Part shown: piece after piece, positions 1 to 64,000 of the stretch
How the letters are laid out: each line of letters starts with the position of its first letter
How positions within the stretch are numbered: the first letter of the stretch is position 1
From: a virus
DNA length: 64,000 bases
IMG/VR virus record: IMGVR_UViG_3300042565_001021
Coordinates: 32,001 to 96,000 of that record
Strand: one strand, 5' to 3'
Program-made: the position numbers and the translations under genes
The notes under the pieces: generated by a model
The model's input: the letters and a program-made list of their open reading frames with translations, nothing else
Database searches by the model: none
Told to the model about the DNA's origin: nothing

Positions 1-111
1 CGGCACTTCAAAGTCTGCCCGAAAGAAATACTTGCCGAAATACAACTTCGGAGTCGTAGTTACCTTATCAATCGAGAGCCATTCTTCCCATTGTTCTTTG
101 CTGAAATCCAT
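1..111 (-). CDS. Hypothetical protein, 5' part only (runs off the window)
   Basis: ATG at 111 just after the clpA stop; open to position 1 (MDFSKEQWEEW...). Confidence 0.6.
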   Translation of the reverse strand, partial: MDFSKEQWEEWLSIDKVTTTPKLYFGKYFFRADFEVP

Positions 112-123
112 TGGTGTTCTTTC

Positions 124-2418
124 TTAAGTGATTTGAATAAATCCGTCTTTATCTACCATCGGGTGAACATTACCAGTCATTGGCAACATCTCAGTAACGT
201 CGAACGTTACTTCTCCATTGACGAAGTCAATAGCAATGCTCGATCCGTTAGGCACCTTGTCGAACAGAATCTTCTTGGACAGCGGCACTTTAATAATAGA
301 ATTGATCTTACGCGACATTGGTCGTGCACCCATCTTAGAATCGAATCCCTCTGCTGCTAAGTGATCAATGATTGCGTCCGACAGCGTAAGCTTGATGTGC
401 TTATCAGCAAGTAGCTCGTTCACCTCATGCATGAACTTAACAACTACCTTACGAACACTATCAGGACCAAGATTATTAAACTTACAGATACCATCCAACC
501 GGTTGCGGAATTCTGGCTTAAAAAACTCTTTAATCGCTTTGTCGTCCTCTCCACTTCGTTGTAGGTCTCGTCCAAAGCCAATAGCGTTCTTCTCATTCTC
601 GGATGCTCCTAAGTTAGAGGTCATAATAACCATTACGTTCCTTGCGTCAGCTTTCTTGCCGTTGCTTGCTGTAATAGTTCCTTCATCCATTAGTGCGAGC
701 AGGATGTTAGTAACGTCTGGGTGAGCCTTTTCGATCTCATCAAACAGCAGGATGGAGTTCGGGTTCTTCTCGATCTCGCTAATAAGCAGACCGCCGCCGA
801 GGCTGCCATCTTCGTAGCCAACGTAGCCCGGAGGAGCGCCGATCAGCTTTGCTACGCTGTGACGTTCTTGGTACTCCGACATATCGAAGCGCAGTAGCTT
901 CATAGTTAGGTTAGCAGCAAGCAACTTAGCAAGCTCAGTCTTACCAGTTCCCGTTGGGCCTGTAAACAAGAAGCTACCCATTGGCTTGTTAATAGACTTT
1001 AACCCTGCGCGAGCGACATAAATCTTCTCAAGGATCTCATCAACTGCTGCGTCCTGTCCGAACAAGTGCTCTTTAATGTTGGACTCTAGGTCAGATAGTG
1101 AGCTAGCAACATGATCAGCACCGATTTGATCAGCTGGGATCTTAGTCAGCTTACTAATAACGTCGATGATGTTTGCTCGCGTAATCGTAAATGTACCACC
1201 GCGAATACGTTGTTTAGCGCAAGCTGTGTCAATAAGGTCAATGGCCTTATCTGGAAGCTTCTTGTCGGTCTGATAGCGAACACTTAGCTCAACTGCTGCA
1301 TCAATGGCTGCTTCGCTAATCGTTCCTTTGTGGAACTTCTCAAAGTGGCTACGCAGACCACGCAGAATGTCTTTAGCGACATCAACGGTAGGTTCAGTAA
1401 CCGTCATACGATAGAAACGGCGCATTAGGGCGCGATCCTTCTCAAACGACGTGGTGTATTCTTCCCATGTAGTAGAAGCGATGACTTTGATGTTGCCTTT
1501 GCTAAGAGCAGGCTTAATCATGTTAGCGAAATCTACCGAGGATCCGCTGCTACCTGCTCCGGCGCCGCGCATTTGGTGTGCCTCATCAATGAACAGGATG
1601 GTCTTGCCCTTGCTGTCAAGTGCCTTAAGAACATCCTTTAGCTTTTCTTCAAACTCGCCACGATACTTACTACCAGCAAGTAGCGATCCAATGTCTAGGT
1701 TATACACGACGTAGTCGAGCAAGTATTCTGGAACGTTGGCGTCGATAATTTGTAAAGCAAGACCTTCGGCAATAGCTGTCTTACCAACACCGGGGTCACC
1801 TACGAGCAACACGTTGCTCTTGTTGCGCTTGGCAAGAACTTCAGTGATTTCTTCCAGTTCTGCTTCGCGTCCGATAATTGGGTCAATCTTTCCTTCGGAA
1901 GCCTTTTCGTTAAGATTAGTACAATACTCTTCCAGGATGGAATCGGCTCGGGCTGCGGTCGCTTCCTTGTTGCCTTTTGCGTCGTTGTAATGCTTCTGGT
2001 AGAAACTAATTAGATCCCTGCGGTCAAGACCATACTTCGAATAAACGTATTGAGCATAACTGTTGCTCTCGCTTGCCAAGCTGATGAAAACATCGAGTAC
2101 CTGCATAGTGGAACGGCCGCTAAACAATACTTGAGTAAAGGCGCGGTTAAACACACGTTCCAGTGAGTGCGTCTTTTTCGGTACCGAATAATCCGGATCC
2201 TTACTAATCAAGTAATGCTGCAAGCTAAGGTAGTTTGTTAGATCCTGTTGGAGAGCAACAACATCTGCGCCAAAGTTCGCTAGCAGTTGATTGAATGGCT
2301 TGTAGCTAACTAATGCCAATGCCAGGTGTTCGAGAGTCACGTATTCATGATTCTGTACTTTTGCATTTGCAGTTGAATTTGCGACAATGACTTCAATTTC
2401 GGGGTTGGTCTGGATCAT
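124..2418 (-). CDS. clpA: ATP-dependent Clp protease ATP-binding subunit ClpA
   Basis: Clp N-domain (HEYVTLEHL); two AAA+ modules (GDPGVGKT/LFIDEAH and GPTGTGKT/LLFDEIEKAH); ClpP-docking IGF loop (NAIGFG). Confidence 0.95.
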   Translation of the reverse strand: MIQTNPEIEVIVANSTANAKVQNHEYVTLEHLALALVSYKPFNQLLANFGADVVALQQDLTNYLSLQHYLISKDPDYSVPKKTHSLERVFNRAFTQVLFSGRSTMQVLDVFISLASESNSYAQYVYSKYGLDRRDLISFYQKHYNDAKGNKEATAARADSILEEYCTNLNEKASEGKIDPIIGREAELEEITEVLAKRNKSNVLLVGDPGVGKTAIAEGLALQIIDANVPEYLLDYVVYNLDIGSLLAGSKYRGEFEEKLKDVLKALDSKGKTILFIDEAHQMRGAGAGSSGSSVDFANMIKPALSKGNIKVIASTTWEEYTTSFEKDRALMRRFYRMTVTEPTVDVAKDILRGLRSHFEKFHKGTISEAAIDAAVELSVRYQTDKKLPDKAIDLIDTACAKQRIRGGTFTITRANIIDVISKLTKIPADQIGADHVASSLSDLESNIKEHLFGQDAAVDEILEKIYVARAGLKSINKPMGSFLFTGPTGTGKTELAKLLAANLTMKLLRFDMSEYQERHSVAKLIGAPPGYVGYEDGSLGGGLLISEIEKNPNSILLFDEIEKAHPDVTNILLALMDEGTITASNGKKADARNVMVIMTSNLGASENEKNAIGFGRDLQRSGEDDKAIKEFFKPEFRNRLDGICKFNNLGPDSVRKVVVKFMHEVNELLADKHIKLTLSDAIIDHLAAEGFDSKMGARPMSRKINSIIKVPLSKKILFDKVPNGSSIAIDFVNGEVTFDVTEMLPMTGNVHPMVDKDGFIQIT

Positions 2419-2443
2419 AATGTCTCCGGGGTTATTAAAATAT

Positions 2444-3343
2444 TTATGGCTGAACTACGTTAGCGTTAACTATCTCTTTAATCTTTTCTAGTTCAGCGTC
2501 TGTTAGGTGCTGCAGAACGTGAACATCGGCTATGGCAATAAGCCTTCCTCTGCCTGGCTCGTTAGTTGAATACAATCCTTGGTTCGATAATCCAAACTTT
2601 GTACCATACTGCGTCCCGGGCGGAATTGTAAGCTTCAAAACTGTTCCATCCAGGCCACGTATTTCTTTCTCACATCCTACTATAGCTTCTAAACAATTTA
2701 CAGTAATCTGGGTCACTAAGTCAATTCCGTACTGCTCAAAGTTTGGATGTGGCCTAAAATGGAATTGGACAAACAGGTCTGCCCTAGGAGCGTCTTTAAC
2801 TGAATGGTCTCCAAGACCGGGATATCTGACAGTTGTGCCGTTTGTTACCCCTCGCGGAATCTTAATCTCGAGGTTCTCTTTCTCGTTCCCAGGCAATGTA
2901 ATGTTTATCGTCTTTGTTTGTTCTTTAAGATTATCGACTAAGTCGAGTTCCATCGAGATTCGAACATCTCGATTCGTCGGTTTCTTATTTTGGTGCTGTT
3001 GTTTAAACTGCGAGAAAGGATCACCACCAGCGCCATTACCTCCGAAGTTGAAACTGAAGCCGAACTGCTTCCTAAGTAGGTCAGCAATATCATCTTCGTT
3101 CATTTGCCTACTTCTGCCGCCTCCGAACCCAGAGTGTCTTGGACCGTATTCTAGCTCTTGGTCATACTCGGCTCGTTTCTGGTCATCAGATAGAATCTGA
3201 TAAGCGGTGTTAATCTCTTGGAACTTAGCAGTATCGCCACCTTTGTCCGGGTGGGTGGTACTTGCCTTTTTCTTATAAGCCTTCTTAATGTCGTGGCTTG
3301 TGGCAGTCTTATCAACTCCCAGAGCTTCGTAATGATTAGTCAT
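2444..3343 (-). CDS. DnaJ-class chaperone (CbpA-like, no zinc finger)
   Basis: J domain with HPD, G/F-rich linker, DnaJ C-terminal domain. Confidence 0.92.
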   Translation of the reverse strand: MTNHYEALGVDKTATSHDIKKAYKKKASTTHPDKGGDTAKFQEINTAYQILSDDQKRAEYDQELEYGPRHSGFGGGRSRQMNEDDIADLLRKQFGFSFNFGGNGAGGDPFSQFKQQHQNKKPTNRDVRISMELDLVDNLKEQTKTINITLPGNEKENLEIKIPRGVTNGTTVRYPGLGDHSVKDAPRADLFVQFHFRPHPNFEQYGIDLVTQITVNCLEAIVGCEKEIRGLDGTVLKLTIPPGTQYGTKFGLSNQGLYSTNEPGRGRLIAIADVHVLQHLTDAELEKIKEIVNANVVQP

Positions 3344-3389
3344 ATGTGATAATTATGCGCTAATTACGCACATAAGTCAAATATTTTGG

Positions 3390-3815
3390 TTAGACCTTAA
3401 CACCTGGAATATTTGGTAAATCTGGTACTTTTGGAATTGCAGGGATAACAGGAGCAGAAGCTCCGTTTTGCGGTAACTTTTCTTCTCTAGGGTTATGCGT
3501 AGTTGGTCCTTGCGTTACCAGTTTGACTACTACTGGAGCAATCCAGGCAGCAGCATATAGACCGAAATACCCTTCGGTCATCTTACCTATTAACGTAAGC
3601 TCGACCATCATCCAACTAGTTAATGAAAACGCACCCATCATGACAACCGCGGCTTTAGACACATGCCCGTTCTCCATTAGTAGGTCGAGAACGTTAAAGT
3701 CATTATCTGGTCGACGGTGTAAGCTAATGCCAGCAACGACAATCAGCACAACAAAAATACTTAAGGCAATTACCATGCCGTTGGTCTGAGTGAAAAGAGA
3801 AAGAAAGTTTTCCAT
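3390..3815 (-). CDS. Membrane protein, holin candidate
   Basis: About 3 hydrophobic segments; last gene of the endolysin-spanin run. Confidence 0.5.
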   Translation of the reverse strand: MENFLSLFTQTNGMVIALSIFVVLIVVAGISLHRRPDNDFNVLDLLMENGHVSKAAVVMMGAFSLTSWMMVELTLIGKMTEGYFGLYAAAWIAPVVVKLVTQGPTTHNPREEKLPQNGASAPVIPAIPKVPDLPNIPGVKV

Positions 3816-4105
3816 TACTTAAATACTTTCTTCTGCTCAGTTACCCAATTTTGCCAACTAAAAATAGTTTCACGGTAGACGTTACATTGCGTATAGTTGT
3901 CAGTGATTACCTTAGAGACTGTAGTAAATGGTATCCCGCTATCTGTCTTATCTGTTAAACTAATTTCTGTGGGCCACTGCCCAACTGTTTTCAGTTCAAC
4001 CGGCTTTTCCATTAACTTAGCTGGCGGCTCAGGAAACTTCATTGGTTCTACGCTTGCGCAAGATACTGTTAAGAACGGTATTGCTAAGATTAGAAATAAT
4101 TTCAT
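3815..4105 (-). CDS. Outer-membrane spanin (Rz1-like lipoprotein)
   Basis: Signal peptide with lipobox LTVSC, Pro-rich region, second Cys; coupled to the i-spanin gene. Confidence 0.75.
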   Translation of the reverse strand: MKLFLILAIPFLTVSCASVEPMKFPEPPAKLMEKPVELKTVGQWPTEISLTDKTDSGIPFTTVSKVITDNYTQCNVYRETIFSWQNWVTEQKKVFK

Positions 4106-4461
4106 GGCTTTTCTCCTACTGGAACACCTTTAACTGCGCGGTCGTGTATAACAACAAAGTTTTTAGGAATAACACATCCATCGTTGCTGAGATACCGATC
4201 AACGTATTCTGTAATTGTGTCGCCCTTTTGTGTTACTGTTTTAACGCGGTCGATGTATTTGACTACTTCTTTAATCGTAACCTCTTTTGACGCAGCTTCA
4301 AGCTTTACGATTAGGGCTGCTGTTTCTGCCTTTTCTAAATCCCACTTAGCTTGAACGTCGTGGCGACCTTTAAAGTAAGCAGAGCCGAGAATGCCGGCAA
4401 TGATGGCAACTATTATAATTTGCTTCCAAGGGAGCGAAGCTAGCATTGTGACAGGTATCAT
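4102..4461 (-). CDS. Inner-membrane spanin (Rz-like)
   Basis: N-terminal TM helix, coiled coil, C-terminal Cys; follows the endolysin. Confidence 0.75.
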   Translation of the reverse strand: MIPVTMLASLPWKQIIIVAIIAGILGSAYFKGRHDVQAKWDLEKAETAALIVKLEAASKEVTIKEVVKYIDRVKTVTQKGDTITEYVDRYLSNDGCVIPKNFVVIHDRAVKGVPVGEKP

Positions 4462-4463
4462 GA

Positions 4464-5093
4464 TTATCCTTTCAGTATGTCGATTGCTCGTTCATACCGT
4501 GCTATTCTGGAGCTCAATCCATGAGTTCCACCGTTAATACGCTTTGTAATAAGCGTTATGTTTTGCGCGCCAGCTATTTCATTTAGGTTGTTGGTTGTCC
4601 AGAACCAACAAGCTGACTCAACCGCGCCTTCTGGAGTAAGTAGATAGTCAGGATCTTCTAAAAGACGTAGATCATCGAACTTAGCATTGCTAAATGCAAC
4701 GTAGTTGTTCTTACCTGTGATTTGAATAATGCCGCGTCCGCGATACTTCCATCCGTCACCGCTTGCTTCGTTGCCGTTGCCCATCCTGTCAGCGTACACC
4801 TTGTTAGCAATCTTCTCAGGTTTGCGATGATAACCTTGTGCTGTTTCTTCTGTGAAACGTTTCGGCCAAGTTTTAACCAGACCAGCGGCACTATAGTTTA
4901 GGTTTTCGGTTAGACGAGTAAAGTCTGCTGACTCATGTCCCATTTGCGCTAAGAACGCAGAAACCCTTGGTAAGGTATTAATTTGGTAATTCAGAAGTAT
5001 TACATTAAGAGCGACGAACCAGGCTTCGGGAGTCTTGTTAGTTGGAATTGTCTTAGCAAGCTTCTCTATAGTAAAGTCGAAGTCGAAGCTCAT
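4464..5093 (-). CDS. Glycoside hydrolase family 19 endolysin
   Basis: FLAQMGHES, ENLNYS, YRGRGIIQITGKNNY, TKRINGG motifs. Confidence 0.93.
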   Translation of the reverse strand: MSFDFDFTIEKLAKTIPTNKTPEAWFVALNVILLNYQINTLPRVSAFLAQMGHESADFTRLTENLNYSAAGLVKTWPKRFTEETAQGYHRKPEKIANKVYADRMGNGNEASGDGWKYRGRGIIQITGKNNYVAFSNAKFDDLRLLEDPDYLLTPEGAVESACWFWTTNNLNEIAGAQNITLITKRINGGTHGLSSRIARYERAIDILKG

Positions 5094-5095
5094 TT

Positions 5096-5671
5096 TTACC
5101 GGATCCCTGCTGCTACCTGTATATCAATCAAGTCGCGGCTTGTTTTAGCCGCCGGCTTAACTTTAACTCCAGATATTGCTCTTAGGTGGTTTAGCTCGAT
5201 GCTTTCTTCTAAGCTCTCGCCTGTTTTTATTTCGTACTCAGCCGACGAATTGATAATCTTCTTAAACAAGTTCTCTTCGGTAACTGGAAGACGATCAGCA
5301 CCCTTATAGTAAGTAAATGACCAGTCTTCTAACTCTTGCTCAGTGAGATTCATCATATCAACTAGCATCGTGTAAATGTTTTTAGCTGCGTTTGTTTTAC
5401 GCTGAAGTTCAATGAAGACCATGTAATTACCGTCAGATGTTTCACCGCTACTTACGTCTGCGTCTAGCACCCAGTCATAGCTCTTTTCAATAAAGTTAAC
5501 TAGATCGTCGGCTGGCTCTTTACCTAGCACAGTAAAGCCTACAACAACAATGTCTTTATCCTCGCCCATTTTACTGCGGAACTCGTCAATGGACATGATT
5601 GGATTCACTACCCTTGCTAGGTCTCCGTATTCAACTCCCTCTGAGACTAACTTAGAACTGTTGCTGCGCAT
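5096..5671 (-). CDS. Hypothetical protein (probable start at 5671)
   Basis: The ORF-track extension to 5854 overlaps the upstream gene; MRSNSSKLVSE start is more plausible. Confidence 0.65.
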   Translation of the reverse strand: MRSNSSKLVSEGVEYGDLARVVNPIMSIDEFRSKMGEDKDIVVVGFTVLGKEPADDLVNFIEKSYDWVLDADVSSGETSDGNYMVFIELQRKTNAAKNIYTMLVDMMNLTEQELEDWSFTYYKGADRLPVTEENLFKKIINSSAEYEIKTGESLEESIELNHLRAISGVKVKPAAKTSRDLIDIQVAAGIR

Positions 5672-6248
5672 TTGGTGGCCCTCCCATCTGTTGTTGTGCT
5701 GGATCCATTGGTGCTCCACCCATATTACCTGCCATTGGGTCCATTCCCTGATCTTGCGTTTCGCTCTGATCGGCTTCCTCTTCGTAAGCCTCCTCGACAT
5801 CATCGATATCAAGCTTCTCATTTTCAACTTCAATGGATCCTTGATGGATCTCATTGATAAGCTTCTTGGGCATAGTAATAGTCACTAGCCAAATTGGCAC
5901 TGTTTTAGTTTTGGCCATCTTAGTGCCTGGGCGGAAGTCGTCTTCGGACTTTGGCTTTACTGGATACTCGAGCTCGTCTTTCTTGTATAGCACTTCGCAG
6001 TTGTAGTTTAGCAACTGCTCTCCGCCCCTTGGGTCAGGCATTTTAGAATGAGGCCACATAAAAGTACAAGTCACGAAGTATTTCTCGTACTCTGGGCCAG
6101 CGACTAGTTCACCTAGTTTCCAGTTACGGAAAGCGTACACATCTAGCTCGTCGATCACGCGTTCAAAGTTCAATAGAGTATCCAAAGCTGAATCGCTTAG
6201 GTAAATCTCTTTTACGTTTTCAAGGGCACTTTTAATACTCTGTGGCAT
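5652..6248 (-). CDS. Hypothetical protein with acidic and Gln/Pro-rich tail
   Basis: 198-aa ORF; TAAATA promoter motif just upstream. Confidence 0.7.
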   Translation of the reverse strand: MPQSIKSALENVKEIYLSDSALDTLLNFERVIDELDVYAFRNWKLGELVAGPEYEKYFVTCTFMWPHSKMPDPRGGEQLLNYNCEVLYKKDELEYPVKPKSEDDFRPGTKMAKTKTVPIWLVTITMPKKLINEIHQGSIEVENEKLDIDDVEEAYEEEADQSETQDQGMDPMAGNMGGAPMDPAQQQMGGPPNAQQQF

Positions 6249-6273
6249 AATAGTTAATCTATCCAGTTATCTA

Positions 6274-7317
6274 TTATTTAGCCTTTTTAGCGATGTTTTC
6301 TTTGTAGAAAGCCTCTTGATTAAAGACAGTCGAGTTCCACACTACCAGGTTCTTTAACGCTTTTTTAGTAGTTAAGTCCTCTAGCTTACGCAATGCTATG
6401 CTTACGTCGTTTCCAATGAGCCACAGGTATTTCCCAGTTTCCTTCTCGATCGCAGCAACAGATTCGGGATCAGTTAGCATTTTAGTCAGGGCTTGTCGTA
6501 ATGCCTTTGTGTTAGGGTTGTTCTTGCTTACCCAAAGACTCTTTTGGAGTACGTCTCGGTAATGCTTAACAAGAAGATACATCTCATAAAACTCGCCGGA
6601 CGGATAAACTCCCCACTTTGCTTTGAACACTTCTTCGAACACTGGATAGCTATCAGCAACGACTTTACCTGTCTTTAAATTCAGCACACCAGCAGAGTAC
6701 CATAGCACAAACTCTGGCTTCATGTAATGCTTCATGTACGTCGCCGGTGTTTCGCGAGTTACGTTTAGCTCGCCGCGCAGGTAAGCTAATCCTCTTTCGT
6801 TGCCTTTCATACCTTTAACATACTTGACTTTTTCGTTGTAGCATTTCTTGTACTCTTCTATTCTTGCTTTAGGTCCGCACGCCATCATTGTAATGGATAG
6901 CATGTCAGGATTCGTACCAGACGAATAAGCAAACTTTACCCCGTCGAACGGATTTGAGTCCTTACGGTGCCCGACGACGATAGTCAGATTCTGTAGGCCA
7001 ATGGGATCGTAATCTCTGTATTCGTAATCAACCTGGTGGATAAGGTAAGATTCGCCGTTTCCGCCGTGCCCTAGCATAATTGTCTTTGAGTCTTTTTGTA
7101 GTTCATTGTGAAACTTGTTAAACCCTGGGATATCGTTTGCTCCGGGGATGTGCACTAGTACTATCTTCTCGCCTAGTGCTTTCTCTAGTTCCTTTGCTAT
7201 AATGCTTCCCCATACACTTGTTCCTTGTCCTGGACTTTGCGGGATGATTAGCTTATAATCTGCTACTGCGAACGCGCTTAGTAATGCCAGTGCTAGTGCT
7301 AAAATATACTTTTTCAT
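6274..7317 (-). CDS. tctC: Tripartite tricarboxylate transporter substrate-binding protein (TctC/Bug-like)
   Basis: Signal peptide, IIPQSPGQGTSVW...IPGA motif; same operon as TctA. Confidence 0.7.
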   Translation of the reverse strand: MKKYILALALALLSAFAVADYKLIIPQSPGQGTSVWGSIIAKELEKALGEKIVLVHIPGANDIPGFNKFHNELQKDSKTIMLGHGGNGESYLIHQVDYEYRDYDPIGLQNLTIVVGHRKDSNPFDGVKFAYSSGTNPDMLSITMMACGPKARIEEYKKCYNEKVKYVKGMKGNERGLAYLRGELNVTRETPATYMKHYMKPEFVLWYSAGVLNLKTGKVVADSYPVFEEVFKAKWGVYPSGEFYEMYLLVKHYRDVLQKSLWVSKNNPNTKALRQALTKMLTDPESVAAIEKETGKYLWLIGNDVSIALRKLEDLTTKKALKNLVVWNSTVFNQEAFYKENIAKKAK

Positions 7318-7328
7318 TTCCTCTCCTT

Positions 7329-8213
7329 TTAATTATACGTTGCTAGTACTCTTTCAGCCTTTGTTGTAATTGTGTTTTTTGCTGCCAATGGGTCATGCTG
7401 CACGTCCACTAGCTGTGCAGCATGCCAGGCCTCTAAGTTTCTAGTTGCATACTCGGTCTGTTCAACTGATAGCGGTCCTATTGCTGCTTCTAAAGTTTCT
7501 AAGAAGCGATCAGTGATTCCAAAACGCAAAGCTGAGTACGGTAGCTCTATAGCGTCTGAGATGTACGTGCTTGCCTTTGCTTCAAAGTATTCAGTTGTGT
7601 GCCACGAATAGTTCAGCATGGAATACAACATTAAAGTTTTTACATCAGCGTTGTCTGTATCTTGTAAGAATGTCAATAACTCAGTAGCTTTTGCAGGCGG
7701 CACAAGAGTAACTAAATGGTCTGCACACATTTGCCTTCGGCTTAATATTATGTTCTGATCGTAGGCCACTCTGTTTGTACAATTTGTAAGCACGTACTTA
7801 GAGAATCCATTTATCTTACATACAATCGAATCGACCGGAGTACAAGTAATGTCAATGATCTTAGCTGTCGGAAATATTTCGCGGTATACTGGGATATTAT
7901 GGTAATCGTGTGAAATTTCTACCACCGGAGTCAGGTCCCTTGCACGGGGATCTACTGATTTTGTAGTCTCTTCCAACATACATGCCCTTAGGTCTGCTGC
8001 CGTTGGGCTCGCATACTTTTGCCCCAATGGGGCACTTATCCAGAGCCCCGTATGAATCAATATTCCTTGAGAATTAGCTTCTCCATGCAAATCTAAGGGT
8101 ACATCAGCATAGTTTGCATCGAGTAACTTTTGTAACAGACTCCCTACAAATCTTCCGCCGGCTCCATGACGATACATAACAATGTAATACTGCCTATCAA
8201 AAACACTAGACAT
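7329..8213 (-). CDS. Hypothetical protein, possible P-loop/sulfotransferase-like fold
   Basis: N-terminal YRHGAGGRFVGSLL Gly-rich loop. Confidence 0.45.
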   Translation of the reverse strand: MSSVFDRQYYIVMYRHGAGGRFVGSLLQKLLDANYADVPLDLHGEANSQGILIHTGLWISAPLGQKYASPTAADLRACMLEETTKSVDPRARDLTPVVEISHDYHNIPVYREIFPTAKIIDITCTPVDSIVCKINGFSKYVLTNCTNRVAYDQNIILSRRQMCADHLVTLVPPAKATELLTFLQDTDNADVKTLMLYSMLNYSWHTTEYFEAKASTYISDAIELPYSALRFGITDRFLETLEAAIGPLSVEQTEYATRNLEAWHAAQLVDVQHDPLAAKNTITTKAERVLATYN

Positions 8214-9654
8214 ACTTTACTTCTCCCTGGTGATAAAATAGCCCGTACACTAGTGCACAGACAGTTACTAATATAGTTATCCCGCTTATGGGCCTGGTTA
8301 GAATATCAGTTAGTCCATACAGAGAGGAGTATTGAATGAAGCTGTTCTCTATCCTGTGTGCCAGAACAAACCCAATGATAAACGCTGCCCTGCTTAGTTT
8401 TAGATATCGCATCCCTATGCCAGCTGCGCAACAGATAGCAAACATAACGTAGTCTTCCCAGTATCCAGTGTATTGAACGCACGACCAGAGTATCAGAGCA
8501 AACAAGATCCAAAAGTAATACTTAAACGGAATCAGCGTGATCAGCGTAGCCCAGCGGATAAAGAACATAGCAATAACAAATGTCAGACCTAATGCCCACA
8601 AGTAGGAGCCAAACAGCACATCAAAGAACTTTGTGTCGTTTAGCAATGATGGCGTCCCTAACTCTAAGCCTACCATTACAAACAAGCTCATAATGATTGC
8701 CTCGAACGGCGCAGCAGGGATTCCAAATAAGACCGTAGGAACATACGCTGTTGCCTTCTGTGCGTTGTTAGCACCTTCGCAGCCTATTACACCTTTAACA
8801 TTACCTGTGCCGAACGGTATCTTTTCGTGTTTGTTAAATGCCACGGTCTGTCCATACGACAGCCAATCAACTATGTTGCCGCCCACTCCGGGAAGCATTC
8901 CGAATACCCCACCAACTGCTCCACCGCGTAACCCGTCCCATCTGTGTATCCAGCTGTCTATAAACCCTTGCCGGATCTGTCCCCAAATGTGCCTTGACTT
9001 TATCTTCAGGAATTCTATCTTTACACGGTACGACTCTAACAGCTCCGGAATGGCTAAGATTCCGGCTAGAACTGGCATGATTTGAACGCCGTCTCGGAGG
9101 TAATACCAGCCAAAAGTAAACCGTTCTGCTCCACTTTCGTTCTGCCCTATTAACCCGACTAATATGCCAATCCCTAGCGCAATAATACCTCTGAACCAAT
9201 ATTCGCTGTTAACAAACACGACACACACCATTGCCAGAATAAGCAGGGCTAAGATCTCTGGGATTGCTATGTGTAACACAGCTTGTCCGTAGAATGGAAG
9301 GAACGCAAAGACTAACACTCCCCATAGCAGCCCGTTAACAGTAGAGGTAGTTATTGCTGCGCTCAGCGCTCTTGCGCCTTCTCCGCGTTTAGCCATTGGA
9401 AACCCGTCTACCATAGTAGCGGCTGATCCGGAGGCCCCGGGTATGTTCATCATTATGCTTGAGAACGAGTCTCCAATTGTGACAGACACAACAATTGCCG
9501 TCGTGAATATAACAAGTAGGTAAGGGTCTGCTCTGAATACATCAATGAAGCTGTAAATCGTAAGCAGAGCTGTAGCAGCACCAGCGACAGGTATGATACC
9601 AAAAAGGAAGCCGTACAGCGTTCCACCTAGTAAGGCAAGTAAGTATTCTATCAT
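8206..9654 (-). CDS. tctA: Tripartite tricarboxylate transporter permease TctA
   Basis: Polytopic membrane protein with NIPGASGSAATMVDGFPMAKRGE, GMLPGVGG, EGANNA, LFGIP motifs. Confidence 0.9.
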   Translation of the reverse strand: MIEYLLALLGGTLYGFLFGIIPVAGAATALLTIYSFIDVFRADPYLLVIFTTAIVVSVTIGDSFSSIMMNIPGASGSAATMVDGFPMAKRGEGARALSAAITTSTVNGLLWGVLVFAFLPFYGQAVLHIAIPEILALLILAMVCVVFVNSEYWFRGIIALGIGILVGLIGQNESGAERFTFGWYYLRDGVQIMPVLAGILAIPELLESYRVKIEFLKIKSRHIWGQIRQGFIDSWIHRWDGLRGGAVGGVFGMLPGVGGNIVDWLSYGQTVAFNKHEKIPFGTGNVKGVIGCEGANNAQKATAYVPTVLFGIPAAPFEAIIMSLFVMVGLELGTPSLLNDTKFFDVLFGSYLWALGLTFVIAMFFIRWATLITLIPFKYYFWILFALILWSCVQYTGYWEDYVMFAICCAAGIGMRYLKLSRAAFIIGFVLAHRIENSFIQYSSLYGLTDILTRPISGITILVTVCALVYGLFYHQGEVKYV

Positions 9655-10253
9655 TTAATGAGGGTGATTAGGATATCGGGCTTCTGTAACGAAACTTCAA
9701 CCTTGGCTCCAATTTCTTTCTCTATCCACTCTGAACTATAGTGCGACCAAGTTGCGTTACGCTTATGCGCAAATTCTAGTATCTTTTGATTTTGTTTAGT
9801 AATCTCGCATAACATACCGGCGCTATCCTTGTAAGCAGAATAGTTAGGGTAGGTTATATTAAACCCGCCGGCTTCGTGCCACCAGGCATAGCTAGCCATG
9901 TCATGACGATATACAAGTATAATCCAATCGTCCGGAAAAATTTTTTCAATGACATCAAATCGGTATGGCCAGTCGTGACTCTTAAGCAATTTAGTGCCGC
10001 CCTTAGTTGCCCAAGGAAGATCGAGATACTGATGTAGGAAGGTAACATTAAACTTCTCTAATGCAGAGTCATATTCCATTCCTCGACCAAAGTACACACC
10101 TTTGTGCCCTTTAAAAGATTTAATGTCGTAGTTGCGACCTTCTATTCTATCGCTTGTGTTAAATCCTAGGATCTGTTCTATGTCTTGTGCTATTGCTGAC
10201 CAATGTGAACCGGGCACACCAGTAAAGAAGATTTTGTCAGGTAATGTAATCAT
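9651..10253 (-). CDS. Sulfotransferase-like/P-loop hypothetical protein
   Basis: IFFTGVPGSHWS, LLKSH, IILVYR segments. Confidence 0.45.
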   Translation of the reverse strand: MITLPDKIFFTGVPGSHWSAIAQDIEQILGFNTSDRIEGRNYDIKSFKGHKGVYFGRGMEYDSALEKFNVTFLHQYLDLPWATKGGTKLLKSHDWPYRFDVIEKIFPDDWIILVYRHDMASYAWWHEAGGFNITYPNYSAYKDSAGMLCEITKQNQKILEFAHKRNATWSHYSSEWIEKEIGAKVEVSLQKPDILITLIK

Positions 10254-10282
10254 ACAGTATTTAGTGTTCAGATAAATACACT
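10254..10282. promoter_or_regulatory. Divergent pair of late promoters (TAAATA)
   Basis: TAAATA at 10258-10263 (-) and 10273-10278 (+), each 4 nt from a start codon. Confidence 0.65.
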
Positions 10283-10804
10283 ATGAAAAACCAACTATTC
10301 CTCAATGAGTACTTCGCAACTGAATGGAAACCAGATATAGAAAAATACAAATACTCGGGGTTATCGTTAATTGACCAGATACAGCCAGACGAGTGGGTTC
10401 TTGATGTAGGATGTGGCTATAATCCTTTTAAAGGAAAGATTAAGAACCTTGTCGGCATTGATCCGGCAAATCAAAACGCCGACGTAATAACAACCATTGA
10501 AGGTTACAAGACTGACAAAAGATTCGACGTAGCTTTCTGTTTAGGTAGCATTAACTTTGGCGACTCTGGCGAGATCTATCAACAAATAAAGAAGGTTACT
10601 TCTTTATTAACCTCTAAGGGTCGAATCTACTGGCGGTGTAACCCAGGACGGCAAGATCACGGAACAGAAGGGTGTACGAAAATACAATTCTTCAATTGGA
10701 CCACGACGTGGCACTATTACTTTGCTGCTGCGTCAGGGTTTACTGTTGTCGAGGTAAAAGAGGACTCAGGTAATCGTTTATACGCTGAGTGGATTTTAAA
10801 ATAA
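10283..10804 (+). CDS. Class I SAM-dependent methyltransferase
   Basis: VLDVGCG motif I; FDVAFCLGSINF. Confidence 0.85.
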   Translation: MKNQLFLNEYFATEWKPDIEKYKYSGLSLIDQIQPDEWVLDVGCGYNPFKGKIKNLVGIDPANQNADVITTIEGYKTDKRFDVAFCLGSINFGDSGEIYQQIKKVTSLLTSKGRIYWRCNPGRQDHGTEGCTKIQFFNWTTTWHYYFAAASGFTVVEVKEDSGNRLYAEWILK

Positions 10805-10925
10805 CTCGCCAAGTCTTTTATTTAGTGTTCGATCCAAATTTATAGTATGTGTGGTTTGCTTTTGTGTAATTGGCCTTAAATATTTTTGTAGGTGCAATGC
10901 CTACTAACTTTAAGGAGTAACTACA

Positions 10926-11711
10926 TTGTCTAAGCGTAAAAGTAACACACGCCGTTCATACTATGACATCGAAGAAACCAACAAGCAACCATTTTACAAA
11001 GGAGTAAAAGCAAACGCAGCAGGCAGCAATGTATTACCGTTTAACACATACGCAACACACCACAAGACTACGGTAACACTATTACCGAAAAGCGATAAGC
11101 AGGCAGAGTATATCAAACTCTTGCTAAACAAATCAAAGACAATCATCTTTGCTACTGGCCCAGCAGGCACAGGCAAAACCATGCTGGCTGTTACCGCAGC
11201 CATTAAAGCATTTAAACATGGCGAGTGCGACAAAATCGTTATTACACGCCCAGCAGTTGAAGTAGATGAAGAGAAACATGGCTTCCTACCAGGAACCTTA
11301 AACGAAAAGATGGCACCGTGGGTCAGACCAATTATTGATGTAATGAAGGATTACTTTACACCTAAAGATATCCAGCTAATGATCGAGGATGAAACCATTG
11401 AAGTTTCACCACTGGCATTTATGCGTGGTCGAACTTTTAAGAACAGTTGGATCATTGCGGACGAGATGCAAAACGCTACCCCAGGGCAGCTAAAGATGCT
11501 ACTAACCAGGATAGGAGAAGATAGTAGAATCATAGTAACGGGAGATACGCAGCAAACAGACAGGAAAGGGGCATCTAACGGTTTAGTAGATTTCCAGAAG
11601 AGGACTAGCGGGGCTACTTTATCGTTTATTAGCGGGGTCGAATTTTCAGGAGAAGATATACAAAGGCACCCAGCAGTAGAGGAAATCCTTAGAATATACG
11701 GAGATCTGTAG
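10926..11711 (+). CDS. phoH: PhoH-family ATPase
   Basis: GPAGTGKT, GFLPG, FMRGRTF, DEMQN, GDTQQTD, RHP motifs; TTG start after AAGGAG. Confidence 0.95.
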   Translation: MSKRKSNTRRSYYDIEETNKQPFYKGVKANAAGSNVLPFNTYATHHKTTVTLLPKSDKQAEYIKLLLNKSKTIIFATGPAGTGKTMLAVTAAIKAFKHGECDKIVITRPAVEVDEEKHGFLPGTLNEKMAPWVRPIIDVMKDYFTPKDIQLMIEDETIEVSPLAFMRGRTFKNSWIIADEMQNATPGQLKMLLTRIGEDSRIIVTGDTQQTDRKGASNGLVDFQKRTSGATLSFISGVEFSGEDIQRHPAVEEILRIYGDL

Positions 11712-11747
11712 TCATACTTTAAAAGTTAAGGTTGGGCTAAATACGGT

Positions 11748-12233
11748 ATGGATGTTTTTGGCCCAACTCACTTCTTCACTACATTAGCTCTAATGTATAA
11801 AAACCTGCGATTTATTTTGACCAGGGGTAATACTATTGTCGCTAGATTCTTGCTCTACTTGAGCGCGATTATTTGGTCAGTGGATACCTTGTTTCTCCCG
11901 TCAAGGCATTGGATGATGTTACATGAGTTAATTCGTATCTCACCTAATTTATTAAATGATATAGTGGTTTGGTTCTTACCTCTAGCAGCACTAATTTACG
12001 GAGTTTCTTCGATGATTGTATTGTTAGCAAAAGTTAAGATTCCTTACTTAACAGTAGCTAGCTCATTGACCGGCGCACTAATATGGACCATTGGATTGTC
12101 CTTAGACATTGCAGTTACTTCAGTATTATCCGGGTTCCCGAACAACTTTACAGAAATAGAAGCCACAACAATTACAGCAACACTTCTAGCTTGGTGGTTA
12201 TTAGCTAGGGACTTACTTAAGGTATCGAGATGA
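11748..12233 (+). CDS. Multi-pass membrane protein
   Basis: About 4 TM segments; TAAATA 4 nt upstream. Confidence 0.65.
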   Translation: MDVFGPTHFFTTLALMYKNLRFILTRGNTIVARFLLYLSAIIWSVDTLFLPSRHWMMLHELIRISPNLLNDIVVWFLPLAALIYGVSSMIVLLAKVKIPYLTVASSLTGALIWTIGLSLDIAVTSVLSGFPNNFTEIEATTITATLLAWWLLARDLLKVSR

Positions 12234-12703
12234 GTGAATCAGACTTAGCCAATCAATTAATCTCTTGGGCGATCGGAATCCCGTCGGTGGGTGTAGTTAT
12301 CGCTTACGGAATCTCAATGATTCGTCGACGTGTTTCGTCTGATTCTAAATCATTGAACGAAGATAAGTCCTATAACGATATGCTAGAAACATATCGCAGA
12401 GAGCGAGACGAGATTAAAACTGACCGAGATAGAATTATTGCTCGCATGTCTCTCATCGAACGCGAAAGAAATGAAGCAGTTGGGAAGGTAGGAAAACTAA
12501 CGGCAGAAGTTGAGTTCTTATCGACTCAAGTTACAGAGCTAAAGGTGCTAGTTGAGAAACTTAGCGTTACCTTAGACTTAGCAAGAGCAGAAATGCAAAA
12601 GTTTGCTGTAGAAAATGCTAAACTTGCTGCTCACGTGTCGTATCTGGAAGAGGTCATTGACCGTAACGAACAGAGACAAAAAGGAAACCACAATGGCGAG
12701 TAG
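12230..12703 (+). CDS. TM-anchored coiled-coil protein
   Basis: N-terminal TM helix, long heptad region; ATGA overlap with the previous gene. Confidence 0.7.
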   Translation: MSESDLANQLISWAIGIPSVGVVIAYGISMIRRRVSSDSKSLNEDKSYNDMLETYRRERDEIKTDRDRIIARMSLIERERNEAVGKVGKLTAEVEFLSTQVTELKVLVEKLSVTLDLARAEMQKFAVENAKLAAHVSYLEEVIDRNEQRQKGNHNGE

Positions 12704-13049
12704 AGCCACTAAACCTAACTTAGAAGCCAACGACGAGATGCTTAAAACTTTGTCTGAGACACGATCAGCGATTAGTAAAATCGAAGGAACGGCCTCTAAC
12801 ATCAACAAGATCGCACATGAGGTGACTATGCCTACTGAGGTCAGAGTTCGGCGCGACCCTAGCGAACTTTCTAACAGGTTTATTACAGGGATATTAGTAG
12901 TGCTAGTGGCAGTGATGGGAATGTTTGGCGTGCTGTTTTTCCATATCACTAGTCAAACCAGTAAGGATATTCAGCAGCTAGAATACCGCGTGTTGGTGTT
13001 AGAAAGTAAGACCGGTATTAAACAGCCTTTAAATAATTCAGTGAAGTGA
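12693..13049 (+). CDS. Single-pass membrane protein
   Basis: AAGGA-N8-ATG (MASRATK...); one TM segment. Confidence 0.6.
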   Translation: MASRATKPNLEANDEMLKTLSETRSAISKIEGTASNINKIAHEVTMPTEVRVRRDPSELSNRFITGILVVLVAVMGMFGVLFFHITSQTSKDIQQLEYRVLVLESKTGIKQPLNNSVK

Positions 13050-13713
13050 CTATCGCGTTGTTGTGCCAATGGTCGGGACCAGACTTCTTAATCTTCCCAG
13101 TGTAAGTGCCGTCGTCGCACAGTTCTTCGTGCTTAGTTAAGAACGAAACAAGGTTACCGAATTCGTCCTTGCCGAACGCAGAGTAGCAGTCAAACGATGC
13201 CACATAACGCTTCTCAATCAGCGTAAATTCCACAGTTACCTTATTGCCGTCGGCACCAAGCGACTGGCTGGTGTACATACACTCAGTCGTCTTTTCGTCG
13301 ATTGCTTCCCTGACCTTAGCGGAAGCATACACGTTAGGAGCATAAACCAGGATGCCAAGTTTGAACTCAGGCAGTTCTTCCTGTTCGAGCTCCTTGGCCA
13401 TGTCGGATATGAAGTTGCCAACTTTTTTACCGGCTAACAGGCTCAAAGTAACTTGGGACTGAATATGCTGAATGACTTCCGCCGCGTGTTCGCGATCAGC
13501 GTCAGTTATCTTTTTGTTGACAAGGGCGTCAAGGGCGATGCGCTTGTTGGACTTGACCTCGGGCGTTGCCGGAATCGTGACGCCGTCGAAATCCTTCCAC
13601 TCCGGGCGGGCGGGCTGATCTTCGCGAACAATCTCGTTGCCTTTAATGCGATAAGCATAACAGGCAGCAGCTACCATTTCGGCGGTATTGCGTTTTGGAG
13701 TATTGGTTTTCAT
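13018..13713 (-). CDS. Hypothetical early protein, possible C-terminal OB-fold
   Basis: 231-aa ORF with GAGG SD, downstream of an early promoter. Confidence 0.65.
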   Translation of the reverse strand: MKTNTPKRNTAEMVAAACYAYRIKGNEIVREDQPARPEWKDFDGVTIPATPEVKSNKRIALDALVNKKITDADREHAAEVIQHIQSQVTLSLLAGKKVGNFISDMAKELEQEELPEFKLGILVYAPNVYASAKVREAIDEKTTECMYTSQSLGADGNKVTVEFTLIEKRYVASFDCYSAFGKDEFGNLVSFLTKHEELCDDGTYTGKIKKSGPDHWHNNAIVTSLNYLKAV

Positions 13714-13725
13714 TTTAACCTCAGC

Positions 13726-13956
13726 TTAGGCAAACGGAACAAAGTCGTACAAGAACTCAACGCGCCGCGTGGGCTCGTGGGTTACGATGTTGGAAAGCTT
13801 GATGTCGCAGAGCACGATCATTCGGAGCACGTTCAGCAGTCCTTTTGCGGTGTCCTCGGACACATCATCGACGCACAGGGTGCCGTCATAAAAGTAAGCT
13901 TCGACGCCCGGGAGTTCCTTGCGAACTGCGTTTAGCACTTTAGTCTCGAATCCCAT
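13726..13956 (-). CDS. Hypothetical early protein
   Basis: First ORF after the early promoter at 13990-14017. Confidence 0.6.
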   Translation of the reverse strand: MGFETKVLNAVRKELPGVEAYFYDGTLCVDDVSEDTAKGLLNVLRMIVLCDIKLSNIVTHEPTRRVEFLYDFVPFA

Positions 13957-13973
13957 TTTGTTTAGTCCGTAGC

Positions 13974-14048
13974 GTTATTCAATAAAGCTATTATACGCTC
14001 TTTTACGGAAAAGTCAACCAAAATCTTAGGCTTTGTAAGTCATTGATT
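13974..14048 (-). promoter_or_regulatory. Early sigma70 promoter repeat with IHF-consensus site
   Basis: TTGACT(14012-14017)-N16-TATAAT(13990-13995); 53-bp near-identical copy at 50394-50446; AATCAATGACTTA at 14036-14048. Confidence 0.8.
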
Positions 14049-14287
14049 TACTTACGGTTCTGACGCATTAGGTTTGTGAGAAGATCTAGCCTGTACTCGG
14101 TCGTTCTTAGCTTGTTGCGCAGGCTCGTGATTTCAGCCTGCTGCTGCTGGAGCGTTATCTGCTGCTGCTCCTGCTGTTCCTTCGTCAAGCGTAGGTCCTT
14201 CACTTGGCCCAAGAGGGTCGGTGGTGGCGGAAGATTCGGATCCCGAATTCTTTTTGTTTTCTCAGCATACATTTTTTTGTAGTTCAT
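14048..14287 (-). CDS. Small coiled-coil protein
   Basis: 79-aa ORF with TAAATA 5 nt upstream. Confidence 0.65.
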   Translation of the reverse strand: MNYKKMYAEKTKRIRDPNLPPPPTLLGQVKDLRLTKEQQEQQQITLQQQQAEITSLRNKLRTTEYRLDLLTNLMRQNRK

Positions 14288-14301
14288 ATTTGTATTTATC
14301 G

Positions 14302-14368
14302 GATAAATAAGTGTAGTCCACGGAGCGACAACTCCCGACTACTCTAACATTAAAGGGCAATGTCAGCA
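14302..14368. ncRNA. Conserved two-hairpin element, copy 1 (endonuclease-associated)
   Basis: ATAAATA, then GTAGTC/GACTAC stem with CAC bulge and GGAG/CTCC stem, then CTAACATT/AATGTCAG stem. Confidence 0.7.
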
Positions 14369-15027
14369 TGTATATTTATTACGTTTACGCGTACCTCCGA
14401 AGTAAAGACTCAGCAACCGCTAAGGCCGGAACACCTTATTACATTGGTAAAGGCAAAGATGCCCGAATTGATAAACTACACGGGAAAGTTCCGGTACCAA
14501 AAGACAAAAAGAATCGAGTTGTTCTCGAAAGACACTTATCTGAAATTGGCGCCTTTGCCATTGAGCGTCGACTAGTAAGATGGTTTGGTCGTAAGGACTT
14601 AGGAACAGGAATACTATTAAATCAAACAGATGGCGGAGAAGGTTCTGCAGGTAGAATAATGCCAGAATCTGAACGGAAAAATAGATCAGCTCGCAATAAA
14701 GGAAAACCCGGAAGAATCTGGACTGAGGCTGAAAGACTAAACAAATCAACTCAGATGAAAGGTAGATTGCGAACAGCCGAGCAAAGGAAAGTAACATCTG
14801 AGTCATTGAAAGGTAAAGCAAAGCCGCCACGATCCGCCGAGCATAGCGCGAATCTTTCGAGGTCATTGGCAGGTAGGATTAGGAAACCGCTAACTCAAGA
14901 ACATATCGCAAATATCTCAGCCGGAAAAATAGGCAAAACTAAAGGGAAACCGTGGAGCCAAGCAAGAAGAGATGCTCACATTAAACGGTTGGCGCTTCGG
15001 GCTCAGTTGGTGTCGTCTCGGGCGTAG
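14368..15027 (+). CDS. Free-standing GIY-YIG homing endonuclease with NUMOD3-like repeats
   Basis: YYVYAY...PYYIGKG...E...[10 protein letters not shown], then basic repeats ([22 protein letters not shown]). Confidence 0.85.
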
Positions 15028-15370
15028 GATTTTCTTGAACTGGTTCATCTTTTTCCTTTGTCTCTACGCTTAGACCAAACATCTGAAACCGTTGATTCAA
15101 CTCATCCTTGTTGTTGCTGTAGAAGTAGTTAAACAGTTCCTCAAAGGTTTTGTCGTTCTGGAAACTGTTTCGTTCAACTCGCCCCTGACTAATATTTAGC
15201 ACAATTCGAGCCGAAAGGAAGTCTTTGTTCTTCAGCCCGTAAGTGACAAGAAGTTCTTCATCCCACTTAATGTTGCCGGGATTCTTCATGTATCCTGGTT
15301 GAGCAGTGGCATGCTTCTTGCGTGGGTGAGCTGAGTATTTTGCTACGAGGTAAACGTCTTTAGTTTTCAT
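14981..15370 (-). CDS. Hypothetical protein
   Basis: 129-aa ORF with AAGGA SD. Confidence 0.65.
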
Positions 15371-15383
15371 CTTGTTCCTTTGA

Positions 15384-15452
15384 GATAAATAATTGTGTAG
15401 TTCGCGGACCCTCCAATCCCAACTACTCTAACATAAAAGGACTATGTCAGCA
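15384..15452. ncRNA. Conserved two-hairpin element, copy 2
   Basis: GTAGTT/AACTAC stem, CGC bulge, GGA/TCC stem; CTAACATA/TATGTCAG stem. Confidence 0.7.
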
Positions 15453-16228
15453 ATGTATTTAACAAACAAATATACTAAGTGGTATAATAACATCATATTA
15501 ACCGCCAAAGCAAGAAGCTTGCTCAAAATTGGTTATTCTGAGAAACATCATATAATACCTAAATCGCTGGGTGGAAACAACAGTAAAGATAACATTGTTG
15601 CTTTAACCGCAAGAGAACACTATGTTTGCCATTTACTTTTACCTAAGATGACCACCGGTAAGGATAGAAATAAAATGGCCTACGCTCTCTCCACCGTATG
15701 CTAAGTGGAAATAGCGATAGGTATCTTCCTAAATCAAAAATATACGAACTTGTTCGTAAATCTATTAAGTCAATGCTTCTCGGTCGTGTTTTCACTAAAG
15801 ACACTCTACAGAAAATGAGTCTGGCAAAGAAAGGAAAACCTAAACCAGATGACATAGCAGCTCGGCTCCGTGTTGCTCGAAAAGGAATGACTAATAGTCA
15901 AGCACATAGAGACAAGTGTTCGTATGCGCTGAGCGGTAGAACCTTCTCAGATACAGCTAAAAAGAATATGAGCTTAAACCACGCAGATGTGGCAGGAAGT
16001 GGCAACCCAAGAGCAAGAGTATGGTTAGTAACAGACCCCAATGGAAAAGAAACTGTATTAAACGGTAACATGGGACAATTTTGCCAAGAAAATAACTTAC
16101 CTGTTTCAGTAATGAGATCAATTGGCCGCGGAAATCGGCCCCCTAAGAGTGGAAGATGCGTTGGTTGGGGTGTATCTCTTATTTCCGACGAATCCGACAT
16201 AATTCTATTAAGGTCGCGGACAGGTTAA
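15444..16228 (+). pseudogene. HNH homing endonuclease with NUMOD3 repeats, frameshifted
   Basis: EKHHIIPKSLGG...N...LTAREHYVCH HNH core (15444-15704) plus a NUMOD3 ORF (15698-16228); removing one CT/TC unit at 15685-15691 fuses them (AYAL-HRM-LSGN). Confidence 0.8.
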
Positions 16229-17111
16229 TCTCTGGGTCAGCGCAAAGCGAATGATTTACTAACCCTTGCCTGATAATAATGATTGCGTCATCTTGTTCTT
16301 CTTCACTGTCTCCCCATAAAGAGAGATTATTATAAGTCCAGGCAAAGATCTCATCAACGTCCTCTGGGTTAGCACTTCCGCAAATAAGAGCCCTTGCGTC
16401 TTTAATCTTGCCTTTCTTAAACAGATCAACTGCGTCAATGCGCCAGTCTAATATAGACTTGTCAGCAGCAGACGGCATTAACAGCTTTCCTGTAGTTGAA
16501 TGCTGTTGAACCGAGTTCAAGCATTTGCGCAGGTCTGGGTAAGTGCCTTTAACGTAAGAGTCTAAGGTGTCAAGGTCGAACTCCACACCTTCAGTTACTA
16601 GAACAGTTGCTACGCGGGCAGTGAATTCTGTATGATCAGTTTGCGCAAAGTGAAAACCTTGACAACGGCTGTGAAGCGGAGGTGTTATCTTGTTAGGGTG
16701 GTTAGTTGTCAAGATAAATCTAACGCACTGGCTGTATTCTTCCATGGTGGCTTTCATTGCGTCTTGGCCTTGAGGAGATATACGATCTGCTTCGTCTAAC
16801 AGGACTACCTTCATGTCCCCGAACGGCATGGTCTGGCAAAAAGGGTGTACTTTCTCACGGATAAATCCGATACCGTTCTCGCGTGACGCATTGACGTATA
16901 GAACATCGTAGTCATCAATCTCTAATTGATGAACTAACAACTTCGCAAGCGTTGTCTTTCCAATACCTGCGCTACCACTAAACAGCAGGTTTGGTATTGT
17001 CTTTGTCTTAATCCAGGCCTCTACCTGATGCCTTTGAGTTTCGTCTTTGAAGACGTAGGAAGAGACTTCTTTCGGACGGTATTTTTCTGTCCAAAGTTCA
17101 TTAATCGCCAT
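16179..17111 (-). CDS. Sliding-clamp loader ATPase subunit (RFC small subunit/gp44-like)
   Basis: WTEKYRP, GSAGIGKTT, LLDEAD, SRC motif, PDLRKCLN. Confidence 0.93.
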   Translation of the reverse strand: MAINELWTEKYRPKEVSSYVFKDETQRHQVEAWIKTKTIPNLLFSGSAGIGKTTLAKLLVHQLEIDDYDVLYVNASRENGIGFIREKVHPFCQTMPFGDMKVVLLDEADRISPQGQDAMKATMEEYSQCVRFILTTNHPNKITPPLHSRCQGFHFAQTDHTEFTARVATVLVTEGVEFDLDTLDSYVKGTYPDLRKCLNSVQQHSTTGKLLMPSAADKSILDWRIDAVDLFKKGKIKDARALICGSANPEDVDEIFAWTYNNLSLWGDSEEEQDDAIIIIRQGLVNHSLCADPEINLSATLIELCRIRRK

Positions 17112-17175
17112 TTGCTACCTTTCTAAAGTATAGCTAATTATAGTGGTTCAGTCAGGTAAAGAGCAAGTCGTTTGA

Positions 17176-17562
17176 TTAATACCGCGGAGCACCGTTCATC
17201 TGTTCGTTAGTAAGCGGGATGCCCATGTTTTCGTCTAGTATTTCTTCGTCCGAAATAGCTAGGATATCGTCAGTATCAACACGGCGAACTGTATGCTTGC
17301 CATCAGCATCCTTAATATCGACACCTCGTGTCCAGCGTCCATGAGATACAAGGACCCATTGGCCGACTCTAATGTGTTTCTGGTCTGGACCGACAGAATA
17401 AACTCGTCCCCAACGAGGATGAACCCCGTGCAGTTGTTTGTCATCGCTTGGTATAAACAAGCCTGTTGAAGTGACGCGCTCTTTAAACTGCATGTCTGCT
17501 ACAATAACTCCGTCGAACAACGGGGTTAAGGACTTTAATTCAATCGGATCGTATGCGCTCAT
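17176..17562 (-). CDS. groES: Co-chaperonin GroES-like protein
   Basis: PLFDGVIV, TSTGLFIP mobile loop, GRVYSVGP, VGQWV, DILA. Confidence 0.85.
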   Translation of the reverse strand: MSAYDPIELKSLTPLFDGVIVADMQFKERVTSTGLFIPSDDKQLHGVHPRWGRVYSVGPDQKHIRVGQWVLVSHGRWTRGVDIKDADGKHTVRRVDTDDILAISDEEILDENMGIPLTNEQMNGAPRY

Positions 17563-17753
17563 TTAATGTTTTCTTTCTCTAGGATAGTTAAAGTTACTGC
17601 TTTCCGTATCTTCTTAGCTGATACATGTTCTGGTTCTTGCCATGGTTTAAGAATAGGCAAGAACCCTTGTTTCTTTCGTTCTTTCTCAGCCCTGGCTTGG
17701 TAAATTCTACTAGCCTCTTTAATAGTAACCATCATCGGATACTTTTTGCTCAT
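17559..17753 (-). CDS. Hypothetical protein
   Basis: ATGA-coupled on both sides. Confidence 0.55.
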   Translation of the reverse strand: MSKKYPMMVTIKEASRIYQARAEKERKKQGFLPILKPWQEPEHVSAKKIRKAVTLTILEKENIK

Positions 17754-18112
17754 TTTTTAGATTTCGATACTGTGCTTGCTAATGTGCCACGCATTGGCTT
17801 TGCTGTTGGCTTTGGTGCTACTACGGCCTCTTGTGGTTCTTCAAAGTCAGACTCGTCAAGCCCAGATTTTGCGCTAATAGGTGCGTCTGCTTGCGCTGTG
17901 TGCTTAGGCGGATCCATTGCGGTCGGAGTCTTCAGAGCGTAATACTCTTTCATTATCTGATCTTTAGTTTTCACTACTTTGCCGCCGCGGCCGAGCTCGT
18001 CGCCCCTAGCATTTACTTTCATGTTACCGATAGCAATCGCTGTGTCATTTTTAAGGAATAGTTTTTCAACGTCGACTACTTTCCCCATCGCTGTTCTGTG
18101 AATCTTTGGCAT
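17750..18112 (-). CDS. Hypothetical late protein
   Basis: TATAAATA and AGGAG upstream. Confidence 0.7.
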   Translation of the reverse strand: MPKIHRTAMGKVVDVEKLFLKNDTAIAIGNMKVNARGDELGRGGKVVKTKDQIMKEYYALKTPTAMDPPKHTAQADAPISAKSGLDESDFEEPQEAVVAPKPTAKPMRGTLASTVSKSKK

Positions 18113-18157
18113 TGTGTTGTTCTCCTGTTGTTAAGTATTTATAGGACTTAACATGGG

Positions 18158-18670
18158 TTATTTTAAAAACTCTTCGATAGGGAGATCAAAAAATAGAGAA
18201 TTTATGCGGTGTACGCCTATGAGGTAAAGGACATAAGACGCAGTTGAACTACCGCGACCAACTCCCCACACTATTCCATTTTTACGAAAGGTATCAACCA
18301 GATATTTCATAAAACGCAGAATATCAAATGCGTCACGGTCTTGGAACATTAGCAGCTCTTTACCGACCCGTTGTAGTTCTTCGTCGGTCTTACATTCACG
18401 CAATACCCAATTGGCTATGTCTAGTGTTTTGTATTCGTCCGGCATCAACCAATTGCCTTGGTTTTGTTTGTCAAAGTCTTCGACTGAAATCTCTAGTGTC
18501 TTGTATTTTTCTAACTTCGGGAGATCGACAAACAGAGCCTTGATGCTGTTATTAAAGTCCTCTGGGTCGTCGACCCTGATATTGCTCAAGTCAAGCAAAG
18601 GATCTGCGTATAACATATCGCATATCTCTTCTGAGCTTGCGTGAGGAGTTCCGTATTTGTCTATTTGCAC
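18158..18670 (-). CDS. DNA polymerase III alpha (DnaE) fragment as a stand-alone gene
   Basis: RVGKEL...GVGRGSSTASYVLYLIGVHRINS matches the DnaE GPGRGS...LGIT motif; only 170 aa. Confidence 0.8.
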   Translation of the reverse strand: MQIDKYGTPHASSEEICDMLYADPLLDLSNIRVDDPEDFNNSIKALFVDLPKLEKYKTLEISVEDFDKQNQGNWLMPDEYKTLDIANWVLRECKTDEELQRVGKELLMFQDRDAFDILRFMKYLVDTFRKNGIVWGVGRGSSTASYVLYLIGVHRINSLFFDLPIEEFLK

Positions 18671-18924
18671 TTGCTTTCCTCTATCTTCATAATTGCTACC
18701 ATGTTAGCGATTATTTCGTCGTCGATTGCTCTCTGAATTTCAACAGCAATTCGCGCACTCATTTCGGCCTCAAACTTTTCCTGCTCTGTTCGGTTGTCAA
18801 CTGGAGCCTGTAAAGCTTCCCAAGTTGCCTTCTTGCTTACTCGTTTCTTTTTAGGTTTAGGACATTGCGGCATTTCCACAATGTAATCTGTCAGCCATTT
18901 GGCCATTAGTTTTCGATCAGTCAT
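18661..18924 (-). CDS. Small protein with a major-capsid-like helix
   Basis: Probable start MTDRK at 18924; C-terminal FEAEMSARIAVEIQRAIDDEIIANM. Confidence 0.55.
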   Translation of the reverse strand: MTDRKLMAKWLTDYIVEMPQCPKPKKKRVSKKATWEALQAPVDNRTEQEKFEAEMSARIAVEIQRAIDDEIIANMVAIMKIEESKCK

Positions 18925-19096
18925 CTTTTTTCTTAGCTGTGTAACAGCGGTCAAAATAGGCTTCGTCTGCCCGTTCTGCTGCTGCCCGTATCTTCTCACG
19001 GATCAATCTACCAAGTTCACCTTCGTTATAACGCCGTCGCAACTCTTCTGCGCTAGTGTTTAATGTTTTCCACATCTCTTCTTGCTCAGGTGTCAT
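18917..19096 (-). CDS. Small protein (59 aa, not in ORF track), paralogue of the neighbour
   Basis: MTPEQEEMWKTL...; same N-terminus as 19086-19268. Confidence 0.6.
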   Translation of the reverse strand: MTPEQEEMWKTLNTSAEELRRRYNEGELGRLIREKIRAAAERADEAYFDRCYTAKKKDD

Positions 19097-19268
19097 CTTT
19101 GCTAGCTCTGTCTAATAACTCTTTTCCGATCGAATCTCTAAGAGAATCTCTAAGTACCCGCAAGTTTTTTCTGATTGTAGCCTGAAACCTTTCTTCGGCA
19201 ATCTCAGCAGCAATTTCCTCGTTAGTTTTCTTTAGTAAATCCCACACCTTTTGTTGCTCAGGTGTCAT
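19086..19268 (-). CDS. Small hypothetical protein
   Basis: MTPEQQKVWDLLKK... Confidence 0.6.
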   Translation of the reverse strand: MTPEQQKVWDLLKKTNEEIAAEIAEERFQATIRKNLRVLRDSLRDSIGKELLDRASKDDT

Positions 19269-19269
19269 C

Positions 19270-19509
19270 TTAATTAATGTCGATGATGTTCTTAAACTCT
19301 GCCGATTTTTCGACCATCTCAGCTATCTTTATGTCGTTGCGCCTAGTTAGTTCGGCATGGTAATCTCTCTGAAACATTTGGAGTTGATTAATAGCATCTC
19401 CCATTCCGAGCCTATAAGCTTGGCTAATCCTCTTAGCGATTTCACCTATCTTCGTCTGGAGCTCGTCGTCCGTTAGTTTGGTTAAATCCTGTATCAATGG
19501 GTGAGTCAT
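19270..19509 (-). CDS. Hypothetical protein
   Basis: 79-aa helical ORF with AAGGA SD. Confidence 0.65.
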   Translation of the reverse strand: MTHPLIQDLTKLTDDELQTKIGEIAKRISQAYRLGMGDAINQLQMFQRDYHAELTRRNDIKIAEMVEKSAEFKNIIDIN

Positions 19510-19858
19510 GATTAAGTCCTTTAATTAGCACAGCTGGTCGGTTTGAAGTAAACCATTTGAACCACTTCTTCGGATCAATTCCAGTTTGAAGACCGTGCAC
19601 TGTACAGTTATTTACTCTCTGCCAGGTGCCATGCTCGGTAAATTGACACGGGCGACGGTTCATGTCGTAGTCAAACTTAACTGTACCTTCCCACTCAATA
19701 CCTTTCTTACCGTCTTCGATAAACAGATAATCTCCGTCTGCTAAGATATTTAGTGAAGCATATCCAGCAGCTGAGTTATCAAAAACTGCCCATACGATCC
19801 CTTCTGTGTGCTGTTCAGAAAATGCTTCTAAGGTGCCTATAATTCGAATTGGTATCAT
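19442..19858 (-). CDS. Hypothetical protein
   Basis: 138-aa ORF, ATGA-coupled. Confidence 0.55.
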   Translation of the reverse strand: MIPIRIIGTLEAFSEQHTEGIVWAVFDNSAAGYASLNILADGDYLFIEDGKKGIEWEGTVKFDYDMNRRPCQFTEHGTWQRVNNCTVHGLQTGIDPKKWFKWFTSNRPAVLIKGLNHDSPIDTGFNQTNGRRAPDEDR

Positions 19859-20319
19859 GGTTTCTTTGGCGGCGAAAGGTAAGTTGTATTTTTTTCGCTT
19901 GTTAACTTATTTAACTCAATCCAGGACTTTGTCTCTTCTAAATCTAACCCTTCCCACAGCACTTCTGTCGTCTTAGTTTCTTTTGCTAACGACGCTCCTT
20001 CGAGGAATTTCAGATGCGCAGCCATAGCTTCGTCTTTATCTGCGAACCAAGTGTTATCGACTCGTTTCCAATTTTTATCGATGTATGTTTCTGTGTAGTA
20101 ATAAGTCTTTGCGGCGCCGTTAATAGGTTCTACGGTGTAGGCAACAAATCGAGTATTAGATTTATTGTGCTTAACGATGGCCGTCGTCTCTCGCTTTTTT
20201 ACTTGTGGGAGTGTAGTAGAAACTACTCCTTCAGCAGGCGGAAACACTAAGGTAATCGATACCTTAGCTTTCCACAGATCGCGTAACTTTTTAGATATCG
20301 CCTTGAGCACGGTTTTCAC
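19855..20319 (-). CDS. Hypothetical protein
   Basis: 154-aa ORF within the operon. Confidence 0.55.
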   Translation of the reverse strand: MKTVLKAISKKLRDLWKAKVSITLVFPPAEGVVSTTLPQVKKRETTAIVKHNKSNTRFVAYTVEPINGAAKTYYYTETYIDKNWKRVDNTWFADKDEAMAAHLKFLEGASLAKETKTTEVLWEGLDLEETKSWIELNKLTSEKNTTYLSPPKKP

Positions 20320-20698
20320 TTGCGTCTACGCTGAACTTACCGCCTGGATAACGAGACTCAAGCTTAGTTACATTGTCGGCAATGATTTGGTTTGGATCAA
20401 GATTAAGAGCGCGACATGCGTTAGTCCAATACCAAATTACATCACCTAATTCTTTTGCACAATGGGCGCGGGTTTCTTCAGTAAAGGGTTTGCCGTGAAA
20501 CAGGATTTTCTTAAAGATTTCCGAAAACTCACCAGCTTCACCAGACATACCCATTGCCGCTGTAAGGGCAAGAGAGATGTTTAGATTGCCATCCAAGTCA
20601 ATTTGGTAAATGCGTTGGGTAAAATCAGTTGCGCTTTCCGAATCGCGGCTGGTGATAGCTTTAACAAATTCGGTGTATTTTTGTAGATCAATCTGCAT
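20291..20698 (-). CDS. MazG-like NTP pyrophosphohydrolase
   Basis: GEAGEFSEIFKK...KELGDVIWY...NVTKLESRYP. Confidence 0.88.
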   Translation of the reverse strand: MQIDLQKYTEFVKAITSRDSESATDFTQRIYQIDLDGNLNISLALTAAMGMSGEAGEFSEIFKKILFHGKPFTEETRAHCAKELGDVIWYWTNACRALNLDPNQIIADNVTKLESRYPGGKFSVDASENRAQGDI

Positions 20699-20760
20699 AA
20701 CATCTCCTGATTAAGTTCTACCATTATAGCAGAACGAACCAGGAGAGTCAAACATTATGG

Positions 20761-21711
20761 TTAGCCAAATGTGGCACCGTTGTTACCAACGCAGAACCAT
20801 TTTGAACCAACGTACCTTAAGGTACATGCCTCACCAACTGCGTCTAACGTAATGGTACCAGAACCACCCCAGCCTGGGTTAGTAACCGTGATAACATACG
20901 CATCGGTCGGTCCCGAGTTTGCTAACATCATGAATTCGTGTAACTGGCCTTCCCTTGATCCTGCTGCAAATGTAGCAGTGCTTGGTCCTGCTGCCAATGA
21001 AATATGTGAGCTTGTAACTGCTACGTTACCAACACCTGGACTAGTTAATGTCTGTGCTGGTCCGACCCATACGTTAGCGGTTAGACCAGATACATCAGTT
21101 TGTAGAGTCGTTACATCGGCCGCGATAGCAACTTCTTCTGGGCTCTGTACGCCTGTTGGACCAACTAGTAACTTAACTGTAACTGCTAATCCTGCGTTAG
21201 CCGAACTGAACTCAAACAGGTAGTTACCTGCCACTGGTGGAGTAAAGACCTGTCCAGTAACTCCGGGAATCTGTCCTAAGCCAAAGACAACTTCAGCAGG
21301 GAAAGTTAGCGTTTCAGTGATAAGCATTCCTGTAAACAATACCTGAATCGTCGAATACTGTCCAGAAGCTGGCCAATTAGCGTAAGATAGAGTTAAGTTT
21401 TCAGTTACTTCTTTAGTCTGATAATCACCGAGTGAATAGTCAATTGCTAGAGTAGCACCTGCACCGGTTGTGTAGTTGTGTACTTTTTCAGTTGCACCCC
21501 ATAACTTAGGATTCTTTAGGGTCGTAGTAGCTAGGTTGTTTTCTGCTCCAATAGTAACTGCGCTACTTTGAAGAGCAGTAATCTCACTTTCAGCAACTTG
21601 CAGGTTAGACCTGATGTTAGTGAAGTTGTCACGGAATCCTTGGCTATCGTTGTCCTGTCCGGCAATTGGATAGGCTACGTTGATATTTGCTGGGTAAATA
21701 TTGCTTGCCAT
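20761..21711 (-). CDS. Virion structural protein (baseplate/tail associated)
   Basis: YPIAGQDNDSQGFRDNF N-terminus, beta-rich; late promoter; follows the wedge gene. Confidence 0.6.
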   Translation of the reverse strand: MASNIYPANINVAYPIAGQDNDSQGFRDNFTNIRSNLQVAESEITALQSSAVTIGAENNLATTTLKNPKLWGATEKVHNYTTGAGATLAIDYSLGDYQTKEVTENLTLSYANWPASGQYSTIQVLFTGMLITETLTFPAEVVFGLGQIPGVTGQVFTPPVAGNYLFEFSSANAGLAVTVKLLVGPTGVQSPEEVAIAADVTTLQTDVSGLTANVWVGPAQTLTSPGVGNVAVTSSHISLAAGPSTATFAAGSREGQLHEFMMLANSGPTDAYVITVTNPGWGGSGTITLDAVGEACTLRYVGSKWFCVGNNGATFG

Positions 21712-21753
21712 GTAAAATGTCCTTATTAAGTGTATTACTTATTTATCTATTTA

Positions 21754-24700
21754 TCAGTTGTAGATATTAGTTTTCGGGAATTTCAAGTAAACATCCAACG
21801 ATTCTGGCGGTAGGTACATATCCCTGTTATTGTAGAACCTAGTTCCACCACAGTCGAATCTAGTAGTATCGCCTGCTATCTTGTTTTCAGTTGTTAGAAT
21901 TGTATAAGTAGGTACTGTATTTCCTGGTTGCGTAATCGGGTTATAGTAAATCTTAGAGTTACCGTAGCTGCGACCACCTGTACCAACAAGAACGTGCTGA
22001 TTAATCTCAACTTCTTTAACAAATACCAAGGTGACTAGTTTGTCTTCGTAGTTGTCGGCATCTCCTAGCACTATTTGCCATATTCCAGCTCTTTGATTTA
22101 CTTCGTTGTTTAGTAGCTTGTCTAAGAACCCCGGAATTACCGTTGATGGAGCATACGGTTCGCTGCCCCAAGGGTCAGAACCATACGGGGCAGATTCTAG
22201 GTTCCATCCATCGTTTGGACTATTGTACTCTCTCGGAGAGACAGATAAGTTAAATCCTGACGAATCGAAATTGTTAGTGTCATAGGCATCTTTAACGTAT
22301 CCTGCAAAACCGTCGCTGTACTTTTCTTGTTTAGCAAAGACTACAAGTTGCCCGTCTTTAATATTAACTGAGCCGTCTAATCCTCCGGCAATTGTTATGT
22401 AATGGATTGTTCTACCGTTTACTTCGTCGAATGGTATAGTTACCGCAAAGTCTACATTACCAGCGTATGGGTTTTGTTCAGTGTTCGGCGGCAATCTATC
22501 AAACGTAGTTTCAGCCGAATCGATAAACTTCTTCTCGCCTATGTCATAGAACTTACTTAACGTGTGATCAAGTTGGTACCTATCTGCGACGAAGTCGATG
22601 TTATTAAACGATATATTGTTTTGCTTTAACCTGTACGCAATTAATTTGCTTGCGCCCGGCACAGTATATGCAAGGATAACGCCTCGAGTAAATCCTAATA
22701 CTCGGCTGTCTTCTTGAGGGTTAATCATCCACTGTGGTAGAGCACCTTTGTTATTGTACCCTACTGCTCCTACTTCTGTCTTCATATTATCTAGGCTGTT
22801 TGGGTGAACAACAGTAAATGGTGGAACATTGTACGGACTTTTAACTTCGGCAGTTCTATCTATGTAGGAAGCAACAGATTTACCGTTCTCTGTTAACTCG
22901 TCTAGTACTTCGACGTACACGATCTCATACTTAACGTTAAAATTAGCATCTGTTGCAATTGCAGTTTTTATGTTCCCTAAGTTGACTTGCTTGTTGTAAT
23001 GGTTATTTTCCATCTCGGCAATGTACGACGCTGCTAAGTTAGGTTCTAGCCCGGCAGCAAACAAGAATTTGATACTAGTTGCTTTTCCAAACCAAGGATC
23101 ACCAGCTCGGTATATTAACTGATCTGGAAAAATATCAGTATCAGCTACAGTCGATAAGAATGTCTCTCTCTGATCTCTGCTTGGTAGTGCTTTTAAGTAA
23201 ATATTTTCGTAAGGATGAATGTTATAGTTCTTAACTCTGATAGTAAACGTCTTATCGTCTGACACAGTTTCATTCGACACTACCGTTGGGTCTGTATCGT
23301 CAGACGCAGTAACAGTGAATGTGTAAACATTGTCAAAGAACAGAGTATTCTTATCAAAGGTTGTTGTTCTACTATCCATTGAAAAATGGTCAAATGAAAC
23401 TCTACCTACTAACAAACCGTTTGGTAATAGCGTTAGTCCTTGTGGCAACTTGCTCTTTACAACTGGAGTGTAATCAATGACTGTCTGGTCAGCTTCGATC
23501 CCTACAGGATTTGGTGTGCCTTCTGCTATCCTGTAATTAAGTGTCTTTCCTTTTCTTGACACAGCAACAATGGATACTTCGCTTATGTCGCCGTTTGTTA
23601 TTAATCCTAAGTCAGACGGAGTTGACCAATCAATCGTATTGTTTCTATCGCCTAGTACAGTTAGCGTGAATGTTACATACTGGCTTCTCGCATCTTCTAC
23701 GTCATTGACTTCAGTCCAACAGTATACCTGAAACGTATAAGTTTTAACTTCCTCAGTTTGAGCGCCTAGCGATCCGGTTATCCAGCCTGTTGTTTCGTCG
23801 ATTGTTACTCCAGGAGGTAATGTAAAGTCAATTTGGTCGAAAGCATCCTGGTCGAAAGCCGACGTTGGTATTCCTGGATGCTCTACAGTAGGCTCTTGGT
23901 CAAACCAAGCCGCATTTTCTGTCAGAATTCCCCAGTGTAACGTATCTCCGTCGAGGTCTCGTCCTTCAACCTTAAAGGCAAAGTTACTTAACTGACGTTG
24001 CTCTGGTAGTTCTTGCGGACGAGTAATAACATAAGGAGCGTGTTGTTCGTCGGTATCAACAGTAATAGTGTTATTGTCGATTGTTAGTTCAGTATTGTCA
24101 ATTGACAAAGTGTCTTTAGCCTGTACAGTTAGTGTGTACCTAGACAGATCAAACCTAGCTCCGTCAAAGACCTGGATCTCAAATCTGTACGTTCTAGTCT
24201 GCGGTCTTGCTGTAGGTTGATCCCACAGTGGTCCATCCCATAGCCCATTGCCCCAACGTAAGATTGCTACTTCTTCGTCGAGGTAAACTGGTTCTAAGTA
24301 CCCGAATAGTCTTCCTTCTTCAGTTAGTTCTACCCCAGGAGGTAGTTCTCCGTCGACTAGCTTCCATTCTAATCCGGCGACTGAGTTCTGGTCAGTTGCT
24401 TCTAGTTGTAGGTCGAAGAAGTATCCGTCGTACCAAGTGCCTAACGACACATTCTTAGGAATAATTTGCGGAATAGAGATAGAATTTGTAACAATACTAA
24501 ATGTTCTATCGTTAATCTGACCGCGCCCGTTTGTAATTCGAACTGTGAACGTCTGTAAGTATTCCTGTTGATCTACAGATGCTTCTTCAACTGACGCCAC
24601 GCCTTGTATCAATCCAGTTCTAGTCAGTCCGAGGCCATCAGTTAAATTACCGGCTATTACGGTGTAAGTGAGAGGCAACCCTTGTGTGTCATACGCGTCA

Positions 24701-24777
24701 AGTTGAAACTCGAAGTATTCTTCTTCAGCGATACTAGCAATTTGCCCCTTAGGAGTGATCCACTTAATTTCTGACAT
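21754..24777 (-). CDS. Baseplate wedge-like protein with Ig-like repeats
   Basis: Repeated GxLPxGLxL..G.I.G Ig motifs; 1007 aa, acidic. Confidence 0.65.
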   Translation of the reverse strand: MSEIKWITPKGQIASIAEEEYFEFQLDAYDTQGLPLTYTVIAGNLTDGLGLTRTGLIQGVASVEEASVDQQEYLQTFTVRITNGRGQINDRTFSIVTNSISIPQIIPKNVSLGTWYDGYFFDLQLEATDQNSVAGLEWKLVDGELPPGVELTEEGRLFGYLEPVYLDEEVAILRWGNGLWDGPLWDQPTARPQTRTYRFEIQVFDGARFDLSRYTLTVQAKDTLSIDNTELTIDNNTITVDTDEQHAPYVITRPQELPEQRQLSNFAFKVEGRDLDGDTLHWGILTENAAWFDQEPTVEHPGIPTSAFDQDAFDQIDFTLPPGVTIDETTGWITGSLGAQTEEVKTYTFQVYCWTEVNDVEDARSQYVTFTLTVLGDRNNTIDWSTPSDLGLITNGDISEVSIVAVSRKGKTLNYRIAEGTPNPVGIEADQTVIDYTPVVKSKLPQGLTLLPNGLLVGRVSFDHFSMDSRTTTFDKNTLFFDNVYTFTVTASDDTDPTVVSNETVSDDKTFTIRVKNYNIHPYENIYLKALPSRDQRETFLSTVADTDIFPDQLIYRAGDPWFGKATSIKFLFAAGLEPNLAASYIAEMENNHYNKQVNLGNIKTAIATDANFNVKYEIVYVEVLDELTENGKSVASYIDRTAEVKSPYNVPPFTVVHPNSLDNMKTEVGAVGYNNKGALPQWMINPQEDSRVLGFTRGVILAYTVPGASKLIAYRLKQNNISFNNIDFVADRYQLDHTLSKFYDIGEKKFIDSAETTFDRLPPNTEQNPYAGNVDFAVTIPFDEVNGRTIHYITIAGGLDGSVNIKDGQLVVFAKQEKYSDGFAGYVKDAYDTNNFDSSGFNLSVSPREYNSPNDGWNLESAPYGSDPWGSEPYAPSTVIPGFLDKLLNNEVNQRAGIWQIVLGDADNYEDKLVTLVFVKEVEINQHVLVGTGGRSYGNSKIYYNPITQPGNTVPTYTILTTENKIAGDTTRFDCGGTRFYNNRDMYLPPESLDVYLKFPKTNIYN

Positions 24778-27389
24778 TAGAGTATAACTGCGTTAATAAC
24801 CTTCGTGCCTACAGCCAGGTTTTCTTCTAACGACTTAGCAAAAATGGCCACCCCGTAAGATGCTTCCCTACCTACGCTTTCGGCGTGCCCCGACATCGAG
24901 CTAGTCACTAATAAGTCTCCTTTCTTAACAGGGCCATATACTTTAACAGGCACCTTTCCGCGCAAAGCTACAGCCACTGAATTGGGTGCGTCTTTGTTCA
25001 TCAAGTAAGCAGGATCAGTTGAAACAGCCCCGGCGACTGAGATATCGGCTTTGTAACTAGTAACTGTTACCTCTTTAGAACCGCCAAATATTAGAACTGT
25101 GCCTGGTTCATACTGTTGGTCCGATTCGTATTTTTCTGCTAAGTCAGCGTACTGCGCACTAGTAGCGATAACTGTTAGCACCCCGGTGCTAGGCACAAAC
25201 GACATCTTAGAACTTGACACCTTCTGCCCCTGGTTACCGGACGCAGTTGATACCCAGGTTGGGTACACCGGTGTCGCTGTTGCTACATCATCAGTGATTG
25301 CTGTGTTTGTTGCGTTCGTTGCAGTAGTTGCGCTTGTTGCACTACCGGCAGTAGTTGCAGTATTAGCATTTCCGTACAGTGCGCCAGTGAAGATAAGAGA
25401 AGTTAAGTTTCCGGTGCTCGGGTTATAAGTAAACCCAGAATCTGTCCTAGGCTCTGTGTTTCCGGTTGTAACGTTGCCGAAGAATGGATAGTTAGTTGCA
25501 TTTGTAGAGTTGTCGGCAATTGCTGTAACTTTAATCGCTACGTTAGCTAAGTCAACGAATCCACCCGCTGATGTAGTTTGGAATGTTCCGTCTGGGAATT
25601 TAAGTCCTTTACCAGTGGTTGATATTTGAACGTTACCAGTTGACACTGTAAGGGCAGCAGAAGTAAATGTTCCTGAGTTGTTTATTGTTGTTGAATAAAC
25701 TGTACCGAATCGACCCGAGCTGGTACCAATATCGCCAGCAGCACTAGAAAGGAGTGTTCCACCGACCGTAACGTTGCCCGACACTAACGCCGAGGTTAAT
25801 GTGCCAAGTGAAGTAATTGCTGGTTGCGCCGCAGTTAACACGTTACCAGTTATGTTTCCTGTTACATGCCCAACGAATCTGGTAGCTGTAATATTCCCCG
25901 ACAACGGATTGTAAGTAAATCCTGTGTCGGTCCTTGGAGAAGCGTTTCCTGTTGCTATGTTTGAGAACAAAGGATAGTTTGTAGCATCTGTGCTGTCGTC
26001 AGCAGTTAACGCAACTGTTCCCGAAGCCCCTGTAATGTTTCCAGTGATAGGTGCTGTAACTGTTAGTCCCGATAAGGTTCCGACTGATGTAATACTCGTC
26101 TGTGCGGCTCCTGTTACCGTTGCTGCTGATCCCGATATATTACCTGTGATAGTTGCGGTAACAGTTAATCCAGATAATGTTCCGACCGATGTAATATTTG
26201 GTTGCGCATTAGTTGTTAATGTTCCACCTAAGCTAGCTGCCGAGAAGCTTCCTGCTGTTAAGGTTCCAGTAACATCGCAGTTTCCAGTGGTAGCAATGTT
26301 TGCTGCATGTATGTTGCCACCTACACCTAGTCCACTGACACCAGAAAGTATTACTGTTCCTGTTGATGTGCTGGTACTAGCTGTATTAGCGTTAAATGTC
26401 GTGGCGTTTGGAACTGCGCCGCCAGTAAAGTTAGCATCAACAGTTGAAACTTGAACACCATTTATCCGCAGCGTTGTTCCTGCTGGACCAGTAATATTAA
26501 TGTTACCAGTAGAAACATCCACGTTGCCACCAGTAACTTGTAGGTTAGCAAGAGTGCCAAGGCTTGTGATGTTAGCTTGTCGAGCAGTAACTAAGTTACC
26601 TGTCATGCTTACTATGTTAGATGTTGTTCCTGTAATCGCATTAAACGCACTAGTCCCAGTAGACGACACGTTAGCTTCTACTGTGTCAAATAATGCAGTA
26701 CCTAAGGTACCTGAGAACTGCTCAACGTTGCCTCCGTCTTCTGGCACCTGAGTTGCTCTTGGAATGAAGACTAGCTTCTGACTTGAATTGTCAAATCCGA
26801 AGAATCCTTTTCGCTCTTGCGAGTCGTACCAGTAAAACTCAATACCTCTATCGTTTCCGTCGTTACTTGAGAGCGATGCCCCCGGTGTGCTGCTTAGTTC
26901 AATCGTAGGATGCTGGATTATTAATTCAGATCGTGTAACAGAGGTGACGTTTCCGTTGACTAGTAGGTTACCGGAGATCTCTACGTCTTTACTTACTGTT
27001 AGGTTACCTGTTATTCCTGTTGAATTACCACCAAAGATAGCGTCGCCATAAGTTAGTGTCGTACCAGTTACAGTCAGGTTGCCTATTAATGCAGTAGTAC
27101 TAGTAACGTTTCCAGTTAGTTTGCCAAGGATGTTTCCGTTGACTTGTAAGTTTCCTGTTACCGTTGTTGTAGTGGCAGTAAGCGAAGTAATGTTTGCTAC
27201 GTTAGCATCAAGAGTCTCGGTGTTAAGAAGTTCAACGTTAGCTTCTGTAAACTCGGGAGTCTGTGATAAAAACTCGTGGATTGCGGTTACGTTGTTGTTC
27301 GTTATTACAAATGCCGCTCGTAAGCTGTCGCCTGTTCCGTCGTTTGGTGATAGACCTGTATTAACTAGTGAAGTAGAGAGTATTGTCAT
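24777..27389 (-). CDS. Tail fibre protein with C-terminal chaperone-like domain
   Basis: NDGTGDSLRAAF N-terminus; AQxxITSVGTL repeats; duplicated TNYPxF...FTYNP modules; ADLAEKY...VALRGKVPVKV C-terminus. Confidence 0.8.
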   Translation of the reverse strand: MTILSTSLVNTGLSPNDGTGDSLRAAFVITNNNVTAIHEFLSQTPEFTEANVELLNTETLDANVANITSLTATTTTVTGNLQVNGNILGKLTGNVTSTTALIGNLTVTGTTLTYGDAIFGGNSTGITGNLTVSKDVEISGNLLVNGNVTSVTRSELIIQHPTIELSSTPGASLSSNDGNDRGIEFYWYDSQERKGFFGFDNSSQKLVFIPRATQVPEDGGNVEQFSGTLGTALFDTVEANVSSTGTSAFNAITGTTSNIVSMTGNLVTARQANITSLGTLANLQVTGGNVDVSTGNINITGPAGTTLRINGVQVSTVDANFTGGAVPNATTFNANTASTSTSTGTVILSGVSGLGVGGNIHAANIATTGNCDVTGTLTAGSFSAASLGGTLTTNAQPNITSVGTLSGLTVTATITGNISGSAATVTGAAQTSITSVGTLSGLTVTAPITGNITGASGTVALTADDSTDATNYPLFSNIATGNASPRTDTGFTYNPLSGNITATRFVGHVTGNITGNVLTAAQPAITSLGTLTSALVSGNVTVGGTLLSSAAGDIGTSSGRFGTVYSTTINNSGTFTSAALTVSTGNVQISTTGKGLKFPDGTFQTTSAGGFVDLANVAIKVTAIADNSTNATNYPFFGNVTTGNTEPRTDSGFTYNPSTGNLTSLIFTGALYGNANTATTAGSATSATTATNATNTAITDDVATATPVYPTWVSTASGNQGQKVSSSKMSFVPSTGVLTVIATSAQYADLAEKYESDQQYEPGTVLIFGGSKEVTVTSYKADISVAGAVSTDPAYLMNKDAPNSVAVALRGKVPVKVYGPVKKGDLLVTSSMSGHAESVGREASYGVAIFAKSLEENLAVGTKVINAVIL

Positions 27390-27420
27390 AGTACTACTAT
27401 TTATACAAGATTGAATTATA

Positions 27421-27448
27421 AAAATAGCTGCGGTTAAGCAGCTATTTT
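27421..27448. terminator. Intrinsic terminator (bidirectional-looking)
   Basis: AAAATAGCTGC-GGTTAA-GCAGCTATTTT. Confidence 0.75.
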
Positions 27449-27461
27449 ACGTTAAAGCTAT

Positions 27462-28652
27462 TTACGGCCAGGTCGAAACTACGCTCAATGCAGTACGAGA
27501 CCAAATGTCTGATATTCCGTCGGTCCAGGTTGCAGTACAGTAATAAAGATAGGATGCATCTATTGCAACATCTCCGATTGTGTTGCCAGTTTGTCCTTTT
27601 GACGTAGTAGGTGCAGTTGCTACAAATCCGTCCCCTATCAGCCCAGAGTAACCAGAGACACCAGAGTAACCTGAGGTGCTCGAATAACCTGAATAGCCGC
27701 TTGTTCCTTCTATACCACTAATTCCTGAGTACCCACTTGTTCCATCAATTCCTGAATAGCCGCTTGTTCCGTCTATACCACTAATTCCTGAATAGCCGCT
27801 TGTTCCTGAATAACCAGAGATACCTGACGTACCGCTAGAGCCCGAGTACCCAGAAGTTCCGCTGACCCCCGAATACCCACTCTTTCCGCTTGTTCCTGAC
27901 GCGCCACCTAACCCTGAGTATCCAGAGATTCCGCTTGTTCCAGAGATACCCGAGTAACCGCTTCTGCCTGAGGTACCGCTCTCACCTGAGTAACCAGACG
28001 TACCACTTACTCCTGATTTCCCACTTGCGCCGCTAGACCCCGAATATCCAGAAGTTCCGCTTGTTCCAGAGATGCCTGAGTAACCGCTTCTGCCTGAGGT
28101 ACCGCTCTCACCGCTATAACCCGACCATCCGCTCTTTCCTGAGGTACCACTAATTCCTGAGTAACCTGAGGTACTTTGTCCCGAGATTCCCGAGTAACCA
28201 GAAGAACCACTTAGTCCAGATATGCCGCTGTACCCTGAGGTACCAGAATACCCGCTCTTACCAGACCATCCGCTAGTACCAGAAAGTCCTATCCCGCTAT
28301 GTCCTGAATAACCCGATACTCCTGAGTAGCCGCTTGCGCCGTCTATGCCCGAGTATCCGCTTGTACCGTCTATACCTGAATAACCACTAAGCCCGCCTGG
28401 TTGCCCGCTAACTCCTGAGTATCCACTCGGGCCTGCTACGTTGCTTGAGAACCCAGAATAGCCACTTAGACCACCAGCTTGTCCGCTAACTCCCGAAAAT
28501 CCGCTAGGGCCGACTGCGCCACTATATCCGCTAGTCCCGCCGGCGGTGTATAGTTCAGTGAAGTTTTGGTTGATTTTGTCGAACGACGCCCGTAATGGAT
28601 CGCCGCTGCCATCTGAAGGCACTGTGCCGATATTGATTGTTTGCTTTGCCAT
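27462..28652 (-). CDS. Collagen-like (Gly-X-Ser) fibre protein
   Basis: gp9/gp10-like N-terminus (INIGTVPSDGSGDPLRASFDKINQNF), then a long GYSGISGTS triplet tract. Confidence 0.8.
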   Translation of the reverse strand: MAKQTINIGTVPSDGSGDPLRASFDKINQNFTELYTAGGTSGYSGAVGPSGFSGVSGQAGGLSGYSGFSSNVAGPSGYSGVSGQPGGLSGYSGIDGTSGYSGIDGASGYSGVSGYSGHSGIGLSGTSGWSGKSGYSGTSGYSGISGLSGSSGYSGISGQSTSGYSGISGTSGKSGWSGYSGESGTSGRSGYSGISGTSGTSGYSGSSGASGKSGVSGTSGYSGESGTSGRSGYSGISGTSGISGYSGLGGASGTSGKSGYSGVSGTSGYSGSSGTSGISGYSGTSGYSGISGIDGTSGYSGIDGTSGYSGISGIEGTSGYSGYSSTSGYSGVSGYSGLIGDGFVATAPTTSKGQTGNTIGDVAIDASYLYYCTATWTDGISDIWSRTALSVVSTWP

Positions 28653-28694
28653 TCCTTAGATCCTGTTATCATGTATTTATCGGATCTAAGGAAT
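28651..28694 (-). promoter_or_regulatory. Late promoter inside an RBS-sequestering hairpin
   Basis: Perfect 13-bp inverted repeat ATTCCTTAGATCC/GGATCTAAGGAAT with GATAAATA in the loop. Confidence 0.75.
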
Positions 28695-28707
28695 TTATAA
28701 CTTGCTA

Positions 28708-28926
28708 CTAATTACGGTATACGATTCTACCTTTAGTCAAGTCATAAGCTGACATCTCTACAGTGACGCGATCACCAAGCAAGATGTTGATAGTGTTAGT
28801 GCGCAGCTTACCGCCTAAGTAAGCGATAATCTTGGTGTTCAAATCGTCTAGCTGAACACGGAATGTTGCGTTTGGCAACAATTCAGTGACTTCGCCCTCG
28901 AAACGGAGGGCCTCTTCCTTTGCTAT
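28708..28926 (-). CDS. infA: Translation initiation factor IF-1 (AUA start; absent from ORF track)
   Basis: (M)[25 protein letters not shown]...[38 protein letters not shown], 72 aa; AAGGAG-N7-ATA. Confidence 0.93.
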
Positions 28927-28959
28927 GATGTTTCTCCTTTTATTATAGTAGCAGTTTAT

Positions 28960-29270
28960 TTAGTGCTGGTTTGCGAGTATTGAAAAGACATGGTACTTTT
29001 CGTGTAGCTCGTCGTATTTCGTCTTCAGTTTAGATAATTCTTTAACTACGCTTGCATGAAATTCTGCGTCGGTCTTTCGAGGTCGTGGATTATTACGTCA
29101 TTTGCATCAAACCACTCGTCTGGGTCGTTGCGGTATTCAGACGGTATAAAGTGAACAAGCATTTCTGCGTAGTACGCTAGTCTTCTAACCCAAGGATCTT
29201 TGTGCTCTTCGCCCCAAGCAGAAAGCTCTTGAATTGATACGTGGTCAGGATGAGTAGGAAATGATTTCAT
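28960..29270 (-). pseudogene. Hypothetical protein with an apparent 1-nt deletion
   Basis: Adding one A at 29075-29077 extends the ORF with a coiled coil (DLEKTDAEF...HVFSILANQH*). Confidence 0.5.
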
Positions 29271-29272
29271 TA

Positions 29273-29644
29273 TTACCGCCTCATTTTAGAAATAGCAACT
29301 GCTTCCTCGGATGAGAACACCGGAACCGCATTGCTCTTGTGCATCTGTCCTATCCCCAGAATTTTATCGCCTGTATAGACAGGACTGTCCTTAGCAGCAG
29401 CAACACCGACCCCGTCGCCCTTGCTTGGGATCTTTGGCGCGTCTGCTCCGCGGTAAGTAGGTTTGAACGAAAGTGGCTTCAATTTGTTTTCCTTCTTAGC
29501 TTTGGGTTTAACGTCGTACTTTGATAACAGATTTTCCCACCCTTCTTTCAGCTGGGCAGAAGTCCGCGCAGCATCAGCATTACGGAACTTCTTCTTACCT
29601 TTCTTTTTGCCGGTTGTGGTTAACCACGGGCCTTCCATGTGCAC
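29273..29644 (-). CDS. Basic hypothetical phage protein
   Basis: C-terminal YTGDKILGIGQMHKSNAVPVF, recalled from T4-like phage proteins. Confidence 0.65.
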   Translation of the reverse strand: MHMEGPWLTTTGKKKGKKKFRNADAARTSAQLKEGWENLLSKYDVKPKAKKENKLKPLSFKPTYRGADAPKIPSKGDGVGVAAAKDSPVYTGDKILGIGQMHKSNAVPVFSSEEAVAISKMRR

Positions 29645-29646
29645 GG

Positions 29647-32600
29647 TTACTTTGCTTTCTTAGCCAGTTCAGCTTCCATCTCGGCAACACCGTTCTGTAA
29701 TACTGCTGCCATGTTTAAAGTTTGCTGTTTAGTAAGCAAAGTGTAAGATTCAACCTCGACGTACCCTTTAGTGATAGCAATCCAACAAATTTTAGCAGTA
29801 GTGACCCAACGGTTAGCAGTTTCTTTCAACCACATAACAAACCAGGACTCGTCGTAAGTAATCGGAAAAGTTTCGCGCCACCAGGCAGTTTTTACCTTAG
29901 CCGAGATGTGACAGGTAATTATAGAATCGTCAGGCTCGTCAATCTCGATCATAATATCAACTTCAGCATCGCACCCACACTCACACGGGACGCGCCACCA
30001 ACGCCAGTTCTTGTATTCCTTAAGTGCCATAATGCCTTCTGCCGGTTTTTGTGCTTCCATTAAACGGTTTCCTCTTTATCAAAAAGTGTAATTGTGCCGC
30101 CGCCTACTTGTACGACGTGGACAGTCTTTCCTTTAAATCTTTCTATTAGATCAGCCACTAACTCACGTTGACTAGTGTGCTGCGTTACAAACTTACCGGT
30201 GCGATGATTAAACACTAACTGGACCTCTTGTTCTTTATGCTTTACAGTTTCGATTCGTATAATTACATTTTCGTCGAGGACACGCTGAATGATCTCGAGC
30301 TGACGATACTTGGCATACAGCATCAAAAACTTGTACAAGCCAAGTATCGGAAGATAACAGAGCGCGCCAATAAGTAGCGCAGTAAGAATAAAGTTTAAGT
30401 CCATAGTGAATTCCTCATTTTGACAAGACGGATTAGCATTTCGGTGTCTTCCTTCTCCCATTGTTCTTCCAGAGAGTCTCGTAATTCCGACAGTCGATTG
30501 TATTCTCGCTGTTCTGCCGGAGTCATTTTGCTCTTGCCAGATATTCCGAGCCACCCGGCAAAATCATGGTCTTCATCTTTATACTTAGCACTCATCTTCT
30601 CCCAGAACTGATCAAACCCGCTTGCTGACCACGGATCGCCACGCCGAGGACGAATAGTTTTCCACCATACATACAGCTCCATCTTTTCCTTAGCGGACTG
30701 CGCCTGATGTGGAGAAGCGTGCCAGTTGGGATCGTTTGGGTCTGGAATGTCAAGCGTCATTTCCCACCGTAAGTGATCAACTCCTGCCTGAGGGCAGCGC
30801 CAAGTTAATCCCCAGCGAAACCATCTGGACCTAGCATACCAAGGCACCAGATACTTAGACATATCTGCATTATCTCTCCACATAATGTGGCTGTGTGCTT
30901 CTTCGATCTCGATGAAATCAACGAAGGAATCGAAGCAGCTAAACAGCATACGCTCAGAATACTCGTGCCACTTACCTACGCTGAGAGTGGAATTCAGACG
31001 GTGAGTACCACCACGCCAGTTGCTAACAAAGTAACGGACTTCGTCGAGGTGATCGATTGTGTTCTCAGGAATCTTCTCGAGCCAGTCCGGGATAGTTTCA
31101 GTGAAGAGCCAACCGATAGGGTGAGCAGCCTTGGTTTCCTTCTTCCACTTGCTCCAGCCGTTTAACGGCAAGGCAATAGGTCGTTCAAACTTGAACACCT
31201 TTTCGCGAATCCAGTCAACTATCCTTGACCCCGAGTAATGCCTGTTAGCCACTATGTTCCTTTAAAGGTATTTATTGTTTATAATACGCTCAAACTTGGT
31301 TTTTTGTCAACCGTTTTGGATTCAGTTTAATAGCGTTGATCGGTGCTTGCGGATACGCTCGAAAACATCAACTAAGAGGTCATTTGGCGATACGTCGATT
31401 CCGTAGTTTTCGTTTATTGTGCGCACCATTACAACTTTGCCAAGGGCGTAATGCTGTTCTAGCGTTAGCTTTTCGATCTCTTCGGAATCCGGCATGCCGC
31501 ATCCTGAAAAGTCGGCTAGGCTTGACTCGTCACTGATGAAGCACTCGTCGTAGTTAATCTTAAAAATCTTCTGTAGGAACTCACGAGCGATCTCCTCGTA
31601 GTCTTCTACGTCGTCTGACGATGCGTACACGATCTTGCCTTCCGCAGCAGCCTTGCGGATCTTTGCTTCTGCGTCTTCTGGGGTGAGCTTTTTCTTTGCC
31701 ATATTAGTATCCTCTCCTCCGTTTAACAAATTCTTCCACGTTTTTCTGGTTTATTTGAAGCAGAGCAAAGTCATAGCCACCGCCAAATAACGTTGCTGTT
31801 TCCTTTAGGTCTCGCATCGCCCATTCCATTGCAGTGCTAGGAAACAGTCCCATGCCAACATTGGGATTAGAATCGTCGGCGTATAGATAGCCTAACGCTT
31901 TATCAGCAACCCATTGTTCCATGTCATTCAATGTTGGCATTTGTGTATCGTTCCAGTATGTCTGCCATATCAACTTGCTTCATCGTAACATCGTCGCTGT
32001 TTTGCTCTACGAACCCGGCGTAAACGCTTTGCGTGTAACCGCTAAAACGTTCAACCACTTTGCCGCAGTTGTAAACGCTGCCGCTGTCACCGTGAATCTC
32101 GTAGTAGTCACCCTTATCGACGATTTGCTTTATGCCGCTGTTCATCTGCCAGGAGTCGCTACCAGCGAACCCGCCATACCAGCCAGCTAAGACACGGTGG
32201 TAATGGCCATTGTTAGCAGCCTCTACTTTCTTGCCAGAAAACTCAACGATTACCCAAACGTCTGGATTGTATTCGCTCATGTTAGTGCTTCTTCTTTAAC
32301 AGGTAAAATTCTTTCGCTTTAAGCAGCAAGTCTTTCATCCCTTCGTCGGTCGCTGCCATCCGGTTCATTTCTACAAACTGCGTGGGAGTGATCAAGTCTC
32401 CGTCATATGGAATGCCCATATTAGAACCTCGTATCATCAATGCCATTTTAGCTTTAGTTAGATCGTCGGTCAAGCATTCTTTAAACCACGTGAAATCTCG
32501 CTCTCTCCAGGAAATAGGACTGGAGCCAAATTCCAGAAAGTCATATTTCTTAAATAGCCAGAAGCCACGAGTTCTGCGAACTGCGTATACGCTGTCGATT

Positions 32601-32865
32601 ACTACCAGCTCAACTTTCATTCTTTCACTCCGAAATGCTTACGCAATGCTTCAAGGTAGTTATCGGTGCCCATAACTTTATTACCGTTGTCAATGGCCGA
32701 ATAAACGTTAGCGCATTCAATCACAATAAGCTCAGCGAACTGTTCGACCGCTGCGTCAAACTCGATAACGTCGTCGTCGTTAAGTTGATGACAGAACGCC
32801 CTGTACCGGTCATACAGCTCGGCTAAGTCAGTTTTTACTGCTAGGTCAATCACTCGTTGGTTCAT
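29647..32865 (-). other. Run of small hypothetical early genes (29647-30060, 30060-~30404, 30395-31252, 31322-31702, 31704-31973, 31924-32280, 32282-32620, 32617-32865)
   Basis: Tightly packed minus-strand ORFs with overlapping start/stop codons; early promoter near 31280-31312. Confidence 0.65.
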
Positions 32866-33455
32866 TCTTCTACTCCTTGTTCAATCCAGTGACAGTTAAA
32901 CAGCCAGCGCACTTCATCAACCTTAGTCTGAGTCGAGCACGACTTTGCGATTGCACCCTTTACTAACTCGTAGGTGTTTTCCTTCTGATCAAACATCTTG
33001 TACAGGAAACGCTGATACTTTTCTTCCTGCTTCTGTACAAACTCAACCGCGTAGATCTTACGGTCAACATCGAGCTTTGCTTTTGCAGCAGCAATACGCA
33101 GATCAATTAAGGTCAGCGAAGTATCACGAACACCGTTCCAGAACTTGTTTTCAAATTCCTCAAAACGTGCCAAGTCCTTAGCGTCCAGGAAAGTACGCAC
33201 GTCGTCGGCCTGCTCGTTAGCGATGATCTCGATCACGTTCTTTTCGCGGCCGATCATGTCCTTGGCCTTGTGCTTGATCATATAGTCTTCGCTTTTACAC
33301 TTTACGCGATGGCCAGAATCCCATGCAACAACAAATCCCTCTTCGCCTATTAGGCCACGCACAAAGGAAATGAACTCCTGTGGATCTGCCACAGAGTTAT
33401 GCGATTTAACTGTAGGAATGTTAAACTCGCGAATCTTATCTTGAAGTATTGTCAT
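32862..33455 (-). CDS. RNA ligase 1 (T4 Rnl1-like), C-terminal part
   Basis: Motif IV EGFVV and motif V RVKCKSEDY, followed by a helical C-domain. Confidence 0.85.
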   Translation of the reverse strand: MTILQDKIREFNIPTVKSHNSVADPQEFISFVRGLIGEEGFVVAWDSGHRVKCKSEDYMIKHKAKDMIGREKNVIEIIANEQADDVRTFLDAKDLARFEEFENKFWNGVRDTSLTLIDLRIAAAKAKLDVDRKIYAVEFVQKQEEKYQRFLYKMFDQKENTYELVKGAIAKSCSTQTKVDEVRWLFNCHWIEQGVEE

Positions 33456-33464
33456 AGTGTTACT

Positions 33465-33493
33465 ATTATACTACCAAAAAGAATAAATGTCAA
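33465..33493 (-). promoter_or_regulatory. Consensus sigma70 promoter for the ligase C-terminal half
   Basis: TTGACA(33488-33493)-N17-TATAAT(33465-33470), 9 nt before ATG. Confidence 0.85.
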
Positions 33494-33507
33494 GAAATAT
33501 TTTATAG

Positions 33508-33584
33508 GATAAATAATAGTGCGGGCCGCGATACTTGTAATATCCGCCCGCTCTAGACGAACCAGGAGGCTCATATGTCCAGCA
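33508..33584. ncRNA. Conserved two-hairpin element, copy 3
   Basis: GCGGGC/GCCCGC stem, CGC bulge, GATA/TATC stem; CTAGAC/GTCCAG stem enclosing AGGAGG. Confidence 0.7.
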
Positions 33585-34312
33585 ACGATATTTATCAGCT
33601 GTATTACACATACCAACTAATTGATCCACGATCAAACTTACCATTTTACATTGGCTTCGCAAAAGATCCGCTGCGACCATATGATCATTTAGCGCAGTGT
33701 AAGAATTGGTTAGCAGGTAAGAAAGTTCCTCATCCAAACTATATCAAAATGGCCAAAATAAGAGACATTCTTAGTGAGGGTTACGAGTTCAAATTTGAAA
33801 TTATTTACAAAAGTTACGATCCAAATCAAGCATACGACAAAGAAACTGAGTTAATAACAAAGTATGGAAGACAAGACTTAAAGACAGGATTCTTATCTAA
33901 TATGAATGCTGGAGGCCGCGGCTGTCTAAATCCAAGTGACGAAGTAAGAAAGAAAATAAGTGACGGAAACTGCGGCACATTAGTTGAACGATGGGGCAAG
34001 GAACGAGCAGAGAAACAACTGGCGTTTCTTCGCAAACAACCCAAAGAAGTGATGGCAGAGCGCGGAATGAGAGGCGCTAAACACATCATTGACAACGGTT
34101 GGTCCAAAGAAACATTATCTAAAAGAAGTAAGTCAAGATTGCTAAACACGGTTAAACGCATCCAAAACCATTATCACCAGCCATACACCGAAGAGTTACG
34201 CATACAAGCAAGAAAAGACAAGGTTGCCTTTGTTGATAAGACAGCCTTGTCTAATTATGTCACAGAGGAAGATATTCGCCAGTTATCATATGACGGCAAG
34301 CCAACAGAGTAA
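33575..34312 (+). CDS. GIY-YIG endonuclease inserted antisense in the RNA ligase gene
   Basis: YYTYQLIDP...PFYIG...R...ETELI...LSNMNAGG. Confidence 0.82.
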   Translation: MSSNDIYQLYYTYQLIDPRSNLPFYIGFAKDPLRPYDHLAQCKNWLAGKKVPHPNYIKMAKIRDILSEGYEFKFEIIYKSYDPNQAYDKETELITKYGRQDLKTGFLSNMNAGGRGCLNPSDEVRKKISDGNCGTLVERWGKERAEKQLAFLRKQPKEVMAERGMRGAKHIIDNGWSKETLSKRSKSRLLNTVKRIQNHYHQPYTEELRIQARKDKVAFVDKTALSNYVTEEDIRQLSYDGKPTE

Positions 34313-34847
34313 GCATGGGCTTATCGTAGTGAATCACAATCCGGTTATCAGGCGCTGTGTATTCAAATACCGGAGTGATTCCGTTTTCAATACACCAAGT
34401 CGAAAACGCCAGATACTCTGGATGAGCAGCAATAAACGGTTCCGCTTGAAGCGCAACATCAGTTAGTCCCATCTTCGTCCCAAAGCGAACCTTACCTTCA
34501 ACCATAAATGGTGACAGAAAAGAACCGTCAAGCTTGGTATAAACAGTATGCGGCTCAGAGAAATCAACATTCGCTAACTGCGTTTCTTCTTTCTCCATCA
34601 AGTTGAAAAATTTATGAAGAGGGCGACGAAGAATCTCACCAGTAGAAGAGCGGAAGATCATGCCGCGCAGTTCGCGCAGGATAGCGTGAGCTTCGTTTTC
34701 AACAGGAGGAAAGGTATCCGCCATCTGTACCACGTAGTTGATGACTGTGTAATCACCGTCCTTTACCGCGACAATGAACTCAGGCTTATCCGCAATCAGC
34801 GGCAATACCTGCGAAATGTTTGTGATCAACGGAAATTCATACTTCAT
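34260..34847 (-). CDS. RNA ligase 1 (T4 Rnl1-like), N-terminal part
   Basis: RELRG, HKFFN, motif I TKLDGS, PVFEY, NRIVIHY; ends GEYLPL*. Confidence 0.88.
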   Translation of the reverse strand: MKYEFPLITNISQVLPLIADKPEFIVAVKDGDYTVINYVVQMADTFPPVENEAHAILRELRGMIFRSSTGEILRRPLHKFFNLMEKEETQLANVDFSEPHTVYTKLDGSFLSPFMVEGKVRFGTKMGLTDVALQAEPFIAAHPEYLAFSTWCIENGITPVFEYTAPDNRIVIHYDKPMLTLLACRHMITGEYLPL

Positions 34848-35075
34848 TTACTTTACTCCAAAGTGGTCTTTTATGTTTTTATCTACCCAGGCCAGCGTTC
34901 GTCCGACCTCGGTTCCTTCGTGCGGTGAAGGATTAGTGTACATCAAACATTCTTTCACAATCAGCTCTGCGAACTTTTCTGCGAACACACCCAATGATCC
35001 TTTACCGGACTCGTCGGCATGCTCGCTTGCGTATTGAAATGCTTCTGCTGCTAATGTGTCGATTCGATCGTTCAT
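34848..35075 (-). CDS. Small hypothetical protein (FAELIVxEC family)
   Basis: Paralogous to 32617-32865. Confidence 0.65.
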   Translation of the reverse strand: MNDRIDTLAAEAFQYASEHADESGKGSLGVFAEKFAELIVKECLMYTNPSPHEGTEVGRTLAWVDKNIKDHFGVK

Positions 35076-35278
35076 TTTAATCCTTTCTTTCTTCGTTCGG
35101 CCTGTAATCTCAGTGTTTCTGCTGTTTGTGCTTGATTAAATTTTTGTTGTGCGTCTGCCCAGGCGTCTATCGCTTTCTCATAATCAGGACCGTCGGACGG
35201 ACTGATTTTCTTTACTGCTTTATAAGCCAAGACAACTTCTTTGTAGGCTGCTGCTACCGCAGGATCTTCGAATTTCAT
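35072..35278 (-). CDS. Hypothetical protein
   Basis: 68-aa ORF. Confidence 0.55.
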   Translation of the reverse strand: MKFEDPAVAAAYKEVVLAYKAVKKISPSDGPDYEKAIDAWADAQQKFNQAQTAETLRLQAERRKKGLK

Positions 35279-35282
35279 AACC

Positions 35283-35448
35283 TTAACTCCATTTTAGCGC
35301 GAAAGCCGCAGCGTCTTTGTCATCGTCAAATGCTATCCAGTCTTCAAACCCTTGTCCAAATACAACCTTGCCTTTACAGTTGTCATTTTATCCAGTCGCA
35401 CATCGCATCAAAGTCGACCTTGCTGTAATCGTAATCGATGACGTACAC
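35283..35448 (-). pseudogene. Frameshifted member of the 'F-x-L-K-W' family
   Basis: GTG start; deleting one A at 35386-35389 gives ...CDWINDNCKG...DAAAFALKWS*. Confidence 0.65.
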
Positions 35449-35449
35449 G

Positions 35450-35866
35450 TTAGCTCGCCTTACAGCCAAGTGCCTTCAATGCGTTGACGAATTCTCTGCG
35501 GTTAGCCTTGTTCATCACAGGAAGTTTCTCAACGTGTAACGAGGTCGCTCCGGTGACCCACCGGCAACGATCGCAGGCGTCTTTTGCGTCCTTCAGACCG
35601 TAGCCCGTGTATTGACGCACAGTTTTAATCACTTCAACATACATTGGCACATTTGCGTCAATCAGTCGCACATCGCCGAGATGCGTCCCGGTCATCATAG
35701 TAAAGAAAACCGCGCCCTTGAAATCCTGACCGACAGTGGTGGCAATCGTGCCCCACATTTCCATGCCGGCTTCGGGCCCCCAGAGCTCAGTAATTGTCCG
35801 CATGAAGTCTGTTCCGGACACAATCAGATCTTCTTGCTGCTCAGATGTTAGTGTATTGTAGTCCAA
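35450..35866 (-). CDS. Protein with a ribosomal protein bL12 (L7/L12) C-terminal-like domain
   Basis: VEVIKTVRQYTGYGLKDAKDACD...NALKALG resembles bL12 [21 protein letters not shown]. Confidence 0.7.
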   Translation of the reverse strand: MDYNTLTSEQQEDLIVSGTDFMRTITELWGPEAGMEMWGTIATTVGQDFKGAVFFTMMTGTHLGDVRLIDANVPMYVEVIKTVRQYTGYGLKDAKDACDRCRWVTGATSLHVEKLPVMNKANRREFVNALKALGCKAS

Positions 35867-36158
35867 TGTATCACTCCAGAATGCTATTTAATGCGACTAT
35901 TATAGCATCATTTGTAACCAAAGTCAACCGAATATATTTGCCGGTACGGAAACACCCTAACAGTGGTGCCGAGCTTTAACGCTAAAAATGTACCTAATGC
36001 TTCATCTTCGCAGTATAGGTCAATATTGGTTCCGGTGGAGCGAACCTCCCATCCTGCTCCTCCAATGGCAATATTTCTATTAGATGGCAACCAGTATCGT
36101 TGCTCGGAGATGTTGTCGTTACACCAGCTAACTACATTCTGAACCTTGTTACCTATTA

Positions 36159-36473
36159 TTACGCCCATTTTAGTTTCAATAGCGTCATTACCTCTTCGGA
36201 AACGTCGTACCACACACCTTTCACTTGCCGAACAATGAAGTAATCTTTATCTTCTACAAATGTTGCTCGTATCCATGTTAGCACTTTAGCATCGGCGGTA
36301 ATTGAATACATAGTCACACCGTCGACTACTGCCGATTCTAATACTGAATACATTTTTAATACCCCATACATCGGTTGAACTCCGACAATCTCGGCCGCAA
36401 TTAGATTAGGTACTATTCTTCGTATAAACGGAATCAGTACTTTTTGAAATTCTGTATGGTCTATCATAACCAT
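36159..36473 (-). CDS. Gol-peptide-like major capsid fragment fused to an LKW domain
   Basis: VLIPFIRRIVPNLIAAEIVGVQPMYG. Confidence 0.75.
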   Translation of the reverse strand: MVMIDHTEFQKVLIPFIRRIVPNLIAAEIVGVQPMYGVLKMYSVLESAVVDGVTMYSITADAKVLTWIRATFVEDKDYFIVRQVKGVWYDVSEEVMTLLKLKWA

Positions 36474-36778
36474 TTTAATCTGAACATGAGCAGGTCTGCC
36501 TCATTGCGAAGAAAGATTCGGCAGTTTTTCTCACTGTGAGATATTCTCCAACGGTGCCTGCTGTGGTTACCGTCTGTCCCAAAGGCTTCTTTACACCAGG
36601 CTATTGCGTCGTGCCATTGCCTTAAAGGTATGTCAATTGCCCACTCGCCGTGGTAAGCTTTTCTTATCCAAATAGCATCAACAAGATACATCGAATCCAT
36701 CCCGTGGAGTACTTCGACGGTCCAGGTCCCTATAAGTTTTCGTGGACTGGCCTTAATCTGTGTCGTTGTTATTTCCAT
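36464..36778 (-). CDS. Second major capsid fragment fused to an LKW domain
   Basis: MEITTTQIKASPRKLIGTWTVEVLHGMD; probable start 36778. Confidence 0.65.
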   Translation of the reverse strand: MEITTTQIKASPRKLIGTWTVEVLHGMDSMYLVDAIWIRKAYHGEWAIDIPLRQWHDAIAWCKEAFGTDGNHSRHRWRISHSEKNCRIFLRNEADLLMFRLKWL

Positions 36779-38150
36779 TTTACTTCCATCGTAGTGTAAA
36801 GTATGACGCGTCGGTTTCGTTTTCAAAAGCAAAGATCGAGTGCAGATAGAAGCCACGCAGGTTTTTTATCCTTGACTTAACTTTTCCGGTCTTGTGTTTT
36901 TCTACCCAGCGGACTAAGCTGCGATGTCGTAATGATCCTTCTGAGACCGGATCTAAGTTTGTGCGGTGTTCGATGGTAGCCAGGTGCCATCCGTTTCGAA
37001 GCGACTTGCGCAGCGATGCCATTTTATTCTGCCTTTCTTTCCCTGATCAAGAATTCAAACAGAGTTCCAATGAAAGCTTCTACTGTAGCCGGACCTGTTA
37101 CTTTTACGTGTGAATAGTCGAGGTTGTGACGCCTGAGAACGTGAATGATATAACTTTCAAACGAGATCCAGTGTCGTACCCAATCTTCCATGTCTTTAAA
37201 TGTATCTGTTCCGTCAAAGTCAATGTAGTATCGATCTTCAATACATCGTCCCGTCACCTTTATCTTTAACGGTGAGCAGTATTCAACTAGCGGTTGAATA
37301 ATAGAACTTACAGTATCATCCATTATGTTTCCATTTCAATGTAAAGAGCAATGCGTCTTGCTCGTTGCCAAATATGTATTCGTAAATGATGTCGTTAGTT
37401 ACGCTAACGTCGCTTACGTCAACTCCGTCTATAGTAATCAGATCAAGTTTAGAATCGTCAATGAATCTGCTCATTAAGTTAAGTTGTTCGTATGTTGGGT
37501 CTGCTATTAAAACCGTTTTCATTTCCATTTAAGCGAGATCCACGTGTAGGTCTCTTCCTCCATTTCGACCCAATATAGAATAGCCCCTGGACTAATAAAT
37601 ACCGGAATGCCGTATTCATTGATTAGCAGGTCTGTAAAGTCTCGAGAATTCAACGTGCCAAATTTGTGAGAAACCTTCGGAACAATCTCATTCATCAGTT
37701 TAGGAAATTGTCGTAGATCAACTTTCATAACCACTTCAGAGCAAATAGTGTTGCGTCTTTATCGTTTTCAAAAGTAAACTGTAGGTTCCCAAACATGCTG
37801 TACAGTTCCCACTTGAATGGGTTGTCTTCGTCTCGGGCATCTCTATGAAGCCAGCCGCCTTGACCAACGTTTTCTAGACACCATTGGATCATTTCTTCCT
37901 GTTTATGGTAATACTCTTTGTCAAGGTTAACGCTTTTCATCTTAACTCCACTTCAACGAAAAGAAAGAGGCATCGTCGGCGTATTCAAACAGCACAGATA
38001 ACCCAAATACTACACTTGGTTGGAACTCTACTTCGCCCCTTGAATTTTTCTTACACCACTTAACCATCTCGGTTGTCTCGTCGAGGTACGGATTAGTAAG
38101 GTGTGGCAGTCGAACCACGGAAGAATTTGCGTACAATCGCCCCATGCCCA

Positions 38151-38913
38151 TTATACGCCCACCCTATTAACGATTCCGTAGATGTTAGCTAACATGAAGT
38201 AAGAGTTAACTATTAGCACCGAACGAAGCGATTCAGACGCTTCGGACTTTACGATGAGCCATATAGATGCGCCGCAGCCGACGCAGAAGAAGCAGTAACC
38301 TATCAACTGTATCTCAACCTGCGCAGTAGCCACTAACGCGGCGCCGACAATGTTACCGATCAGCGCCAACGCATCCATTAGCTTTTTCACTCTTTGCCTT
38401 CCCTTGCTACAAACAGAACACAGCCAAAGTTCCAGCGTGTTAGTATCTTGTGTTCTTTGTCGGAGCCATCGACGATGACCTTCGAAATGTACCTGTCGTC
38501 TGACGACGCGGAGCTAGGTCGCTGCTTGCCCGAGATCAGCGTGTGTTTGCAGTAATTGACATTGCCGGCATCATATGGAAAGCCACTGCCGTCGCCGTCA
38601 CCCCAGAACTTACAACGAGAGCATTTCATGTTTCTTGCCTTCCTTTAAATTTTAAGAAAAGTGCTGTTAAAAGAGGATCGTCTGACGGAAGATGAATCGT
38701 TATATACCGAGACCCAGTTGACTCTTGTACAAAGTCTCTTACGTCTTTATGAAACAATTTTACCAGCGTCTTTTCGTTACAGACCGCGAATACAAAATCT
38801 GCGCCCTGGGACGGATCGTCTAGTGCTGCCATTCTAATCCTTATGTGAGAAAGGTACTCGCTCAATGAGCAGTTTTCCCATGTACGTAGATTTATCTTAC
38901 GCTTCCGCGACAT
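38151..38913 (-). other. Three small genes: membrane protein 38151-38390, Cys-rich protein 38387-38629, hypothetical 38626-38913
   Basis: Coupled ORFs; CxxC...C...C in 38387-38629. Confidence 0.6.
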
Positions 38914-39355
38914 ATTCTTCGGTAGGTGTTACGATGATAATCTTGCTAAAGCCCTCAAGTCGCGTAGGGCGAACGTATTCCTTGCCGAGGTCCTTAGTAA
39001 CAGCAGCAGGGATCTCGAATGCCACAGCCACTACATCGTAGCCAGCAGCGATTAGCAGATCAATCTTTGGCCTACGAGTCGTTAGCGTTAAGTTAGCCCG
39101 ATCCCATATCAAATGCCGATACATGTCGATCATGCTCTTAACTCGATCGTTGAACCAATGGCTGGCTGCGTCGATGTTTGCCCTGATTACGTCGCCAAAG
39201 GTTTTCTCTTCTGCCTTTATTTCGCTCTCAACAAGAGCGTCGGGCGCAAGGTGTACAAACTTCTTCTGTAAAAGATAAGGAGCAGACCAGCTTAGCTGGG
39301 CTGTACACGGAATGCCTACTAACAGGTAGGCAACTGGTTTAATGGTAGTATCCAT
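38897..39355 (-). CDS. Degenerate P-loop kinase-like (AAA_33/PNK-like) protein
   Basis: YLLVGIPCTAQLSW at the Walker A position; IWDRANLT...RR, PTRLEGF. Confidence 0.6.
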   Translation of the reverse strand: MDTTIKPVAYLLVGIPCTAQLSWSAPYLLQKKFVHLAPDALVESEIKAEEKTFGDVIRANIDAASHWFNDRVKSMIDMYRHLIWDRANLTLTTRRPKIDLLIAAGYDVVAVAFEIPAAVTKDLGKEYVRPTRLEGFSKIIIVTPTEEYVAEA

Positions 39356-39399
39356 ACTAACACTATACACTCTTTCGAGGAGTGTGTCAACCAGTATTT

Positions 39400-39801
39400 T
39401 TACGGGTTTTTATCGTTTTCGGGATCGGTACAAAGTGCTTCGAGTAGCTTGTAATGGTTGTAAGACTCTTTGAGCGCAGCAAACTTTTCGAGCTTCTTTG
39501 GGTCTGGTATTAGGATGGCCAACCGCTCTTGCATAACCTTCATAGTCAGCATCATCTCTTTTACGCTCACACCATCTACTTCAACATCATCAGCTTGCAT
39601 TGTTCCGTGCACTACCAGCCCTGGGTTAGTTGCTCCGGTGACGTTTACTGTCGATCCAGCCCAAGTCGGCATAGAACCGGTGGTAGTCAGAGTTGTGTAG
39701 GTATTGTTGTTGGCGCCATACGTTGGAGAAATGGTATAAACGGTTCCGGATGCAGCAGTTATTGAGCCCGTATTAGGCCATTGGATATTGTTAGATGACA
39801 T
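39400..39801 (-). CDS. Hypothetical protein
   Basis: Thr-rich N-terminus; ERLAIL.P...ALKESY.HYK.LE C-terminus. Confidence 0.65.
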   Translation of the reverse strand: MSSNNIQWPNTGSITAASGTVYTISPTYGANNNTYTTLTTTGSMPTWAGSTVNVTGATNPGLVVHGTMQADDVEVDGVSVKEMMLTMKVMQERLAILIPDPKKLEKFAALKESYNHYKLLEALCTDPENDKNP

Positions 39802-39822
39802 AGTAAAATTACTTATGCCAGC

Positions 39823-40440
39823 TTAATGCCGCACCTCGTAAACTACTTCAAAATCTTCGCATTCCAAAAACATCTGGGGTGTTGGTTTTGGATTTTCGGA
39901 TACCATTTTTTCGAAAGATCTAAATCTGGTCTGATAATCATCAAGACCCCGTAAGGCACCGCGAATTAGCTCAACGCAACTGAGTGCCGAATCACTTGTT
40001 AAATCAAACAATGTATCGTATGGACGACCCAGATACCCTTTAGCCTGGTCCATAATCTGCGCCCAATGGTCGAGTGTGAGAGACTTTGGTTTTAGCAGGG
40101 CAACTGATCCACATTGGCCATTAAATACTTGGGCAAAGGTTGAGTAATGAACTCCTGAACGGGTAGCTTCGATCATTCGAAAGTCTGCGTCAGACCGAAC
40201 TTCGTCTTCTGTGTTCATTAGGACGTGACTGTAGTAGCCGCGCCTTCTAGTCTGTATCCAATGCGCTATAGCGATCGCGTAGGTCGAAAGGTGCCCGTTT
40301 TGTCTTGTGAGGACAATGTAGTAGCTATCAACTAACATTCCTCTAACTGTTTCAATTTCTGTTTCAGTAAGAACCTTATCGGTTTTCCACGAAATAGATC
40401 CTACCCAAGTTACGATTTTACTTATTAAAGATGAAAACAT
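39823..40440 (-). CDS. Permuted papain-like amidase (YaeF/YiiX, NlpC/P60)
   Basis: YSH...IEA...GRPYD...LSCVELI, with His before Cys. Confidence 0.8.
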   Translation of the reverse strand: MFSSLISKIVTWVGSISWKTDKVLTETEIETVRGMLVDSYYIVLTRQNGHLSTYAIAIAHWIQTRRRGYYSHVLMNTEDEVRSDADFRMIEATRSGVHYSTFAQVFNGQCGSVALLKPKSLTLDHWAQIMDQAKGYLGRPYDTLFDLTSDSALSCVELIRGALRGLDDYQTRFRSFEKMVSENPKPTPQMFLECEDFEVVYEVRH

Positions 40441-40481
40441 AGTTACTTCTCCGTCTGTAACTATTTACCGAAAAGCTAGTC

Positions 40482-40517
40482 AAAAAAATAGAGCCACTTA
40501 ATTCGCGGCTCTATTTT
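40482..40517 (-). terminator. Intrinsic terminator
   Basis: AAAATAGAGCC...GGCTCTATTTT; U-tract on the minus strand. Confidence 0.7.
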
Positions 40518-40518
40518 G

Positions 40519-41355
40519 TTACAGGATGAAATGCGCGTCTGGATTCCAGCCAGTCATTTCGGTACCGTAGCTGCTTTGGTAGCCACGTGGGTTACACAGA
40601 ACGCGGGTGTAATCGCCAACCATGTAATCCATAACCGAATGTACGTGCCCGTGGATCCAATACTTGATGCGCGGGTTGTCTAGAATGAAATCATCCAACC
40701 GGCTGTGGTAGCCACCGTTCATCAGGAACTGGTCTCTATACCTGTTATCAACGCTCTGTCCAGTTGGCGCGTGGTGCGTAATCATAACCACCGTCTTGTC
40801 GATGTTGTGCGGGTTGTCCAGAATAATCTTGAAGTACTGGAGCGAGCGAACATGCTCGTTAATCGCATCGTGCGGCGTAAAACGAACATACTCGGTTGGC
40901 GTCCGAATCTTCTTAATCACCTCGAAGTCGTTCATACCGTGCTTAACGGCATGCACGGTAAGCGGATCACCACGGTTCATATCGGTCCAAAGTGTAGCAC
41001 CGACGAACAGCACGTTGTCCAGTTCGAAGCAATCATTTTCCATGATGCGGAAATTGTCCGGCAGCTCCTTGCGCATACGAGCATGGGTCTTTTCAAACGC
41101 CATGCGGTAATGCTCGTGGTTGCCAGCAATCATAAGGACATGCTGATACTTCTTCTCGCACTCCTCAATGAAGAATTGGTTGATCCGGCCCTTGTTGCTG
41201 ATCTTAATTCCGGTGCCGTGCTGATCGGGCTCGTACTTCTTCATCTCCTTTGCTTCGCAAGTATCGCCTGCAAGGATAAGAATGTCGCCGCCAGGCAGCG
41301 TTGGGTTAGTCTTCCCAACGTCCAAATGTAGATCTGAGCAATAATTGATTTTCAT
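40519..41355 (-). CDS. Calcineurin-like metallophosphoesterase
   Basis: SDLH, AGD, GNHE, THHAP, HGHVH; probable start 41355. Confidence 0.92.
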   Translation of the reverse strand: MKINYCSDLHLDVGKTNPTLPGGDILILAGDTCEAKEMKKYEPDQHGTGIKISNKGRINQFFIEECEKKYQHVLMIAGNHEHYRMAFEKTHARMRKELPDNFRIMENDCFELDNVLFVGATLWTDMNRGDPLTVHAVKHGMNDFEVIKKIRTPTEYVRFTPHDAINEHVRSLQYFKIILDNPHNIDKTVVMITHHAPTGQSVDNRYRDQFLMNGGYHSRLDDFILDNPRIKYWIHGHVHSVMDYMVGDYTRVLCNPRGYQSSYGTEMTGWNPDAHFIL

Positions 41356-41393
41356 AGCCTTAATTATACTATCTTTTTTGGTTTTTGTCAACC

Positions 41394-41422
41394 AAAAATA
41401 AGGGCGTTGCCGCCCTTATTTT
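41394..41422 (-). terminator. Intrinsic terminator
   Basis: AAAATAAGGGCG-TTGC-CGCCCTTATTTT. Confidence 0.8.
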
Positions 41423-41448
41423 AAGCTTCGATTGTTTAATCCTAAAGA

Positions 41449-41691
41449 TTATAGATCGTAGTGAGCGCGTGAACCGAGCTGATCGCGAGCAGTCATACGG
41501 AATGCGCCTGCTCCACGATAGTTCTTGCGGCTTAGAACATTGAGACCAACCTGACGTAGCTCATGAATGCGAGCACGTAGGTTCTTAATGCCAAACTGTG
41601 AACGTGCCTGAGCAACGGTTAATTCACGGCCTGTACCACGCAGATACTCTTGTAAAAACTCGTTTTGGGTCATGTTGTTATTTCTTACCAT
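41449..41691 (-). CDS. Small winged-helix/HTH DNA-binding protein
   Basis: LTVAQARSQFGIKNLRARIHELRQVG. Confidence 0.7.
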   Translation of the reverse strand: MVRNNNMTQNEFLQEYLRGTGRELTVAQARSQFGIKNLRARIHELRQVGLNVLSRKNYRGAGAFRMTARDQLGSRAHYDL

Positions 41692-41884
41692 CTTTTAGTT
41701 CTCCTATATAGTTGCTGCTTATTCAGCAGCATTTATACATTATGCGCTATTGCCGTTGCATAGTGCAAAACATTTGGTTAAATCAGTTTGGTTAGATCGC
41801 CCAAATCATTTGTTAACTTTTTTCATTATAAGGCGTTATTTGTATGTAGGCCTACAAACTTACACTAACCTTAAGGAAACCAAA

Positions 41885-42157
41885 ATGAACAAGATTATGA
41901 TTGTTTTACTTGCTGCTGTTTCTATGTCCGCTTTTGCTGCTGATGCTGCTAAGGCACCTGCTGCTCCTGCTGTTGCTGCTGCTCCTGCTGTTGCTGCTGC
42001 TCCTGCTGTTGCTGCTGCTCCTGCTGCTAAGGCAGAAGCACCAAAGGCTAAGGCAAAGCCTGCTAAAAGCAAAAAGGCAGCAAAGAAGCCAGCAGCAAAA
42101 ACTCCTGCTCCTGCTCCTGCTCCTGCCGCAGCGCCCGCCGCTGTTCCTGCTAAGTAA
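41885..42157 (+). CDS. Exported Ala/Pro/Lys-rich small protein
   Basis: AAGGA SD; signal peptide ending AFA; APAVAA repeats. Confidence 0.75.
   Translation: MNKIMIVLLAAVSMSAFAADAAKAPAAPAVAAAPAVAAAPAVAAAPAAKAEAPKAKAKPAKSKKAAKKPAAKTPAPAPAPAAAPAAVPAK
41963..42025 (+). repeat. 18-bp tandem repeat (3.5 copies)
   Basis: GCTCCTGCTGTTGCTGCT units at 41963, 41981, 41999. Confidence 0.9.
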
Positions 42158-42300
42158 TATTGAAGAAGAATTCTACGAAGACGATGACTTACTGCATGTC
42201 AATAACACACATCAAGCCAGAGTCAAGGATGACCTCAGCAACAAGGTTAAACTTAGATTGTTGATGGCACGTAGATTAGCATTACAGGCGTATGACAAAA

Positions 42301-42326
42301 CATGGACCTAAGGGTCCATGTTTTTT
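42301..42326 (+). terminator. Intrinsic terminator
   Basis: CATGGACC-TAAG-GGTCCATG-TTTTT. Confidence 0.8.
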
Positions 42327-42570
42327 ATCTGACGAATTTGCTTTGTAAGACAAGGAAAATAATTTCGGCTTCGGTTGGCTCGGCGTTAAGAAGTTTAATA
42401 AACCTTACCTTTTGCTTACAATTAGAATCTTCTTCAAAAATTAAATTAGAAGAATATTGAAGCATCAGAGGAATTCGATCACGATCTGTAAAACTATAAA
42501 TTCCGGCAGGATAAAAGTTATTGCCAAGAGGACCAGTATAAGTAGCCTGTACGGTTCTAACGTAGATCAT
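42325..42570 (-). CDS. Hypothetical protein
   Basis: 81-aa coupled ORF. Confidence 0.5.
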   Translation of the reverse strand: MIYVRTVQATYTGPLGNNFYPAGIYSFTDRDRIPLMLQYSSNLIFEEDSNCKQKVRFIKLLNAEPTEAEIIFLVLQSKFVR

Positions 42571-42779
42571 ACCTTCGTTAGCGTAAATGTTCCGTCGCCG
42601 TTATCTGACCAGTTAATGTCGTCGCCTTCTTGCCAACCAACTCGTTCCATCATGTCGAGCGGAAAGATCAGATAGCATTCACCGTCGGCATCTTCTTGAA
42701 CTGTTGCTGTCCAAGTTTTTGGTCCGTCTTCGAGAATGTCCCACACCTTTTGTTGGTCGTTAAGCATTTGGTCGGCCAT
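42567..42779 (-). CDS. AbrB/MazE-like swapped-hairpin protein
   Basis: LIFPLDMMERVGWQEGDDINW. Confidence 0.65.
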   Translation of the reverse strand: MADQMLNDQQKVWDILEDGPKTWTATVQEDADGECYLIFPLDMMERVGWQEGDDINWSDNGDGTFTLTKV

Positions 42780-43011
42780 TTTGCTCTTTCTTTAAAGCAT
42801 CCCAGGTTGCGCACTTAGAAATAACTTCTCCTAGTTCTGGTGCCATGTTGAGATTGAATACTTGTTGTTCAAATGGCTGCTTATATACCAGGGCATCTGA
42901 CCCAGGCATAAAGAACTTAACTACGCCAGTTAGATACATTGTGTTCCGTTTGAAGTCCATGCTCAATGATAGAACTTCTACTACAGACTTGAGCTCAAAA
43001 CTAACTTCCAT
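42760..43011 (-). CDS. Hypothetical protein
   Basis: 83-aa ORF. Confidence 0.55.
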   Translation of the reverse strand: MEVSFELKSVVEVLSLSMDFKRNTMYLTGVVKFFMPGSDALVYKQPFEQQVFNLNMAPELGEVISKCATWDALKKEQNGRPNA

Positions 43012-43012
43012 G

Positions 43013-43156
43013 TTATTTGTCCCATTCGATTTGGCAAAAGGTTACGGCAAGGGCCTGTAACATAAGACAAAGCGCAGTCGGAATCCATCCACCGTATGCT
43101 AACACTATCAAAGAAACAATAGCATTACATAGGTACGCATAATACAGAGGCCTCAT
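43013..43156 (-). CDS. 47-aa membrane peptide (not in ORF track)
   Basis: MRPLYYAYLCNAIVSLIVLAYGGW...; ATGA overlap; fills the gap exactly. Confidence 0.55.
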   Translation of the reverse strand: MRPLYYAYLCNAIVSLIVLAYGGWIPTALCLMLQALAVTFCQIEWDK

Positions 43157-43431
43157 TTCTTTATCTCCCATTCGTATGGTTCGCGTTCTTCTTCGTGGCT
43201 CTCGCTTAGGTCAATCCAGGTCCGTTCTCCTGCCGGATGACCCATCGTAAATTCAAGCAGCTTGTCTTCGCGGTAAGCGCGACGGATATATTCGTGGCCG
43301 CCATCTACGCTTAGGTTACCGCACTTGCATGTTCGGAAATCGTGACCATACAGTGATTCAATGATGTCTCCACACAGCAGACACTGAGCCTTGTTTACAG
43401 TAACGACAGTACGGTAGAACTTATTCTCCAT
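43153..43431 (-). CDS. Zn-ribbon protein
   Basis: CLLCGD...HDFRTCKCGNLSVDGG. Confidence 0.7.
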   Translation of the reverse strand: MENKFYRTVVTVNKAQCLLCGDIIESLYGHDFRTCKCGNLSVDGGHEYIRRAYREDKLLEFTMGHPAGERTWIDLSESHEEEREPYEWEIKK

Positions 43432-43433
43432 TT

Positions 43434-44786
43434 TTACATCCCCCTGAATACTTTACCGGAAATTCCCGTGGTACCGTCGGTTACAACAATACGGAACATT
43501 TCGAGATCTTCAAACTTGAAGGCTGTCGTAGTTACACGATCGCGCCGTTCTTGCCTGCCGTAGATCGAACCACTGTATGATGTAGTATGCTTGATCTTTA
43601 CCTTGTTGTCAACCAGCATATCTTCGATCTCGGCTAGGGTTGCGTCGTAATCATATTGGCAAGTTACGTCGTTATACTTCCCGTTGTCGCCACGCATCGC
43701 AATATACATCTTTCCATCGTGCCTAGCAATGATTGGGTCAGTGCTGTAAGAACCCACCCGTGGCCACATCGGTCCTACAATCTTCTCGCCGAGCGGTTCC
43801 AGCGTTGTGGTTATCTTGCTCATATCGATCTTAGTCGGAGACACAAGGATTACGTTGCCTACGTCGTCAATACCAACGTCCCGGCTAAGCTCAGCAGTTA
43901 CGGTCTTTGCTACCTCCAGCTTAGACAACGGGGTAGGAATCTTGTCAAGGATCGCTACCACCTTAGGTGAAGCGAGCGTAAAATACTGACCACCGTTAGC
44001 AGATTTGAACAAGTACTTGTCTGTCTGCTTGGTGTTGAATCTGTGAACTCCGGTGCCATAGGTGTAATAACGACTGCGACCGTCTTTAATCTCTTCTTCG
44101 TCAACCTCAAGGAAGAAGTACTTGCCCATGTAATAACATGTTTCGTATTTCCCGGCAATCTTGCTTGAGAGGAGCTCAATCTTGTCGCCTGGGTTGATAT
44201 CCTTTAGCGAAATCTTCGTGTTTACCTTCGTTGTCATTGCCGTGGCAGCGATAAACGGTTCAGAGGTCTCCGGTAGAAGGATGTTGTTTGCACCTTGCCG
44301 GCCCCAAACGCACTTGCCCTGGATAACGCCATTCACTATTGTGGAGCAGGAGAGCACACTCGCGAAGTTCTCGCTGCTGATCTCAAGATCGAAACCACGC
44401 GGGTCAGTAATGCGCCATTTCACATTACCGCCGCCGCCCCAGCCATAACGGCGAACTGACTTAGCAATCTGGAAGCCTTCGACTGGCACGTTGTCAAGGA
44501 TGCGCGGGTAGCAGTTAGCGATGAACAGCATACTGGCATCCCAATGCGTCACATTTGCTCCGTATCCACGATCGCCACCGCCTGTCACTGTGACATCATC
44601 GTCTTCGTTGATTTCTACTTTAACGCCGTGGCCATAAGCCCAGCTGTCTTGCGTTGATTTTCGTTTTTCAAACGCAGCGTCTTTCGTGTAAGGCGAAGCA
44701 AAGCCGAGTAGGCCATCTTCGTTGTTTGCGTCACCACGGTATTGAACGGTGGTGTAAAGCTTACGCGGAATAGTAGTTGTAACCAT
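43434..44786 (-). CDS. Hypothetical phage protein
   Basis: 450 aa; LGFASPY, ITDPRGFDLEISSEN, CVW. Confidence 0.75.
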   Translation of the reverse strand: MVTTTIPRKLYTTVQYRGDANNEDGLLGFASPYTKDAAFEKRKSTQDSWAYGHGVKVEINEDDDVTVTGGGDRGYGANVTHWDASMLFIANCYPRILDNVPVEGFQIAKSVRRYGWGGGGNVKWRITDPRGFDLEISSENFASVLSCSTIVNGVIQGKCVWGRQGANNILLPETSEPFIAATAMTTKVNTKISLKDINPGDKIELLSSKIAGKYETCYYMGKYFFLEVDEEEIKDGRSRYYTYGTGVHRFNTKQTDKYLFKSANGGQYFTLASPKVVAILDKIPTPLSKLEVAKTVTAELSRDVGIDDVGNVILVSPTKIDMSKITTTLEPLGEKIVGPMWPRVGSYSTDPIIARHDGKMYIAMRGDNGKYNDVTCQYDYDATLAEIEDMLVDNKVKIKHTTSYSGSIYGRQERRDRVTTTAFKFEDLEMFRIVVTDGTTGISGKVFRGM

Positions 44787-44893
44787 ATTATCCTCTAATT
44801 AAAAGTATATTAAATATTAACACATTAATTTACAATAGTCACTCCCACGCTTGTTCTTTTGTAAGAGCTGGTCTTTCGTATGGTCTGGCCAAT

Positions 44894-45850
44894 TTACCAC
44901 TCTCCTGTTTTACGTGTGATTTTGTTGATCCGTTCTTGAAGGTCGATTACGTGAGCCCGTTGGGCGCGACATTCATCTTCAAGGTCAATGATTCTTTGCC
45001 GCAAGCGTTCAATCGTACCTGCTGCTTCGTCGCACGTATCCGAAATTCGGTCAGGCTTGCCATCCTTAGTGCGGCCGATCTTACGCCGGATCTCTGACCG
45101 CAGTTTTAGTTTTTCGAGGATGTCTTGCTCCTCGAATGGTTTTTCATTCTTTGCCGTCATACACTTCCCAGTCGTGCTTCCTACAGTCCCAATGGCGGTG
45201 ATCGTAAATCTTAGCGTTCAACGTGTAGCCAAACAGATTGATTTCAAACGACGGGCCTGCGTGGTCACTGCCTTTCCAGTTGAGATCAACCGCAAGCTCG
45301 AGCACGTTGTAAGCGTAGCGAGAGAACTGAACCTCCCACGACTTGTTTTCGCAGATTGGTCCAGTAGTACAACCGAGATTCTCAAACTCGCCGTGCTTGA
45401 ACGGATTACGGATAGCAAACCAGATATTAATCATCCTTGGAACCCCTTAATAATTAATTCGCGCACGTTTTTCTTCCTTTGTTCTGTAGTCGAACCGGTG
45501 GCGTTTGCCGACCAGCCTGTAGAATTTCTTGTCCATTTTCTTGCCCAGCCACAACAGTGACAGGACAGTAACAGCGCCGATAGCAATGTCAGTTAGTGTT
45601 CTTTCAGTTGTTTGCTTTTTAGCCATTACAGCTTTTCTCCTGGAGTTATGTCAGCCCACTTCTTCCCGATGCGCCACGCTGACTCCGGAATAAACATTAT
45701 CGTTGAACCCAATCCTACTGCCATCGGGTTTGCCTTTTGCTCAGCGGCGTTGCTTACCTTTGCCGCTTCTTTTGCCTTTTGAAAAGTAGCAAGGTCCGGA
45801 AACCCAAACTCCTCAAAGTTCGTCCCGTCCAGTTTTCCTAAGTATTTCAC
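44894..45850 (-). other. Four small genes (44894-45160, 45144-45434, ~45447-45626, 45626-45850)
   Basis: Coupled minus-strand ORFs. Confidence 0.6.
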
Positions 45851-47256
45851 AGTTTCTCTCCCTTAGCAAAGCCGCGCCACGTCTTGAAGCGCGGGAACCT
45901 CATGCTCCAGTAATCGTTGTCGTCGGACTTAGTCAGCGCGTCTGCGCGGATCTCGCCAATGTCGCCAACGCAGCTCGGGCCGTTCGGCACTTCCGTTATC
46001 GTCTCCCACTTGCCCTTTACCTTCTTCTGCCAGGTAACCGGCTTGCCAGTGAAGTTCGCCCAAATCTGCGCACGTTGTTGAATGCTGTAACCACCACCGC
46101 AGGTGACCTTTACCTTCTTGCTGTCAACCACGCCTTCGAACACGATCGCGCCCATTGTGCCTTTGAACTTGCTGTCGGGCTTGCCTTCTTCGACATCGAC
46201 CGCAGTAAGCGACTCTTCGATGAACGGCTTCATCTTCATCCAGTTCAGCGAACGCTTACACTCGTACAGCGCCTCCGGATCCTTCAGCATAATGCCTTCG
46301 TACTTGCCCAGGAGCGCCAGTGCGTTGATTTCTAGCAACCGCGCCTTGCCTTCCTTAGTGTCCAGATCCACAAGTTCGGTGCCTACAACCGTTACGTTGG
46401 GCAGCTTGTCGCAGAATATGTTGGTGGACCAGTATATCAACGAAGCCGTGCGCGCCGCCTGCTTCTCGGTACTCTTGCCAGCTAAGAACTCGCTGAGTGG
46501 AAGGAAGTCAAACAAGTTGAGCACCGTGTCGTCTGCTTGGACGTCGGTCTTGCGCTTCGCTTGCTTCATCAAGTCCTGGAAGCTAGCGGACATCACTTCG
46601 CCGTCGAACACCATTGGATATCGGAGTTGCGACGCAATTGTCGCAAACTGCGATTTGATCTTTTCGAAGTTGAACAGCTCTTTGCCGTTGCGCGAATACT
46701 GGTTCACCTTGCCGTCGGGATAAACGATTGTGATGCAGCGCATGCCGTCAAGCTTGACGTCGATAATTTTCTTGCCGCACAGCAATTCCTCGGCTACGTT
46801 GCCTTCGTCGTCCACGCAGTCCTTAGCGAGCTGCACTTCGAACACCGGAATTGCGTATTTGGGGAAATCTTTTTCGCACACCTTGTTAACTGTGCTTTCG
46901 CTGAAGCCCGCCTTGAGGTCCTTTATAAGCACCAGGCGGTACCAGCCGTTCCATTCTTCGGTCGTTGCCAGTGCCATTGCTGCGCCAATTGCGTCCTGCG
47001 CAGCGTCACCAGTCAGCTTGCGCTCAGCAAGTTCCTGACACAGGTTGAAAAACATAGCAGGCGCAAGTCCAGGGCCGCTCTTCTTGCTTTCGGGCACCTT
47101 CTTCACTCCCAGTGTCAGCATCGGATCATACGCAATGCGAATGCCCCGGAACAGGTCATCATTGCCTGCTATGGCTTCTTGGAGCAGGAAGGTTTGTTTG
47201 GCCAGCTTTGAGTCGTTTGCTGTAATCTTCGCTAGCACAGTCCAGGGTTTGTTCAT
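45847..47256 (-). CDS. ATP-dependent DNA ligase
   Basis: KLDGMR, SRNGK, FDGEV, FDFLP, EGIMLK, WMKMK, RFPRF; start MNKPW after AAGGA. Confidence 0.95.
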   Translation of the reverse strand: MNKPWTVLAKITANDSKLAKQTFLLQEAIAGNDDLFRGIRIAYDPMLTLGVKKVPESKKSGPGLAPAMFFNLCQELAERKLTGDAAQDAIGAAMALATTEEWNGWYRLVLIKDLKAGFSESTVNKVCEKDFPKYAIPVFEVQLAKDCVDDEGNVAEELLCGKKIIDVKLDGMRCITIVYPDGKVNQYSRNGKELFNFEKIKSQFATIASQLRYPMVFDGEVMSASFQDLMKQAKRKTDVQADDTVLNLFDFLPLSEFLAGKSTEKQAARTASLIYWSTNIFCDKLPNVTVVGTELVDLDTKEGKARLLEINALALLGKYEGIMLKDPEALYECKRSLNWMKMKPFIEESLTAVDVEEGKPDSKFKGTMGAIVFEGVVDSKKVKVTCGGGYSIQQRAQIWANFTGKPVTWQKKVKGKWETITEVPNGPSCVGDIGEIRADALTKSDDNDYWSMRFPRFKTWRGFAKGEKL

Positions 47257-47272
47257 GTCGTAGTCCTTATTT

Positions 47273-47312
47273 AATAAAGCTATTATACAGCCAAACGGCT
47301 CAAATGTCAACC
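47273..47312 (-). promoter_or_regulatory. Early sigma70 promoter
   Basis: TTGACA(47305-47310)-N17-TATAAT(47282-47287)-AGCTTTATT. Confidence 0.8.
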
Positions 47313-49495
47313 ACTGTTTTCTTCATTATTCCGCCATATTTTAGCAAGAATATCGTTTCGTCTGCTGGGTTATTCCAGCAGCCATGGAGGTTGATGTTAG
47401 ACTTTAAAACTTCTGTAACCAAATTGAAGCACGTCATGTGATCGTATACGTCTAGGTGCCTACACTTCCTAACCATAAACTTCTTGCGTATTAAGTTGTA
47501 GGCGATAATCGTATCGGCTCTTCCTATAATGTTTAGGTGGCGTATTACAGGAGTAGGCAGCGGATCACCTCTGGGATAAGAAGCAAAAACAAGATACTCC
47601 TCGTCACGCCAGACTAACATGGTTATTCTCTTTCAGCAGGTCGAATACGTGCTGCTTGGCTGCGGTGATTGCAGCTTGCATGAATACTACGTGTAGCAAA
47701 AAGACTGTGCCAATTACAAACCAACCTTGCCAAACAAATATTAAAAGGCAGGCGGTGTCAAAAGTAACGTCGATTATCCGCCAATACTTAGGAGGTAATG
47801 TTTCTGGTTTAGCCGCCAACGCTTTCCACACTGCCGGGACCAACGCCGCGCAGGAGACAATAAACAAAAACCAAACGTAAAACATAACCAAGTTAGCTGC
47901 ACCTTGGACTTGTTCGGCGAACGCAAAATACATCGCAGTTGCGAACAAGCCGTTGGTGCCAGACCAGTAAAAGAATCGTTTCATTTTGTTACTCCTGTAT
48001 CTTTTCGTCCTTGTTTCCGACCTGCGTCGTATGCTGACTTCACTATGCGTTGAAGCAAAGACAAGTCTGCCGGGTTGCTAAAAAATCTATTAGCGAGCTT
48101 GTGGTAAAGGACACTGCCAACCAACCAATCCGAAAAGTTCATATTGCCTCCACATGTTTGCACTTGCTGCGGAACGTAAATCCCTGGCAGGTACAGGTTT
48201 TGTTTACAGGATCAACGTAATACGTTTCGCCCTTGCTGCCTTTAACAGTTACGAGCGTAGGATCCGTCTCGACCACTCTCGCCTCGAAAAGGTTTTGCAC
48301 CTTCTCAAACTTGCGGCCGCGCTTGTCGATTTGCATCGGCTTGGTGAAGTAGGTAACCTCGCCTTTGAAGTTACAAAATGCGAAGCACTTGTCACCTTCA
48401 AGCAGATAAACGCCGGTCGGAGTAGCGTCTTTCCATTGCGTGATTTCGCGGAATGCTTCGGCCATTTTATTTTGCCTTAAAGGAACTACACTTACCAGTT
48501 AAATTCAAGCAAACAAGATTCTTGCGATTCTTGTCGCACTCCAGATACGTCCAAAACTTCTCTGGATCCGGGACCTTAGGTAACAAACTAACATCACCTT
48601 TGTATGTTCCCGACCAGTCGCGAAAAGCATACCCGTCGGCATATTTCCGAACACCGAACTGGCAATCATCGCAGGATACCAGATTAGCCATTTTGGAAAA
48701 CTCCGTACTTGAGAAGCATCATCGCGTATGCTCCTGGGTTGTTAGGTTCTTTGTAGCAGTTGTGACTAATTAGATCGTAGCAGCTCGAGCAAAAGAATCC
48801 AGTAATGCCAAAGTAATCACGGCATGACCACCATTGGCTACCGCGTACATACCGGTTCGGCTTGCCGCAGTGGGTACAGGTCTCAGCCATATATGCCATA
48901 TCCTAAAAATCCAAACCCAGCAAAGCCGATGACCAAAAGCTTTTGCCGGAAGTATCGTGGCGTGCCGCGTGGCGCCGGAGTAATCTGGTTAACAATTTCG
49001 TCGCCTATTAGGAGCACAATAGAAAGTGTTACAAGGAAAGCGCCGAAGATAATAAGACCGGTTTTCATTTTTACACCTTTACTGGAGCAGTGGTTGTAGG
49101 AGTAAGCTCGACTTCGCCAACGAAGTAATCGCTCTGACTTCTCTTTTCGAGCCTCTTCAGTTCCTTTGCTTTCTTCTCTGCAAACGAAAACGTGGCCCAT
49201 GTCATGGCAAGTTCGGGCGCCGGATACCAACACCCGGTAGATTCGCGATATTCAGTAACTCCGGTTGGCCGCACGACGCGGTAAATGTAAAAACGGCGAT
49301 GTGTGTTCATTTTTTGCTCAATTGCCCTTCGCGGTAAGAAACCAGGATTACCAATGCGGTGAACACTGGGCTATATCCTATCCACAGTAAGCTCATTCTC
49401 TCAACTGCATCGGGTTGATCGACATACTGCGCAAAGATAGCGACAGCAAGTAACACCCACGGCATAAAAATTGCTGCTAGTGCAGGGGCTCTCAT
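47300..49495 (-). other. Run of small early genes (membrane, Cys-rich and hypothetical proteins)
   Basis: Packed ORFs 47300-, 47604-, 47981-, 48467-, 48684-, 48883-, 49071-, 49307-. Confidence 0.6.
48139..48465 (-). CDS. SWIM zinc-finger protein
   Basis: GSKGETYYV...CTCQGFTFRSKCKH. Confidence 0.75.
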   Translation of the reverse strand: MAEAFREITQWKDATPTGVYLLEGDKCFAFCNFKGEVTYFTKPMQIDKRGRKFEKVQNLFEARVVETDPTLVTVKGSKGETYYVDPVNKTCTCQGFTFRSKCKHVEAI

Positions 49496-49938
49496 GTTAA
49501 ATACGATGCAGCAAGGACCACTTTTCCGTGGGTGTTAGCGAACCAAATGAAGTTTGACATGTAGCTCGGGTTTATAGGAAACTGGTCAAATTTCAGTGCC
49601 ATCCTCAGTAGCGACACAGTGAACAGTTCTTCTGCTATGACGGGCGGCAACTTAGTTGCTTTCAACATCAGTTCCTCGCCCGGCATATTAAGCAATGCCC
49701 AGACAGCGGCGTTATTTTCTTCAGTGACCTCCGGAACGCGGAAGTTCTCTTTCAGATGCGCTAGGACGAGGTCAAACTTTTTTGTGGCCTCAGCCTTATC
49801 GGTTATCCCGCGGCAGTCCTCGTACAGTTCCAGGGCGCGGGCATACTTATCAACCTGCCCGATGTTTGCGAATGCTGCCGGAGTTGCCGCAGCAGCCGCG
49901 AGCGCAGCAAGTGATTTTAGAAATCCACGACGGTCCAT
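49492..49938 (-). CDS. Protein with a twin-arginine (Tat) signal
   Basis: MDRRGFLKSLAALAAAAATPAAFA. Confidence 0.7.
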   Translation of the reverse strand: MDRRGFLKSLAALAAAAATPAAFANIGQVDKYARALELYEDCRGITDKAEATKKFDLVLAHLKENFRVPEVTEENNAAVWALLNMPGEELMLKATKLPPVIAEELFTVSLLRMALKFDQFPINPSYMSNFIWFANTHGKVVLAASYLT

Positions 49939-49965
49939 GTTTGGCTCCTGTTGTGTTTTGGTAGC

Positions 49966-50376
49966 TTAGGCAACAGCGCCAGCAGCAACAGCCGACTTGG
50001 TCGACACTGTGGAAAGCTTGTATTTCTTTTTGGCGCCCCAGGTCTGCTCCACGATGAACGGATACTTGTGTGCCTTGGCATTGTAGCCAACCACCTTCAC
50101 GCGGCCCAGCGACGGCACCACGTAAATCTTGTTCTCGTCGAACGCATTGCCCAGGATGTACTTGTAACGGCCCAGCGCCGCTTCCTTGGGACTCACCGGA
50201 GCAGACGCGCCAGTGGCGCCGCGCGCCACCCCTTCGATCTTGCAGCGGGCGGTCGTAGCGTCGTAGCGGATAATGCCAACTGTGAAATCCACGCCAGTTT
50301 TGGCAGCAACAAGGGCCAGCGCAGCTTCCAGTTCTTTGCGCAGGTTAGCAACAGCAGGCTTGGAAAGTGTGGTCAT
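49966..50376 (-). CDS. Hypothetical early protein
   Basis: GGAG SD; first gene after the promoter repeat. Confidence 0.65.
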   Translation of the reverse strand: MTTLSKPAVANLRKELEAALALVAAKTGVDFTVGIIRYDATTARCKIEGVARGATGASAPVSPKEAALGRYKYILGNAFDENKIYVVPSLGRVKVVGYNAKAHKYPFIVEQTWGAKKKYKLSTVSTKSAVAAGAVA

Positions 50377-50393
50377 TTGCTTTACTCCGTGTT

Positions 50394-50491
50394 GTTATTC
50401 AATAAAGCTATTATACGCTCTTTTACCAAAAAGTCAACCAAAATCTGCGAATTTTAGCCAAAAAATTAGGCCCAACTAAATCAATGACTTA
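50394..50491 (-). promoter_or_regulatory. Early promoter repeat with IHF-consensus site
   Basis: Near-identical to 13974-14026; AATCAATGACTTA at 50479-50491 (+). Confidence 0.8.
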
Positions 50492-50520
50492 GCGGACCTA
50501 ATTCTGCGTGTGAAGCGAGG

Positions 50521-50979
50521 TTACTTTGCTGATTCTGCGGCGCGAGCTTGAAGTTCAGCCATAATGTCTTCGGCGCTCTTGGTTGTGGAAGCGGACTTGG
50601 AAGCCGGCTTCTTTGCTGCGGCCTTCGCAGTAGGCTTTGCTGTAACTTTGGCCTTTGCTGCTTTTGCTTTTGGTGCTACGGCCTTCTTCTCAGTTCCGGT
50701 CTTGAGGACCTTGGTCTTTGCGGCCTTTACAACTTTTGTGCCGCTGTACTTCTCATCTGCCTCATCCAGGGCAGCTTTGTATTCCGGGCTTTGGGCCAGG
50801 TCAGTAGTAAGCAAATACTTGACTACTTCGGGCTTGTCCATCTCTGACGGTAGCTCGACTAGGTTGATGTCCGTATGCCCGTTCTTGTCCAAAATCTTAA
50901 CACGGGTCATATCATTCGCAAAACGAACTTTCACTTCACCCTTGTGCTTCGAAACACCTGCTACTTTAAATCCTGCCAT
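50521..50979 (-). CDS. Protein with a Lys/Ala-rich histone-like tail
   Basis: AGVSKHKGEVKVRFAND domain followed by KAKAAK repeats. Confidence 0.7.
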   Translation of the reverse strand: MAGFKVAGVSKHKGEVKVRFANDMTRVKILDKNGHTDINLVELPSEMDKPEVVKYLLTTDLAQSPEYKAALDEADEKYSGTKVVKAAKTKVLKTGTEKKAVAPKAKAAKAKVTAKPTAKAAAKKPASKSASTTKSAEDIMAELQARAAESAK

Positions 50980-51097
50980 TTGTGATTCTCCTTCTGTTGG
51001 TGGTTAGATACTGCTGTTTTCAAAACTTATAAAACTACTATACACGGTTTTGGATCGGATAGCAACCGAATTTTGGGGTCAATTTAACCAAAAACTT

Positions 51098-53265
51098 TCA
51101 ATTGAATCCGCCGAATGCTTTAACCGTTAGCACGACTATGATTGCTCCGAGCACCCACTTGTTAATCACAAGCATCGTTAAGAACTCGATGAAATTAACA
51201 CGCTCACCAACATGCAATTCTCTTCGACTAACTTCACTTCTCGAGTTCTTGCGTAGCGTGGTTCCTAACGACGAGTTTGGATTATCCCAAACATCTGCCA
51301 TGTGTCGGGCATCGTCGCCCCTGCTAACTAACTCCAGAGCAGCTTCAAACTTGATACCGTTTTGCTTTGCCAGATCAATTGCGCGAACTGCTTTGTTCAG
51401 GCTTGTTAGGAACAGAACCTCCTCTGCGACTTCAACCGGAAGACCTGCTCGAGTACCGTCACGCGAATCCATTACTAATGTGTTGAGGAAAGAATCGAGT
51501 TCTTGTGTTCCCCAGGTACCGCAGATCTTTGCTTGAAGGATTGGCATGCGCTCAAGCTCGGCAGTGACCAAAATCAATTCTGGGACCGTAGCTGGAACCT
51601 CGTCGAGATCAATCAGCTTGAACTCCGCAAAAGAAACTTTCTCTGGTGGAGTGTCTTTAAGACTCATTCTTTTCCGCCGAGGGATTTCCACACTTGCGAC
51701 TTTTCATACGCGATCCTGCGCTTGCGGCGTTCCCACATGTCGTACAGAGTAACTACGCCTAAGAACCCGCCGGCGCCAACTGCTGCAAAAGCAATGATAC
51801 CGAGAAAGATAACTAAGCCGACGTAGAAAGGTAGCAACACTAGCCACCAAGACCACGTCGCAATTGTCCCAATCTCAAAAATTTTACATAAGACGAAGAT
51901 AATGCCGAGCAAGCCAAGCCAGCTGCCGATTCCTACGTTAACAGTTGCTTTTTCTTCGCTCATTTAATAAATGCACCCATGATATTCGTCTTCGATGACA
52001 GCACCAGTCTTCTTACACCATGCCATCATTTGCTTGATGCTGACAAAATCTTTTCCGCAAGCAAATAGTGCTCGGTCATTGTCCCAGCTACCACAGGTGA
52101 CATGACAAACTCGGCCACCTTCGCTATATTGATCGTCAGGATCAAACCAATCGCCTGCTTGCTGTTCAGCAAACGCCTCGTCGGTCAATCTCTCAGCAGC
52201 TAGCCCATTACCATCGGTAAAGTCTGGCGGATCACTGTTGATCCATTCCCATAGCGCAGGCCCAACGAGTTTGGTATAAGTGTCTCCTTGACCTTCAAGG
52301 ACAATAAGGTAGACCGGCTTCTCTTTTTTAGCCATTTTGTTTATCCTTTGCAAGAATACAAGTGCCACGAATATAAACGCCGCCTGCCCCGCTGCGAGTA
52401 TTAGCTGTAACACCTTGCGACCAGAGGATGAACTCTATTGCCTCAATCTCGCTTTGTGTCGGTTTGCTGCGCAAAGTGACGTACCTCTTCCCAACATCTT
52501 TGCCACCACGTTGCCCCACCGGACAGTCAGTATACGAATGCGAACCTACGCGAGACATGACGCGCTTAACTGCGGCACGAAACTGCTTGGTCGTTGCGTA
52601 TGGGCGATTAAGGATATCCATTGTTTTACCTTGGAGGTTGACTGATGGAGTCTTTCTTCGTCTCAACTACAGAACAGTTAACGTAGGTGTCGCCAACTTT
52701 CGCAATGCCCACTCGAGAACAATCCTGGACGATGGTGCTGGCGCTAAAGTGCGAGCCAATGGTTGCGCCAATGACGCCGACGATGGCGATCTCCGCCGCA
52801 ATCGTAACGACGGAGATACACATGCGCTGGATTTTGTCAATGACGATTTTTGTTTTTGGCTCAGGCGGGTTTGGTAGCGCCGCGCTGGCCATTGTTGGTA
52901 GGGTGTCGCCGTCTTTATCACCCATTCTCAGTCACCCGCACTTTGAAGCCCAGGTCCTGCATTTCGTCAGCGAACGCTTGGCCAACAGCCTCGTCGTCGA
53001 AGTCTTGTTCGTCGATGATCACAGTGCCGGAATATACGAGTACAGTCATTTGTGTTTCTCCTTTTAGTTAACGTCCGTTTGCTTTTTTGAAAGCGTCAAT
53101 CCAATCTTGCGGGACGACCCATACTTGAAACTCGCTGCGCGGTACGCCCAGCACATCCATTAACCGCATCTTAAACGAACCCCAACCATGGCGATCCCAT
53201 CCTGGAATGTGCTTGACTGCGGCTACGGTTGCTCGAATGTGTTTCATGTCCGTCCTACGATTCAA
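51098..53265 (-). other. Run of small early genes (51098-, 51664-, 51964-, 52328-, 52626-, ~52930-, 53068-)
   Basis: Packed minus-strand ORFs downstream of the promoter at 53273-53300. Confidence 0.6.
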
Positions 53266-53333
53266 TAAAGCAATTATACAGCCTTTTAAAGAAAAGTCAA
53301 CCGGAATCTTAGGTTAAACCTAAGTCATTGATT
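53264..53333 (-). promoter_or_regulatory. Early promoter with IHF-consensus site
   Basis: TTGACT(53295-53300)-N16-TATAAT(53273-53278); TAAGTCATTGATT at 53321-53333. Confidence 0.78.
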
Positions 53334-54559
53334 TAATAGCGTAATCCAGCCATTTCTTCTATGTATTCGCGGAGTTCTTTGTCGATGGCTGGCTTGGCAA
53401 TGATGTTCCAAATGCGATCTTGCACTTCGTATCTCAAATCCATCGAGTCATACAGCGTATCTTTTTCTGCTATGTCTTCGAAGTCCATGTTCATGCTGCC
53501 CAACCAATCGCCTATTATAAACTGTACGTCGGTATCATCTAAGTCCTCGCCTGCTAAGAACATGTCAGAATCTAGGCCGGCTATAATCGCATCGGTTAGT
53601 CCTTGCCCGTCTCGAAGAAGTGCGTTATGTACTAGCGTAGATAACTTTCGAGGAATATGACCGTTGGATTGTTTTGCTAACGTGCGATAAATCGCATCGC
53701 TTACTTTCAACACTAAGTTCCTGTTACTAACTGACCGTAAAATTGTCTCAGCCATACTATGTTTAAGGTTCTCGAAGTCTTCGGCGAATTCTTCGGCACC
53801 AACTACAAACTCAACTACGTTGTTTGCTAATGCCTCGTTCATAAACAGATCAACCACTTGCGGGAACCTTCGTAGTAACGGGTCTAACTTAATAGGTATG
53901 TCCTGTATGTCCATAAACTGTCTGGCGCGGAAATGGAACTGGTACTTTTCTCCAGGACTAACAGGTGCCTTAGGTAAAAGGATGTATAAGTTTCCTTCCT
54001 TGTTGTAACGCTCAAACATGTTATTATTCTTTGCTGCCGTACACCAAGTTGTACCTTGCCCGTAATACTTCGCTGCTTCTACGTTCAGTATATGCAGGAT
54101 CCGTAAAGTGTCGTCGTCGAGCACTACGTTTACTTGTCCTTTATCTACTACGACATCTTGCGGTTCAGGATAAGTAGCAACGGTTTGCTCAAAGTCTTGC
54201 ATTGACCTGAACCGGTTGATATCTCTGTGCTCTGGCTTGAGTTGCTGCTTAGTCTTTAGCTTGTGGAACCGCTCTAACGCAGATGCGCCGCGTGATTCAA
54301 AGTCTTCGTACTTAGTAACGACGCCAAGTTGAGCAGCATAGGTTTTACATAACCACTGGGTGTATTCTTTGTGCGGGGTTGGATCCATTTCCTCGAAACC
54401 CCCAAGCAACCAGTTTATGTCGATTTCCGTTTTATTTAATTCGTCTTGTTGATCGTAAATTGATCGATCCTTTTTAGCAACCGCGAGAAGCTTTTCACCA
54501 AAGTTTTGTGCTGTGGTTTGACGATTGTACTCTACCAGGAATTCTACTGCTCTTACCAT
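53333..54559 (-). CDS. Putative internal virion protein with a PcfJ-like segment
   Basis: Start MVRAVEFLVE; AAKYYGQGTTWCTA...LYIL...KYQFH. Confidence 0.6.
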   Translation of the reverse strand: MVRAVEFLVEYNRQTTAQNFGEKLLAVAKKDRSIYDQQDELNKTEIDINWLLGGFEEMDPTPHKEYTQWLCKTYAAQLGVVTKYEDFESRGASALERFHKLKTKQQLKPEHRDINRFRSMQDFEQTVATYPEPQDVVVDKGQVNVVLDDDTLRILHILNVEAAKYYGQGTTWCTAAKNNNMFERYNKEGNLYILLPKAPVSPGEKYQFHFRARQFMDIQDIPIKLDPLLRRFPQVVDLFMNEALANNVVEFVVGAEEFAEDFENLKHSMAETILRSVSNRNLVLKVSDAIYRTLAKQSNGHIPRKLSTLVHNALLRDGQGLTDAIIAGLDSDMFLAGEDLDDTDVQFIIGDWLGSMNMDFEDIAEKDTLYDSMDLRYEVQDRIWNIIAKPAIDKELREYIEEMAGLRY

Positions 54560-54978
54560 CGCGCCGCTGCCTTTACAAGTTCTATACTTAGTGGTTCTAC
54601 GCTTACTATTTGATCGGGAGTTACCCAGCCTTTCTTCTTTAGCCATTTGCCTTCGTTGCTTGCTTGTGACAACGGATCTGAATCATCTACTTCCCACGTA
54701 TTTATATCGTCGTTAAACGATACGATAGAGACAATGCCCGAGCCCATCTTCTTAGCTAATTCCCATTCCCACTTTGCTGCCCAGCGTGTTGCGTCCTTCT
54801 TGGATGTCATAGCAAAGATCTCGCCAATGTTGCCATACTGGCCGCCTGCTGCTTTAACAAAATTAGTAGGGTTAGCACCAGTAATCCCTTTAGCTTGGAT
54901 TTTTGAAACTGTTACAGTTCTAGTAACGTGATACAAAGTTGCCCCGGTTGATTCAGTTATAAACTCTTTAGCTTTCAT
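54553..54978 (-). CDS. Putative internal virion protein, ADP-ribosyltransferase-like fold
   Basis: MKAKEFITE; LYHVT...IQAKGI...IFA...VTPDQI. Confidence 0.55.
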   Translation of the reverse strand: MKAKEFITESTGATLYHVTRTVTVSKIQAKGITGANPTNFVKAAGGQYGNIGEIFAMTSKKDATRWAAKWEWELAKKMGSGIVSIVSFNDDINTWEVDDSDPLSQASNEGKWLKKKGWVTPDQIVSVEPLSIELVKAAARW

Positions 54979-55829
54979 TACCATCCTCCCGGCGGCTCTG
55001 CAGGCAACCCTGCCCCTTTAAGGTCAGAAGCAGAAACTTTTGCTCCACCAGGTGGTGAAACCGGTTTTGGTTCTTTAACTCCGTTCTTCGAATCTACAAA
55101 TCGTTTCCATAAGCTCTTCTCTATTGCTATACACTTCCCACTAAACCATACCTCGTTTTTCATAGGGTGGTTTAAAGCAAAAGACTTGATAGTTTTAATT
55201 TGCATGCCTGTCCTGTCAGGAGCCATGCCTCTGTTTAAGACATCAATGAAATCCTCTGACCCAACTTTTCCGTTTGACAGATACCGTAACTCTTTTTCTA
55301 CTCTTGGCATCTTTACTGCTTTGACAAACTCAGCGTATGAAGTGTCGGGTAAGTACAGATAGTTTCTACACATGTCAGCGATGCCTTCAAACGTGGTGTG
55401 AATGTTAGGTTCAAACTCTGGCAAATGCGCCTTCACTTCCCATATGTCTTTCTCTGGACAAATGCCTATCCTTGTTCCGTTGAACGGAAATAAAGCATAT
55501 AAAGATCCACCAAATGCGTTAGCATACGTCCGATCACTTGTAGCAATTAAGCTCTTGCTACGCTTTGGCCAAAGTGCGTAATTAGGACTATTGTCCATCA
55601 ATAGCGTATAGTGATTAGAAGTGTTCTGTGACTTGCGCTCGCTGTTTGTTGTATCAATGAACACTAACGGTTCTTGGTGGTCTTTCATTGAACGCCAGAT
55701 CGGATTCTCTAACATAGGCAGAGCTTCTGTACAGTGAGCGTTCAGCAGCTCCATAGCCTTCTCTAGCTGAAGGTTCTCAGCCTGGTATGGGGTAACCGCG
55801 GCTTCAACAGTAAATTCTTTTGCTCTCAT
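54978..55829 (-). CDS. Putative internal virion protein, ART-like; paralogue of 61280-61972
   Basis: MRAKEFTVE; IWRS...RSKSLIATS...FG...NEVW. Confidence 0.55.
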   Translation of the reverse strand: MRAKEFTVEAAVTPYQAENLQLEKAMELLNAHCTEALPMLENPIWRSMKDHQEPLVFIDTTNSERKSQNTSNHYTLLMDNSPNYALWPKRSKSLIATSDRTYANAFGGSLYALFPFNGTRIGICPEKDIWEVKAHLPEFEPNIHTTFEGIADMCRNYLYLPDTSYAEFVKAVKMPRVEKELRYLSNGKVGSEDFIDVLNRGMAPDRTGMQIKTIKSFALNHPMKNEVWFSGKCIAIEKSLWKRFVDSKNGVKEPKPVSPPGGAKVSASDLKGAGLPAEPPGGW

Positions 55830-55831
55830 GA

Positions 55832-56461
55832 TTACTCGAATGTCACCCAAGGATCGGCAGCTATTATAGTCCCGTCTGCTCTCATTAACCAATTCTCAGA
55901 ATGTAGGTCAAGAATGATTTCTGTTAGGTTATGCGCATCAGCATACACTTGCGCAGCTTTATAAAGAAATGTTGTTGCTTCTAATATTCCGCTTACGGTG
56001 TTTGCACCAGTAAGCTTACTGTCAAGTAATACCTGTTCTAATCTATTAGATTCGTAACCTAAACCGTGTCCTTCGCACTTGACTGAGTTGGCGACATCCC
56101 ATAATACATTTGCGAGATAGTCGTTGTTAAGAGGATACAATCGTTCAATTCTGATTTGTAACACTTCCTCTGCGTCTACGTCTATACCATGTATAACCGG
56201 AAAATGTTTACTTTTGTACCCGTGGTCTACACAGAAGTGCACAAATGCCAAAGATGCTTTATGAACTCCTTTATCGGAGCCACCGAACCCGCCGCCTACG
56301 ACTTTAACGACAGTATCAGGGTCAGAAAAATGATTCCACACTGTGGCTGTGTATCCTTTGCCAACTTGGTTCCATCCAGACTGCTTACGAATTTCATCGT
56401 TAACGAATCCTGGGTCAAGCTCGTTTAGCTGTTCGTTCTCGAATAGTTCAGTTAGAAACAT
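55832..56461 (-). CDS. Putative internal virion protein, protein-kinase-like fold
   Basis: MFLTELFE; VGKGYTATVW, VVKV, DLHSENWL, AADP. Confidence 0.75.
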   Translation of the reverse strand: MFLTELFENEQLNELDPGFVNDEIRKQSGWNQVGKGYTATVWNHFSDPDTVVKVVGGGFGGSDKGVHKASLAFVHFCVDHGYKSKHFPVIHGIDVDAEEVLQIRIERLYPLNNDYLANVLWDVANSVKCEGHGLGYESNRLEQVLLDSKLTGANTVSGILEATTFLYKAAQVYADAHNLTEIILDLHSENWLMRADGTIIAADPWVTFE

Positions 56462-56468
56462 AATATTC

Positions 56469-57017
56469 TCATAATGTGAACAGTGGACCTTGGATAAACC
56501 AGGTCTCTGTCCTTTCTTTAATCATTCCGTTGCGTAAAGCTTCGATGACGTCGGGTGTAAAGTCTCGATTCCGCCAACCTGATATTATCAGATGTGTTTC
56601 GACCGGAGCGTTACCTTCGAGCTCTAACTGGGCATTCATTCGGTGTCTACCTTCGTGCCCAGTTACCCAAGCCGGGAGAATAAACTTTCCGTTCTCCCAT
56701 TCTTCGTCTACGCTTATGTATAGTGTTGGTGCGCCGAAGCTTCCTCCGGTTCGAGCATGATTTTTCATTTTTTCAATGCTGCTTCTTGCTGAGTCGTCAA
56801 CGGTCAAGTTGCTTGCTAAATTTAAGAACTTGCTTGGCTTCATCATCACCCGCAGGCCCATGTAATCGATTTCTTGGTTGTTAGGCGTCTGGCCCCAACC
56901 TGATTGGTTATCAATGTTTAGCTCAGTAATTCTTGTCAACTCTTCAGACAACACCTTATCGACTTCTTTCTGAAGAATATCAAATACCGTTTCGTTAATG
57001 AATTCTTGTGCTCTCAT
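56469..57017 (-). CDS. Putative internal virion protein, ParB/Srx-like motif
   Basis: MRAQEFINE; GAPTL...GHEGRHR. Confidence 0.55.
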   Translation of the reverse strand: MRAQEFINETVFDILQKEVDKVLSEELTRITELNIDNQSGWGQTPNNQEIDYMGLRVMMKPSKFLNLASNLTVDDSARSSIEKMKNHARTGGSFGAPTLYISVDEEWENGKFILPAWVTGHEGRHRMNAQLELEGNAPVETHLIISGWRNRDFTPDVIEALRNGMIKERTETWFIQGPLFTL

Positions 57018-57868
57018 TAGTCGTTCGCTCCTGGCGCCCACATATCTCCGTTAGGCTTAAAGCTAGTGCTGTTGCTGTTCGATCCGCTCTTATCAATTCC
57101 TGGGCGGGCTCCCCTCTCGTCGCTAGAGACGACCTTGTCACCGCTAACATCGCTGCTCCGTTCGTCTCGTTCGTCTGAGTAAAAATATCCTTGCTCGTCA
57201 CTGAATACCTGATCTGCTTCGGAATACCACGGGTCAGCAGCTATGATAGTTCCGTTTGGCCTCATTAACCAGTTGCCGCCGTGCAAATCTATCCAGCCTT
57301 CGTTTATATTGTGAGCTTCCAAATAAACTGGTAAGGCCTTGCTCAAATACTTAATAGCTTCGACTATCTCGTCGACGTTATTGTTCTCTTTCATGCCCTG
57401 TATTCCTGAATACTTCATTGCTGACAGCAATTCGATTTTCGATTTAGTTAATGCTGCGCCGCCGGTAACAGCATTAGCTAATCTGCTTAGACCGCTCCTT
57501 ACGTCACCGCTACTAATAGGAAGCAACTTCTCCATTCTGATCTGTAATACTTCGGCGTCGTCTATGTTTATTCCGTGAACGATAGGATAGTGCTTACTCG
57601 TGTGTCCGTGATCAACTAGAAAGTGAATAAACGCTAAAGTAATATTTCGATAGCCACCTTGCGCTTCGTAGTCTCCACCACCGACTACTTTAACTACGGT
57701 GTCTGGTTCTTGATAGTGTTGCCAAACTGACGCAGTAGCACCTTGTCCTAGCTTATCCCAGGCTCGTAAGTTTTTAAACTTACCTTGTGATTGCTGCTTG
57801 ATAACCTGGTTAACATAATCCGGGGCAAGTTCGGTTAGTTCAGTGTCAAATAATTCAGTTAGGAACAT
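57017..57868 (-). CDS. Putative internal virion protein, protein-kinase-like fold
   Basis: MFLTELFDTE; LGQGATASVW, VVKV, DLHGGNWL, AADP. Confidence 0.75.
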   Translation of the reverse strand: MFLTELFDTELTELAPDYVNQVIKQQSQGKFKNLRAWDKLGQGATASVWQHYQEPDTVVKVVGGGDYEAQGGYRNITLAFIHFLVDHGHTSKHYPIVHGINIDDAEVLQIRMEKLLPISSGDVRSGLSRLANAVTGGAALTKSKIELLSAMKYSGIQGMKENNNVDEIVEAIKYLSKALPVYLEAHNINEGWIDLHGGNWLMRPNGTIIAADPWYSEADQVFSDEQGYFYSDERDERSSDVSGDKVVSSDERGARPGIDKSGSNSNSTSFKPNGDMWAPGAND

Positions 57869-57877
57869 AGTTAGTAT

Positions 57878-58822
57878 TTACCTGTCGAACAATGCTGCGA
57901 TTTCTGCGGATTTCTTAGCTAACATCTCTTTAGTGTACTTTGCCTTCTCTATTGCCGCAGGGGTTTCTGCTTTGGCGAACTTACTGCTATTTATCGCTGT
58001 GTTGATTTTACCTAAGTAGATTTCTTTTACTCTCGGAATAAGTTCTTCTTTGCCTACGCTCTGTAAGATGCCTTTAATACTGTCGATCATATCGGCTACG
58101 CGGACTTCTCCGCCTACTAACCCGGGATACTGCTTAACTAACGGAGATGGTGTTCCTCCGAAAAACTTAACTATGTCAAGTGCCCAGGTCTTTGGGTTGT
58201 TAGTGACTGTCTTTAGGTCAACATCCTTAACTGTGCGGAACGGGACGAATGTGCCATTTTGGAATTTTGCTTGAACTCCGTGGCCGCCGCCGATGCTCAG
58301 ATTGAGGACTTCACCGAGCGACGAGTAAAGTGAGTTTGCTAACACACCTTTCATGTTCCACTCTGGCCGTAGTGCGTTAGTCCAGTCTTTATTCTCGTAG
58401 TAAGATGTGATTAGGTCGATCTGAACATAATCGTTTCCTATCTTTAGGATAACATTAACGCCGTTGTCTGAAGAAAAAGCAGAGGTTGAATCGCAAAACT
58501 CTTTAATAGCGTCGTTGTAGATCTTAAGGTTTGCGTTATTTGTGGTTCCTTCAATGCGTGGGATATGGAACTGGACATCAACGTCGCCATACTCTTTGTC
58601 TGGCTGTTGAACTAAGTCCCGTTCGTAGTATGTTGCGCTGCCACCCGGTGCCGATATCTCTGTTGGTCCTAATCCTTTTGTCTTTAGGAAGTTGTTCAAG
58701 GCGGGAATAAACTGAGTAGTTAATACCTTCATACATTGCTGAACGAGCCGTGGGGTAATAACTGTGTTTTGTGTTAGTGTCGATGCCCATCCACCTTCTA
58801 AAATAATTTCGTTAATTTTCAT
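57878..58822 (-). CDS. Putative internal virion protein, Pol-beta-like nucleotidyltransferase
   Basis: MKINEIILE; GGS...GDVDV...VQIDL. Confidence 0.6.
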   Translation of the reverse strand: MKINEIILEGGWASTLTQNTVITPRLVQQCMKVLTTQFIPALNNFLKTKGLGPTEISAPGGSATYYERDLVQQPDKEYGDVDVQFHIPRIEGTTNNANLKIYNDAIKEFCDSTSAFSSDNGVNVILKIGNDYVQIDLITSYYENKDWTNALRPEWNMKGVLANSLYSSLGEVLNLSIGGGHGVQAKFQNGTFVPFRTVKDVDLKTVTNNPKTWALDIVKFFGGTPSPLVKQYPGLVGGEVRVADMIDSIKGILQSVGKEELIPRVKEIYLGKINTAINSSKFAKAETPAAIEKAKYTKEMLAKKSAEIAALFDR

Positions 58823-59604
58823 AATATGTTCTTATCCCCAATAAACCAGGTTGTATTCATAAGATTTTCACTCATTTCCTTATTAGTTTTTAGATGTCGA
58901 GTCATCTTACTTTCAATGAATATTTCGCTTGGTCCTGCTTTTTCATATGCTGCTTCATTCCATTCTTTTTCTAAAGAGTTGATATCCGGGAAATCACCGG
59001 TTTGATCAGTTAATGTTAATCCTCTACCTTTAGCTAAGATAAGTTTCTTAAGCCATGTAAATCCTTCAGGAGTTAACCCTTCATTTTTTGAGATTTGTAT
59101 TTTTACTACAGCTTTAAGACGATGTGTTACGCAGCCAATTAATGCAGTAACATAACCGGGACCATTAACAAAGTTCCTAATTCCTTTTAACTCATTTCCT
59201 TTTAGTATTACTAGTGCATCAATACTGTCATCACCAATGAACGAGTAGACATCTTGATCATTTATATTACAGTGATATACATCTTTACCATCTAAACTAT
59301 TTACAATTTGAGATTTAGTAATTATTTGATTTTTCATATCTTGAGTTATATCTAATGCAGAATGGGCGTAGTCAATTTCAGTTAACCCTTCTTCGTTTGT
59401 CATCAACTTTTTAACACGCGGCTTGAATAGCTGGACATCTCCCTTATCGGTCTTTAACACTGGCTGATTGTGCTTATCCTTCTTAAAGCCTTTGATCTCG
59501 GCAGGGCTGTTCTTAAATTTACCCTTCATTACAACATCCCCGGTTTCCAATTCCGGAGGTTGGTAGGTTTCTGCACCTTCTACAATAAACTCGTTTGCTC
59601 TCAT
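58819..59604 (-). CDS. Putative internal virion protein (two-domain)
   Basis: MRANEFIVE; internal GLTE junction. Confidence 0.55.
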   Translation of the reverse strand: MRANEFIVEGAETYQPPELETGDVVMKGKFKNSPAEIKGFKKDKHNQPVLKTDKGDVQLFKPRVKKLMTNEEGLTEIDYAHSALDITQDMKNQIITKSQIVNSLDGKDVYHCNINDQDVYSFIGDDSIDALVILKGNELKGIRNFVNGPGYVTALIGCVTHRLKAVVKIQISKNEGLTPEGFTWLKKLILAKGRGLTLTDQTGDFPDINSLEKEWNEAAYEKAGPSEIFIESKMTRHLKTNKEMSENLMNTTWFIGDKNIL

Positions 59605-60011
59605 TCTTTGTTGCCACCTTTATATAGATCAGCAATACCTTTGCCAAAGTCATTTCCGTTGTATATACGCATAGACGATGGGATAATATCGTTGCCTAAC
59701 TCTTTAGCAAAGACATACATCTCTTTCGCAATACCTTGTCGGCGATACTCTGGCTTTACTTCGACGAATACTGCTTCTAAGTTGTTGTCTGTCACTTTGT
59801 ATGTTACGTTGCCTACTTTGTTGCCTTTAGCAGTGAAGGCGTCAATGTGAAAGTTTTCGCTTGTATTAATCTTCTTAGTTGGCGAATACGGTAGCGGGCC
59901 GTGGTATGCTTTAAGCATATACTTGCCGCCGAGTATCTCTTTCGTCTTTTCAAACCCGCGGCGGAATACTTGCGGGTTGATGCTGTCAGTTATGAACTCA
60001 GATGATTTCAT
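59601..60011 (-). CDS. Putative internal virion protein, GNAT acetyltransferase
   Basis: MKSSEFITD; VEVKPEYRRQGIAKEMY acetyl-CoA motif. Confidence 0.75.
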   Translation of the reverse strand: MKSSEFITDSINPQVFRRGFEKTKEILGGKYMLKAYHGPLPYSPTKKINTSENFHIDAFTAKGNKVGNVTYKVTDNNLEAVFVEVKPEYRRQGIAKEMYVFAKELGNDIIPSSMRIYNGNDFGKGIADLYKGGNKE

Positions 60012-60448
60012 TGCACTCCTTTAATTACTAATCGCCAATCACTAAATTTTAATCGCAACACAGTTAAGAACTGATCTTTATCTGACTCAGTCTGAAATAG
60101 TAAAGTGTTACTAAGCTTATCCCCACTAACTCGCTCACCGTCCGGAAATCGATATATCTGTCCTAAGTATTCAAAATAAAACATGTCAGTTTGATGATCT
60201 TGTAATACTACTGGACCAGAAAAGTGTTTCACTGATAATAATTTACCAAGAGGAATAACAAGAAAACTAACTGGAGAAACCTTTGCCCCGATCTGCGGTG
60301 TAACTTGTTGCTGTTGAGCCAAGAAACTTTGAAGAATCTTAAAATCATCATTATCCTCAAATAACTCAGGACGATCTAATAGCATAATACGGACATCCTC
60401 GTATTGCTCATCTAACACATCAATATAAGAGAACTCAGAGGATTTCAT
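60008..60448 (-). CDS. Putative internal virion protein
   Basis: MKSSEF N-terminus. Confidence 0.55.
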   Translation of the reverse strand: MKSSEFSYIDVLDEQYEDVRIMLLDRPELFEDNDDFKILQSFLAQQQQVTPQIGAKVSPVSFLVIPLGKLLSVKHFSGPVVLQDHQTDMFYFEYLGQIYRFPDGERVSGDKLSNTLLFQTESDKDQFLTVLRLKFSDWRLVIKGVQ

Positions 60449-60870
60449 ATTTGCTGTAACACCGGAATTGATGTTAACCCTAATTCAATAGCTCGTTGCA
60501 CACGGTGATTTCCGTCTATTATAAAACCATCTTTAGCTAATACCGGTGGAGTTTGAGTTAAACTTTGATAAGTAACATTTCTGGCGCGAGCCTGGTCCAT
60601 TTTAAATGGATCAGAGTTAATAATATCCGTCCCTGCTTCTTGATCGCTAAACGTTCTATATCGAGATGCTTCGTCAGAACTAATATTTGTTAATTTATAT
60701 TTGTGCTTAGAGATATACGTCCTATCACCTGCACCCAAATACATGTGCTCATCTAAATAATCTGCTACTACACTTCCGCGCACTATGTCACCAGGTTTGC
60801 CCCAAGCAAAGCCAACAACTCGCTTAATAAAGTCGATCAACCCCTCAGTTATGAATTCTGTCGACTTCAT
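60445..60870 (-). CDS. Putative internal virion protein, ParB/Srx-like domain
   Basis: MKSTEFITE; PPVL...IIDGNHRV...IPV. Confidence 0.7.
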   Translation of the reverse strand: MKSTEFITEGLIDFIKRVVGFAWGKPGDIVRGSVVADYLDEHMYLGAGDRTYISKHKYKLTNISSDEASRYRTFSDQEAGTDIINSDPFKMDQARARNVTYQSLTQTPPVLAKDGFIIDGNHRVQRAIELGLTSIPVLQQI

Positions 60871-61280
60871 TATCTCTTCCGTGTGCAAGCAGGGTGTGAA
60901 CCGTCACTCAATGATTTGCGGATTGCTTCGGAGTAGCGTGTCCATTTCGTTAGCTCTGCGTCGCTCAGTTCCATAAAGCGATTGTCCATCTCTACCCAGG
61001 CTTTTTCAATATCCGTTAATGGTTTGTTATACTGGTATTCGTGCTCGCGGATCTTATCTTCAGCGTTGATTGCTGCTGCGCGATGCTGTACAATACACTT
61101 CTTCGCTGCTTCGCTTGCTGCACCAGAATCAAAACGGTTCTTACCTTCAAAGCGTCCAATCTCTTTGCCATCAGCAGTAGCTACGAAGGTGTTCGTTAAA
61201 TCACCATCCTCGTCTTGGAGGCGGGTAATCTCATACTTTACCTTGCGAGCATCTTCTTTTAGGAATTCTTTGCTTAACAT
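60870..61280 (-). CDS. Putative internal virion protein
   Basis: MLSKEFLKE. Confidence 0.55.
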   Translation of the reverse strand: MLSKEFLKEDARKVKYEITRLQDEDGDLTNTFVATADGKEIGRFEGKNRFDSGAASEAAKKCIVQHRAAAINAEDKIREHEYQYNKPLTDIEKAWVEMDNRFMELSDAELTKWTRYSEAIRKSLSDGSHPACTRKR

Positions 61281-61972
61281 TAAACGGTTTCTCCCCAGGC
61301 AGTCATTAAGTTAACCACCATGCTGTCATTGTTTGGTCCATACAAAGGGAGTAAATAAAAAGACTCAGCGTGTAGCATAACTTCGTTTTTACTTCTGACT
61401 GCTTCTTTAACTGCGCCGACTTGATAGTCCCCGTCATCAAGCATCCATTTAATGGCCCCTATTAGGTTACGGTTGTTAGTATCTCCAACCCAATAACTCT
61501 TGCTAAATCCCGCTGCGGCAACTACCTCGCTAGGATAATGGTTAAACAAGAACATGTCGAGATGCTCAGTAAGGTCAGATATCTCGGGCGACCAACAAGC
61601 AGTAAATTCTCCTCTTGGAATGACTAATAAAGGATTGCCGTAGTCTCTAGCCATACCTTGAGATCCGGTCGCAAACAAAGCATTACTTCTGAACTTTATG
61701 CCAGTCGTTTCCTCGAAATATGCGTCGGCAATCTGATGAATAGCAAGGGGAGTATCTTTTGGCTTTCTGTTGACCGGGCACATGAGCACAGTGACTTGGT
61801 CAACACCCCTTCTTCCGTGATATAAGTCGTGCCTGTATAAGTCAAAGTCGATGGACTTTAGGTAAGGTTGACACTCGCTTTTTAGTACCTCAGCAAAACG
61901 GCGGAATTCCGGGGAGATAACAATTTCTTTCCCGGCTACAGTTACTTCAGTTATAAATTCAGAGCTTTTCAC
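61280..61972 (-). CDS. Putative internal virion protein, ART-like
   Basis: MKSSEFITE (GTG start); LYHG...RSNALFATGS...YG...NEVML. Confidence 0.55.
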   Translation of the reverse strand: MKSSEFITEVTVAGKEIVISPEFRRFAEVLKSECQPYLKSIDFDLYRHDLYHGRRGVDQVTVLMCPVNRKPKDTPLAIHQIADAYFEETTGIKFRSNALFATGSQGMARDYGNPLLVIPRGEFTACWSPEISDLTEHLDMFLFNHYPSEVVAAAGFSKSYWVGDTNNRNLIGAIKWMLDDGDYQVGAVKEAVRSKNEVMLHAESFYLLPLYGPNNDSMVVNLMTAWGETV

Positions 61973-62002
61973 TACTCGACATCCTTGGACATCGAGTATT
62001 TA
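61973..62002 (-). promoter_or_regulatory. Late promoter overlapping an RBS hairpin
   Basis: TAAATA (61997-62002) overlaps TACTCGATGTCC-AA-GGATGTCGAGTA, which ends at the GTG start. Confidence 0.65.
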
Positions 62003-62007
62003 TCTGT

Positions 62008-62595
62008 TTAGCGTCGAGTAATGATTTCGTCCACTAAGCCAAAGTCCAGGGCTTCTTGTGCGGACATGAAATTATCACGCTCCATGGCAGCAGCAAATTC
62101 GTCAAACGTCTTGCCTTTGCTATTGTGATCAACGTAGATCTGCGTAAGAACCTTCTTCATTTTGAGGATTTCTTCGACCTGAATAAGCATGTCCGTTGCT
62201 TGACCACGTGCACCACCGCTAGGTTGGTGAATCATGTGTCGTGCATACGGGAGGATCATGCGCTTACCTTTCGCGCCTGCTTGAGCAAGCAACGAACCCA
62301 TGCTACAGGCCTGACCCATTACGATAGTGCGAACGTCACACTTTACGAATTGCATGGTATCGTAGATGGCCATACCTGCCGTTACGATGCCGCCCGGGGA
62401 GTTGATGTAAAAGATAATCTCTTTGTCTGCATCTTCTGCTTCAAGGAACAACATTTGCGCTACGACTACGCTAGACGACACCTCGTTTACGTCATCGTGA
62501 AGCATAACGATACGGTCTTTAAGCAAGCGACTGTAGATATCGTAGCTACGTTCGCCTTTAGCGGTTTGCTCGACTACCATTGGAATAAGGGACAC
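62008..62595 (-). CDS. clpP: ATP-dependent Clp protease proteolytic subunit
   Basis: [39 protein letters not shown]. Confidence 0.97.
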
Positions 62596-62662
62596 GGGTT
62601 ACCTTTCAAATTGTTAAGTTATATACTAACATAACTGAATAGCAAAGGTCAATCTGTTTGGC

Positions 62663-62736
62663 ATAAATAAAAGTGCAGTTCGCGATGTTGAAGCATCCAA
62701 CTGCCCTAGACTAACCAGGAGGCTATATGTCCAGCA
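62663..62736. ncRNA. Conserved two-hairpin element, copy 4
   Basis: GCAGTT/AACTGC stem, CGC bulge, GATG/CATC stem; CTAGAC/GTCCAG stem enclosing AGGAGG. Confidence 0.7.
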
Positions 62737-63275
62737 ATAATACTTATTACGTTTACGCATATCTGCGCAATAAAGACTCAAAAACTGCTAAAGCAGGAAC
62801 ACCTTATTATATTGGCAAAGGATCAGGACGACGCGCCTGGGTAACCCATAAACATAAGACCCCGGTGCCGAAAGATAAAACGTTTATTGTTCTACTTGAA
62901 CAGAATTTAACTGAAGTCGGAGCATTAGCCTTAGAGAGGAGAATGATTGCTTGGCATGGAAGAAAAGATTTAGGAACAGGCATTCTATTAAATAGAACAG
63001 ACGGAGGAGACGGTTGTAGCGGAGTTATTATGTCTGAATTAACTAAAGAAAAACGTAATGCTGCGCAAAGAGGAAAGAAGTTGTCAGAAGAACATAAGAG
63101 AAAAATATCTGTCGGTTCAAAATCAAGACCGCCTATATCCGAAGAAACGAGAGAAAAATTTAGGCTACGAAACAAAAACCGGGCGCCGATGACAGCTGAA
63201 GAGAGGGTAAAATTATCAATTGCAGTAACGCAGTCATGGGCAAGAAGAAAATTACTTAAATCTTCTGCCGCTTAA
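62727..63275 (+). CDS. GIY-YIG homing endonuclease with NUMOD3; paralogue of 14368-15027
   Basis: [26 protein letters not shown]...LLNRTDGGDG; LSEEHKRKIS. Confidence 0.85.
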   Translation: MSSNNTYYVYAYLRNKDSKTAKAGTPYYIGKGSGRRAWVTHKHKTPVPKDKTFIVLLEQNLTEVGALALERRMIAWHGRKDLGTGILLNRTDGGDGCSGVIMSELTKEKRNAAQRGKKLSEEHKRKISVGSKSRPPISEETREKFRLRNKNRAPMTAEERVKLSIAVTQSWARRKLLKSSAA

Positions 63276-63720
63276 TCCATTTGATTTCATCATATGTTGT
63301 TTTCAACGGAATACCAAAGCTTGCTAATTTCTTTCGAAATATGAAAAACGAAGGACCATGACTTAAGAGCGGAGCCCTACCTGAAGTTATTCTATCGGCG
63401 CCAAGGACCGACCATTGGTATTGATGGCACATTTCATGCGCTAGGATCATTATCATCCATTGAATACAGAAGAACCTGTAATTTAGCTTTATCTTCGTGT
63501 AATGCTTCGGCTCAGAAAAGCCTATACACATTCCCCACACGTTTAGGTTGCGTAGGTTGATGCTTGGGTGTTTTAACTTACCGTCGAATATATGGGTATT
63601 TAATAGATCGTATGCTTGGTGCACATCTTCTATTTTAGGCTGATACTTCTTCTTCCGCTGATAACGCTTACTAGGCAACGGAATCTTCATTAGTTCGATA
63701 AGGGAAGTAGAAGGAAGCAC
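63256..63720 (-). CDS. SprT-like zinc metalloprotease
   Basis: ILAHEMCHQYQ...SHGPSF. Confidence 0.8.
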   Translation of the reverse strand: MLPSTSLIELMKIPLPSKRYQRKKKYQPKIEDVHQAYDLLNTHIFDGKLKHPSINLRNLNVWGMCIGFSEPKHYTKIKLNYRFFCIQWMIMILAHEMCHQYQWSVLGADRITSGRAPLLSHGPSFFIFRKKLASFGIPLKTTYDEIKWIKRQKI

Positions 63721-63758
63721 ATGTTATTTAGTGCTTCGCTTCTACTATTTTGGAGTGG

Positions 63759-64000
63759 TTAATTCCAGATTTTTACTTGGTGCTTACACAGCAGACCGGT
63801 TGTGTCCGGAGTAACGTCAATCAATAACCCGGCCTCTTGGATTACATACGTTCCGTTGGACAGCTCAAGAAACTTGTACTTATCCAGCATATACCAGCCT
63901 GCGTCGTACCGCCCTTCGACAGGCGTATGCGCTGCAATATTGACGAAGTAGTTATTGGTCTTCTTGTCGTGGCAGGCGTCGGTAATTTCCCAGGTCCGAA
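63759..64000 (-). CDS. Hypothetical protein, 3' part only
   Basis: Open frame from the window edge to TAA at 63759. Confidence 0.55.
   Translation of the reverse strand, partial: RTWEITDACHDKKTNNYFVNIAAHTPVEGRYDAGWYMLDKYKFLELSNGTYVIQEAGLLIDVTPDTTGLLCKHQVKIWN

Follow-up and report, generated by a model that had tools for sequence, protein, structure and literature searches.

What is the two-hairpin element of about 80 bases that stands upstream of homing endonuclease genes in this phage, and which strand does it serve? The window, a stretch of 64,000 nucleotides, holds four copies, in which ATAAATA starts at 14303, 15385, 33509 and 62663. A first-pass annotation had described one architecture shared by four nucleases, and it was seen at all four sites: [G/C]ATAAATA, 1–3 nt, GTG, a 5-nt stem arm, CRC and an inner hairpin, then C, the closing arm, CTCTA(G)AC, a Shine–Dalgarno sequence and ATGTC(C)AGCA. 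The whole 155-kb phage record contains 10 copies, each with an E value of 2e-8 or lower under a covariance model. A T4-type late-promoter box (N-ATAAATA) precedes the element, and the start of a GIY-YIG or HNH gene follows it. One correction concerns the CRC bulge: its middle base pairs with the lone C or T 5' of the closing strand (on the antisense strand, GC in 25 cases, GU in 8 and AU in 6), so that only two single bases bulge from an otherwise continuous stem.

All four window ORFs match homing-endonuclease PHROGs, three of them the GIY-type phrog_314 and one the HNH phrog_655. Copy 1 (14302..14379, plus strand; 83.7 bits, E 4e-14 with covariance model R1) comprises the putative sense promoter box GATAAATA (14302–14309), hairpin 1, also called B (14310–14345), hairpin 2, or A, with the Shine–Dalgarno sequence in its loop (14344–14366), and TATTTAT, the candidate antisense promoter core, at 14373–14379. 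It precedes a GIY-type homing endonuclease of 219 aa (14368..15027, plus; phrog_314, E 1.7e-8) that is 47% identical to the nuclease of copy 4. Copy 2 (15384..15462, plus; 72.6 bits) has its box at 15384–15391, hairpin 1/B at 15394–15429, hairpin 2/A at 15428–15450 and, at 15456–15462, TATTTAA, which reads TTAAATA on the minus strand and keeps the TAAATA core. Its HNH homing endonuclease gene (15453..16228, plus; PF01844 in Pfam; phrog_655, E 1.4e-30) is frameshifted near 15700, and the two ORFs (15453–15704 and 15698–16228) align to residues 2–83 and 87–214 of an intact 232-aa paralogue; a start at 15444 was rejected, the true start being the ATG at 15453.

Copies 3 and 4 are of the 'MSS' subtype. 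Copy 3 (33508..33595, plus; 70.2 bits) carries the box at 33508–33515, hairpin 1/B at 33518–33554, hairpin 2/A at 33553–33582, with the ATG and codons 2–3 inside it, and TATTTAT at 33589–33595. Its GIY-YIG homing endonuclease (33575..34312, plus; 245 aa; phrog_314, E 2.4e-12; PF22945 at E 2.5e-5, below the Pfam cut-off) sits antisense inside a split RNA ligase 1, flanked by RNA_lig_T4_1 and T4_Rnl1_C. Copy 4 (62662..62747, plus; 71.3 bits) has the box CATAAATA at 62662–62669, hairpin 1/B at 62672–62707, hairpin 2/A at 62706–62734 and TACTTAT at 62741–62747, one mismatch away and ATAAGTA on the minus strand; its GIY-type homing endonuclease (62727..63275, plus; 182 aa; phrog_314, E 6.5e-9) has Seg-like and group I intron endonucleases among its tblastn matches.

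At least 119 IMG/VR viral contigs carry the element as an IUPAC pattern. The stem is complementary in 122 of 123 viral pattern matches and the full architecture is present in 112, as against only 10 and 4, respectively, of 120 pattern matches in prokaryote genomes, and the element is far more frequent than chance allows. Its carriers are an uncultured clade of T4-like phages, more than 100 relatives of this phage; R1 found no match in T4, Aeh1, S-PM2, Syn9 or HTVC008M. Rfam gave no match to the element either, in keeping with its earlier description as an unrecognised module. That it travels with unrelated nucleases also held, as it is linked to several GIY-YIG and HNH subfamilies and leader subtype is discordant with nuclease phylogeny, leader and body having been reshuffled. 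Solo elements persist after nuclease loss (e.g. L060). Such reshuffling and solo survival would suit a role in recombination, replication or cassette mobility for a structure formed by the nuclease's template strand as single-stranded DNA, either as an element end or as a shuffling site like the promoter-early stem-loop (PeSL), and DNA hairpins also tolerate G·T pairs. This explanation seems very improbable to us: each hairpin is set off from a promoter box by the distance expected of a transcription start, the anti-SD loop and the U-tail are characteristic of RNA, the module is linked to no recombinase or HUH-type enzyme, and the substrate of GIY-YIG and HNH homing enzymes is duplex DNA.

Both hairpins covary, and for both the strand under selection is the one antisense to the nuclease. 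In an alignment of 39 diverse copies, antisense pairing reached 93.4% of cells, a value attained by none of 500 shuffles (73.0 ± 1.0%); the covariation score was 0.633 vs 0.237 in shuffles, and both sides change in 14 of 19 pairs. On the sense strand of the same alignment pairing falls to 82.8%, and G·U pairs number 9 as opposed to 87 on the antisense strand. With the helix of hairpin A, the ribosome-site hairpin, defined strand-symmetrically over 114 copies, there are 749 Watson–Crick pairs, 189 sense A·C pairs (that is, antisense G·U) and 3 sense G·U pairs, and the mean energy is −6.0 kcal/mol antisense vs −2.4 sense; the outer stem of hairpin B gives 711 Watson–Crick, 29 sense A·C and 2 sense G·U pairs. 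The first-pass annotation had argued for covariation and, from about ten A·C positions in the four window copies, for an antisense fold; a hand count of those copies returns about seven, but the asymmetry holds at scale.

It might nevertheless be proposed that the leader acts on the sense strand only, hairpin 1 being a 5'-terminal mRNA stabiliser and hairpin 2 a translational operator that hides the ribosome site. Hairpin 1 begins at the predicted +1, is about 94–96% canonical on the sense strand (mean −10.4 kcal/mol), and the Shine–Dalgarno sequence lies within the loop of hairpin 2; there is precedent in the T-even nucleases I-TevI, segB and Aeh1 mobE (PMC2988022), and similar hairpins were so read in the account of Dassa et al. 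(PMC2677866). However, the 189 A·C against 3 G·U pairs and the −2.4 kcal/mol of hairpin 2 are those of its sense strand, and a promoter upstream of both hairpins means that late transcripts retain any inhibitory fold. In addition, 70% of cassettes lack a co-directional gene upstream from which read-through RNA could come, and TATTTAT with its spacing from CAG is left unexplained. We regard this as unlikely, though it is the foremost of the alternatives.

Two features that the first-pass annotation had missed bear on the function: ATAAATA is the phage's own late-type promoter box, and a second, convergent copy of the box lies inside the first codons of the nuclease. ATAAATA behaves like a promoter in this genome, with 34 of its 58 occurrences at most 70 nt upstream of a same-strand ORF start (3 expected) and one ahead of a tail-fibre gene. 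T4-like cyanophages have NATAAATA as their late box (PMC2984593), and the T4 late promoter consists of no more than an 8-bp box set about one helical turn ahead of the start, with A at −13 as a natural variant and late transcripts of either polarity (PMC2988020). The sense box stands about 5 nt ahead of hairpin 1, which mirrors the antisense arrangement.

Nuclease codons 2–5 spell TATTTAT, the reverse complement of the late-promoter core, exactly in 76 of 124 copies and, with at most one mismatch and 5–7 nt after CAG, in 115 of 124. This CAG is the base of hairpin A, the 5' hairpin of the antisense strand, and the interval is 6 nt in 88 copies, 5 nt in 14 and 7 nt in 9. The offset from the ATG is 3, 4, 5 or 14 nt, so that TATTTAT falls in three reading frames, and bases inserted 5' of the ATG compensate for it. 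Codon 2 has T as its third base in 64/64 genes, across 10 different codons (background 33%); Ile is ATT in 59/64, compared with 41% elsewhere in the same genes, and Tyr is TAT in 57/64 vs 68%. GIY-YIG bodies that start FYVYAY bear an extra MYL or MIF peptide, which spells TATTTA. TATTTAT and its spacing are under constraint at the nucleotide level.

On balance we favour an explanation in which the leader is enclosed by two convergent late promoters, of which the inner yields a 65–80-nt antisense RNA that masks the nuclease ribosome site. Transcription of the nuclease mRNA from the sense late box would begin with the first base of hairpin 1, with the Shine–Dalgarno sequence downstream in a region weakly structured on that strand. 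From the opposite side, the TATTTAT late box would start transcription 5–7 nt ahead of hairpin A, and the RNA would run through hairpin A, with its anti-SD loop, and hairpin B to stop at a U-rich tract that is itself the complement of the sense promoter. An RNA of this kind would be complementary to the entire 5' UTR of the nuclease mRNA, and pairing, probably loop to loop first, would cover the ribosome site and limit nuclease synthesis in the manner of IS10 RNA-OUT/RNA-IN. By geometry and fold, the predicted antisense RNA of copy 1 spans about 65 nt (14303..14367, minus), starting about 6 nt after the minus-strand AATAAATA and ending in the tail ACUUAUUUAU; that of copy 3, from the minus-strand GATAAATA, would span about 75 nt (33509..33583, minus). 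The element would then, on the whole, be best seen as a portable two-way expression module of free-standing homing endonuclease genes, for which such antisense control has not previously been described.

The first-pass interpretation is supported overall. Because the convergent box gives an antisense RNA its own promoter, the antisense silencer is favoured among the three roles then offered; both promoters and the terminator, together with the firing of the inner box, termination and the sign of regulation, are what we infer from the sequence. Several points were counted against the antisense-RNA reading. The record (44% complete by CheckV) yielded no homologues of gp55 or gp33, the box core is changed (ATAAGTA, ATATATA) in 15 of 98 orientation-classified copies, and the effect of antisense RNAs in cyanobacteria can instead be to protect mRNAs (PMC3113571). 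A further point on this side is that any promoter box repeated in inverted form will, by construction, read as a promoter on both strands. As both RNAs would be made at the same late time, the dose-limitation logic is conjecture.

The terminator-like end proposed earlier was borne out: antisense hairpin B has a mean energy of −11.7 kcal/mol and is followed by 6.2 U in the next 9 nt, with at least 5 U in 112 of 114 copies. The spacer from stem to U-run is 2–3 nt, which counts against the antisense-RNA reading, and a simple terminator scan missed the sites on account of the bulges in the stem. It is conceivable that the element has no dedicated antisense promoter and acts only on host read-through of the opposite strand, as a terminator, an insulator, or a 3'-end or processing signal. 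In 51 of the 76 loci that are fully resolved the nuclease is antisense to both neighbours, overlap of its 3' end with the convergent host gene is common, and a U-tract follows the antisense hairpin. At copies 3 and 4, sigma-70-like promoters for the next host gene follow on the minus strand; the one at 33465..33493 (minus) is a perfect TTGACA-17-TATAAT (12/12 match) just past the copy 3 antisense hairpin with its U-tract, and what it drives is the C-terminal half of RNA ligase 1 (32862–33455, minus). Yet the antisense signature and TATTTAT are equally strong in cassettes co-oriented with host genes (n = 28), where the strand is unread by the host, and in opposed ones (n = 70), so these features do not depend on host read-through. 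Nor does it explain hairpin A, the fixed 5–7-nt spacing of TATTTAT or the synonymous-site constraint, and many host genes start right after the U-tract without a promoter of their own. We rank this second among the alternatives, and again as unlikely. Under the convergent-promoter explanation, the hairpin and U-tract should also end host read-through transcripts in the majority of cassettes, which are antisense to host genes.

In many opposed insertions the neighbouring host gene starts 10–30 nt past the U-tract, a further point against the antisense-RNA reading, since either termination is incomplete or the antisense promoter chiefly serves the host gene. The inner late promoter could in the latter case re-express the host gene that the insertion cut off, with the hairpins as a stabilising 5' leader: in the opposed class the host ribosome site often stands at that distance with no other promoter (window copy 2 is an example), and invading nucleases can add promoters for neighbours (reviewed in PMC2988022). 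A conserved stable hairpin directly ahead of a U-run would, however, attenuate the transcript, some neighbours have their own promoters, and the module is kept in co-oriented cassettes, where the inner promoter faces the 3' end of the upstream gene. Promoter donation is in our view improbable.

The T-even nucleases I-TevI, I-TevII, I-TevIII, segB and Aeh1 mobE combine a late promoter with a hairpin that sequesters the ribosome-binding site (PMC2988022). There, as here, a late box lies directly upstream of a homing endonuclease, RNA structure surrounds the ribosome site and the promoter box is part of an inverted repeat. In the T-even systems, however, it is the sense RNA of read-through transcripts that folds into the hairpin, and the late promoter has its start within that hairpin, whereas the present fold is antisense-selected, both hairpins lie downstream of the promoter and most cassettes run antisense to the genes beside them. 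Dassa et al. (2009) describe hairpins upstream of GIY-YIG and Vsr-like nucleases in ocean-metagenome 'fractured genes', where 15 of 16 nuclease 5' UTRs have a TATAAATA box and a conserved hairpin of two complementary motifs (PMC2677866). As far as that text description goes, these too are environmental T4-like phage loci in which nucleases split host genes, and a split terminase and a split RNA ligase are also found in the present data. The hairpins are read there as translational elements of the sense strand, like mobE, and that description reports no strand asymmetry, second promoter or antisense RNA (PMC2677866). An antisense RNA opposite a homing endonuclease gene of a T4-like phage has been detected experimentally, as cited, in cyanophage S-PM2 (CfrI; Millard et al. 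2010, via PMC2984593). By that account CfrI, at about 225 nt, forms a bridge between psbA and the nuclease gene; its identity with our element was rejected, R1 having no match in S-PM2.

The PeSLs of T4-type phages, attributed to Arbiol and colleagues in 2010, are reportedly mobile regulatory cassettes, in which a short promoter and stem-loop surround variable genes and are said to be implicated in modular shuffling. They are said to use early sigma-70 promoters and to flank diverse small ORFs; the present module differs in its late boxes on both strands, its two covarying hairpins and its tie to nucleases. The closest functional parallel may be IS10 (Tn10), where convergent promoters stand at the 5' end of the transposase gene, itself a mobile-element nuclease, and RNA-OUT, about 70 nt and stably folded, has complementarity to the mRNA over its ribosome site and 5' end. 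Common to both would be convergent promoters and a short folded antisense RNA over the ribosome site, here predicted. In contrast to IS10, the present module is partnered with a homing endonuclease of a lytic phage, each of its promoters is a T4-type late box, the predicted overlap takes in the whole 5' UTR (about 62–70 nt), there are two hairpins with conserved bulges, and the putative terminator's U-tract is the complement of the sense promoter. The parallel would extend to the rationale, which is to limit a self-propagating and potentially harmful enzyme.

Copies 1–4 of the element, at 14302, 15384, 33508 and 62662 on the plus strand, lie in a window that covers bases 32001–96000 of a 155,045-bp IMG/VR phage record with a G+C content of 44.5 per cent and a completeness of 44 per cent (CheckV), in which simple ORF calling gives 207 minus-strand and 41 plus-strand ORFs. 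At all four sites [G/C]ATAAATA and 1–3 nt lead into GTG and a stem arm of 5 nt; next come CRC, the inner hairpin, C and the closing arm, and after these CTCTA(G)AC, a Shine–Dalgarno (SD) sequence and ATGTC(C)AGCA spanning the start codon. The two-hairpin architecture reported in the first-pass annotation is therefore present at every site that it named, although the CRC it took for a bulge is partly paired: its middle base is matched by the single C/T that stands ahead of the closing arm (GC 25, GU 8, AU 6), and the promoter-side hairpin (hairpin 1 on the sense, or nuclease, strand; hairpin B on the antisense strand) is a single continuous helix with two one-base bulges. In the 'MSS' leader subtype, to which copies 3 and 4 belong, codons 2–3 of the nuclease encode one arm of a hairpin. 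Elsewhere in the window, the gene at 124–2418 (−) specifies a 764-aa chaperone of the double AAA+ type, ClpB/ClpA-like and full-length, with Clp_N, AAA, AAA_2 and ClpB_D2-small domains, an unusual gene for a phage.

The four downstream ORFs all match homing endonucleases in PHROG (phrog_314 for the three GIY-type proteins of copies 1, 3 and 4, phrog_655 for the HNH protein of copy 2, whose HNH domain is also detected by Pfam), and the module is found as well ahead of SegE-like GIY-YIG, HNH and HNH_3 proteins. Copies 1 and 4 have nucleases that are 47 per cent identical but leader subtypes that differ, whereas the nucleases of copies 3 and 4 are 26 per cent identical and have one leader subtype in common, including the MSSN start. 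Leader subtype is thus not in agreement with nuclease phylogeny, and the earlier suggestion that the module travels with unrelated nucleases holds across several GIY-YIG and HNH subfamilies. The HNH gene behind copy 2 (15453–16228) is frameshifted near 15700, yet its leader element is intact; its two overlapping ORFs align to residues 2–83 and 87–214 of a 232-aa paralogue that is intact elsewhere in the record.

A regular-expression search followed by a covariance model of the element (R1), of the kind proposed at the outset, recovered 10 copies in the record with E ≤ 2e-8. At least 119 IMG/VR contigs match an IUPAC pattern for the first hairpin, and among the matches listed the stem is complementary in 122 of 123 and the full downstream architecture is present in 112 of 123. 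A scan of a prokaryote genome collection with the same pattern, in which almost all matches are due to chance, served as a negative control; its 120 matches include 10 with a complementary stem and four full copies, the latter probably phage contigs binned into MAGs. True copies on bacterial-MAG contigs were seen at L201 (a 148-kb contig of a Haliscomenobacter sp. MAG), L184 (a Bacteroidia bin), L223 and L254, and such MAG-binned copies may hint at Bacteroidota hosts.

The module had not been recognized on first inspection, and Rfam 15 at gathering score likewise matched no family in the window or in five element-bearing loci; when copies 1 and 2 were scanned at a permissive E-value, the only match was a chance one to a snoRNA, elsewhere. 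With the locus and one copy of the element as queries, megablast and blastn produced no genuine match among 50,697 phage records, and R1 found zero copies in T4, Aeh1, S-PM2, Syn9, HTVC008M, S-SRM01 and ACG-2014f. The lone R1 match among the cultured phages examined is a degenerate copy in Pseudoalteromonas phage vB_Psh_XG4, without the second hairpin and without TATTTAT. A similar nuclease in S-SRM01 is preceded by an ordinary sigma-70-like region with no element. The pattern described is neither chance nor local to the window; the element is real, occurs widely and is absent from the databases.

The covariation seen in the four original copies extends to a larger alignment. When 39 diverse copies are aligned on the antisense strand, standard pairs occupy 93.4 per cent of cells, compared with 73.0 ± 1.0 per cent after shuffling (none of 500 shuffles was as high) and 34–51 per cent when partners are slid; the covariation score is 0.633 versus 0.237 in shuffles, and 14 of the 19 pairs have changed on both sides. 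Read on the sense strand, the same columns are 82.8 per cent paired, with 87 G·U pairs on the antisense strand versus 9 on the sense strand. The asymmetry was also measured with the ribosome-site helix defined strand-symmetrically and Watson–Crick pairs alone scored: in 114 copies this helix has 749 Watson–Crick pairs, 189 sense A·C (equivalent to antisense G·U) and 3 sense G·U, and the corresponding counts for the outer stem of hairpin B are 711, 29 and 2. The hairpin at the ribosome site (hairpin 2, or hairpin A on the antisense strand) has a mean energy of −6.0 kcal/mol antisense versus −2.4 kcal/mol sense, and RNAalifold predicts hairpin 1 alone from the sense alignment and the second helix on the antisense strand only. 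Because the 189-to-3 asymmetry, the energies and the strand preferred by RNAalifold all agree, the central claim of the first-pass annotation, that the fold is selected on the strand antisense to the nuclease, is upheld. The third pair of the antisense 5' hairpin (e.g. 14346 with 14364) is antisense G·U, sense A·C, in 114 of 114 copies and never G-C or A-U, and may be a recognition feature instead of a mere tolerance.

On the sense strand the element opens with what appears to be a late promoter. A T4 late promoter is nothing more than an 8-bp TATAAATA box, placed about a helical turn upstream of the start and lacking a −35 element; position −13 can naturally be A, and late transcription proceeds in either polarity (PMC2988020). 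In T4-like cyanophages the late box is NATAAATA (PMC2984593). N-ATAAATA is found on the sense strand of all copies, where it was forced by the search pattern, and the copies found by the model without that pattern have CTAAATA or GTAAATA. Across the record, 34 of 58 occurrences of ATAAATA lie no more than 70 nt upstream of a same-strand ORF start (3 expected), typically 15–35 nt before the SD and ATG, and GATAAATA stands upstream of a tail-fibre gene. The element's box is therefore TATAAATA-like and of a kind enriched directly before phage genes, including structural ones, and T4 geometry would have the sense transcript begin with the first base of hairpin 1. Related loci have genes for a T4-type terminase and a gp46-like protein. 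Since neither T4 gp55 nor Syn9 gp33 has a match in the record, a negative that carries little information when the record is only 44 per cent complete, the assignment of ATAAATA as this phage's probable late-type promoter box rests on the behaviour of the motif.

Boxes of this type also occur in other settings. Back-to-back palindromic boxes, TATTTATCGGATAAATA, at 14293–14309 face the nuclease on one side and a neighbouring minus-strand ORF on the other, and a similar arrangement was seen at locus L004. Two more nucleases of the record, at genome 6976 (−) and 2803 (+) (GIY-YIG and HNH-like), have a plain ATAAATA and SD with no two-hairpin element. Ordinary genes behind ATAAATA sometimes have a small hairpin between box and start, as at genome 94004 (−), CTCGATGTCCAAGGATGTCGAG; hairpins of that kind occur behind boxes in the 62008–62004 region of the window and genome-wide.

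A second, opposed box is written into the nuclease coding sequence. The first codons contain TATTTAT, the reverse complement of the promoter box, exactly in 76 of 124 copies and, allowing one mismatch, 5–7 nt after the CAG at the base of hairpin A in 115 of 124. In 88 copies this inner box is 6 nt from CAG, in 14 it is 5 nt away and in 9 it is 7 nt away; from the ATG it is separated by 3, 4, 5 or 14 nt, so that it is coded in three reading frames, and a shorter coding offset is made good by bases added before the ATG (CAGCATG, CAGCAATG, CAGCAAATG). Where a GIY-YIG body starts with FYVYAY, TATTTA comes from an added MYL or MIF peptide. Synonymous sites were compared in 64 non-redundant genes beginning M-x-I-Y: codon 2 is drawn from ten different codons, with T as its third base in 64 of 64 (background 33 per cent), Ile is ATT in 59 of 64 versus 41 per cent elsewhere in those genes, and Tyr is TAT in 57 of 64 versus 68 per cent. 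The commonest variants of the inner box alter its first base alone (GTAAATA, TTAAATA, CTAAATA), and these variants are shared with the sense boxes that R1 recovered independently of the pattern. The base preceding the inner box on the antisense strand is A in 47, T in 38, G in 27 and C in 2 (a base other than C in 112 of 114).

A TAAATA core fixed at 5–7 nt from hairpin A, in three frames and under synonymous constraint, suggests an outward promoter in the 5' end of the nuclease gene that would converge with the gene's own promoter, the arrangement of IS10 RNA-OUT; the conserved, stable antisense stem-loop of that type is likewise found in the pairing, covariation and antisense G·U. A leader that works on the sense strand only, or a structure formed in single-stranded DNA, would each explain part of the data, but neither accounts jointly for selection on the antisense strand, for hairpin A and for an inner box constrained in sequence and spacing. 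Long-range pairing of ATAAATA with TATTTAT in a read-through sense RNA was also considered and rejected: seven A-U pairs closing a loop of ∼75 nt are negligible by estimate, TACTTAT-type variants are not compensated (though the search pattern had fixed the sense box), and most cassettes are without co-directional upstream genes.

The nuclease is antisense to both neighbours in 51 of the 76 fully resolved loci and co-oriented with them in 17. Co-oriented cassettes usually start exactly at the end of the upstream ORF, with the TAA within ATAAATA as its stop codon. Co-oriented (n = 28) and opposed (n = 70) cassettes do not differ in the strength of the antisense signature or of TATTTAT, which argues that the folded RNA does not derive from host read-through. 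The GIY-YIG cassette of copy 3 lies antisense inside a T4-type RNA ligase 1 (N-terminal half 34260–34847 (−), C-terminal half 32862–33455 (−)), and a perfect TTGACA-17-TATAAT at 33493–33465 (−) precedes the C-terminal half and may restart it; the sigma-70-like promoters beside copies 3 and 4 are outside the conserved module. At L100 (3694–6388) the large terminase, of T4 type, is divided into Terminase_6N and Terminase_6C ORFs by a cassette that runs in the direction of its neighbours. At L060 (128–1903) an element stands alone, lacking both a nuclease and TATTTAT, ahead of an intact 558-aa terminase, and is apparently a relic of nuclease loss.

These comparisons best support the reading that the module is portable and works in two directions, with convergent late promoters that would bracket the nuclease leader. 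The inner box would start an RNA ∼6 nt downstream, one base before hairpin A; this RNA would run through hairpin A, whose loop presents the anti-SD CUCCU, then through hairpin B, and would then meet a U-rich tract that is the complement of the sense promoter. The RNAs predicted in the window are 65–75 nt long and complementary to the whole 5' UTR of the nuclease mRNA, and a short structured antisense RNA of this kind could mask the ribosome site and so limit nuclease synthesis. Hairpin B has a mean energy of −11.7 kcal/mol and is followed by 6.2 U in the next 9 nt. Its stem is bulged, with a 2–3-nt spacer before the U-run; a consensus terminator scanner made no call at the sites because of the bulged stem, and the putative 3' end is for that reason described as terminator-like only.

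In opposed cassettes the same hairpin and U-tract should end host transcripts; the next host gene, often starting 10–30 nt past the U-tract, may be transcribed through some read-through or from the inner promoter. Termination of host transcripts, or donation of a promoter to the neighbouring gene, might then be taken as the whole function, and each explains part of the data; neither, however, brings together the antisense selection, hairpin A and the spacing and constraint of the inner box, and the antisense RNA gene in the leader is the best reading of this abundant, strongly covarying motif, present in no database and common to unrelated nuclease families. It is possible, though we hold it slightly less probable than its contrary, that an uncultured T4-like clade controls its free-standing homing endonucleases by a dedicated, self-contained and portable family of ∼70-nt cis-antisense RNAs. 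The antisense promoter would be written into the first nuclease codons and the terminator into the nuclease's own promoter, and the module could be fused to any nuclease body and inserted in either orientation between or inside host genes, limiting the dose of nuclease and insulating host transcription.

If the antisense-RNA reading is right, it would explain how cassettes inserted against host transcription are tolerated, even inside RNA ligase and terminase genes, and would represent a dense form of dual coding in which one promoter box is also a terminator tail and the other is also codons. In viral metagenomes the element can serve to mark mobile nuclease cassettes specifically, and the module could be a compact regulatory part, acting in both directions and compatible with T4-type late transcription.

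Among the selfish genes of large phages homing endonucleases are the commonest, and to our knowledge the means by which they are kept harmless are known in only a few T-even cases, all of them sense-strand hairpins. Among other known designs, the PeSL cassette joins an early sigma-70 promoter to a stem-loop, and was rejected because the conserved boxes here are of the late type N-ATAAATA. A tRNA-like structure or RNase P substrate, suggested by the minihelix appearance, was set aside as there is no CCA-like tail, no tRNA call and no Rfam match. Late promoters with sense hairpins that sequester the ribosome site precede I-TevI, I-TevII, I-TevIII, segB and Aeh1 mobE (Edgell, Gibb and Belfort, PMC2988022). 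The element differs from this I-TevI type in two defining features: its sense SD hairpin averages −2.4 kcal/mol and contains the 189 A·C oppositions, so that there is no stable occluding hairpin, and its promoter box lies 5' of both hairpins and not inside a hairpin, with the predicted +1 at the first base of hairpin 1. Dassa et al. describe, ahead of the nucleases of ocean 'fractured genes', hairpins that combine TATAAATA with two complementary motifs, and they took these as mobE-like sense hairpins (PMC2677866); judged from that description, they probably saw this element or a relative. In S-PM2 the antisense RNA CfrI has been detected experimentally opposite a nuclease gene (PMC2984593), but CfrI differs from the element, of which R1 finds no copy in S-PM2.

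No description of a comparable antisense RNA module was found in the literature searched, and antisense-RNA control of homing endonucleases would, if true, be the first of its kind and the element a new RNA family. Such control is known from transposases and toxin genes, to which homing endonucleases would then be added. Natural antisense RNAs are built for loop-to-loop pairing, a design with which the conserved bulges and the stable hairpins of the two RNAs appear consistent. The closest parallel is IS10, whose RNA-OUT and RNA-IN we take to be the analogue for a predicted antisense RNA that would mask the ribosome site of the nuclease.

Follow-up and report, generated by a model that had tools for sequence, protein, structure and literature searches.

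Why should a phage encode a separate copy of part of its own major capsid protein? This question is raised by a small gene of an uncultured giant T4-like lake phage. The window analysed here is a 64,000 nt stretch, bases 32001–96000 of a 155 kb viral contig (IMG/VR record IMGVR_UViG_3300042565_001021) that CheckV rates as 44% complete, which makes the phage genome roughly 350 kb. In the original prediction, a 104 aa protein in an early-gene region was described as having, at its N-terminus, a peptide resembling the Gol peptide of T4 gp23, fused to a small domain. It was proposed that this sensed epitope is expressed outside the capsid to titrate or block capsid-sensing defences such as Lit and CapRel, or to engage EF-Tu. 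A 4 kb stretch including the gene recurs in lake and freshwater metagenomes of about 20 studies. A megablast search of 4 kb against sequenced phages returned no match.

Homology of the 104 aa protein to the capsid protein

The features of the gene, in window coordinates, are as follows.

36159–36473, minus strand: CDS of the 104 aa protein (P0001); the likely true start is the second ATG, at 36467.
36363–36452, minus strand: codons for residues 8–37, capsid block 1, the homologue of the T4 Gol region, with the core pattern K-V-L-I-P-x-I-R-R-x-x-P-x-x-I-A-x-E-I-V-G-V-Q-P-M.
36162–36356, minus strand: codons for residues 40–104, a predicted compact domain ending in LLKLKWA.

The open reading frame is real and the observation behind the original prediction is confirmed. 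The protein is 104 aa from the first ATG and 102 aa from the second, the latter being the start used in the public gene call. This second ATG overlaps the stop codon of the upstream gene as ATGA, which is the usual sign of translational coupling. The peptide noted originally corresponds to residues 12–37. Residues 8–37 match the Gp23 major capsid family (Pfam PF07068, HK97 fold) at 32.5 bits, above the curated cut-off of 24.4 (E 8.3e-8), and also match phrog_138, major head protein. Against the T4 gp23 record itself, residues 7–35 align to gp23 89–117 with 14 of 29 residues identical (48%, E 2e-7), confirming the Gol sequence given in the original prediction. The similarity had been named beforehand as a point on which the prediction could fail, and it is significant.

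The Gol peptide (T4 gp23 93–122) is part of the Lit/EF-Tu phage-exclusion system of the e14 prophage. It is a 29-residue segment with a 20-residue core in which 13 positions matter; in isolation it suffices to bind EF-Tu domains II–III and to license cleavage by Lit, it inhibits the EF-Tu GTPase, and it is the most conserved part of gp23 (PMC3014915). Lit cleaves EF-Tu at Gly59-Ile60. In T4 the segment exists only within the 521 aa capsid protein and acts as an accidental trigger, whereas here it is a separate gene product on an unrelated domain, conserved in its own right. A phmmer search of solved structures found the motif only in T4 capsids, with no separate Gol-peptide chain of 20 residues or more.

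P0001 is not itself a capsid protein, since only profile positions 3–32 of the 376 in PF07068 are matched and the predicted folded part is not an HK97 fold, which has an N-arm, E-loop, P and A domains over about 390–520 aa. Annotation of such proteins as capsid proteins is therefore misleading.

The capsid gene lies elsewhere

The match in P0001 is the only Gp23 match in the 155 kb contig. In three complete related genomes (374, 360 and 462 kb) an intact capsid gene of 392–407 aa lies more than 100 kb from the small motif gene. The capsid protein of the genome G001 is encoded at L016:1432–2610. This rejects the reading of P0001 as a capsid pseudogene or as an exon of a split capsid gene.

A profile search of 1.84 billion representative proteins gave 366 hits at E<=1e-3. 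At least 60 of these are small proteins of about 100 aa, representatives clustered at 50% identity, with the motif near the N-terminus and an L(K/R)W-type C-terminus, so that the family has at least 60 sequence clusters. In these 60 proteins the 25-residue core K-[VI]-[LI]-[IL]-P-x-I-R-[RK]-x-x-P-x-x-I-A-x-[DE]-I-V-G-V-Q-P-M is as conserved as in capsid proteins, indicating strong purifying selection. The following E-loop strand (T-G-P-x-G-x-I-x-x-L-R) is kept in capsid proteins but only partly in the small proteins. Among sequenced phages the motif is found in 2005 records but at only 2009 places, and a second copy is therefore very rare there. A tblastn search with the C-terminal domain against 50,697 phage records gave no match. 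In three genomes, the motif of the small protein does not track the variant of its own capsid protein more closely than it does the capsid proteins of other phages, although the sample is only three.

Predicted structure and the LKW family

AlphaFold2, with a 55-sequence alignment, folds residues 40–104 with a pLDDT of about 95 as a beta-beta-alpha-beta-beta-alpha domain (strands 42–50 and 53–60, helix 62–71, strands 78–83 and 86–92, helix 93–103). Residues 1–38 are left at a pLDDT of about 50 with no secondary structure, and a relative gave the same picture. The motif is therefore predicted to be a flexible terminal peptide on a compact domain. No model in Pfam, PHROGs, NCBIfam or PADLOC covers this domain, and searches of PADLOC, NCBIfam and PHROGs for known defence or anti-defence families gave no hit to the protein beyond 'major head protein'. 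Structural comparisons gave no clear fold match, with a best E of 0.23 in Foldseek against PDB, a best Z of 4.8 in VIA (T4 UvsW N-domain 4.5, eIF1/SUI1 4.2), and only unnamed viral clusters in the ESM Atlas.

The domain is a divergent member of a family, undescribed and defined here, of small proteins ending in F.F..E.DA..F.L(K/R)W, referred to as 'F.LKW' or LKW. The C-terminal core of this family has a W-helix, two strands, and a helix ending in L-(K/R)-W. Residues 64–104 align end to end with positions 8–48 of the family profile (E 0.008 over 941 ORFs), and the homologue in the genome G001 (L004:5995–6321) is detected by the same profile at E<=0.001. LKW genes of 60–100 aa form tandem arrays of dozens of members joined by ATGA-type overlaps, in which the starts read M-G-M, M-V-M or M-A-M. 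There are at least 19 members in this contig and 37 in G001, most of them in one block of about 10 kb. P0001 homologues in the loci L004 (154–166 kb of G001), L005 and L010 lie inside such arrays, as does P0001 itself (35908–38151). The family is absent from Pfam and PHROGs.

The order of the two modules can be reversed. In L011:5707–6153, L013:5698–6219 and L015:5737–6216, and in the proteins P0069, P0084 and P0126, an LKW-like domain comes first and is followed by the motif with a longer stretch of capsid sequence; in the three L loci the motif and the E-loop strand lie at the C-terminus. PHROGs holds a 128-position family with this layout (phrog_12830) annotated 'major head protein', which is probably a mis-annotation. 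Peptide and domain thus behave as independent modules.

Other capsid segments in the array

The neighbours of P0001 change how it is read.

35908–36168, minus strand: downstream overlapping small ORF, also LKW-like (LKW profile E 2e-4).
36464–36778, minus strand: adjacent upstream gene (P0153, 104 aa; the ORF is open back to 36856), with N-terminal capsid block 2 followed by an LKW domain.
36686–36766, minus strand: codons for capsid block 2 in this gene (T-Q-I-K-A-S-P-R-K-L-I-G-T-W-T-V-E...H-G-M-D).
36780–38151, minus strand: run of further small genes, mostly joined by overlapping stop and start codons; five end in F.L(K/R)W (36780–37022, 37316–37528, 37519–37734, 37725–37940 and 37942–38151), while the ORF at 37024–37323 lies in the run but lacks that ending.
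39362–39390, minus strand: sigma-70-like promoter match (TTGACA, 17 nt, TATAGT) heading the run of minus-strand genes that ends with P0001.

Block 2 of the adjacent gene aligns by blastp to the same site in three capsid proteins (E 0.003–0.02), while six paralogues used as controls gave no hit. Its 76% identical homologue, P0154, matches Pfam Gp23 at 27.4 bits (cut-off 24.4) over profile positions 135–176 and aligns to T4 gp23 254–286 (E 3e-6). A third array member lies outside the window, at 102935–103261 of the contig on the minus strand (L054:3236–3562; window coordinate 70935–71261). This LKW-type protein ends with a shortened copy of the capsid V-G-Y-K-G...Y-A-P-Y-I-P-L block, block 3, in which the loop between the two halves is deleted, and it aligns to T4 gp23 413–456 (E 0.001). 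Within the C-terminal subfamily of P0001 itself, some members (P0117 and P0133) carry block 2 instead of block 1, and P0014 carries block 2 followed by half of block 1, with two Gp23 stretches in Pfam. An AlphaFold2 model of P0014 did not pair the two blocks, the N-terminal 50 residues being of low confidence with no hairpin, which is uninformative.

A systematic comparison of all LKW heads and tails with all large ORFs of this contig and of G001 found only capsid blocks 1 and 3 to be significant, and only a few LKW members carry capsid blocks. The common denominator is therefore the display of conserved capsid protein segments, rather than the EF-Tu-binding peptide alone. A weak candidate for a fourth capsid-like piece is a 112 aa ORF at 18661–18999 on the minus strand, which has no LKW end. 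Residues 50–103 resemble block 2 plus the following long helix, at E 6e-5 to 2e-4 against three capsid proteins in a tiny database but only E 0.031 against T4 gp23. In addition, some LKW or P0001-type domains (L010:3388–3795, L004:7683–8120 and the protein P0057) carry an N-terminal head of the form Y-Q...(S/G)-R-(Q/G)-T-G-K-S. This aligns with the Q-motif and Walker A of the G001 large terminase (residues 57–105) and may be a graft from a second hallmark protein, but support is weak (E 0.025–0.17, with no Pfam terminase hit).

Promoters and transcripts

The sigma-70-like promoter at 39390–39362 has 11 of 12 matches and no TATAAATA late-promoter motif is nearby. These are consensus matches only, and promoter-like sites were no more frequent than in shuffled sequence, so the placing of P0001 in an early-gene region is inference only. 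Two metatranscriptome runs from one study hold contigs over neighbouring genes but none over 36159–36473, which is no evidence either way as to expression, and DNA carry-over is not excluded in these data. The contigs of both runs end at 35872, just upstream of the start codon of a gene at 35450–35866 on the minus strand. This gene, 300 bp downstream of P0001, has its own sigma-70-like promoter match with 11 of 12 matches (35927–35899). It encodes a 138 aa protein, of which residues 71–100 match the ribosomal L7/L12 C-terminal domain (Pfam PF00542, 28.1 bits, cut-off 25.9; TIGR00855, E 1.8e-4), the stalk element that contacts EF-Tu and EF-G.

Interpretation

The analysis establishes a two-module accessory protein, encoded far from any capsid gene and inside a tandem array of LKW paralogues, in which a conserved copy of about 30 residues of the most conserved segment of T4-type major capsid proteins, predicted to be flexible and exposed, is tethered to a small, confidently predicted domain. 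This segment sits at the N-arm/E-loop base and is the Gol peptide of T4 gp23. What the protein does is inferred, including its expression and timing and any binding to EF-Tu, Lit or another capsid sensor. The interpretation in the original prediction, that of an immune decoy, is only partly supported. The location of the segment on a stand-alone small protein, its presentation as a terminal peptide, its conservation and the separate capsid gene are all in agreement with it, but the presence of blocks 2 and 3 favours mimicry of the capsid protein in general over an EF-Tu-specific role.

The preferred reading, which is tentative, is that the peptide acts in trans as a linear mimic of the capsid protein and occupies the site of whatever partner reads this segment. 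Most likely this would be a host factor that uses the segment as a signature of infection, such as a Lit-like, EF-Tu-dependent sensor or another motif-reading capsid sensor. Made from a host-type promoter before the capsid protein accumulates, it would block or titrate that reader, and sister proteins carrying blocks 2 and 3 would do the same for other conserved capsid segments. The peptide being disordered alone and found on either side of the domain is as expected of an independent linear binding module. The gene is accessory, lies among fast-diversifying small genes behind a sigma-70-like promoter match, and several capsid signatures are covered. Capsid proteins are sensed by many defences, being the commonest triggers of bacterial immunity, and Lit and CapRel sense them through short motifs (bioRxiv 10.64898/2026.01.04.697583). 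The main weakness is that a plain copy of a trigger peptide should activate, not block, sensors such as Lit, and an antagonist mechanism must therefore be assumed. The proposed logic is that of anti-defence proteins that occupy a sensor's trigger site, such as DSAD1 against DSR2 (PMC11087589), in which a small phage protein competes with a structural protein trigger. However, DSAD1 is not described as a copy of the tail-tube trigger, whereas here the competitor would be a literal copy of the trigger's conserved peptide.

Literature searches for capsid decoys or mimics in phages found nothing relevant, and no description was found of phage proteins that display fragments of their own capsid protein. 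If P0001 is a decoy, this would be a new counter-defence principle; if it binds the shell, it would be a new kind of assembly control or inter-phage weapon. Why the Gol segment, the most conserved part of T4-type capsid proteins in phages of very different hosts, binds EF-Tu has been an open question since 2000, and a natural, stand-alone, selectable version of the peptide gives a direct handle on it. A more speculative extension, considered unlikely but not excluded, is that the LKW arrays of giant T4-like phages are a self-epitope display system. A common small scaffold would carry copies of the most conserved peptides of the phage's own hallmark proteins (capsid blocks 1, 2 and 3, and possibly the terminase Q-motif/Walker A) which, made early, would blind or jam host pattern-recognition defences that read them. 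P0001 would be the member covering the Gol/EF-Tu/Lit-type signature.

Capsid binding is less likely but remains a live rival. The peptides copy capsid strands that normally make contacts within or between subunits, and the small proteins may dock on the phage's own capsid protein, as an assembly brake or chaperone, or on that of a co-infecting T4-like rival, as a dominant-negative poison. All three grafted blocks are the most conserved capsid segments, and conservation equal to that of capsid proteins is what docking into a capsid protein environment would impose, so that this reading explains the conservation equally well. Blocks 1 and 2 flank the E-loop/insertion region in the sequence (T4 89–117 and 254–286) and, given the HK97 fold, should be neighbouring strands; P0014 carries block 2 and half of block 1 in one chain. 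Against this, the gene is accessory, was not found in cultured T4-like phages, and lies far from the head-gene module among small genes behind a host-type promoter match rather than a late one. The failure of AlphaFold2 to pair the blocks of P0014 is weak evidence in the same direction.

It is doubtful that P0001 is purely an EF-Tu effector, modulating or recruiting EF-Tu for phage translation independently of any defence system. The identity to the T4 Gol region, the neighbouring gene with an L7/L12 match, and the conservation of the motif in phages of very different hosts, as expected for a universally conserved partner, support this, and Gol binding to EF-Tu is proposed to be general to T4-type phages (PMC3014915). 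However, it does not explain blocks 2 and 3, which lie outside the Gol region and outside the first quarter of gp23, and EF-Tu is so abundant that titration by a small accessory protein is hard.

A packaging tag, by which the LKW protein would co-assemble with the shell and be carried in the virion, is very unlikely. The peptide is terminal and predicted to be flexible, and like the capsid-targeting sequence on T4 internal proteins it would confer a capsid-related property on an otherwise unrelated small protein. The T4 sequence is different, however; its partner is the scaffold, it is cleaved by the prohead protease and it is expressed late. The late-promoter motif TATAAATA is present at 54699, whereas the LKW array does not sit behind one.

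Non-functional debris, a leftover 5' piece of the capsid gene or an exon of a split capsid gene fused by chance to a neighbouring small ORF, is contradicted by the intact ORFs of the same two-module plan in at least 60 clusters and by the intact capsid genes elsewhere in complete genomes, even though the genome is rich in homing endonucleases, which can scatter gene fragments. At 32862–34847 of the window, two minus-strand ORFs (34260–34847 and 32862–33455) look, from translation only, like the halves of one gene separated by a plus-strand ORF (33575–34312) with a GIY-YIG-like N-terminus.

Follow-up and report, generated by a model that had tools for sequence, protein, structure and literature searches.

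A contiguous array of thirteen genes with a common leader

The window analysed here, 64,000 nt in length, belongs to a 155-kb contig (44% complete) of an uncultured, T4-related jumbo phage. On its minus strand, thirteen contiguous genes (A01 to A13) run from position 61972 to position 53333, and all thirteen begin with a leader of 9-10 residues. The initial annotation had described them as consecutive and mostly overlapping, and indeed neighbours overlap by 1-7 bases or lie at most 10 bases apart, with no leaderless gene between them; each of the N-termini that it listed was found in place. In four cases the start lies inside the longest open reading frame, and it is the leader start that abuts the preceding stop codon. 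A strict leader pattern matched 21 ORFs in the contig and none in its reversed sequence, showing that the leader recurs beyond chance, and a looser pattern gave 23 convincing leader genes, 10 of them outside the array.

Directly upstream of the array lies a bona fide clpP gene (PF00574, 8e-75), ending 4 nt before an ATAAATA heptamer (61997..62003, minus strand) that resembles the core of a T4 late promoter and lies 31 nt upstream of A01. Of the contig's 9 leader-gene units, 4 have the exact heptamer within the 60 nt upstream (binomial P about 1e-6). A late promoter had been proposed for the array; the motif is present, and its sequence points to promoter function. Directly after the last stop codon, a palindromic hairpin with a 7-bp stem (53308..53324) probably marks the end of the transcription unit; beyond it lies a sigma-70-like promoter (53300-53273, 11/12 matches) for the next gene.

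The leader matches T4 head-protein N-termini and is conserved as a peptide

The N-termini of T4 head proteins (NC_000866) include MKTYQEFIAE in ipII and ipIII, MELITELFDE in alt, MAKINELLRE in gp24, MLKEQLIAE in gp22 and MNEPQLLIE in gp21. The leader classes of the array match those of IPII/IPIII, Alt, gp24 and gp22, all of them head proteins cut by gp21, in agreement with the earlier proposal of a T4-type capsid targeting leader. T4 gp21 cleaves after the Glu of I/LxE motifs (PMC12991175), and Alt is processed at ITE-6 (PMC5694885). This site, [LI]-x-E, closes 11 of the 13 array leaders; the imperfect ones are those of A04, which has no Glu at position 9 and carries L-D-E at residues 12-14, and A05, which ends in Asp (ITD).

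The shared start could in principle be a nucleic-acid feature, such as a portable translation-initiation or recombination cassette, whose peptide has no role; translational coupling links most of the genes, and several have no Shine-Dalgarno sequence. However, the longest DNA run common to two leaders is 12 nt and the codons vary synonymously (GAA/GAG 18:7, TTT/TTC 6:8), indicating that selection acts on the leader peptide rather than on the DNA. The amino-acid pattern also persists across orthologues at 25-45% identity, which makes a nucleic-acid role highly improbable. In homologues collected by body similarity, [LI]xE falls within residues 4-13 in 16/22, 22/30 and 125/148 cases, as against at most 14/148 in control windows deeper in the same proteins. 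Relatives with 25-60% body identity keep a leader, its class being swapped between orthologues. In the AlphaFold2 models of A08 and A11, the leader is a low-confidence N-terminal extension outside the fold.

Diverse bodies, several of them enzyme-like, follow the leader

When the first 12 residues were removed, BLASTP found A08 and A10 alike, with a third kinase-like gene outside the window weakly so, and A01 similar to a paralogue outside the window; no further likeness was detected among the array bodies. Because hardly any similarity remains without the leaders, the description of unrelated domains behind a common leader holds.

The best supported of the predicted enzymes are the kinase-like A08 (57017..57868, 283 aa, leader MFLTELFDTE) and its paralogue A10 (55832..56461, 209 aa, MFLTELFENE; 46% identity). 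The A08 model (pLDDT 73.8, leader residues 1-9 below 50) has a protein-kinase-like fold, and its top Foldseek matches were exclusively protein kinases or aminoglycoside/choline kinases (PAK5, DDR2, APH(2'')), with probability up to 1.0 and an E-value of 5e-4 but a low TM score of about 0.3. K60 is invariant, and D194-L-H-x-x-N199 and D212 are nearly so. A10 also weakly matched phrog_15752, a T7 gp0.7-type protein kinase (4e-4).

A07 (57878..58822, 314 aa, MKINEIILE, compare T4 gp24) is predicted to adopt a fold of the Pol-beta-type nucleotidyltransferase/DUF6267 kind. Its feature score was 0.97 to an atlas cluster auto-named 'Nucleotidyltransferase family protein', its structure matched a DUF6267 cluster with a TM score of 0.83 and Pol X palm clusters with scores of 0.45-0.56, and G61-S62 and D80-x-D82 are invariant, making nucleotidyltransferase activity a lead. 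PDB sequence and profile searches with A07 found nothing. Its orthologues (31-56% identity) carry MRAREFILEGGW in place of MKINEIILE.

A01 (61280..61972, 230 aa, GTG start, MKSSEFITE) and A11 (54978..55829, 283 aa, MRAKEFTVE) form one superfamily (hhalign probability 91% for A01 against the A11 family) with a weak predicted likeness to ADP-ribosyltransferases (ARTs). With the A11 model (pLDDT 86, leader residues 1-11 below 50), VIA-align retrieved BC2332 (Z 6.4), Arr (Z 5.8) and diphtheria toxin (Z 4.9), followed by cholix toxin, tankyrase, PARPs, CteC and pertussis toxin, and Foldseek gave no significant match. A01 matched phrog_11975 (4.9e-26) and A11 matched phrog_12810 (4e-31); neither matched any Pfam family, and both are thus without an Alt/VIP2-type ART model.

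Two further assignments are possible from sequence. A05 (59601..60011, 136 aa, MKSSEFITD) contains an RRQGIA motif and matched Acetyltransf_CG (6.7e-5) and Acetyltransf_1 (1e-3) in Pfam, all under the curated cut-offs, suggesting a possible GNAT acetyltransferase. A03 (60445..60870, 141 aa, MKSTEFITE) has a possible ParB/Srx-like C-terminal segment with a DGNHR motif (PHROG ParB-like 6.5e-4, Pfam ddrB-ParB 0.064, below cut-off), six BLASTP matches among the leader ORFs of related loci, and a linkage cluster of 12 there. A09 (56469..57017, 182 aa, MRAQEFINE) has a conserved H-x-G-R-x-R motif, and its domain is also found C-terminally in 536-744-aa leader proteins of relatives; a PDB profile search returned nothing meaningful. 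Of the domains first proposed, the kinases were supported by fold and motifs, the nucleotidyltransferase stood as a lead from feature and structure matches, and the ART call stood in part, through weak fold matches; the GNAT and ParB-like calls amount to sub-threshold sequence matches, and A09 is at most a putative ParB-like protein.

No match to any Pfam, PHROG or PADLOC family was found for A02 (60870..61280, 136 aa, MLSKEFLKE, compare T4 gp22) or A04 (60008..60448, 146 aa, variant leader MKSSEFSY). A06 (58819..59604, 261 aa, MRANEFIVE) has a leader-bearing homologue that adjoins an A13-type gene in one related locus (L049). A12 (54553..54978, 141 aa, MKAKEFITE) has the leader alone in common with the A11 family, and in one relative an A12-like N-terminus is fused to an A13-type domain (P0064, 553 aa). 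A13 (53333..54559, 408 aa, MVRAVEFLVE followed by Y) has a GTxWCT motif and belongs to a very large, virus-only family: at E<=1e-3 it matched 4,755 representative clusters, and 107 of the best 150 begin with an MRAKEFLxEY-type leader. E10 and Y11 are invariant. A relation of A13 to PcfJ is at most a distant lead.

Leader proteins of relatives are found in virions

In the cultured Agrobacterium phage Atu_ph07, the products of all 13 genes starting with M-x-W-x-x-L-x-E (gp53-62, gp381, gp408 and gp482) are listed in the published virion proteome, which comprises 131 of the 714 proteins (hypergeometric P 1.6e-10). By hand count with a looser motif, about 20 of 22 are in the virion, and two small leader-like ORFs were not detected there. 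In tblastn, A11 matched positions 45693-46373 (gp058) and A01 matched 48018-48740 (gp061), both encoding virion proteins, and the homologues were detected in virions at 12-46% sequence coverage. Phage PA5oct encodes an A13 homologue, gp279, whose annotation as a structural protein cites ESI-MS/MS; such a note accompanies 3 of the 5 leader-like proteins of that phage.

A gp21-type protease (S77, PF03420) is encoded in 13 of 16 records with A13 homologues, among them all five with a completeness of 90% or more, as well as in Atu_ph07 and PA5oct. No prohead protease and no head genes were found on the 44%-complete contig studied here; the sole match to a capsid gene is a gp23-like stretch of 30 residues within an unrelated ORF (104 aa) that lies outside the array.

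These virion data bear on two other roles for the leader. It might be a degradation or regulatory tag, for example an N-terminal degron that is read by the Clp system and times turnover, as the neighbouring clpP could suggest. However, this adjacency is not conserved (in Atu_ph07, whose ClpP is 69% identical, the clpP gene is at 463 kb whereas the leader array occupies 39-50 kb), leader proteins accumulate in Atu_ph07 virions, and the leader, which is acidic, looks like the capsid targeting leaders of T4, leaving a degron very unlikely. Virion mass spectrometry does not distinguish internal from external proteins, and the Atu_ph07 particle bears whisker-like appendages and includes many unassigned proteins (PMC6102473); the leader might then be a docking tag that fixes exchangeable proteins to whiskers, fibres or decoration sites outside the particle. 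Its match to head-internal T4 N-termini and its terminal prohead protease site argue against this, and kinase, nucleotidyltransferase and ART folds, which need cytoplasmic nucleotide or NAD+ co-substrates, would make little sense there. Moreover, Pfam and PHROG searches of the array proteins revealed no adhesin-like or fibre-like domains. We regard external docking as improbable.

A probable cassette of injected head cargo

Since all thirteen proteins start with the tag that loads T4 heads, they are probably cargo, made in advance and delivered together with the DNA. We favour, with a probability of roughly 0.6, the reading that the array is a single late-expressed cassette of injected head cargo with a T4-type leader. 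By analogy with T4, the leader would carry each protein into the scaffolding core as the prohead assembles, where a gp21-type (MEROPS S77) protease would cut after the Glu of [LI]-x-E; the mature protein would remain in the head with the DNA and enter the host at infection, and the enzyme-like bodies could act there ahead of any phage gene expression. Such cargo would comprise two kinase-fold proteins, two ART-like proteins, one nucleotidyltransferase-like protein, a possible GNAT, a possible ParB/Srx-like protein and several others. As far as computation and the relatives' data reach, the head-loading part of the effector role originally proposed is supported, indirectly, by the T4 leader match, the proteases of the lineage, the 13/13 virion proteins of Atu_ph07 and the ATAAATA motif; leader-directed targeting, cleavage, packaging in this phage, ejection, enzymatic activity and action on host proteins or defences are inferred.

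Features counted against the cargo reading are the missing prohead protease of the 44%-complete contig, the A04 and A05 sites, the acidic character of most array proteins, the weak ART, GNAT and ParB fold calls, the 3/5 proportion in PA5oct, the two undetected small ORFs of Atu_ph07 and the inability of virion mass spectrometry to place a protein inside or outside the particle.

The leader speaks for entry into the head and not for ejection, as the T4 scaffold proteins gp22 and gp67 carry it yet are degraded and undelivered. The array proteins might accordingly work inside the particle, in the scaffold or core, in DNA packing or as a capsid lining, and be degraded there or retained in the empty capsid. 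T4 gp22, gp67, gp21 and gp24 have the same type of N-terminus, T4 core proteins are degraded (PMC9958956), and family searches showed no enzyme-like features in A02, A04, A06 and A12. On the other hand, folds or motifs typical of enzymes occur in at least five members (two kinase-like, one nucleotidyltransferase-like and two ART-like). Cassette content, which had been put forward for comparison, varies widely among relatives, where 337 leader proteins fall into 86 families, as expected of accessory rather than structural proteins. The Atu_ph07 homologues, given their sequence coverage in virions, are not fully degraded. We therefore consider a purely particle-internal role unlikely and retain injected head cargo as the best explanation.

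Comparison with known systems

T4 internal proteins are small and basic, whereas those of the array are mostly acidic and enzyme-sized. IPII and IPIII (and IPI) carry the capsid targeting sequence MKTYQEFIAE (Mullaney and Black 1996, as reported in PMC9958956 and PMC3012670), and the internal proteins of T-even phages are a diverse set with this sequence alone in common (PMC3012670). The array is alike in its 9-10-residue leader with a core of E-F-I-x-E ending in a gp21 site, in the unrelated bodies behind it and in a location outside the head-gene cluster. Packaging and cleavage have been shown in T4, whereas the present phage is known from sequence. T4 Alt is a head-packaged ART with the leader MELITELFDE (PMC5694885); A08 and A10 start with MFLTELFD, sharing the core TELFD and [LI]-T-E at residues 3-5, and the cargo is likewise an enzyme and not a DNA-binding protein. 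However, the Alt-type leader here heads kinase-fold bodies, and the ART-like A01 and A11 carry the IP-type leader.

In Atu_ph07, gp53-gp63 and others were reported as virion proteins of a Rak2-related jumbo phage (Attai et al. 2018, PMC6102473), a paper in which the words 'paralog', 'prohead' and 'internal' were not found. That phage, of the same group by its ClpP and gp21-type protease, also has a tandem overlapping array with a common leader ending in L-x-E. Its leader is different (M-[RK]-W-x-Q-L-[TN]-E), and its array is apparently mostly one expanded paralogue family, with up to seven places matching A01 or A11.

In phiKZ and SPN3US, many head-internal proteins are likewise cut after Glu by a prohead protease and then ejected (PMC5694885, PMC7411985), but their N-terminal propeptides mostly exceed 100 residues and are cut at S/A/G-x-E; the protease belongs to another family (S80), and the phages to another lineage. 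Effector domains fused to MuF or portal proteins, and polyvalent proteins (Iyer et al. 2021, 2022; PMC7824862, PMC9503650), similarly place ART, GNAT and other enzymes in the head for injection and early action, an idea that may apply here; those are structural-protein fusions or giant multidomain proteins, in contrast to separate small genes each with its own leader. The array is unusual in scale rather than in kind, the T4 capsid targeting sequence being a known system: T4 has three internal proteins and Alt, whereas here a single operon holds thirteen leader genes and 44% of the genome at least 23, a large expansion.

Thirteen largely unrelated proteins share a T4-like leader

The window spans bases 32001-96000 of a single IMG/VR viral contig of 155,045 bp, in which 13 genes (A01 to A13 in the order of transcription) run on the minus strand from window position 61972 down to 53333. 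Neighbouring genes overlap by 1-7 bases or are separated by gaps of at most 10 bases, and no additional gene was found between any two of them. Four of the array starts are internal to the longest open reading frame (ORF), and in each of these the leader ATG abuts the stop codon of the preceding gene. All 13 N-termini listed in the initial annotation were recovered at their places in the array, and each gene carries a T4-like leader of about 10 residues at its extreme N-terminus. The bodies behind this common start are unrelated, as had been claimed, since removal of the first 12 residues left few links in BLASTP: A08 and A10, both kinase-like, matched each other and, weakly, a third kinase-like gene beyond the window; the only other link was from A01 to an out-of-window paralogue.

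The leader is not confined to the array. A strict leader pattern identified 21 ORFs on the 155-kb contig versus none in the reversed sequence, and a looser scan yielded 23 convincing leader genes, 10 of which lie outside the array. These ten occupy 11932-13149, 24900-27368, 27386-27748, 110454-111041, 119956-120729, 130498-131362, 136412-138233 and 139643-140668 in the coordinates of the whole contig (G000:C1). Among their products are an 822-aa protein, a DUF6267 protein, an A01 paralogue and the third kinase-like protein (phrog_15752, 2e-5).

We compared the leaders with T4 N-termini taken directly from record NC_000866, namely MKTYQEFIAE (ipII and ipIII), MELITELFDE (alt), MAKINELLRE (gp24), MLKEQLIAE (gp22), MNEPQLLIE (gp21) and MEGLIE (gp67). 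Each leader class in the array has a T4 counterpart: MK-x-x-EFITE resembles ipII/ipIII, MFLTELFD-x-E resembles alt, MKINEII-x-E resembles gp24 and MLSKEFLKE resembles gp22, which bears out the capsid-targeting-like start proposed initially. Each of the T4 proteins listed is incorporated into the prohead and, as reviews describe, processed by gp21, which cleaves after Glu in I/LxE motifs (PMC12991175, from which our definition of the motif as [LI]-x-E was taken); T4 Alt is processed at ITE-6 (PMC5694885). In 11 of the 13 array genes the leader ends in [LI]-x-E, the exceptions being A04, with L-D-E at residues 12-14, and A05, whose leader ends in I-T-D. Similar N-termini are also present on T4 scaffold proteins, a point in favour of the main rival explanation, that some or all of the array proteins work solely inside the particle. 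The array is best explained as a cassette whose products are head cargo, each bearing a T4-type capsid targeting leader.

The T4 late promoter core ATAAATA is located 31 nt upstream of the first array gene. Of the 9 leader-gene units on the contig, 4 have this motif at most 60 nt upstream (P ~1e-6). At the other end of the array, the final stop codon is followed by a hairpin. Judged from these signals, it is plausible that the array is transcribed as one late operon. Directly after the terminal hairpin, a near-consensus sigma-70-like promoter of the next gene (window 53273-53300, minus strand; TTGACT, 16-nt spacer, TATAAT; 11 of 12 matches) suggests that a late unit gives way to an early one here.

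The leader is conserved as a peptide

For the analysis of leader conservation, homologues were gathered solely by similarity of the protein body. [LI]-x-E was present at residues 4-13 in 16 of 22 members of the A11 family, 22 of 30 of the A08 family and 125 of 148 of the A13 family, versus at most 14 of 148 in control windows deeper in the same proteins. Across the 13 array leaders, Glu is encoded by GAA 18 times and by GAG 7 times, and Phe by TTT 6 times and by TTC 8 times; the longest exact run of DNA common to any two leaders is 12 bases. Moreover, the leader class is exchanged between orthologues: members of the kinase family start with MFLTELF, MRATEFI, MRANEFL, MISKEFL or MKINEVI, and A07 orthologues with MKINEIILEGGW or MRAREFILEGGW. 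The synonymous codon variation, the short DNA identity, the retention of [LI]-x-E in homologues selected by their bodies and the class swaps together argue that selection maintains a peptide signal, of which several forms are tolerated. A start cassette acting at the DNA level was rejected, because the leader DNA is not conserved.

Leader proteins are present in the virions of a cultured relative

No S77 (gp21-type) prohead protease was found on this contig, whose CheckV completeness is 44%, and the major capsid family is matched solely by 30 residues of a 104-aa ORF outside the array (window 36159-36473, minus strand; Pfam Gp23 model positions 3-32, 1.7e-8). This gp23-like segment, RRIVPNLIAAEIVGVQPM, presumably corresponds to the surroundings of the Gol region in T4 gp23. 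The key steps were therefore examined in relatives. Of 16 records with an A13 homologue, 13 encode an S77 protease, among them each of the five with a completeness of at least 90%; the three records in which it is missing are fragments. The protease is also encoded by the cultured Agrobacterium phage Atu_ph07 and by PA5oct, and about half of the relatives' S77 proteases have [LI]-x-E near their own N-terminus, like T4 gp21.

Cultured jumbo phages with homologues of A01 and A11 are Atu_ph07, RsoM2USA and SCTP-2. In Atu_ph07, gp53-gp63 form a tandem overlapping array whose products start with M-[RK]-W-x-Q-L-[TN]-E or a near variant. Across this 490-kb genome, the DNA pattern for M-x-W-x-x-L-x-E coincided with 13 gene starts (gp53-62, gp381, gp408 and gp482), versus one for a control pattern. 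Counted by annotated gene numbers, all 13 proteins were detected by ESI-MS/MS in the published virion proteome, each through 2-31 unique peptides, against a background of 131 virion proteins from 714 genes (Attai et al. 2018, Supplementary Table S5; hypergeometric P = 1.6e-10). A looser motif adds gp43, gp63, gp394, gp487, gp548, gp561 and gp672, giving by hand count about 20 of 22 convincing leader proteins in the virion. A term search of Attai et al. 2018 found no mention of a leader shared by these virion proteins. Three further virion proteins of Atu_ph07 (NC_042013), gp33, gp206 and gp594, have a second motif, [KR]-[FY]-x-N-I-[LI]-[NS]-E-S-Y, at about residues 6-15; itself containing an [LI]-x-E site, this motif may represent another leader class.

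Homologues of array members that are themselves in virion proteomes are Atu_ph07 gp58 and gp61 and PA5oct gp279. The support from PA5oct is weaker than that from Atu_ph07: the loose motif is noisy in this phage, and an ESI-MS/MS note is attached to only 3 of 5 convincing leader-like genes, gp279 (the A13 homologue) and two more; the two small ones have none. At 179881-181020 of PA5oct (NC_071039), a leader-like 128-aa gene starting MKIKEIILEN, whose product was not detected in virions, lies beside gp212 (ESI-MS/MS), a second annotated head maturation protease besides the S77 protease gp331. Taken together, we consider the leader and its meaning in the relatives well supported.

Directly upstream of the array lies clpP (window 62008-62595, minus strand; PF00574, 8e-75), whose product shares 69% identity with Atu_ph07 ClpP and ~70% with that of Sinorhizobium phage Phosso. 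PHROGs places this protein in the class "head maturation protease", a role that we rejected because it is a full cellular-type ClpP in a lineage with a separate S77 protease. The idea that the leader is a ClpP degron was likewise discarded, since the adjacency of clpP and the array is not conserved. Just past clpP is a SprT-like metalloprotease gene (63256-63720, minus strand; PF10263, 1e-6), and a homing-endonuclease-like gene lies on the opposite strand (62727-63275, plus strand; phrog_15526, 1.6e-21; phrog_314, 6.5e-9).

Putative functions of the cargo

The array members are mostly acidic, and 12 of the 13 were blank or below cut-off in Pfam. PADLOC gave no match among the 10 members tested, and nothing meaningful was returned by PDB sequence searches with A07, A08, A11 and A13 or by PDB profile searches with the A07 and A09 families. 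AlphaFold2 placed the leaders of A08 and A11 outside the fold, as N-terminal extensions of low confidence. Of the enzyme domains named in the initial annotation, the kinase held up in fold and motifs, the ART-like domain is retained as a weak fold resemblance and the NTase as a lead, while the GNAT and ParB-like domains fell below cut-offs.

For A08 (model pLDDT 74), the top Foldseek matches were all protein kinases or aminoglycoside/choline kinases (probability up to 1.0, E 5e-4), with low TM scores of ~0.3. K60 is invariant, and D194-L-H-x-x-N199 and D212 are nearly so. A10 and the third, out-of-window gene are kinase-like relatives of A08. On these grounds A08 and A10 were assigned, as putative kinases, to the protein-kinase-like superfamily, with its bilobal fold, conserved Lys, catalytic D-x-x-x-x-N loop and metal-binding Asp.

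For A11 (model pLDDT 86), the top VIA-align matches recurred on ADP-ribosyltransferase (ART) folds with low scores (Z 4-6.4; BC2332 6.4, Arr 5.8, then diphtheria toxin, cholix toxin and PARPs), Foldseek of the model against the PDB gave nothing significant, and neither A11 nor A01 had a Pfam match. A01 belongs to the superfamily of A11 (hhalign probability 91%), and R90, S93 and E226 are invariant and would be candidates for the NAD-binding triad (R-S-E or H-Y-E) of ARTs. The model weakly suggests an ART-like fold for A11. A07 had an Atlas feature score of 0.97 and a TM of 0.83 to a DUF6267 cluster, with G61-S62 and D80-x-D82 invariant and no match in Pfam or in PDB sequence and profile searches; a Pol-beta-type NTase, or DUF6267-like protein, is a lead for this gene.

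The resemblance of A05 to GNAT enzymes is likewise a lead, as it scored 23.4 bits against Acetyltransf_CG (cut-off 30) and 19.8 against Acetyltransf_1 (cut-off 20.7). So is the ParB-like resemblance of A03, which, examined as a ParB/Srx-like protein, reached 13.8 bits against Pfam ddrB-ParB (cut-off 27.6) and 6.5e-4 against a ParB-like PHROG; for A09, the same question drew no match in Pfam, PHROGs or a PDB profile search. No function was read from the sequences of A02, A04, A06, A09 and A12. In a metagenomic protein of 553 aa (P0064), a single polypeptide combines an N-terminal region like A12 with a domain of the A13 type, which are encoded by neighbouring genes in the window. Its junction, V-L-F-E-Y, keeps the Glu-Tyr invariant in the A13 family, and P0064 may be a polyprotein cut by the prohead protease.

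Leader arrays in uncultured phages differ in content

At E<=1e-3 the A13 family comprises 4,755 representative clusters; of the best 150, 107 start with an MRAKEFLxEY-type leader. The DNA surrounding 80 A13 homologues in IMG/VR (1.29 Mb in total) contains 314 strict-leader ORFs, versus none when reversed, often in tandem, overlapping arrays like that of the window; one locus has 12 leader genes in <10 kb. Together with those of the contig itself, the IMG/VR leader proteins fall into 86 sequence families, 54 of which are singletons; cargo content is therefore highly variable between relatives, as expected for the plug-in cassette envisaged at the outset. The narrow DNA pattern for M-[KR]-x-x-E-F-x-x-E is no census of cargo: as the leader variant differs from lineage to lineage, it had just 0-4 sites in five near-complete relatives. 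Neither megablast of the region nor tblastn of A07 gave a match against 50,697 phage records.

Proposed role and relation to known systems

In the proposed mechanism, the array proteins would be packaged in the head of this phage and processed by a gp21-type protease, would probably be delivered with the DNA and might then be active. If the leader marks head cargo, the proteins acting before phage gene expression could be listed from sequence for thousands of uncultured phages. It would also provide a shortlist of candidate host-takeover or anti-defence enzymes (kinase-fold, ART-like and NTase-like), a natural set of leaders to try out in packing phage heads with foreign proteins, and a testable reading for many unassigned virion proteins of Atu_ph07. 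We give roughly one chance in three to the broader proposal that the leader grammar (M, basic/hydrophobic, acidic/amide, aromatic/aliphatic, [LI]-x-E) reveals, by sequence alone, every protein injected by the members of a very large uncultured clade of jumbo T4-related phages. Each phage would then carry dozens of enzymes made in advance, packaged protein kinases and nucleotidyltransferases among them, and the cargo would move from phage to phage in plug-in cassettes. To our knowledge, neither of these two enzyme classes is yet known as a virion-delivered phage effector. Both the capsid targeting sequence of T4 and the packaging of effectors in phage heads are already established, and the array is of this known kind; what is new is its scale, its enzyme cargo and its interchangeable leader classes.
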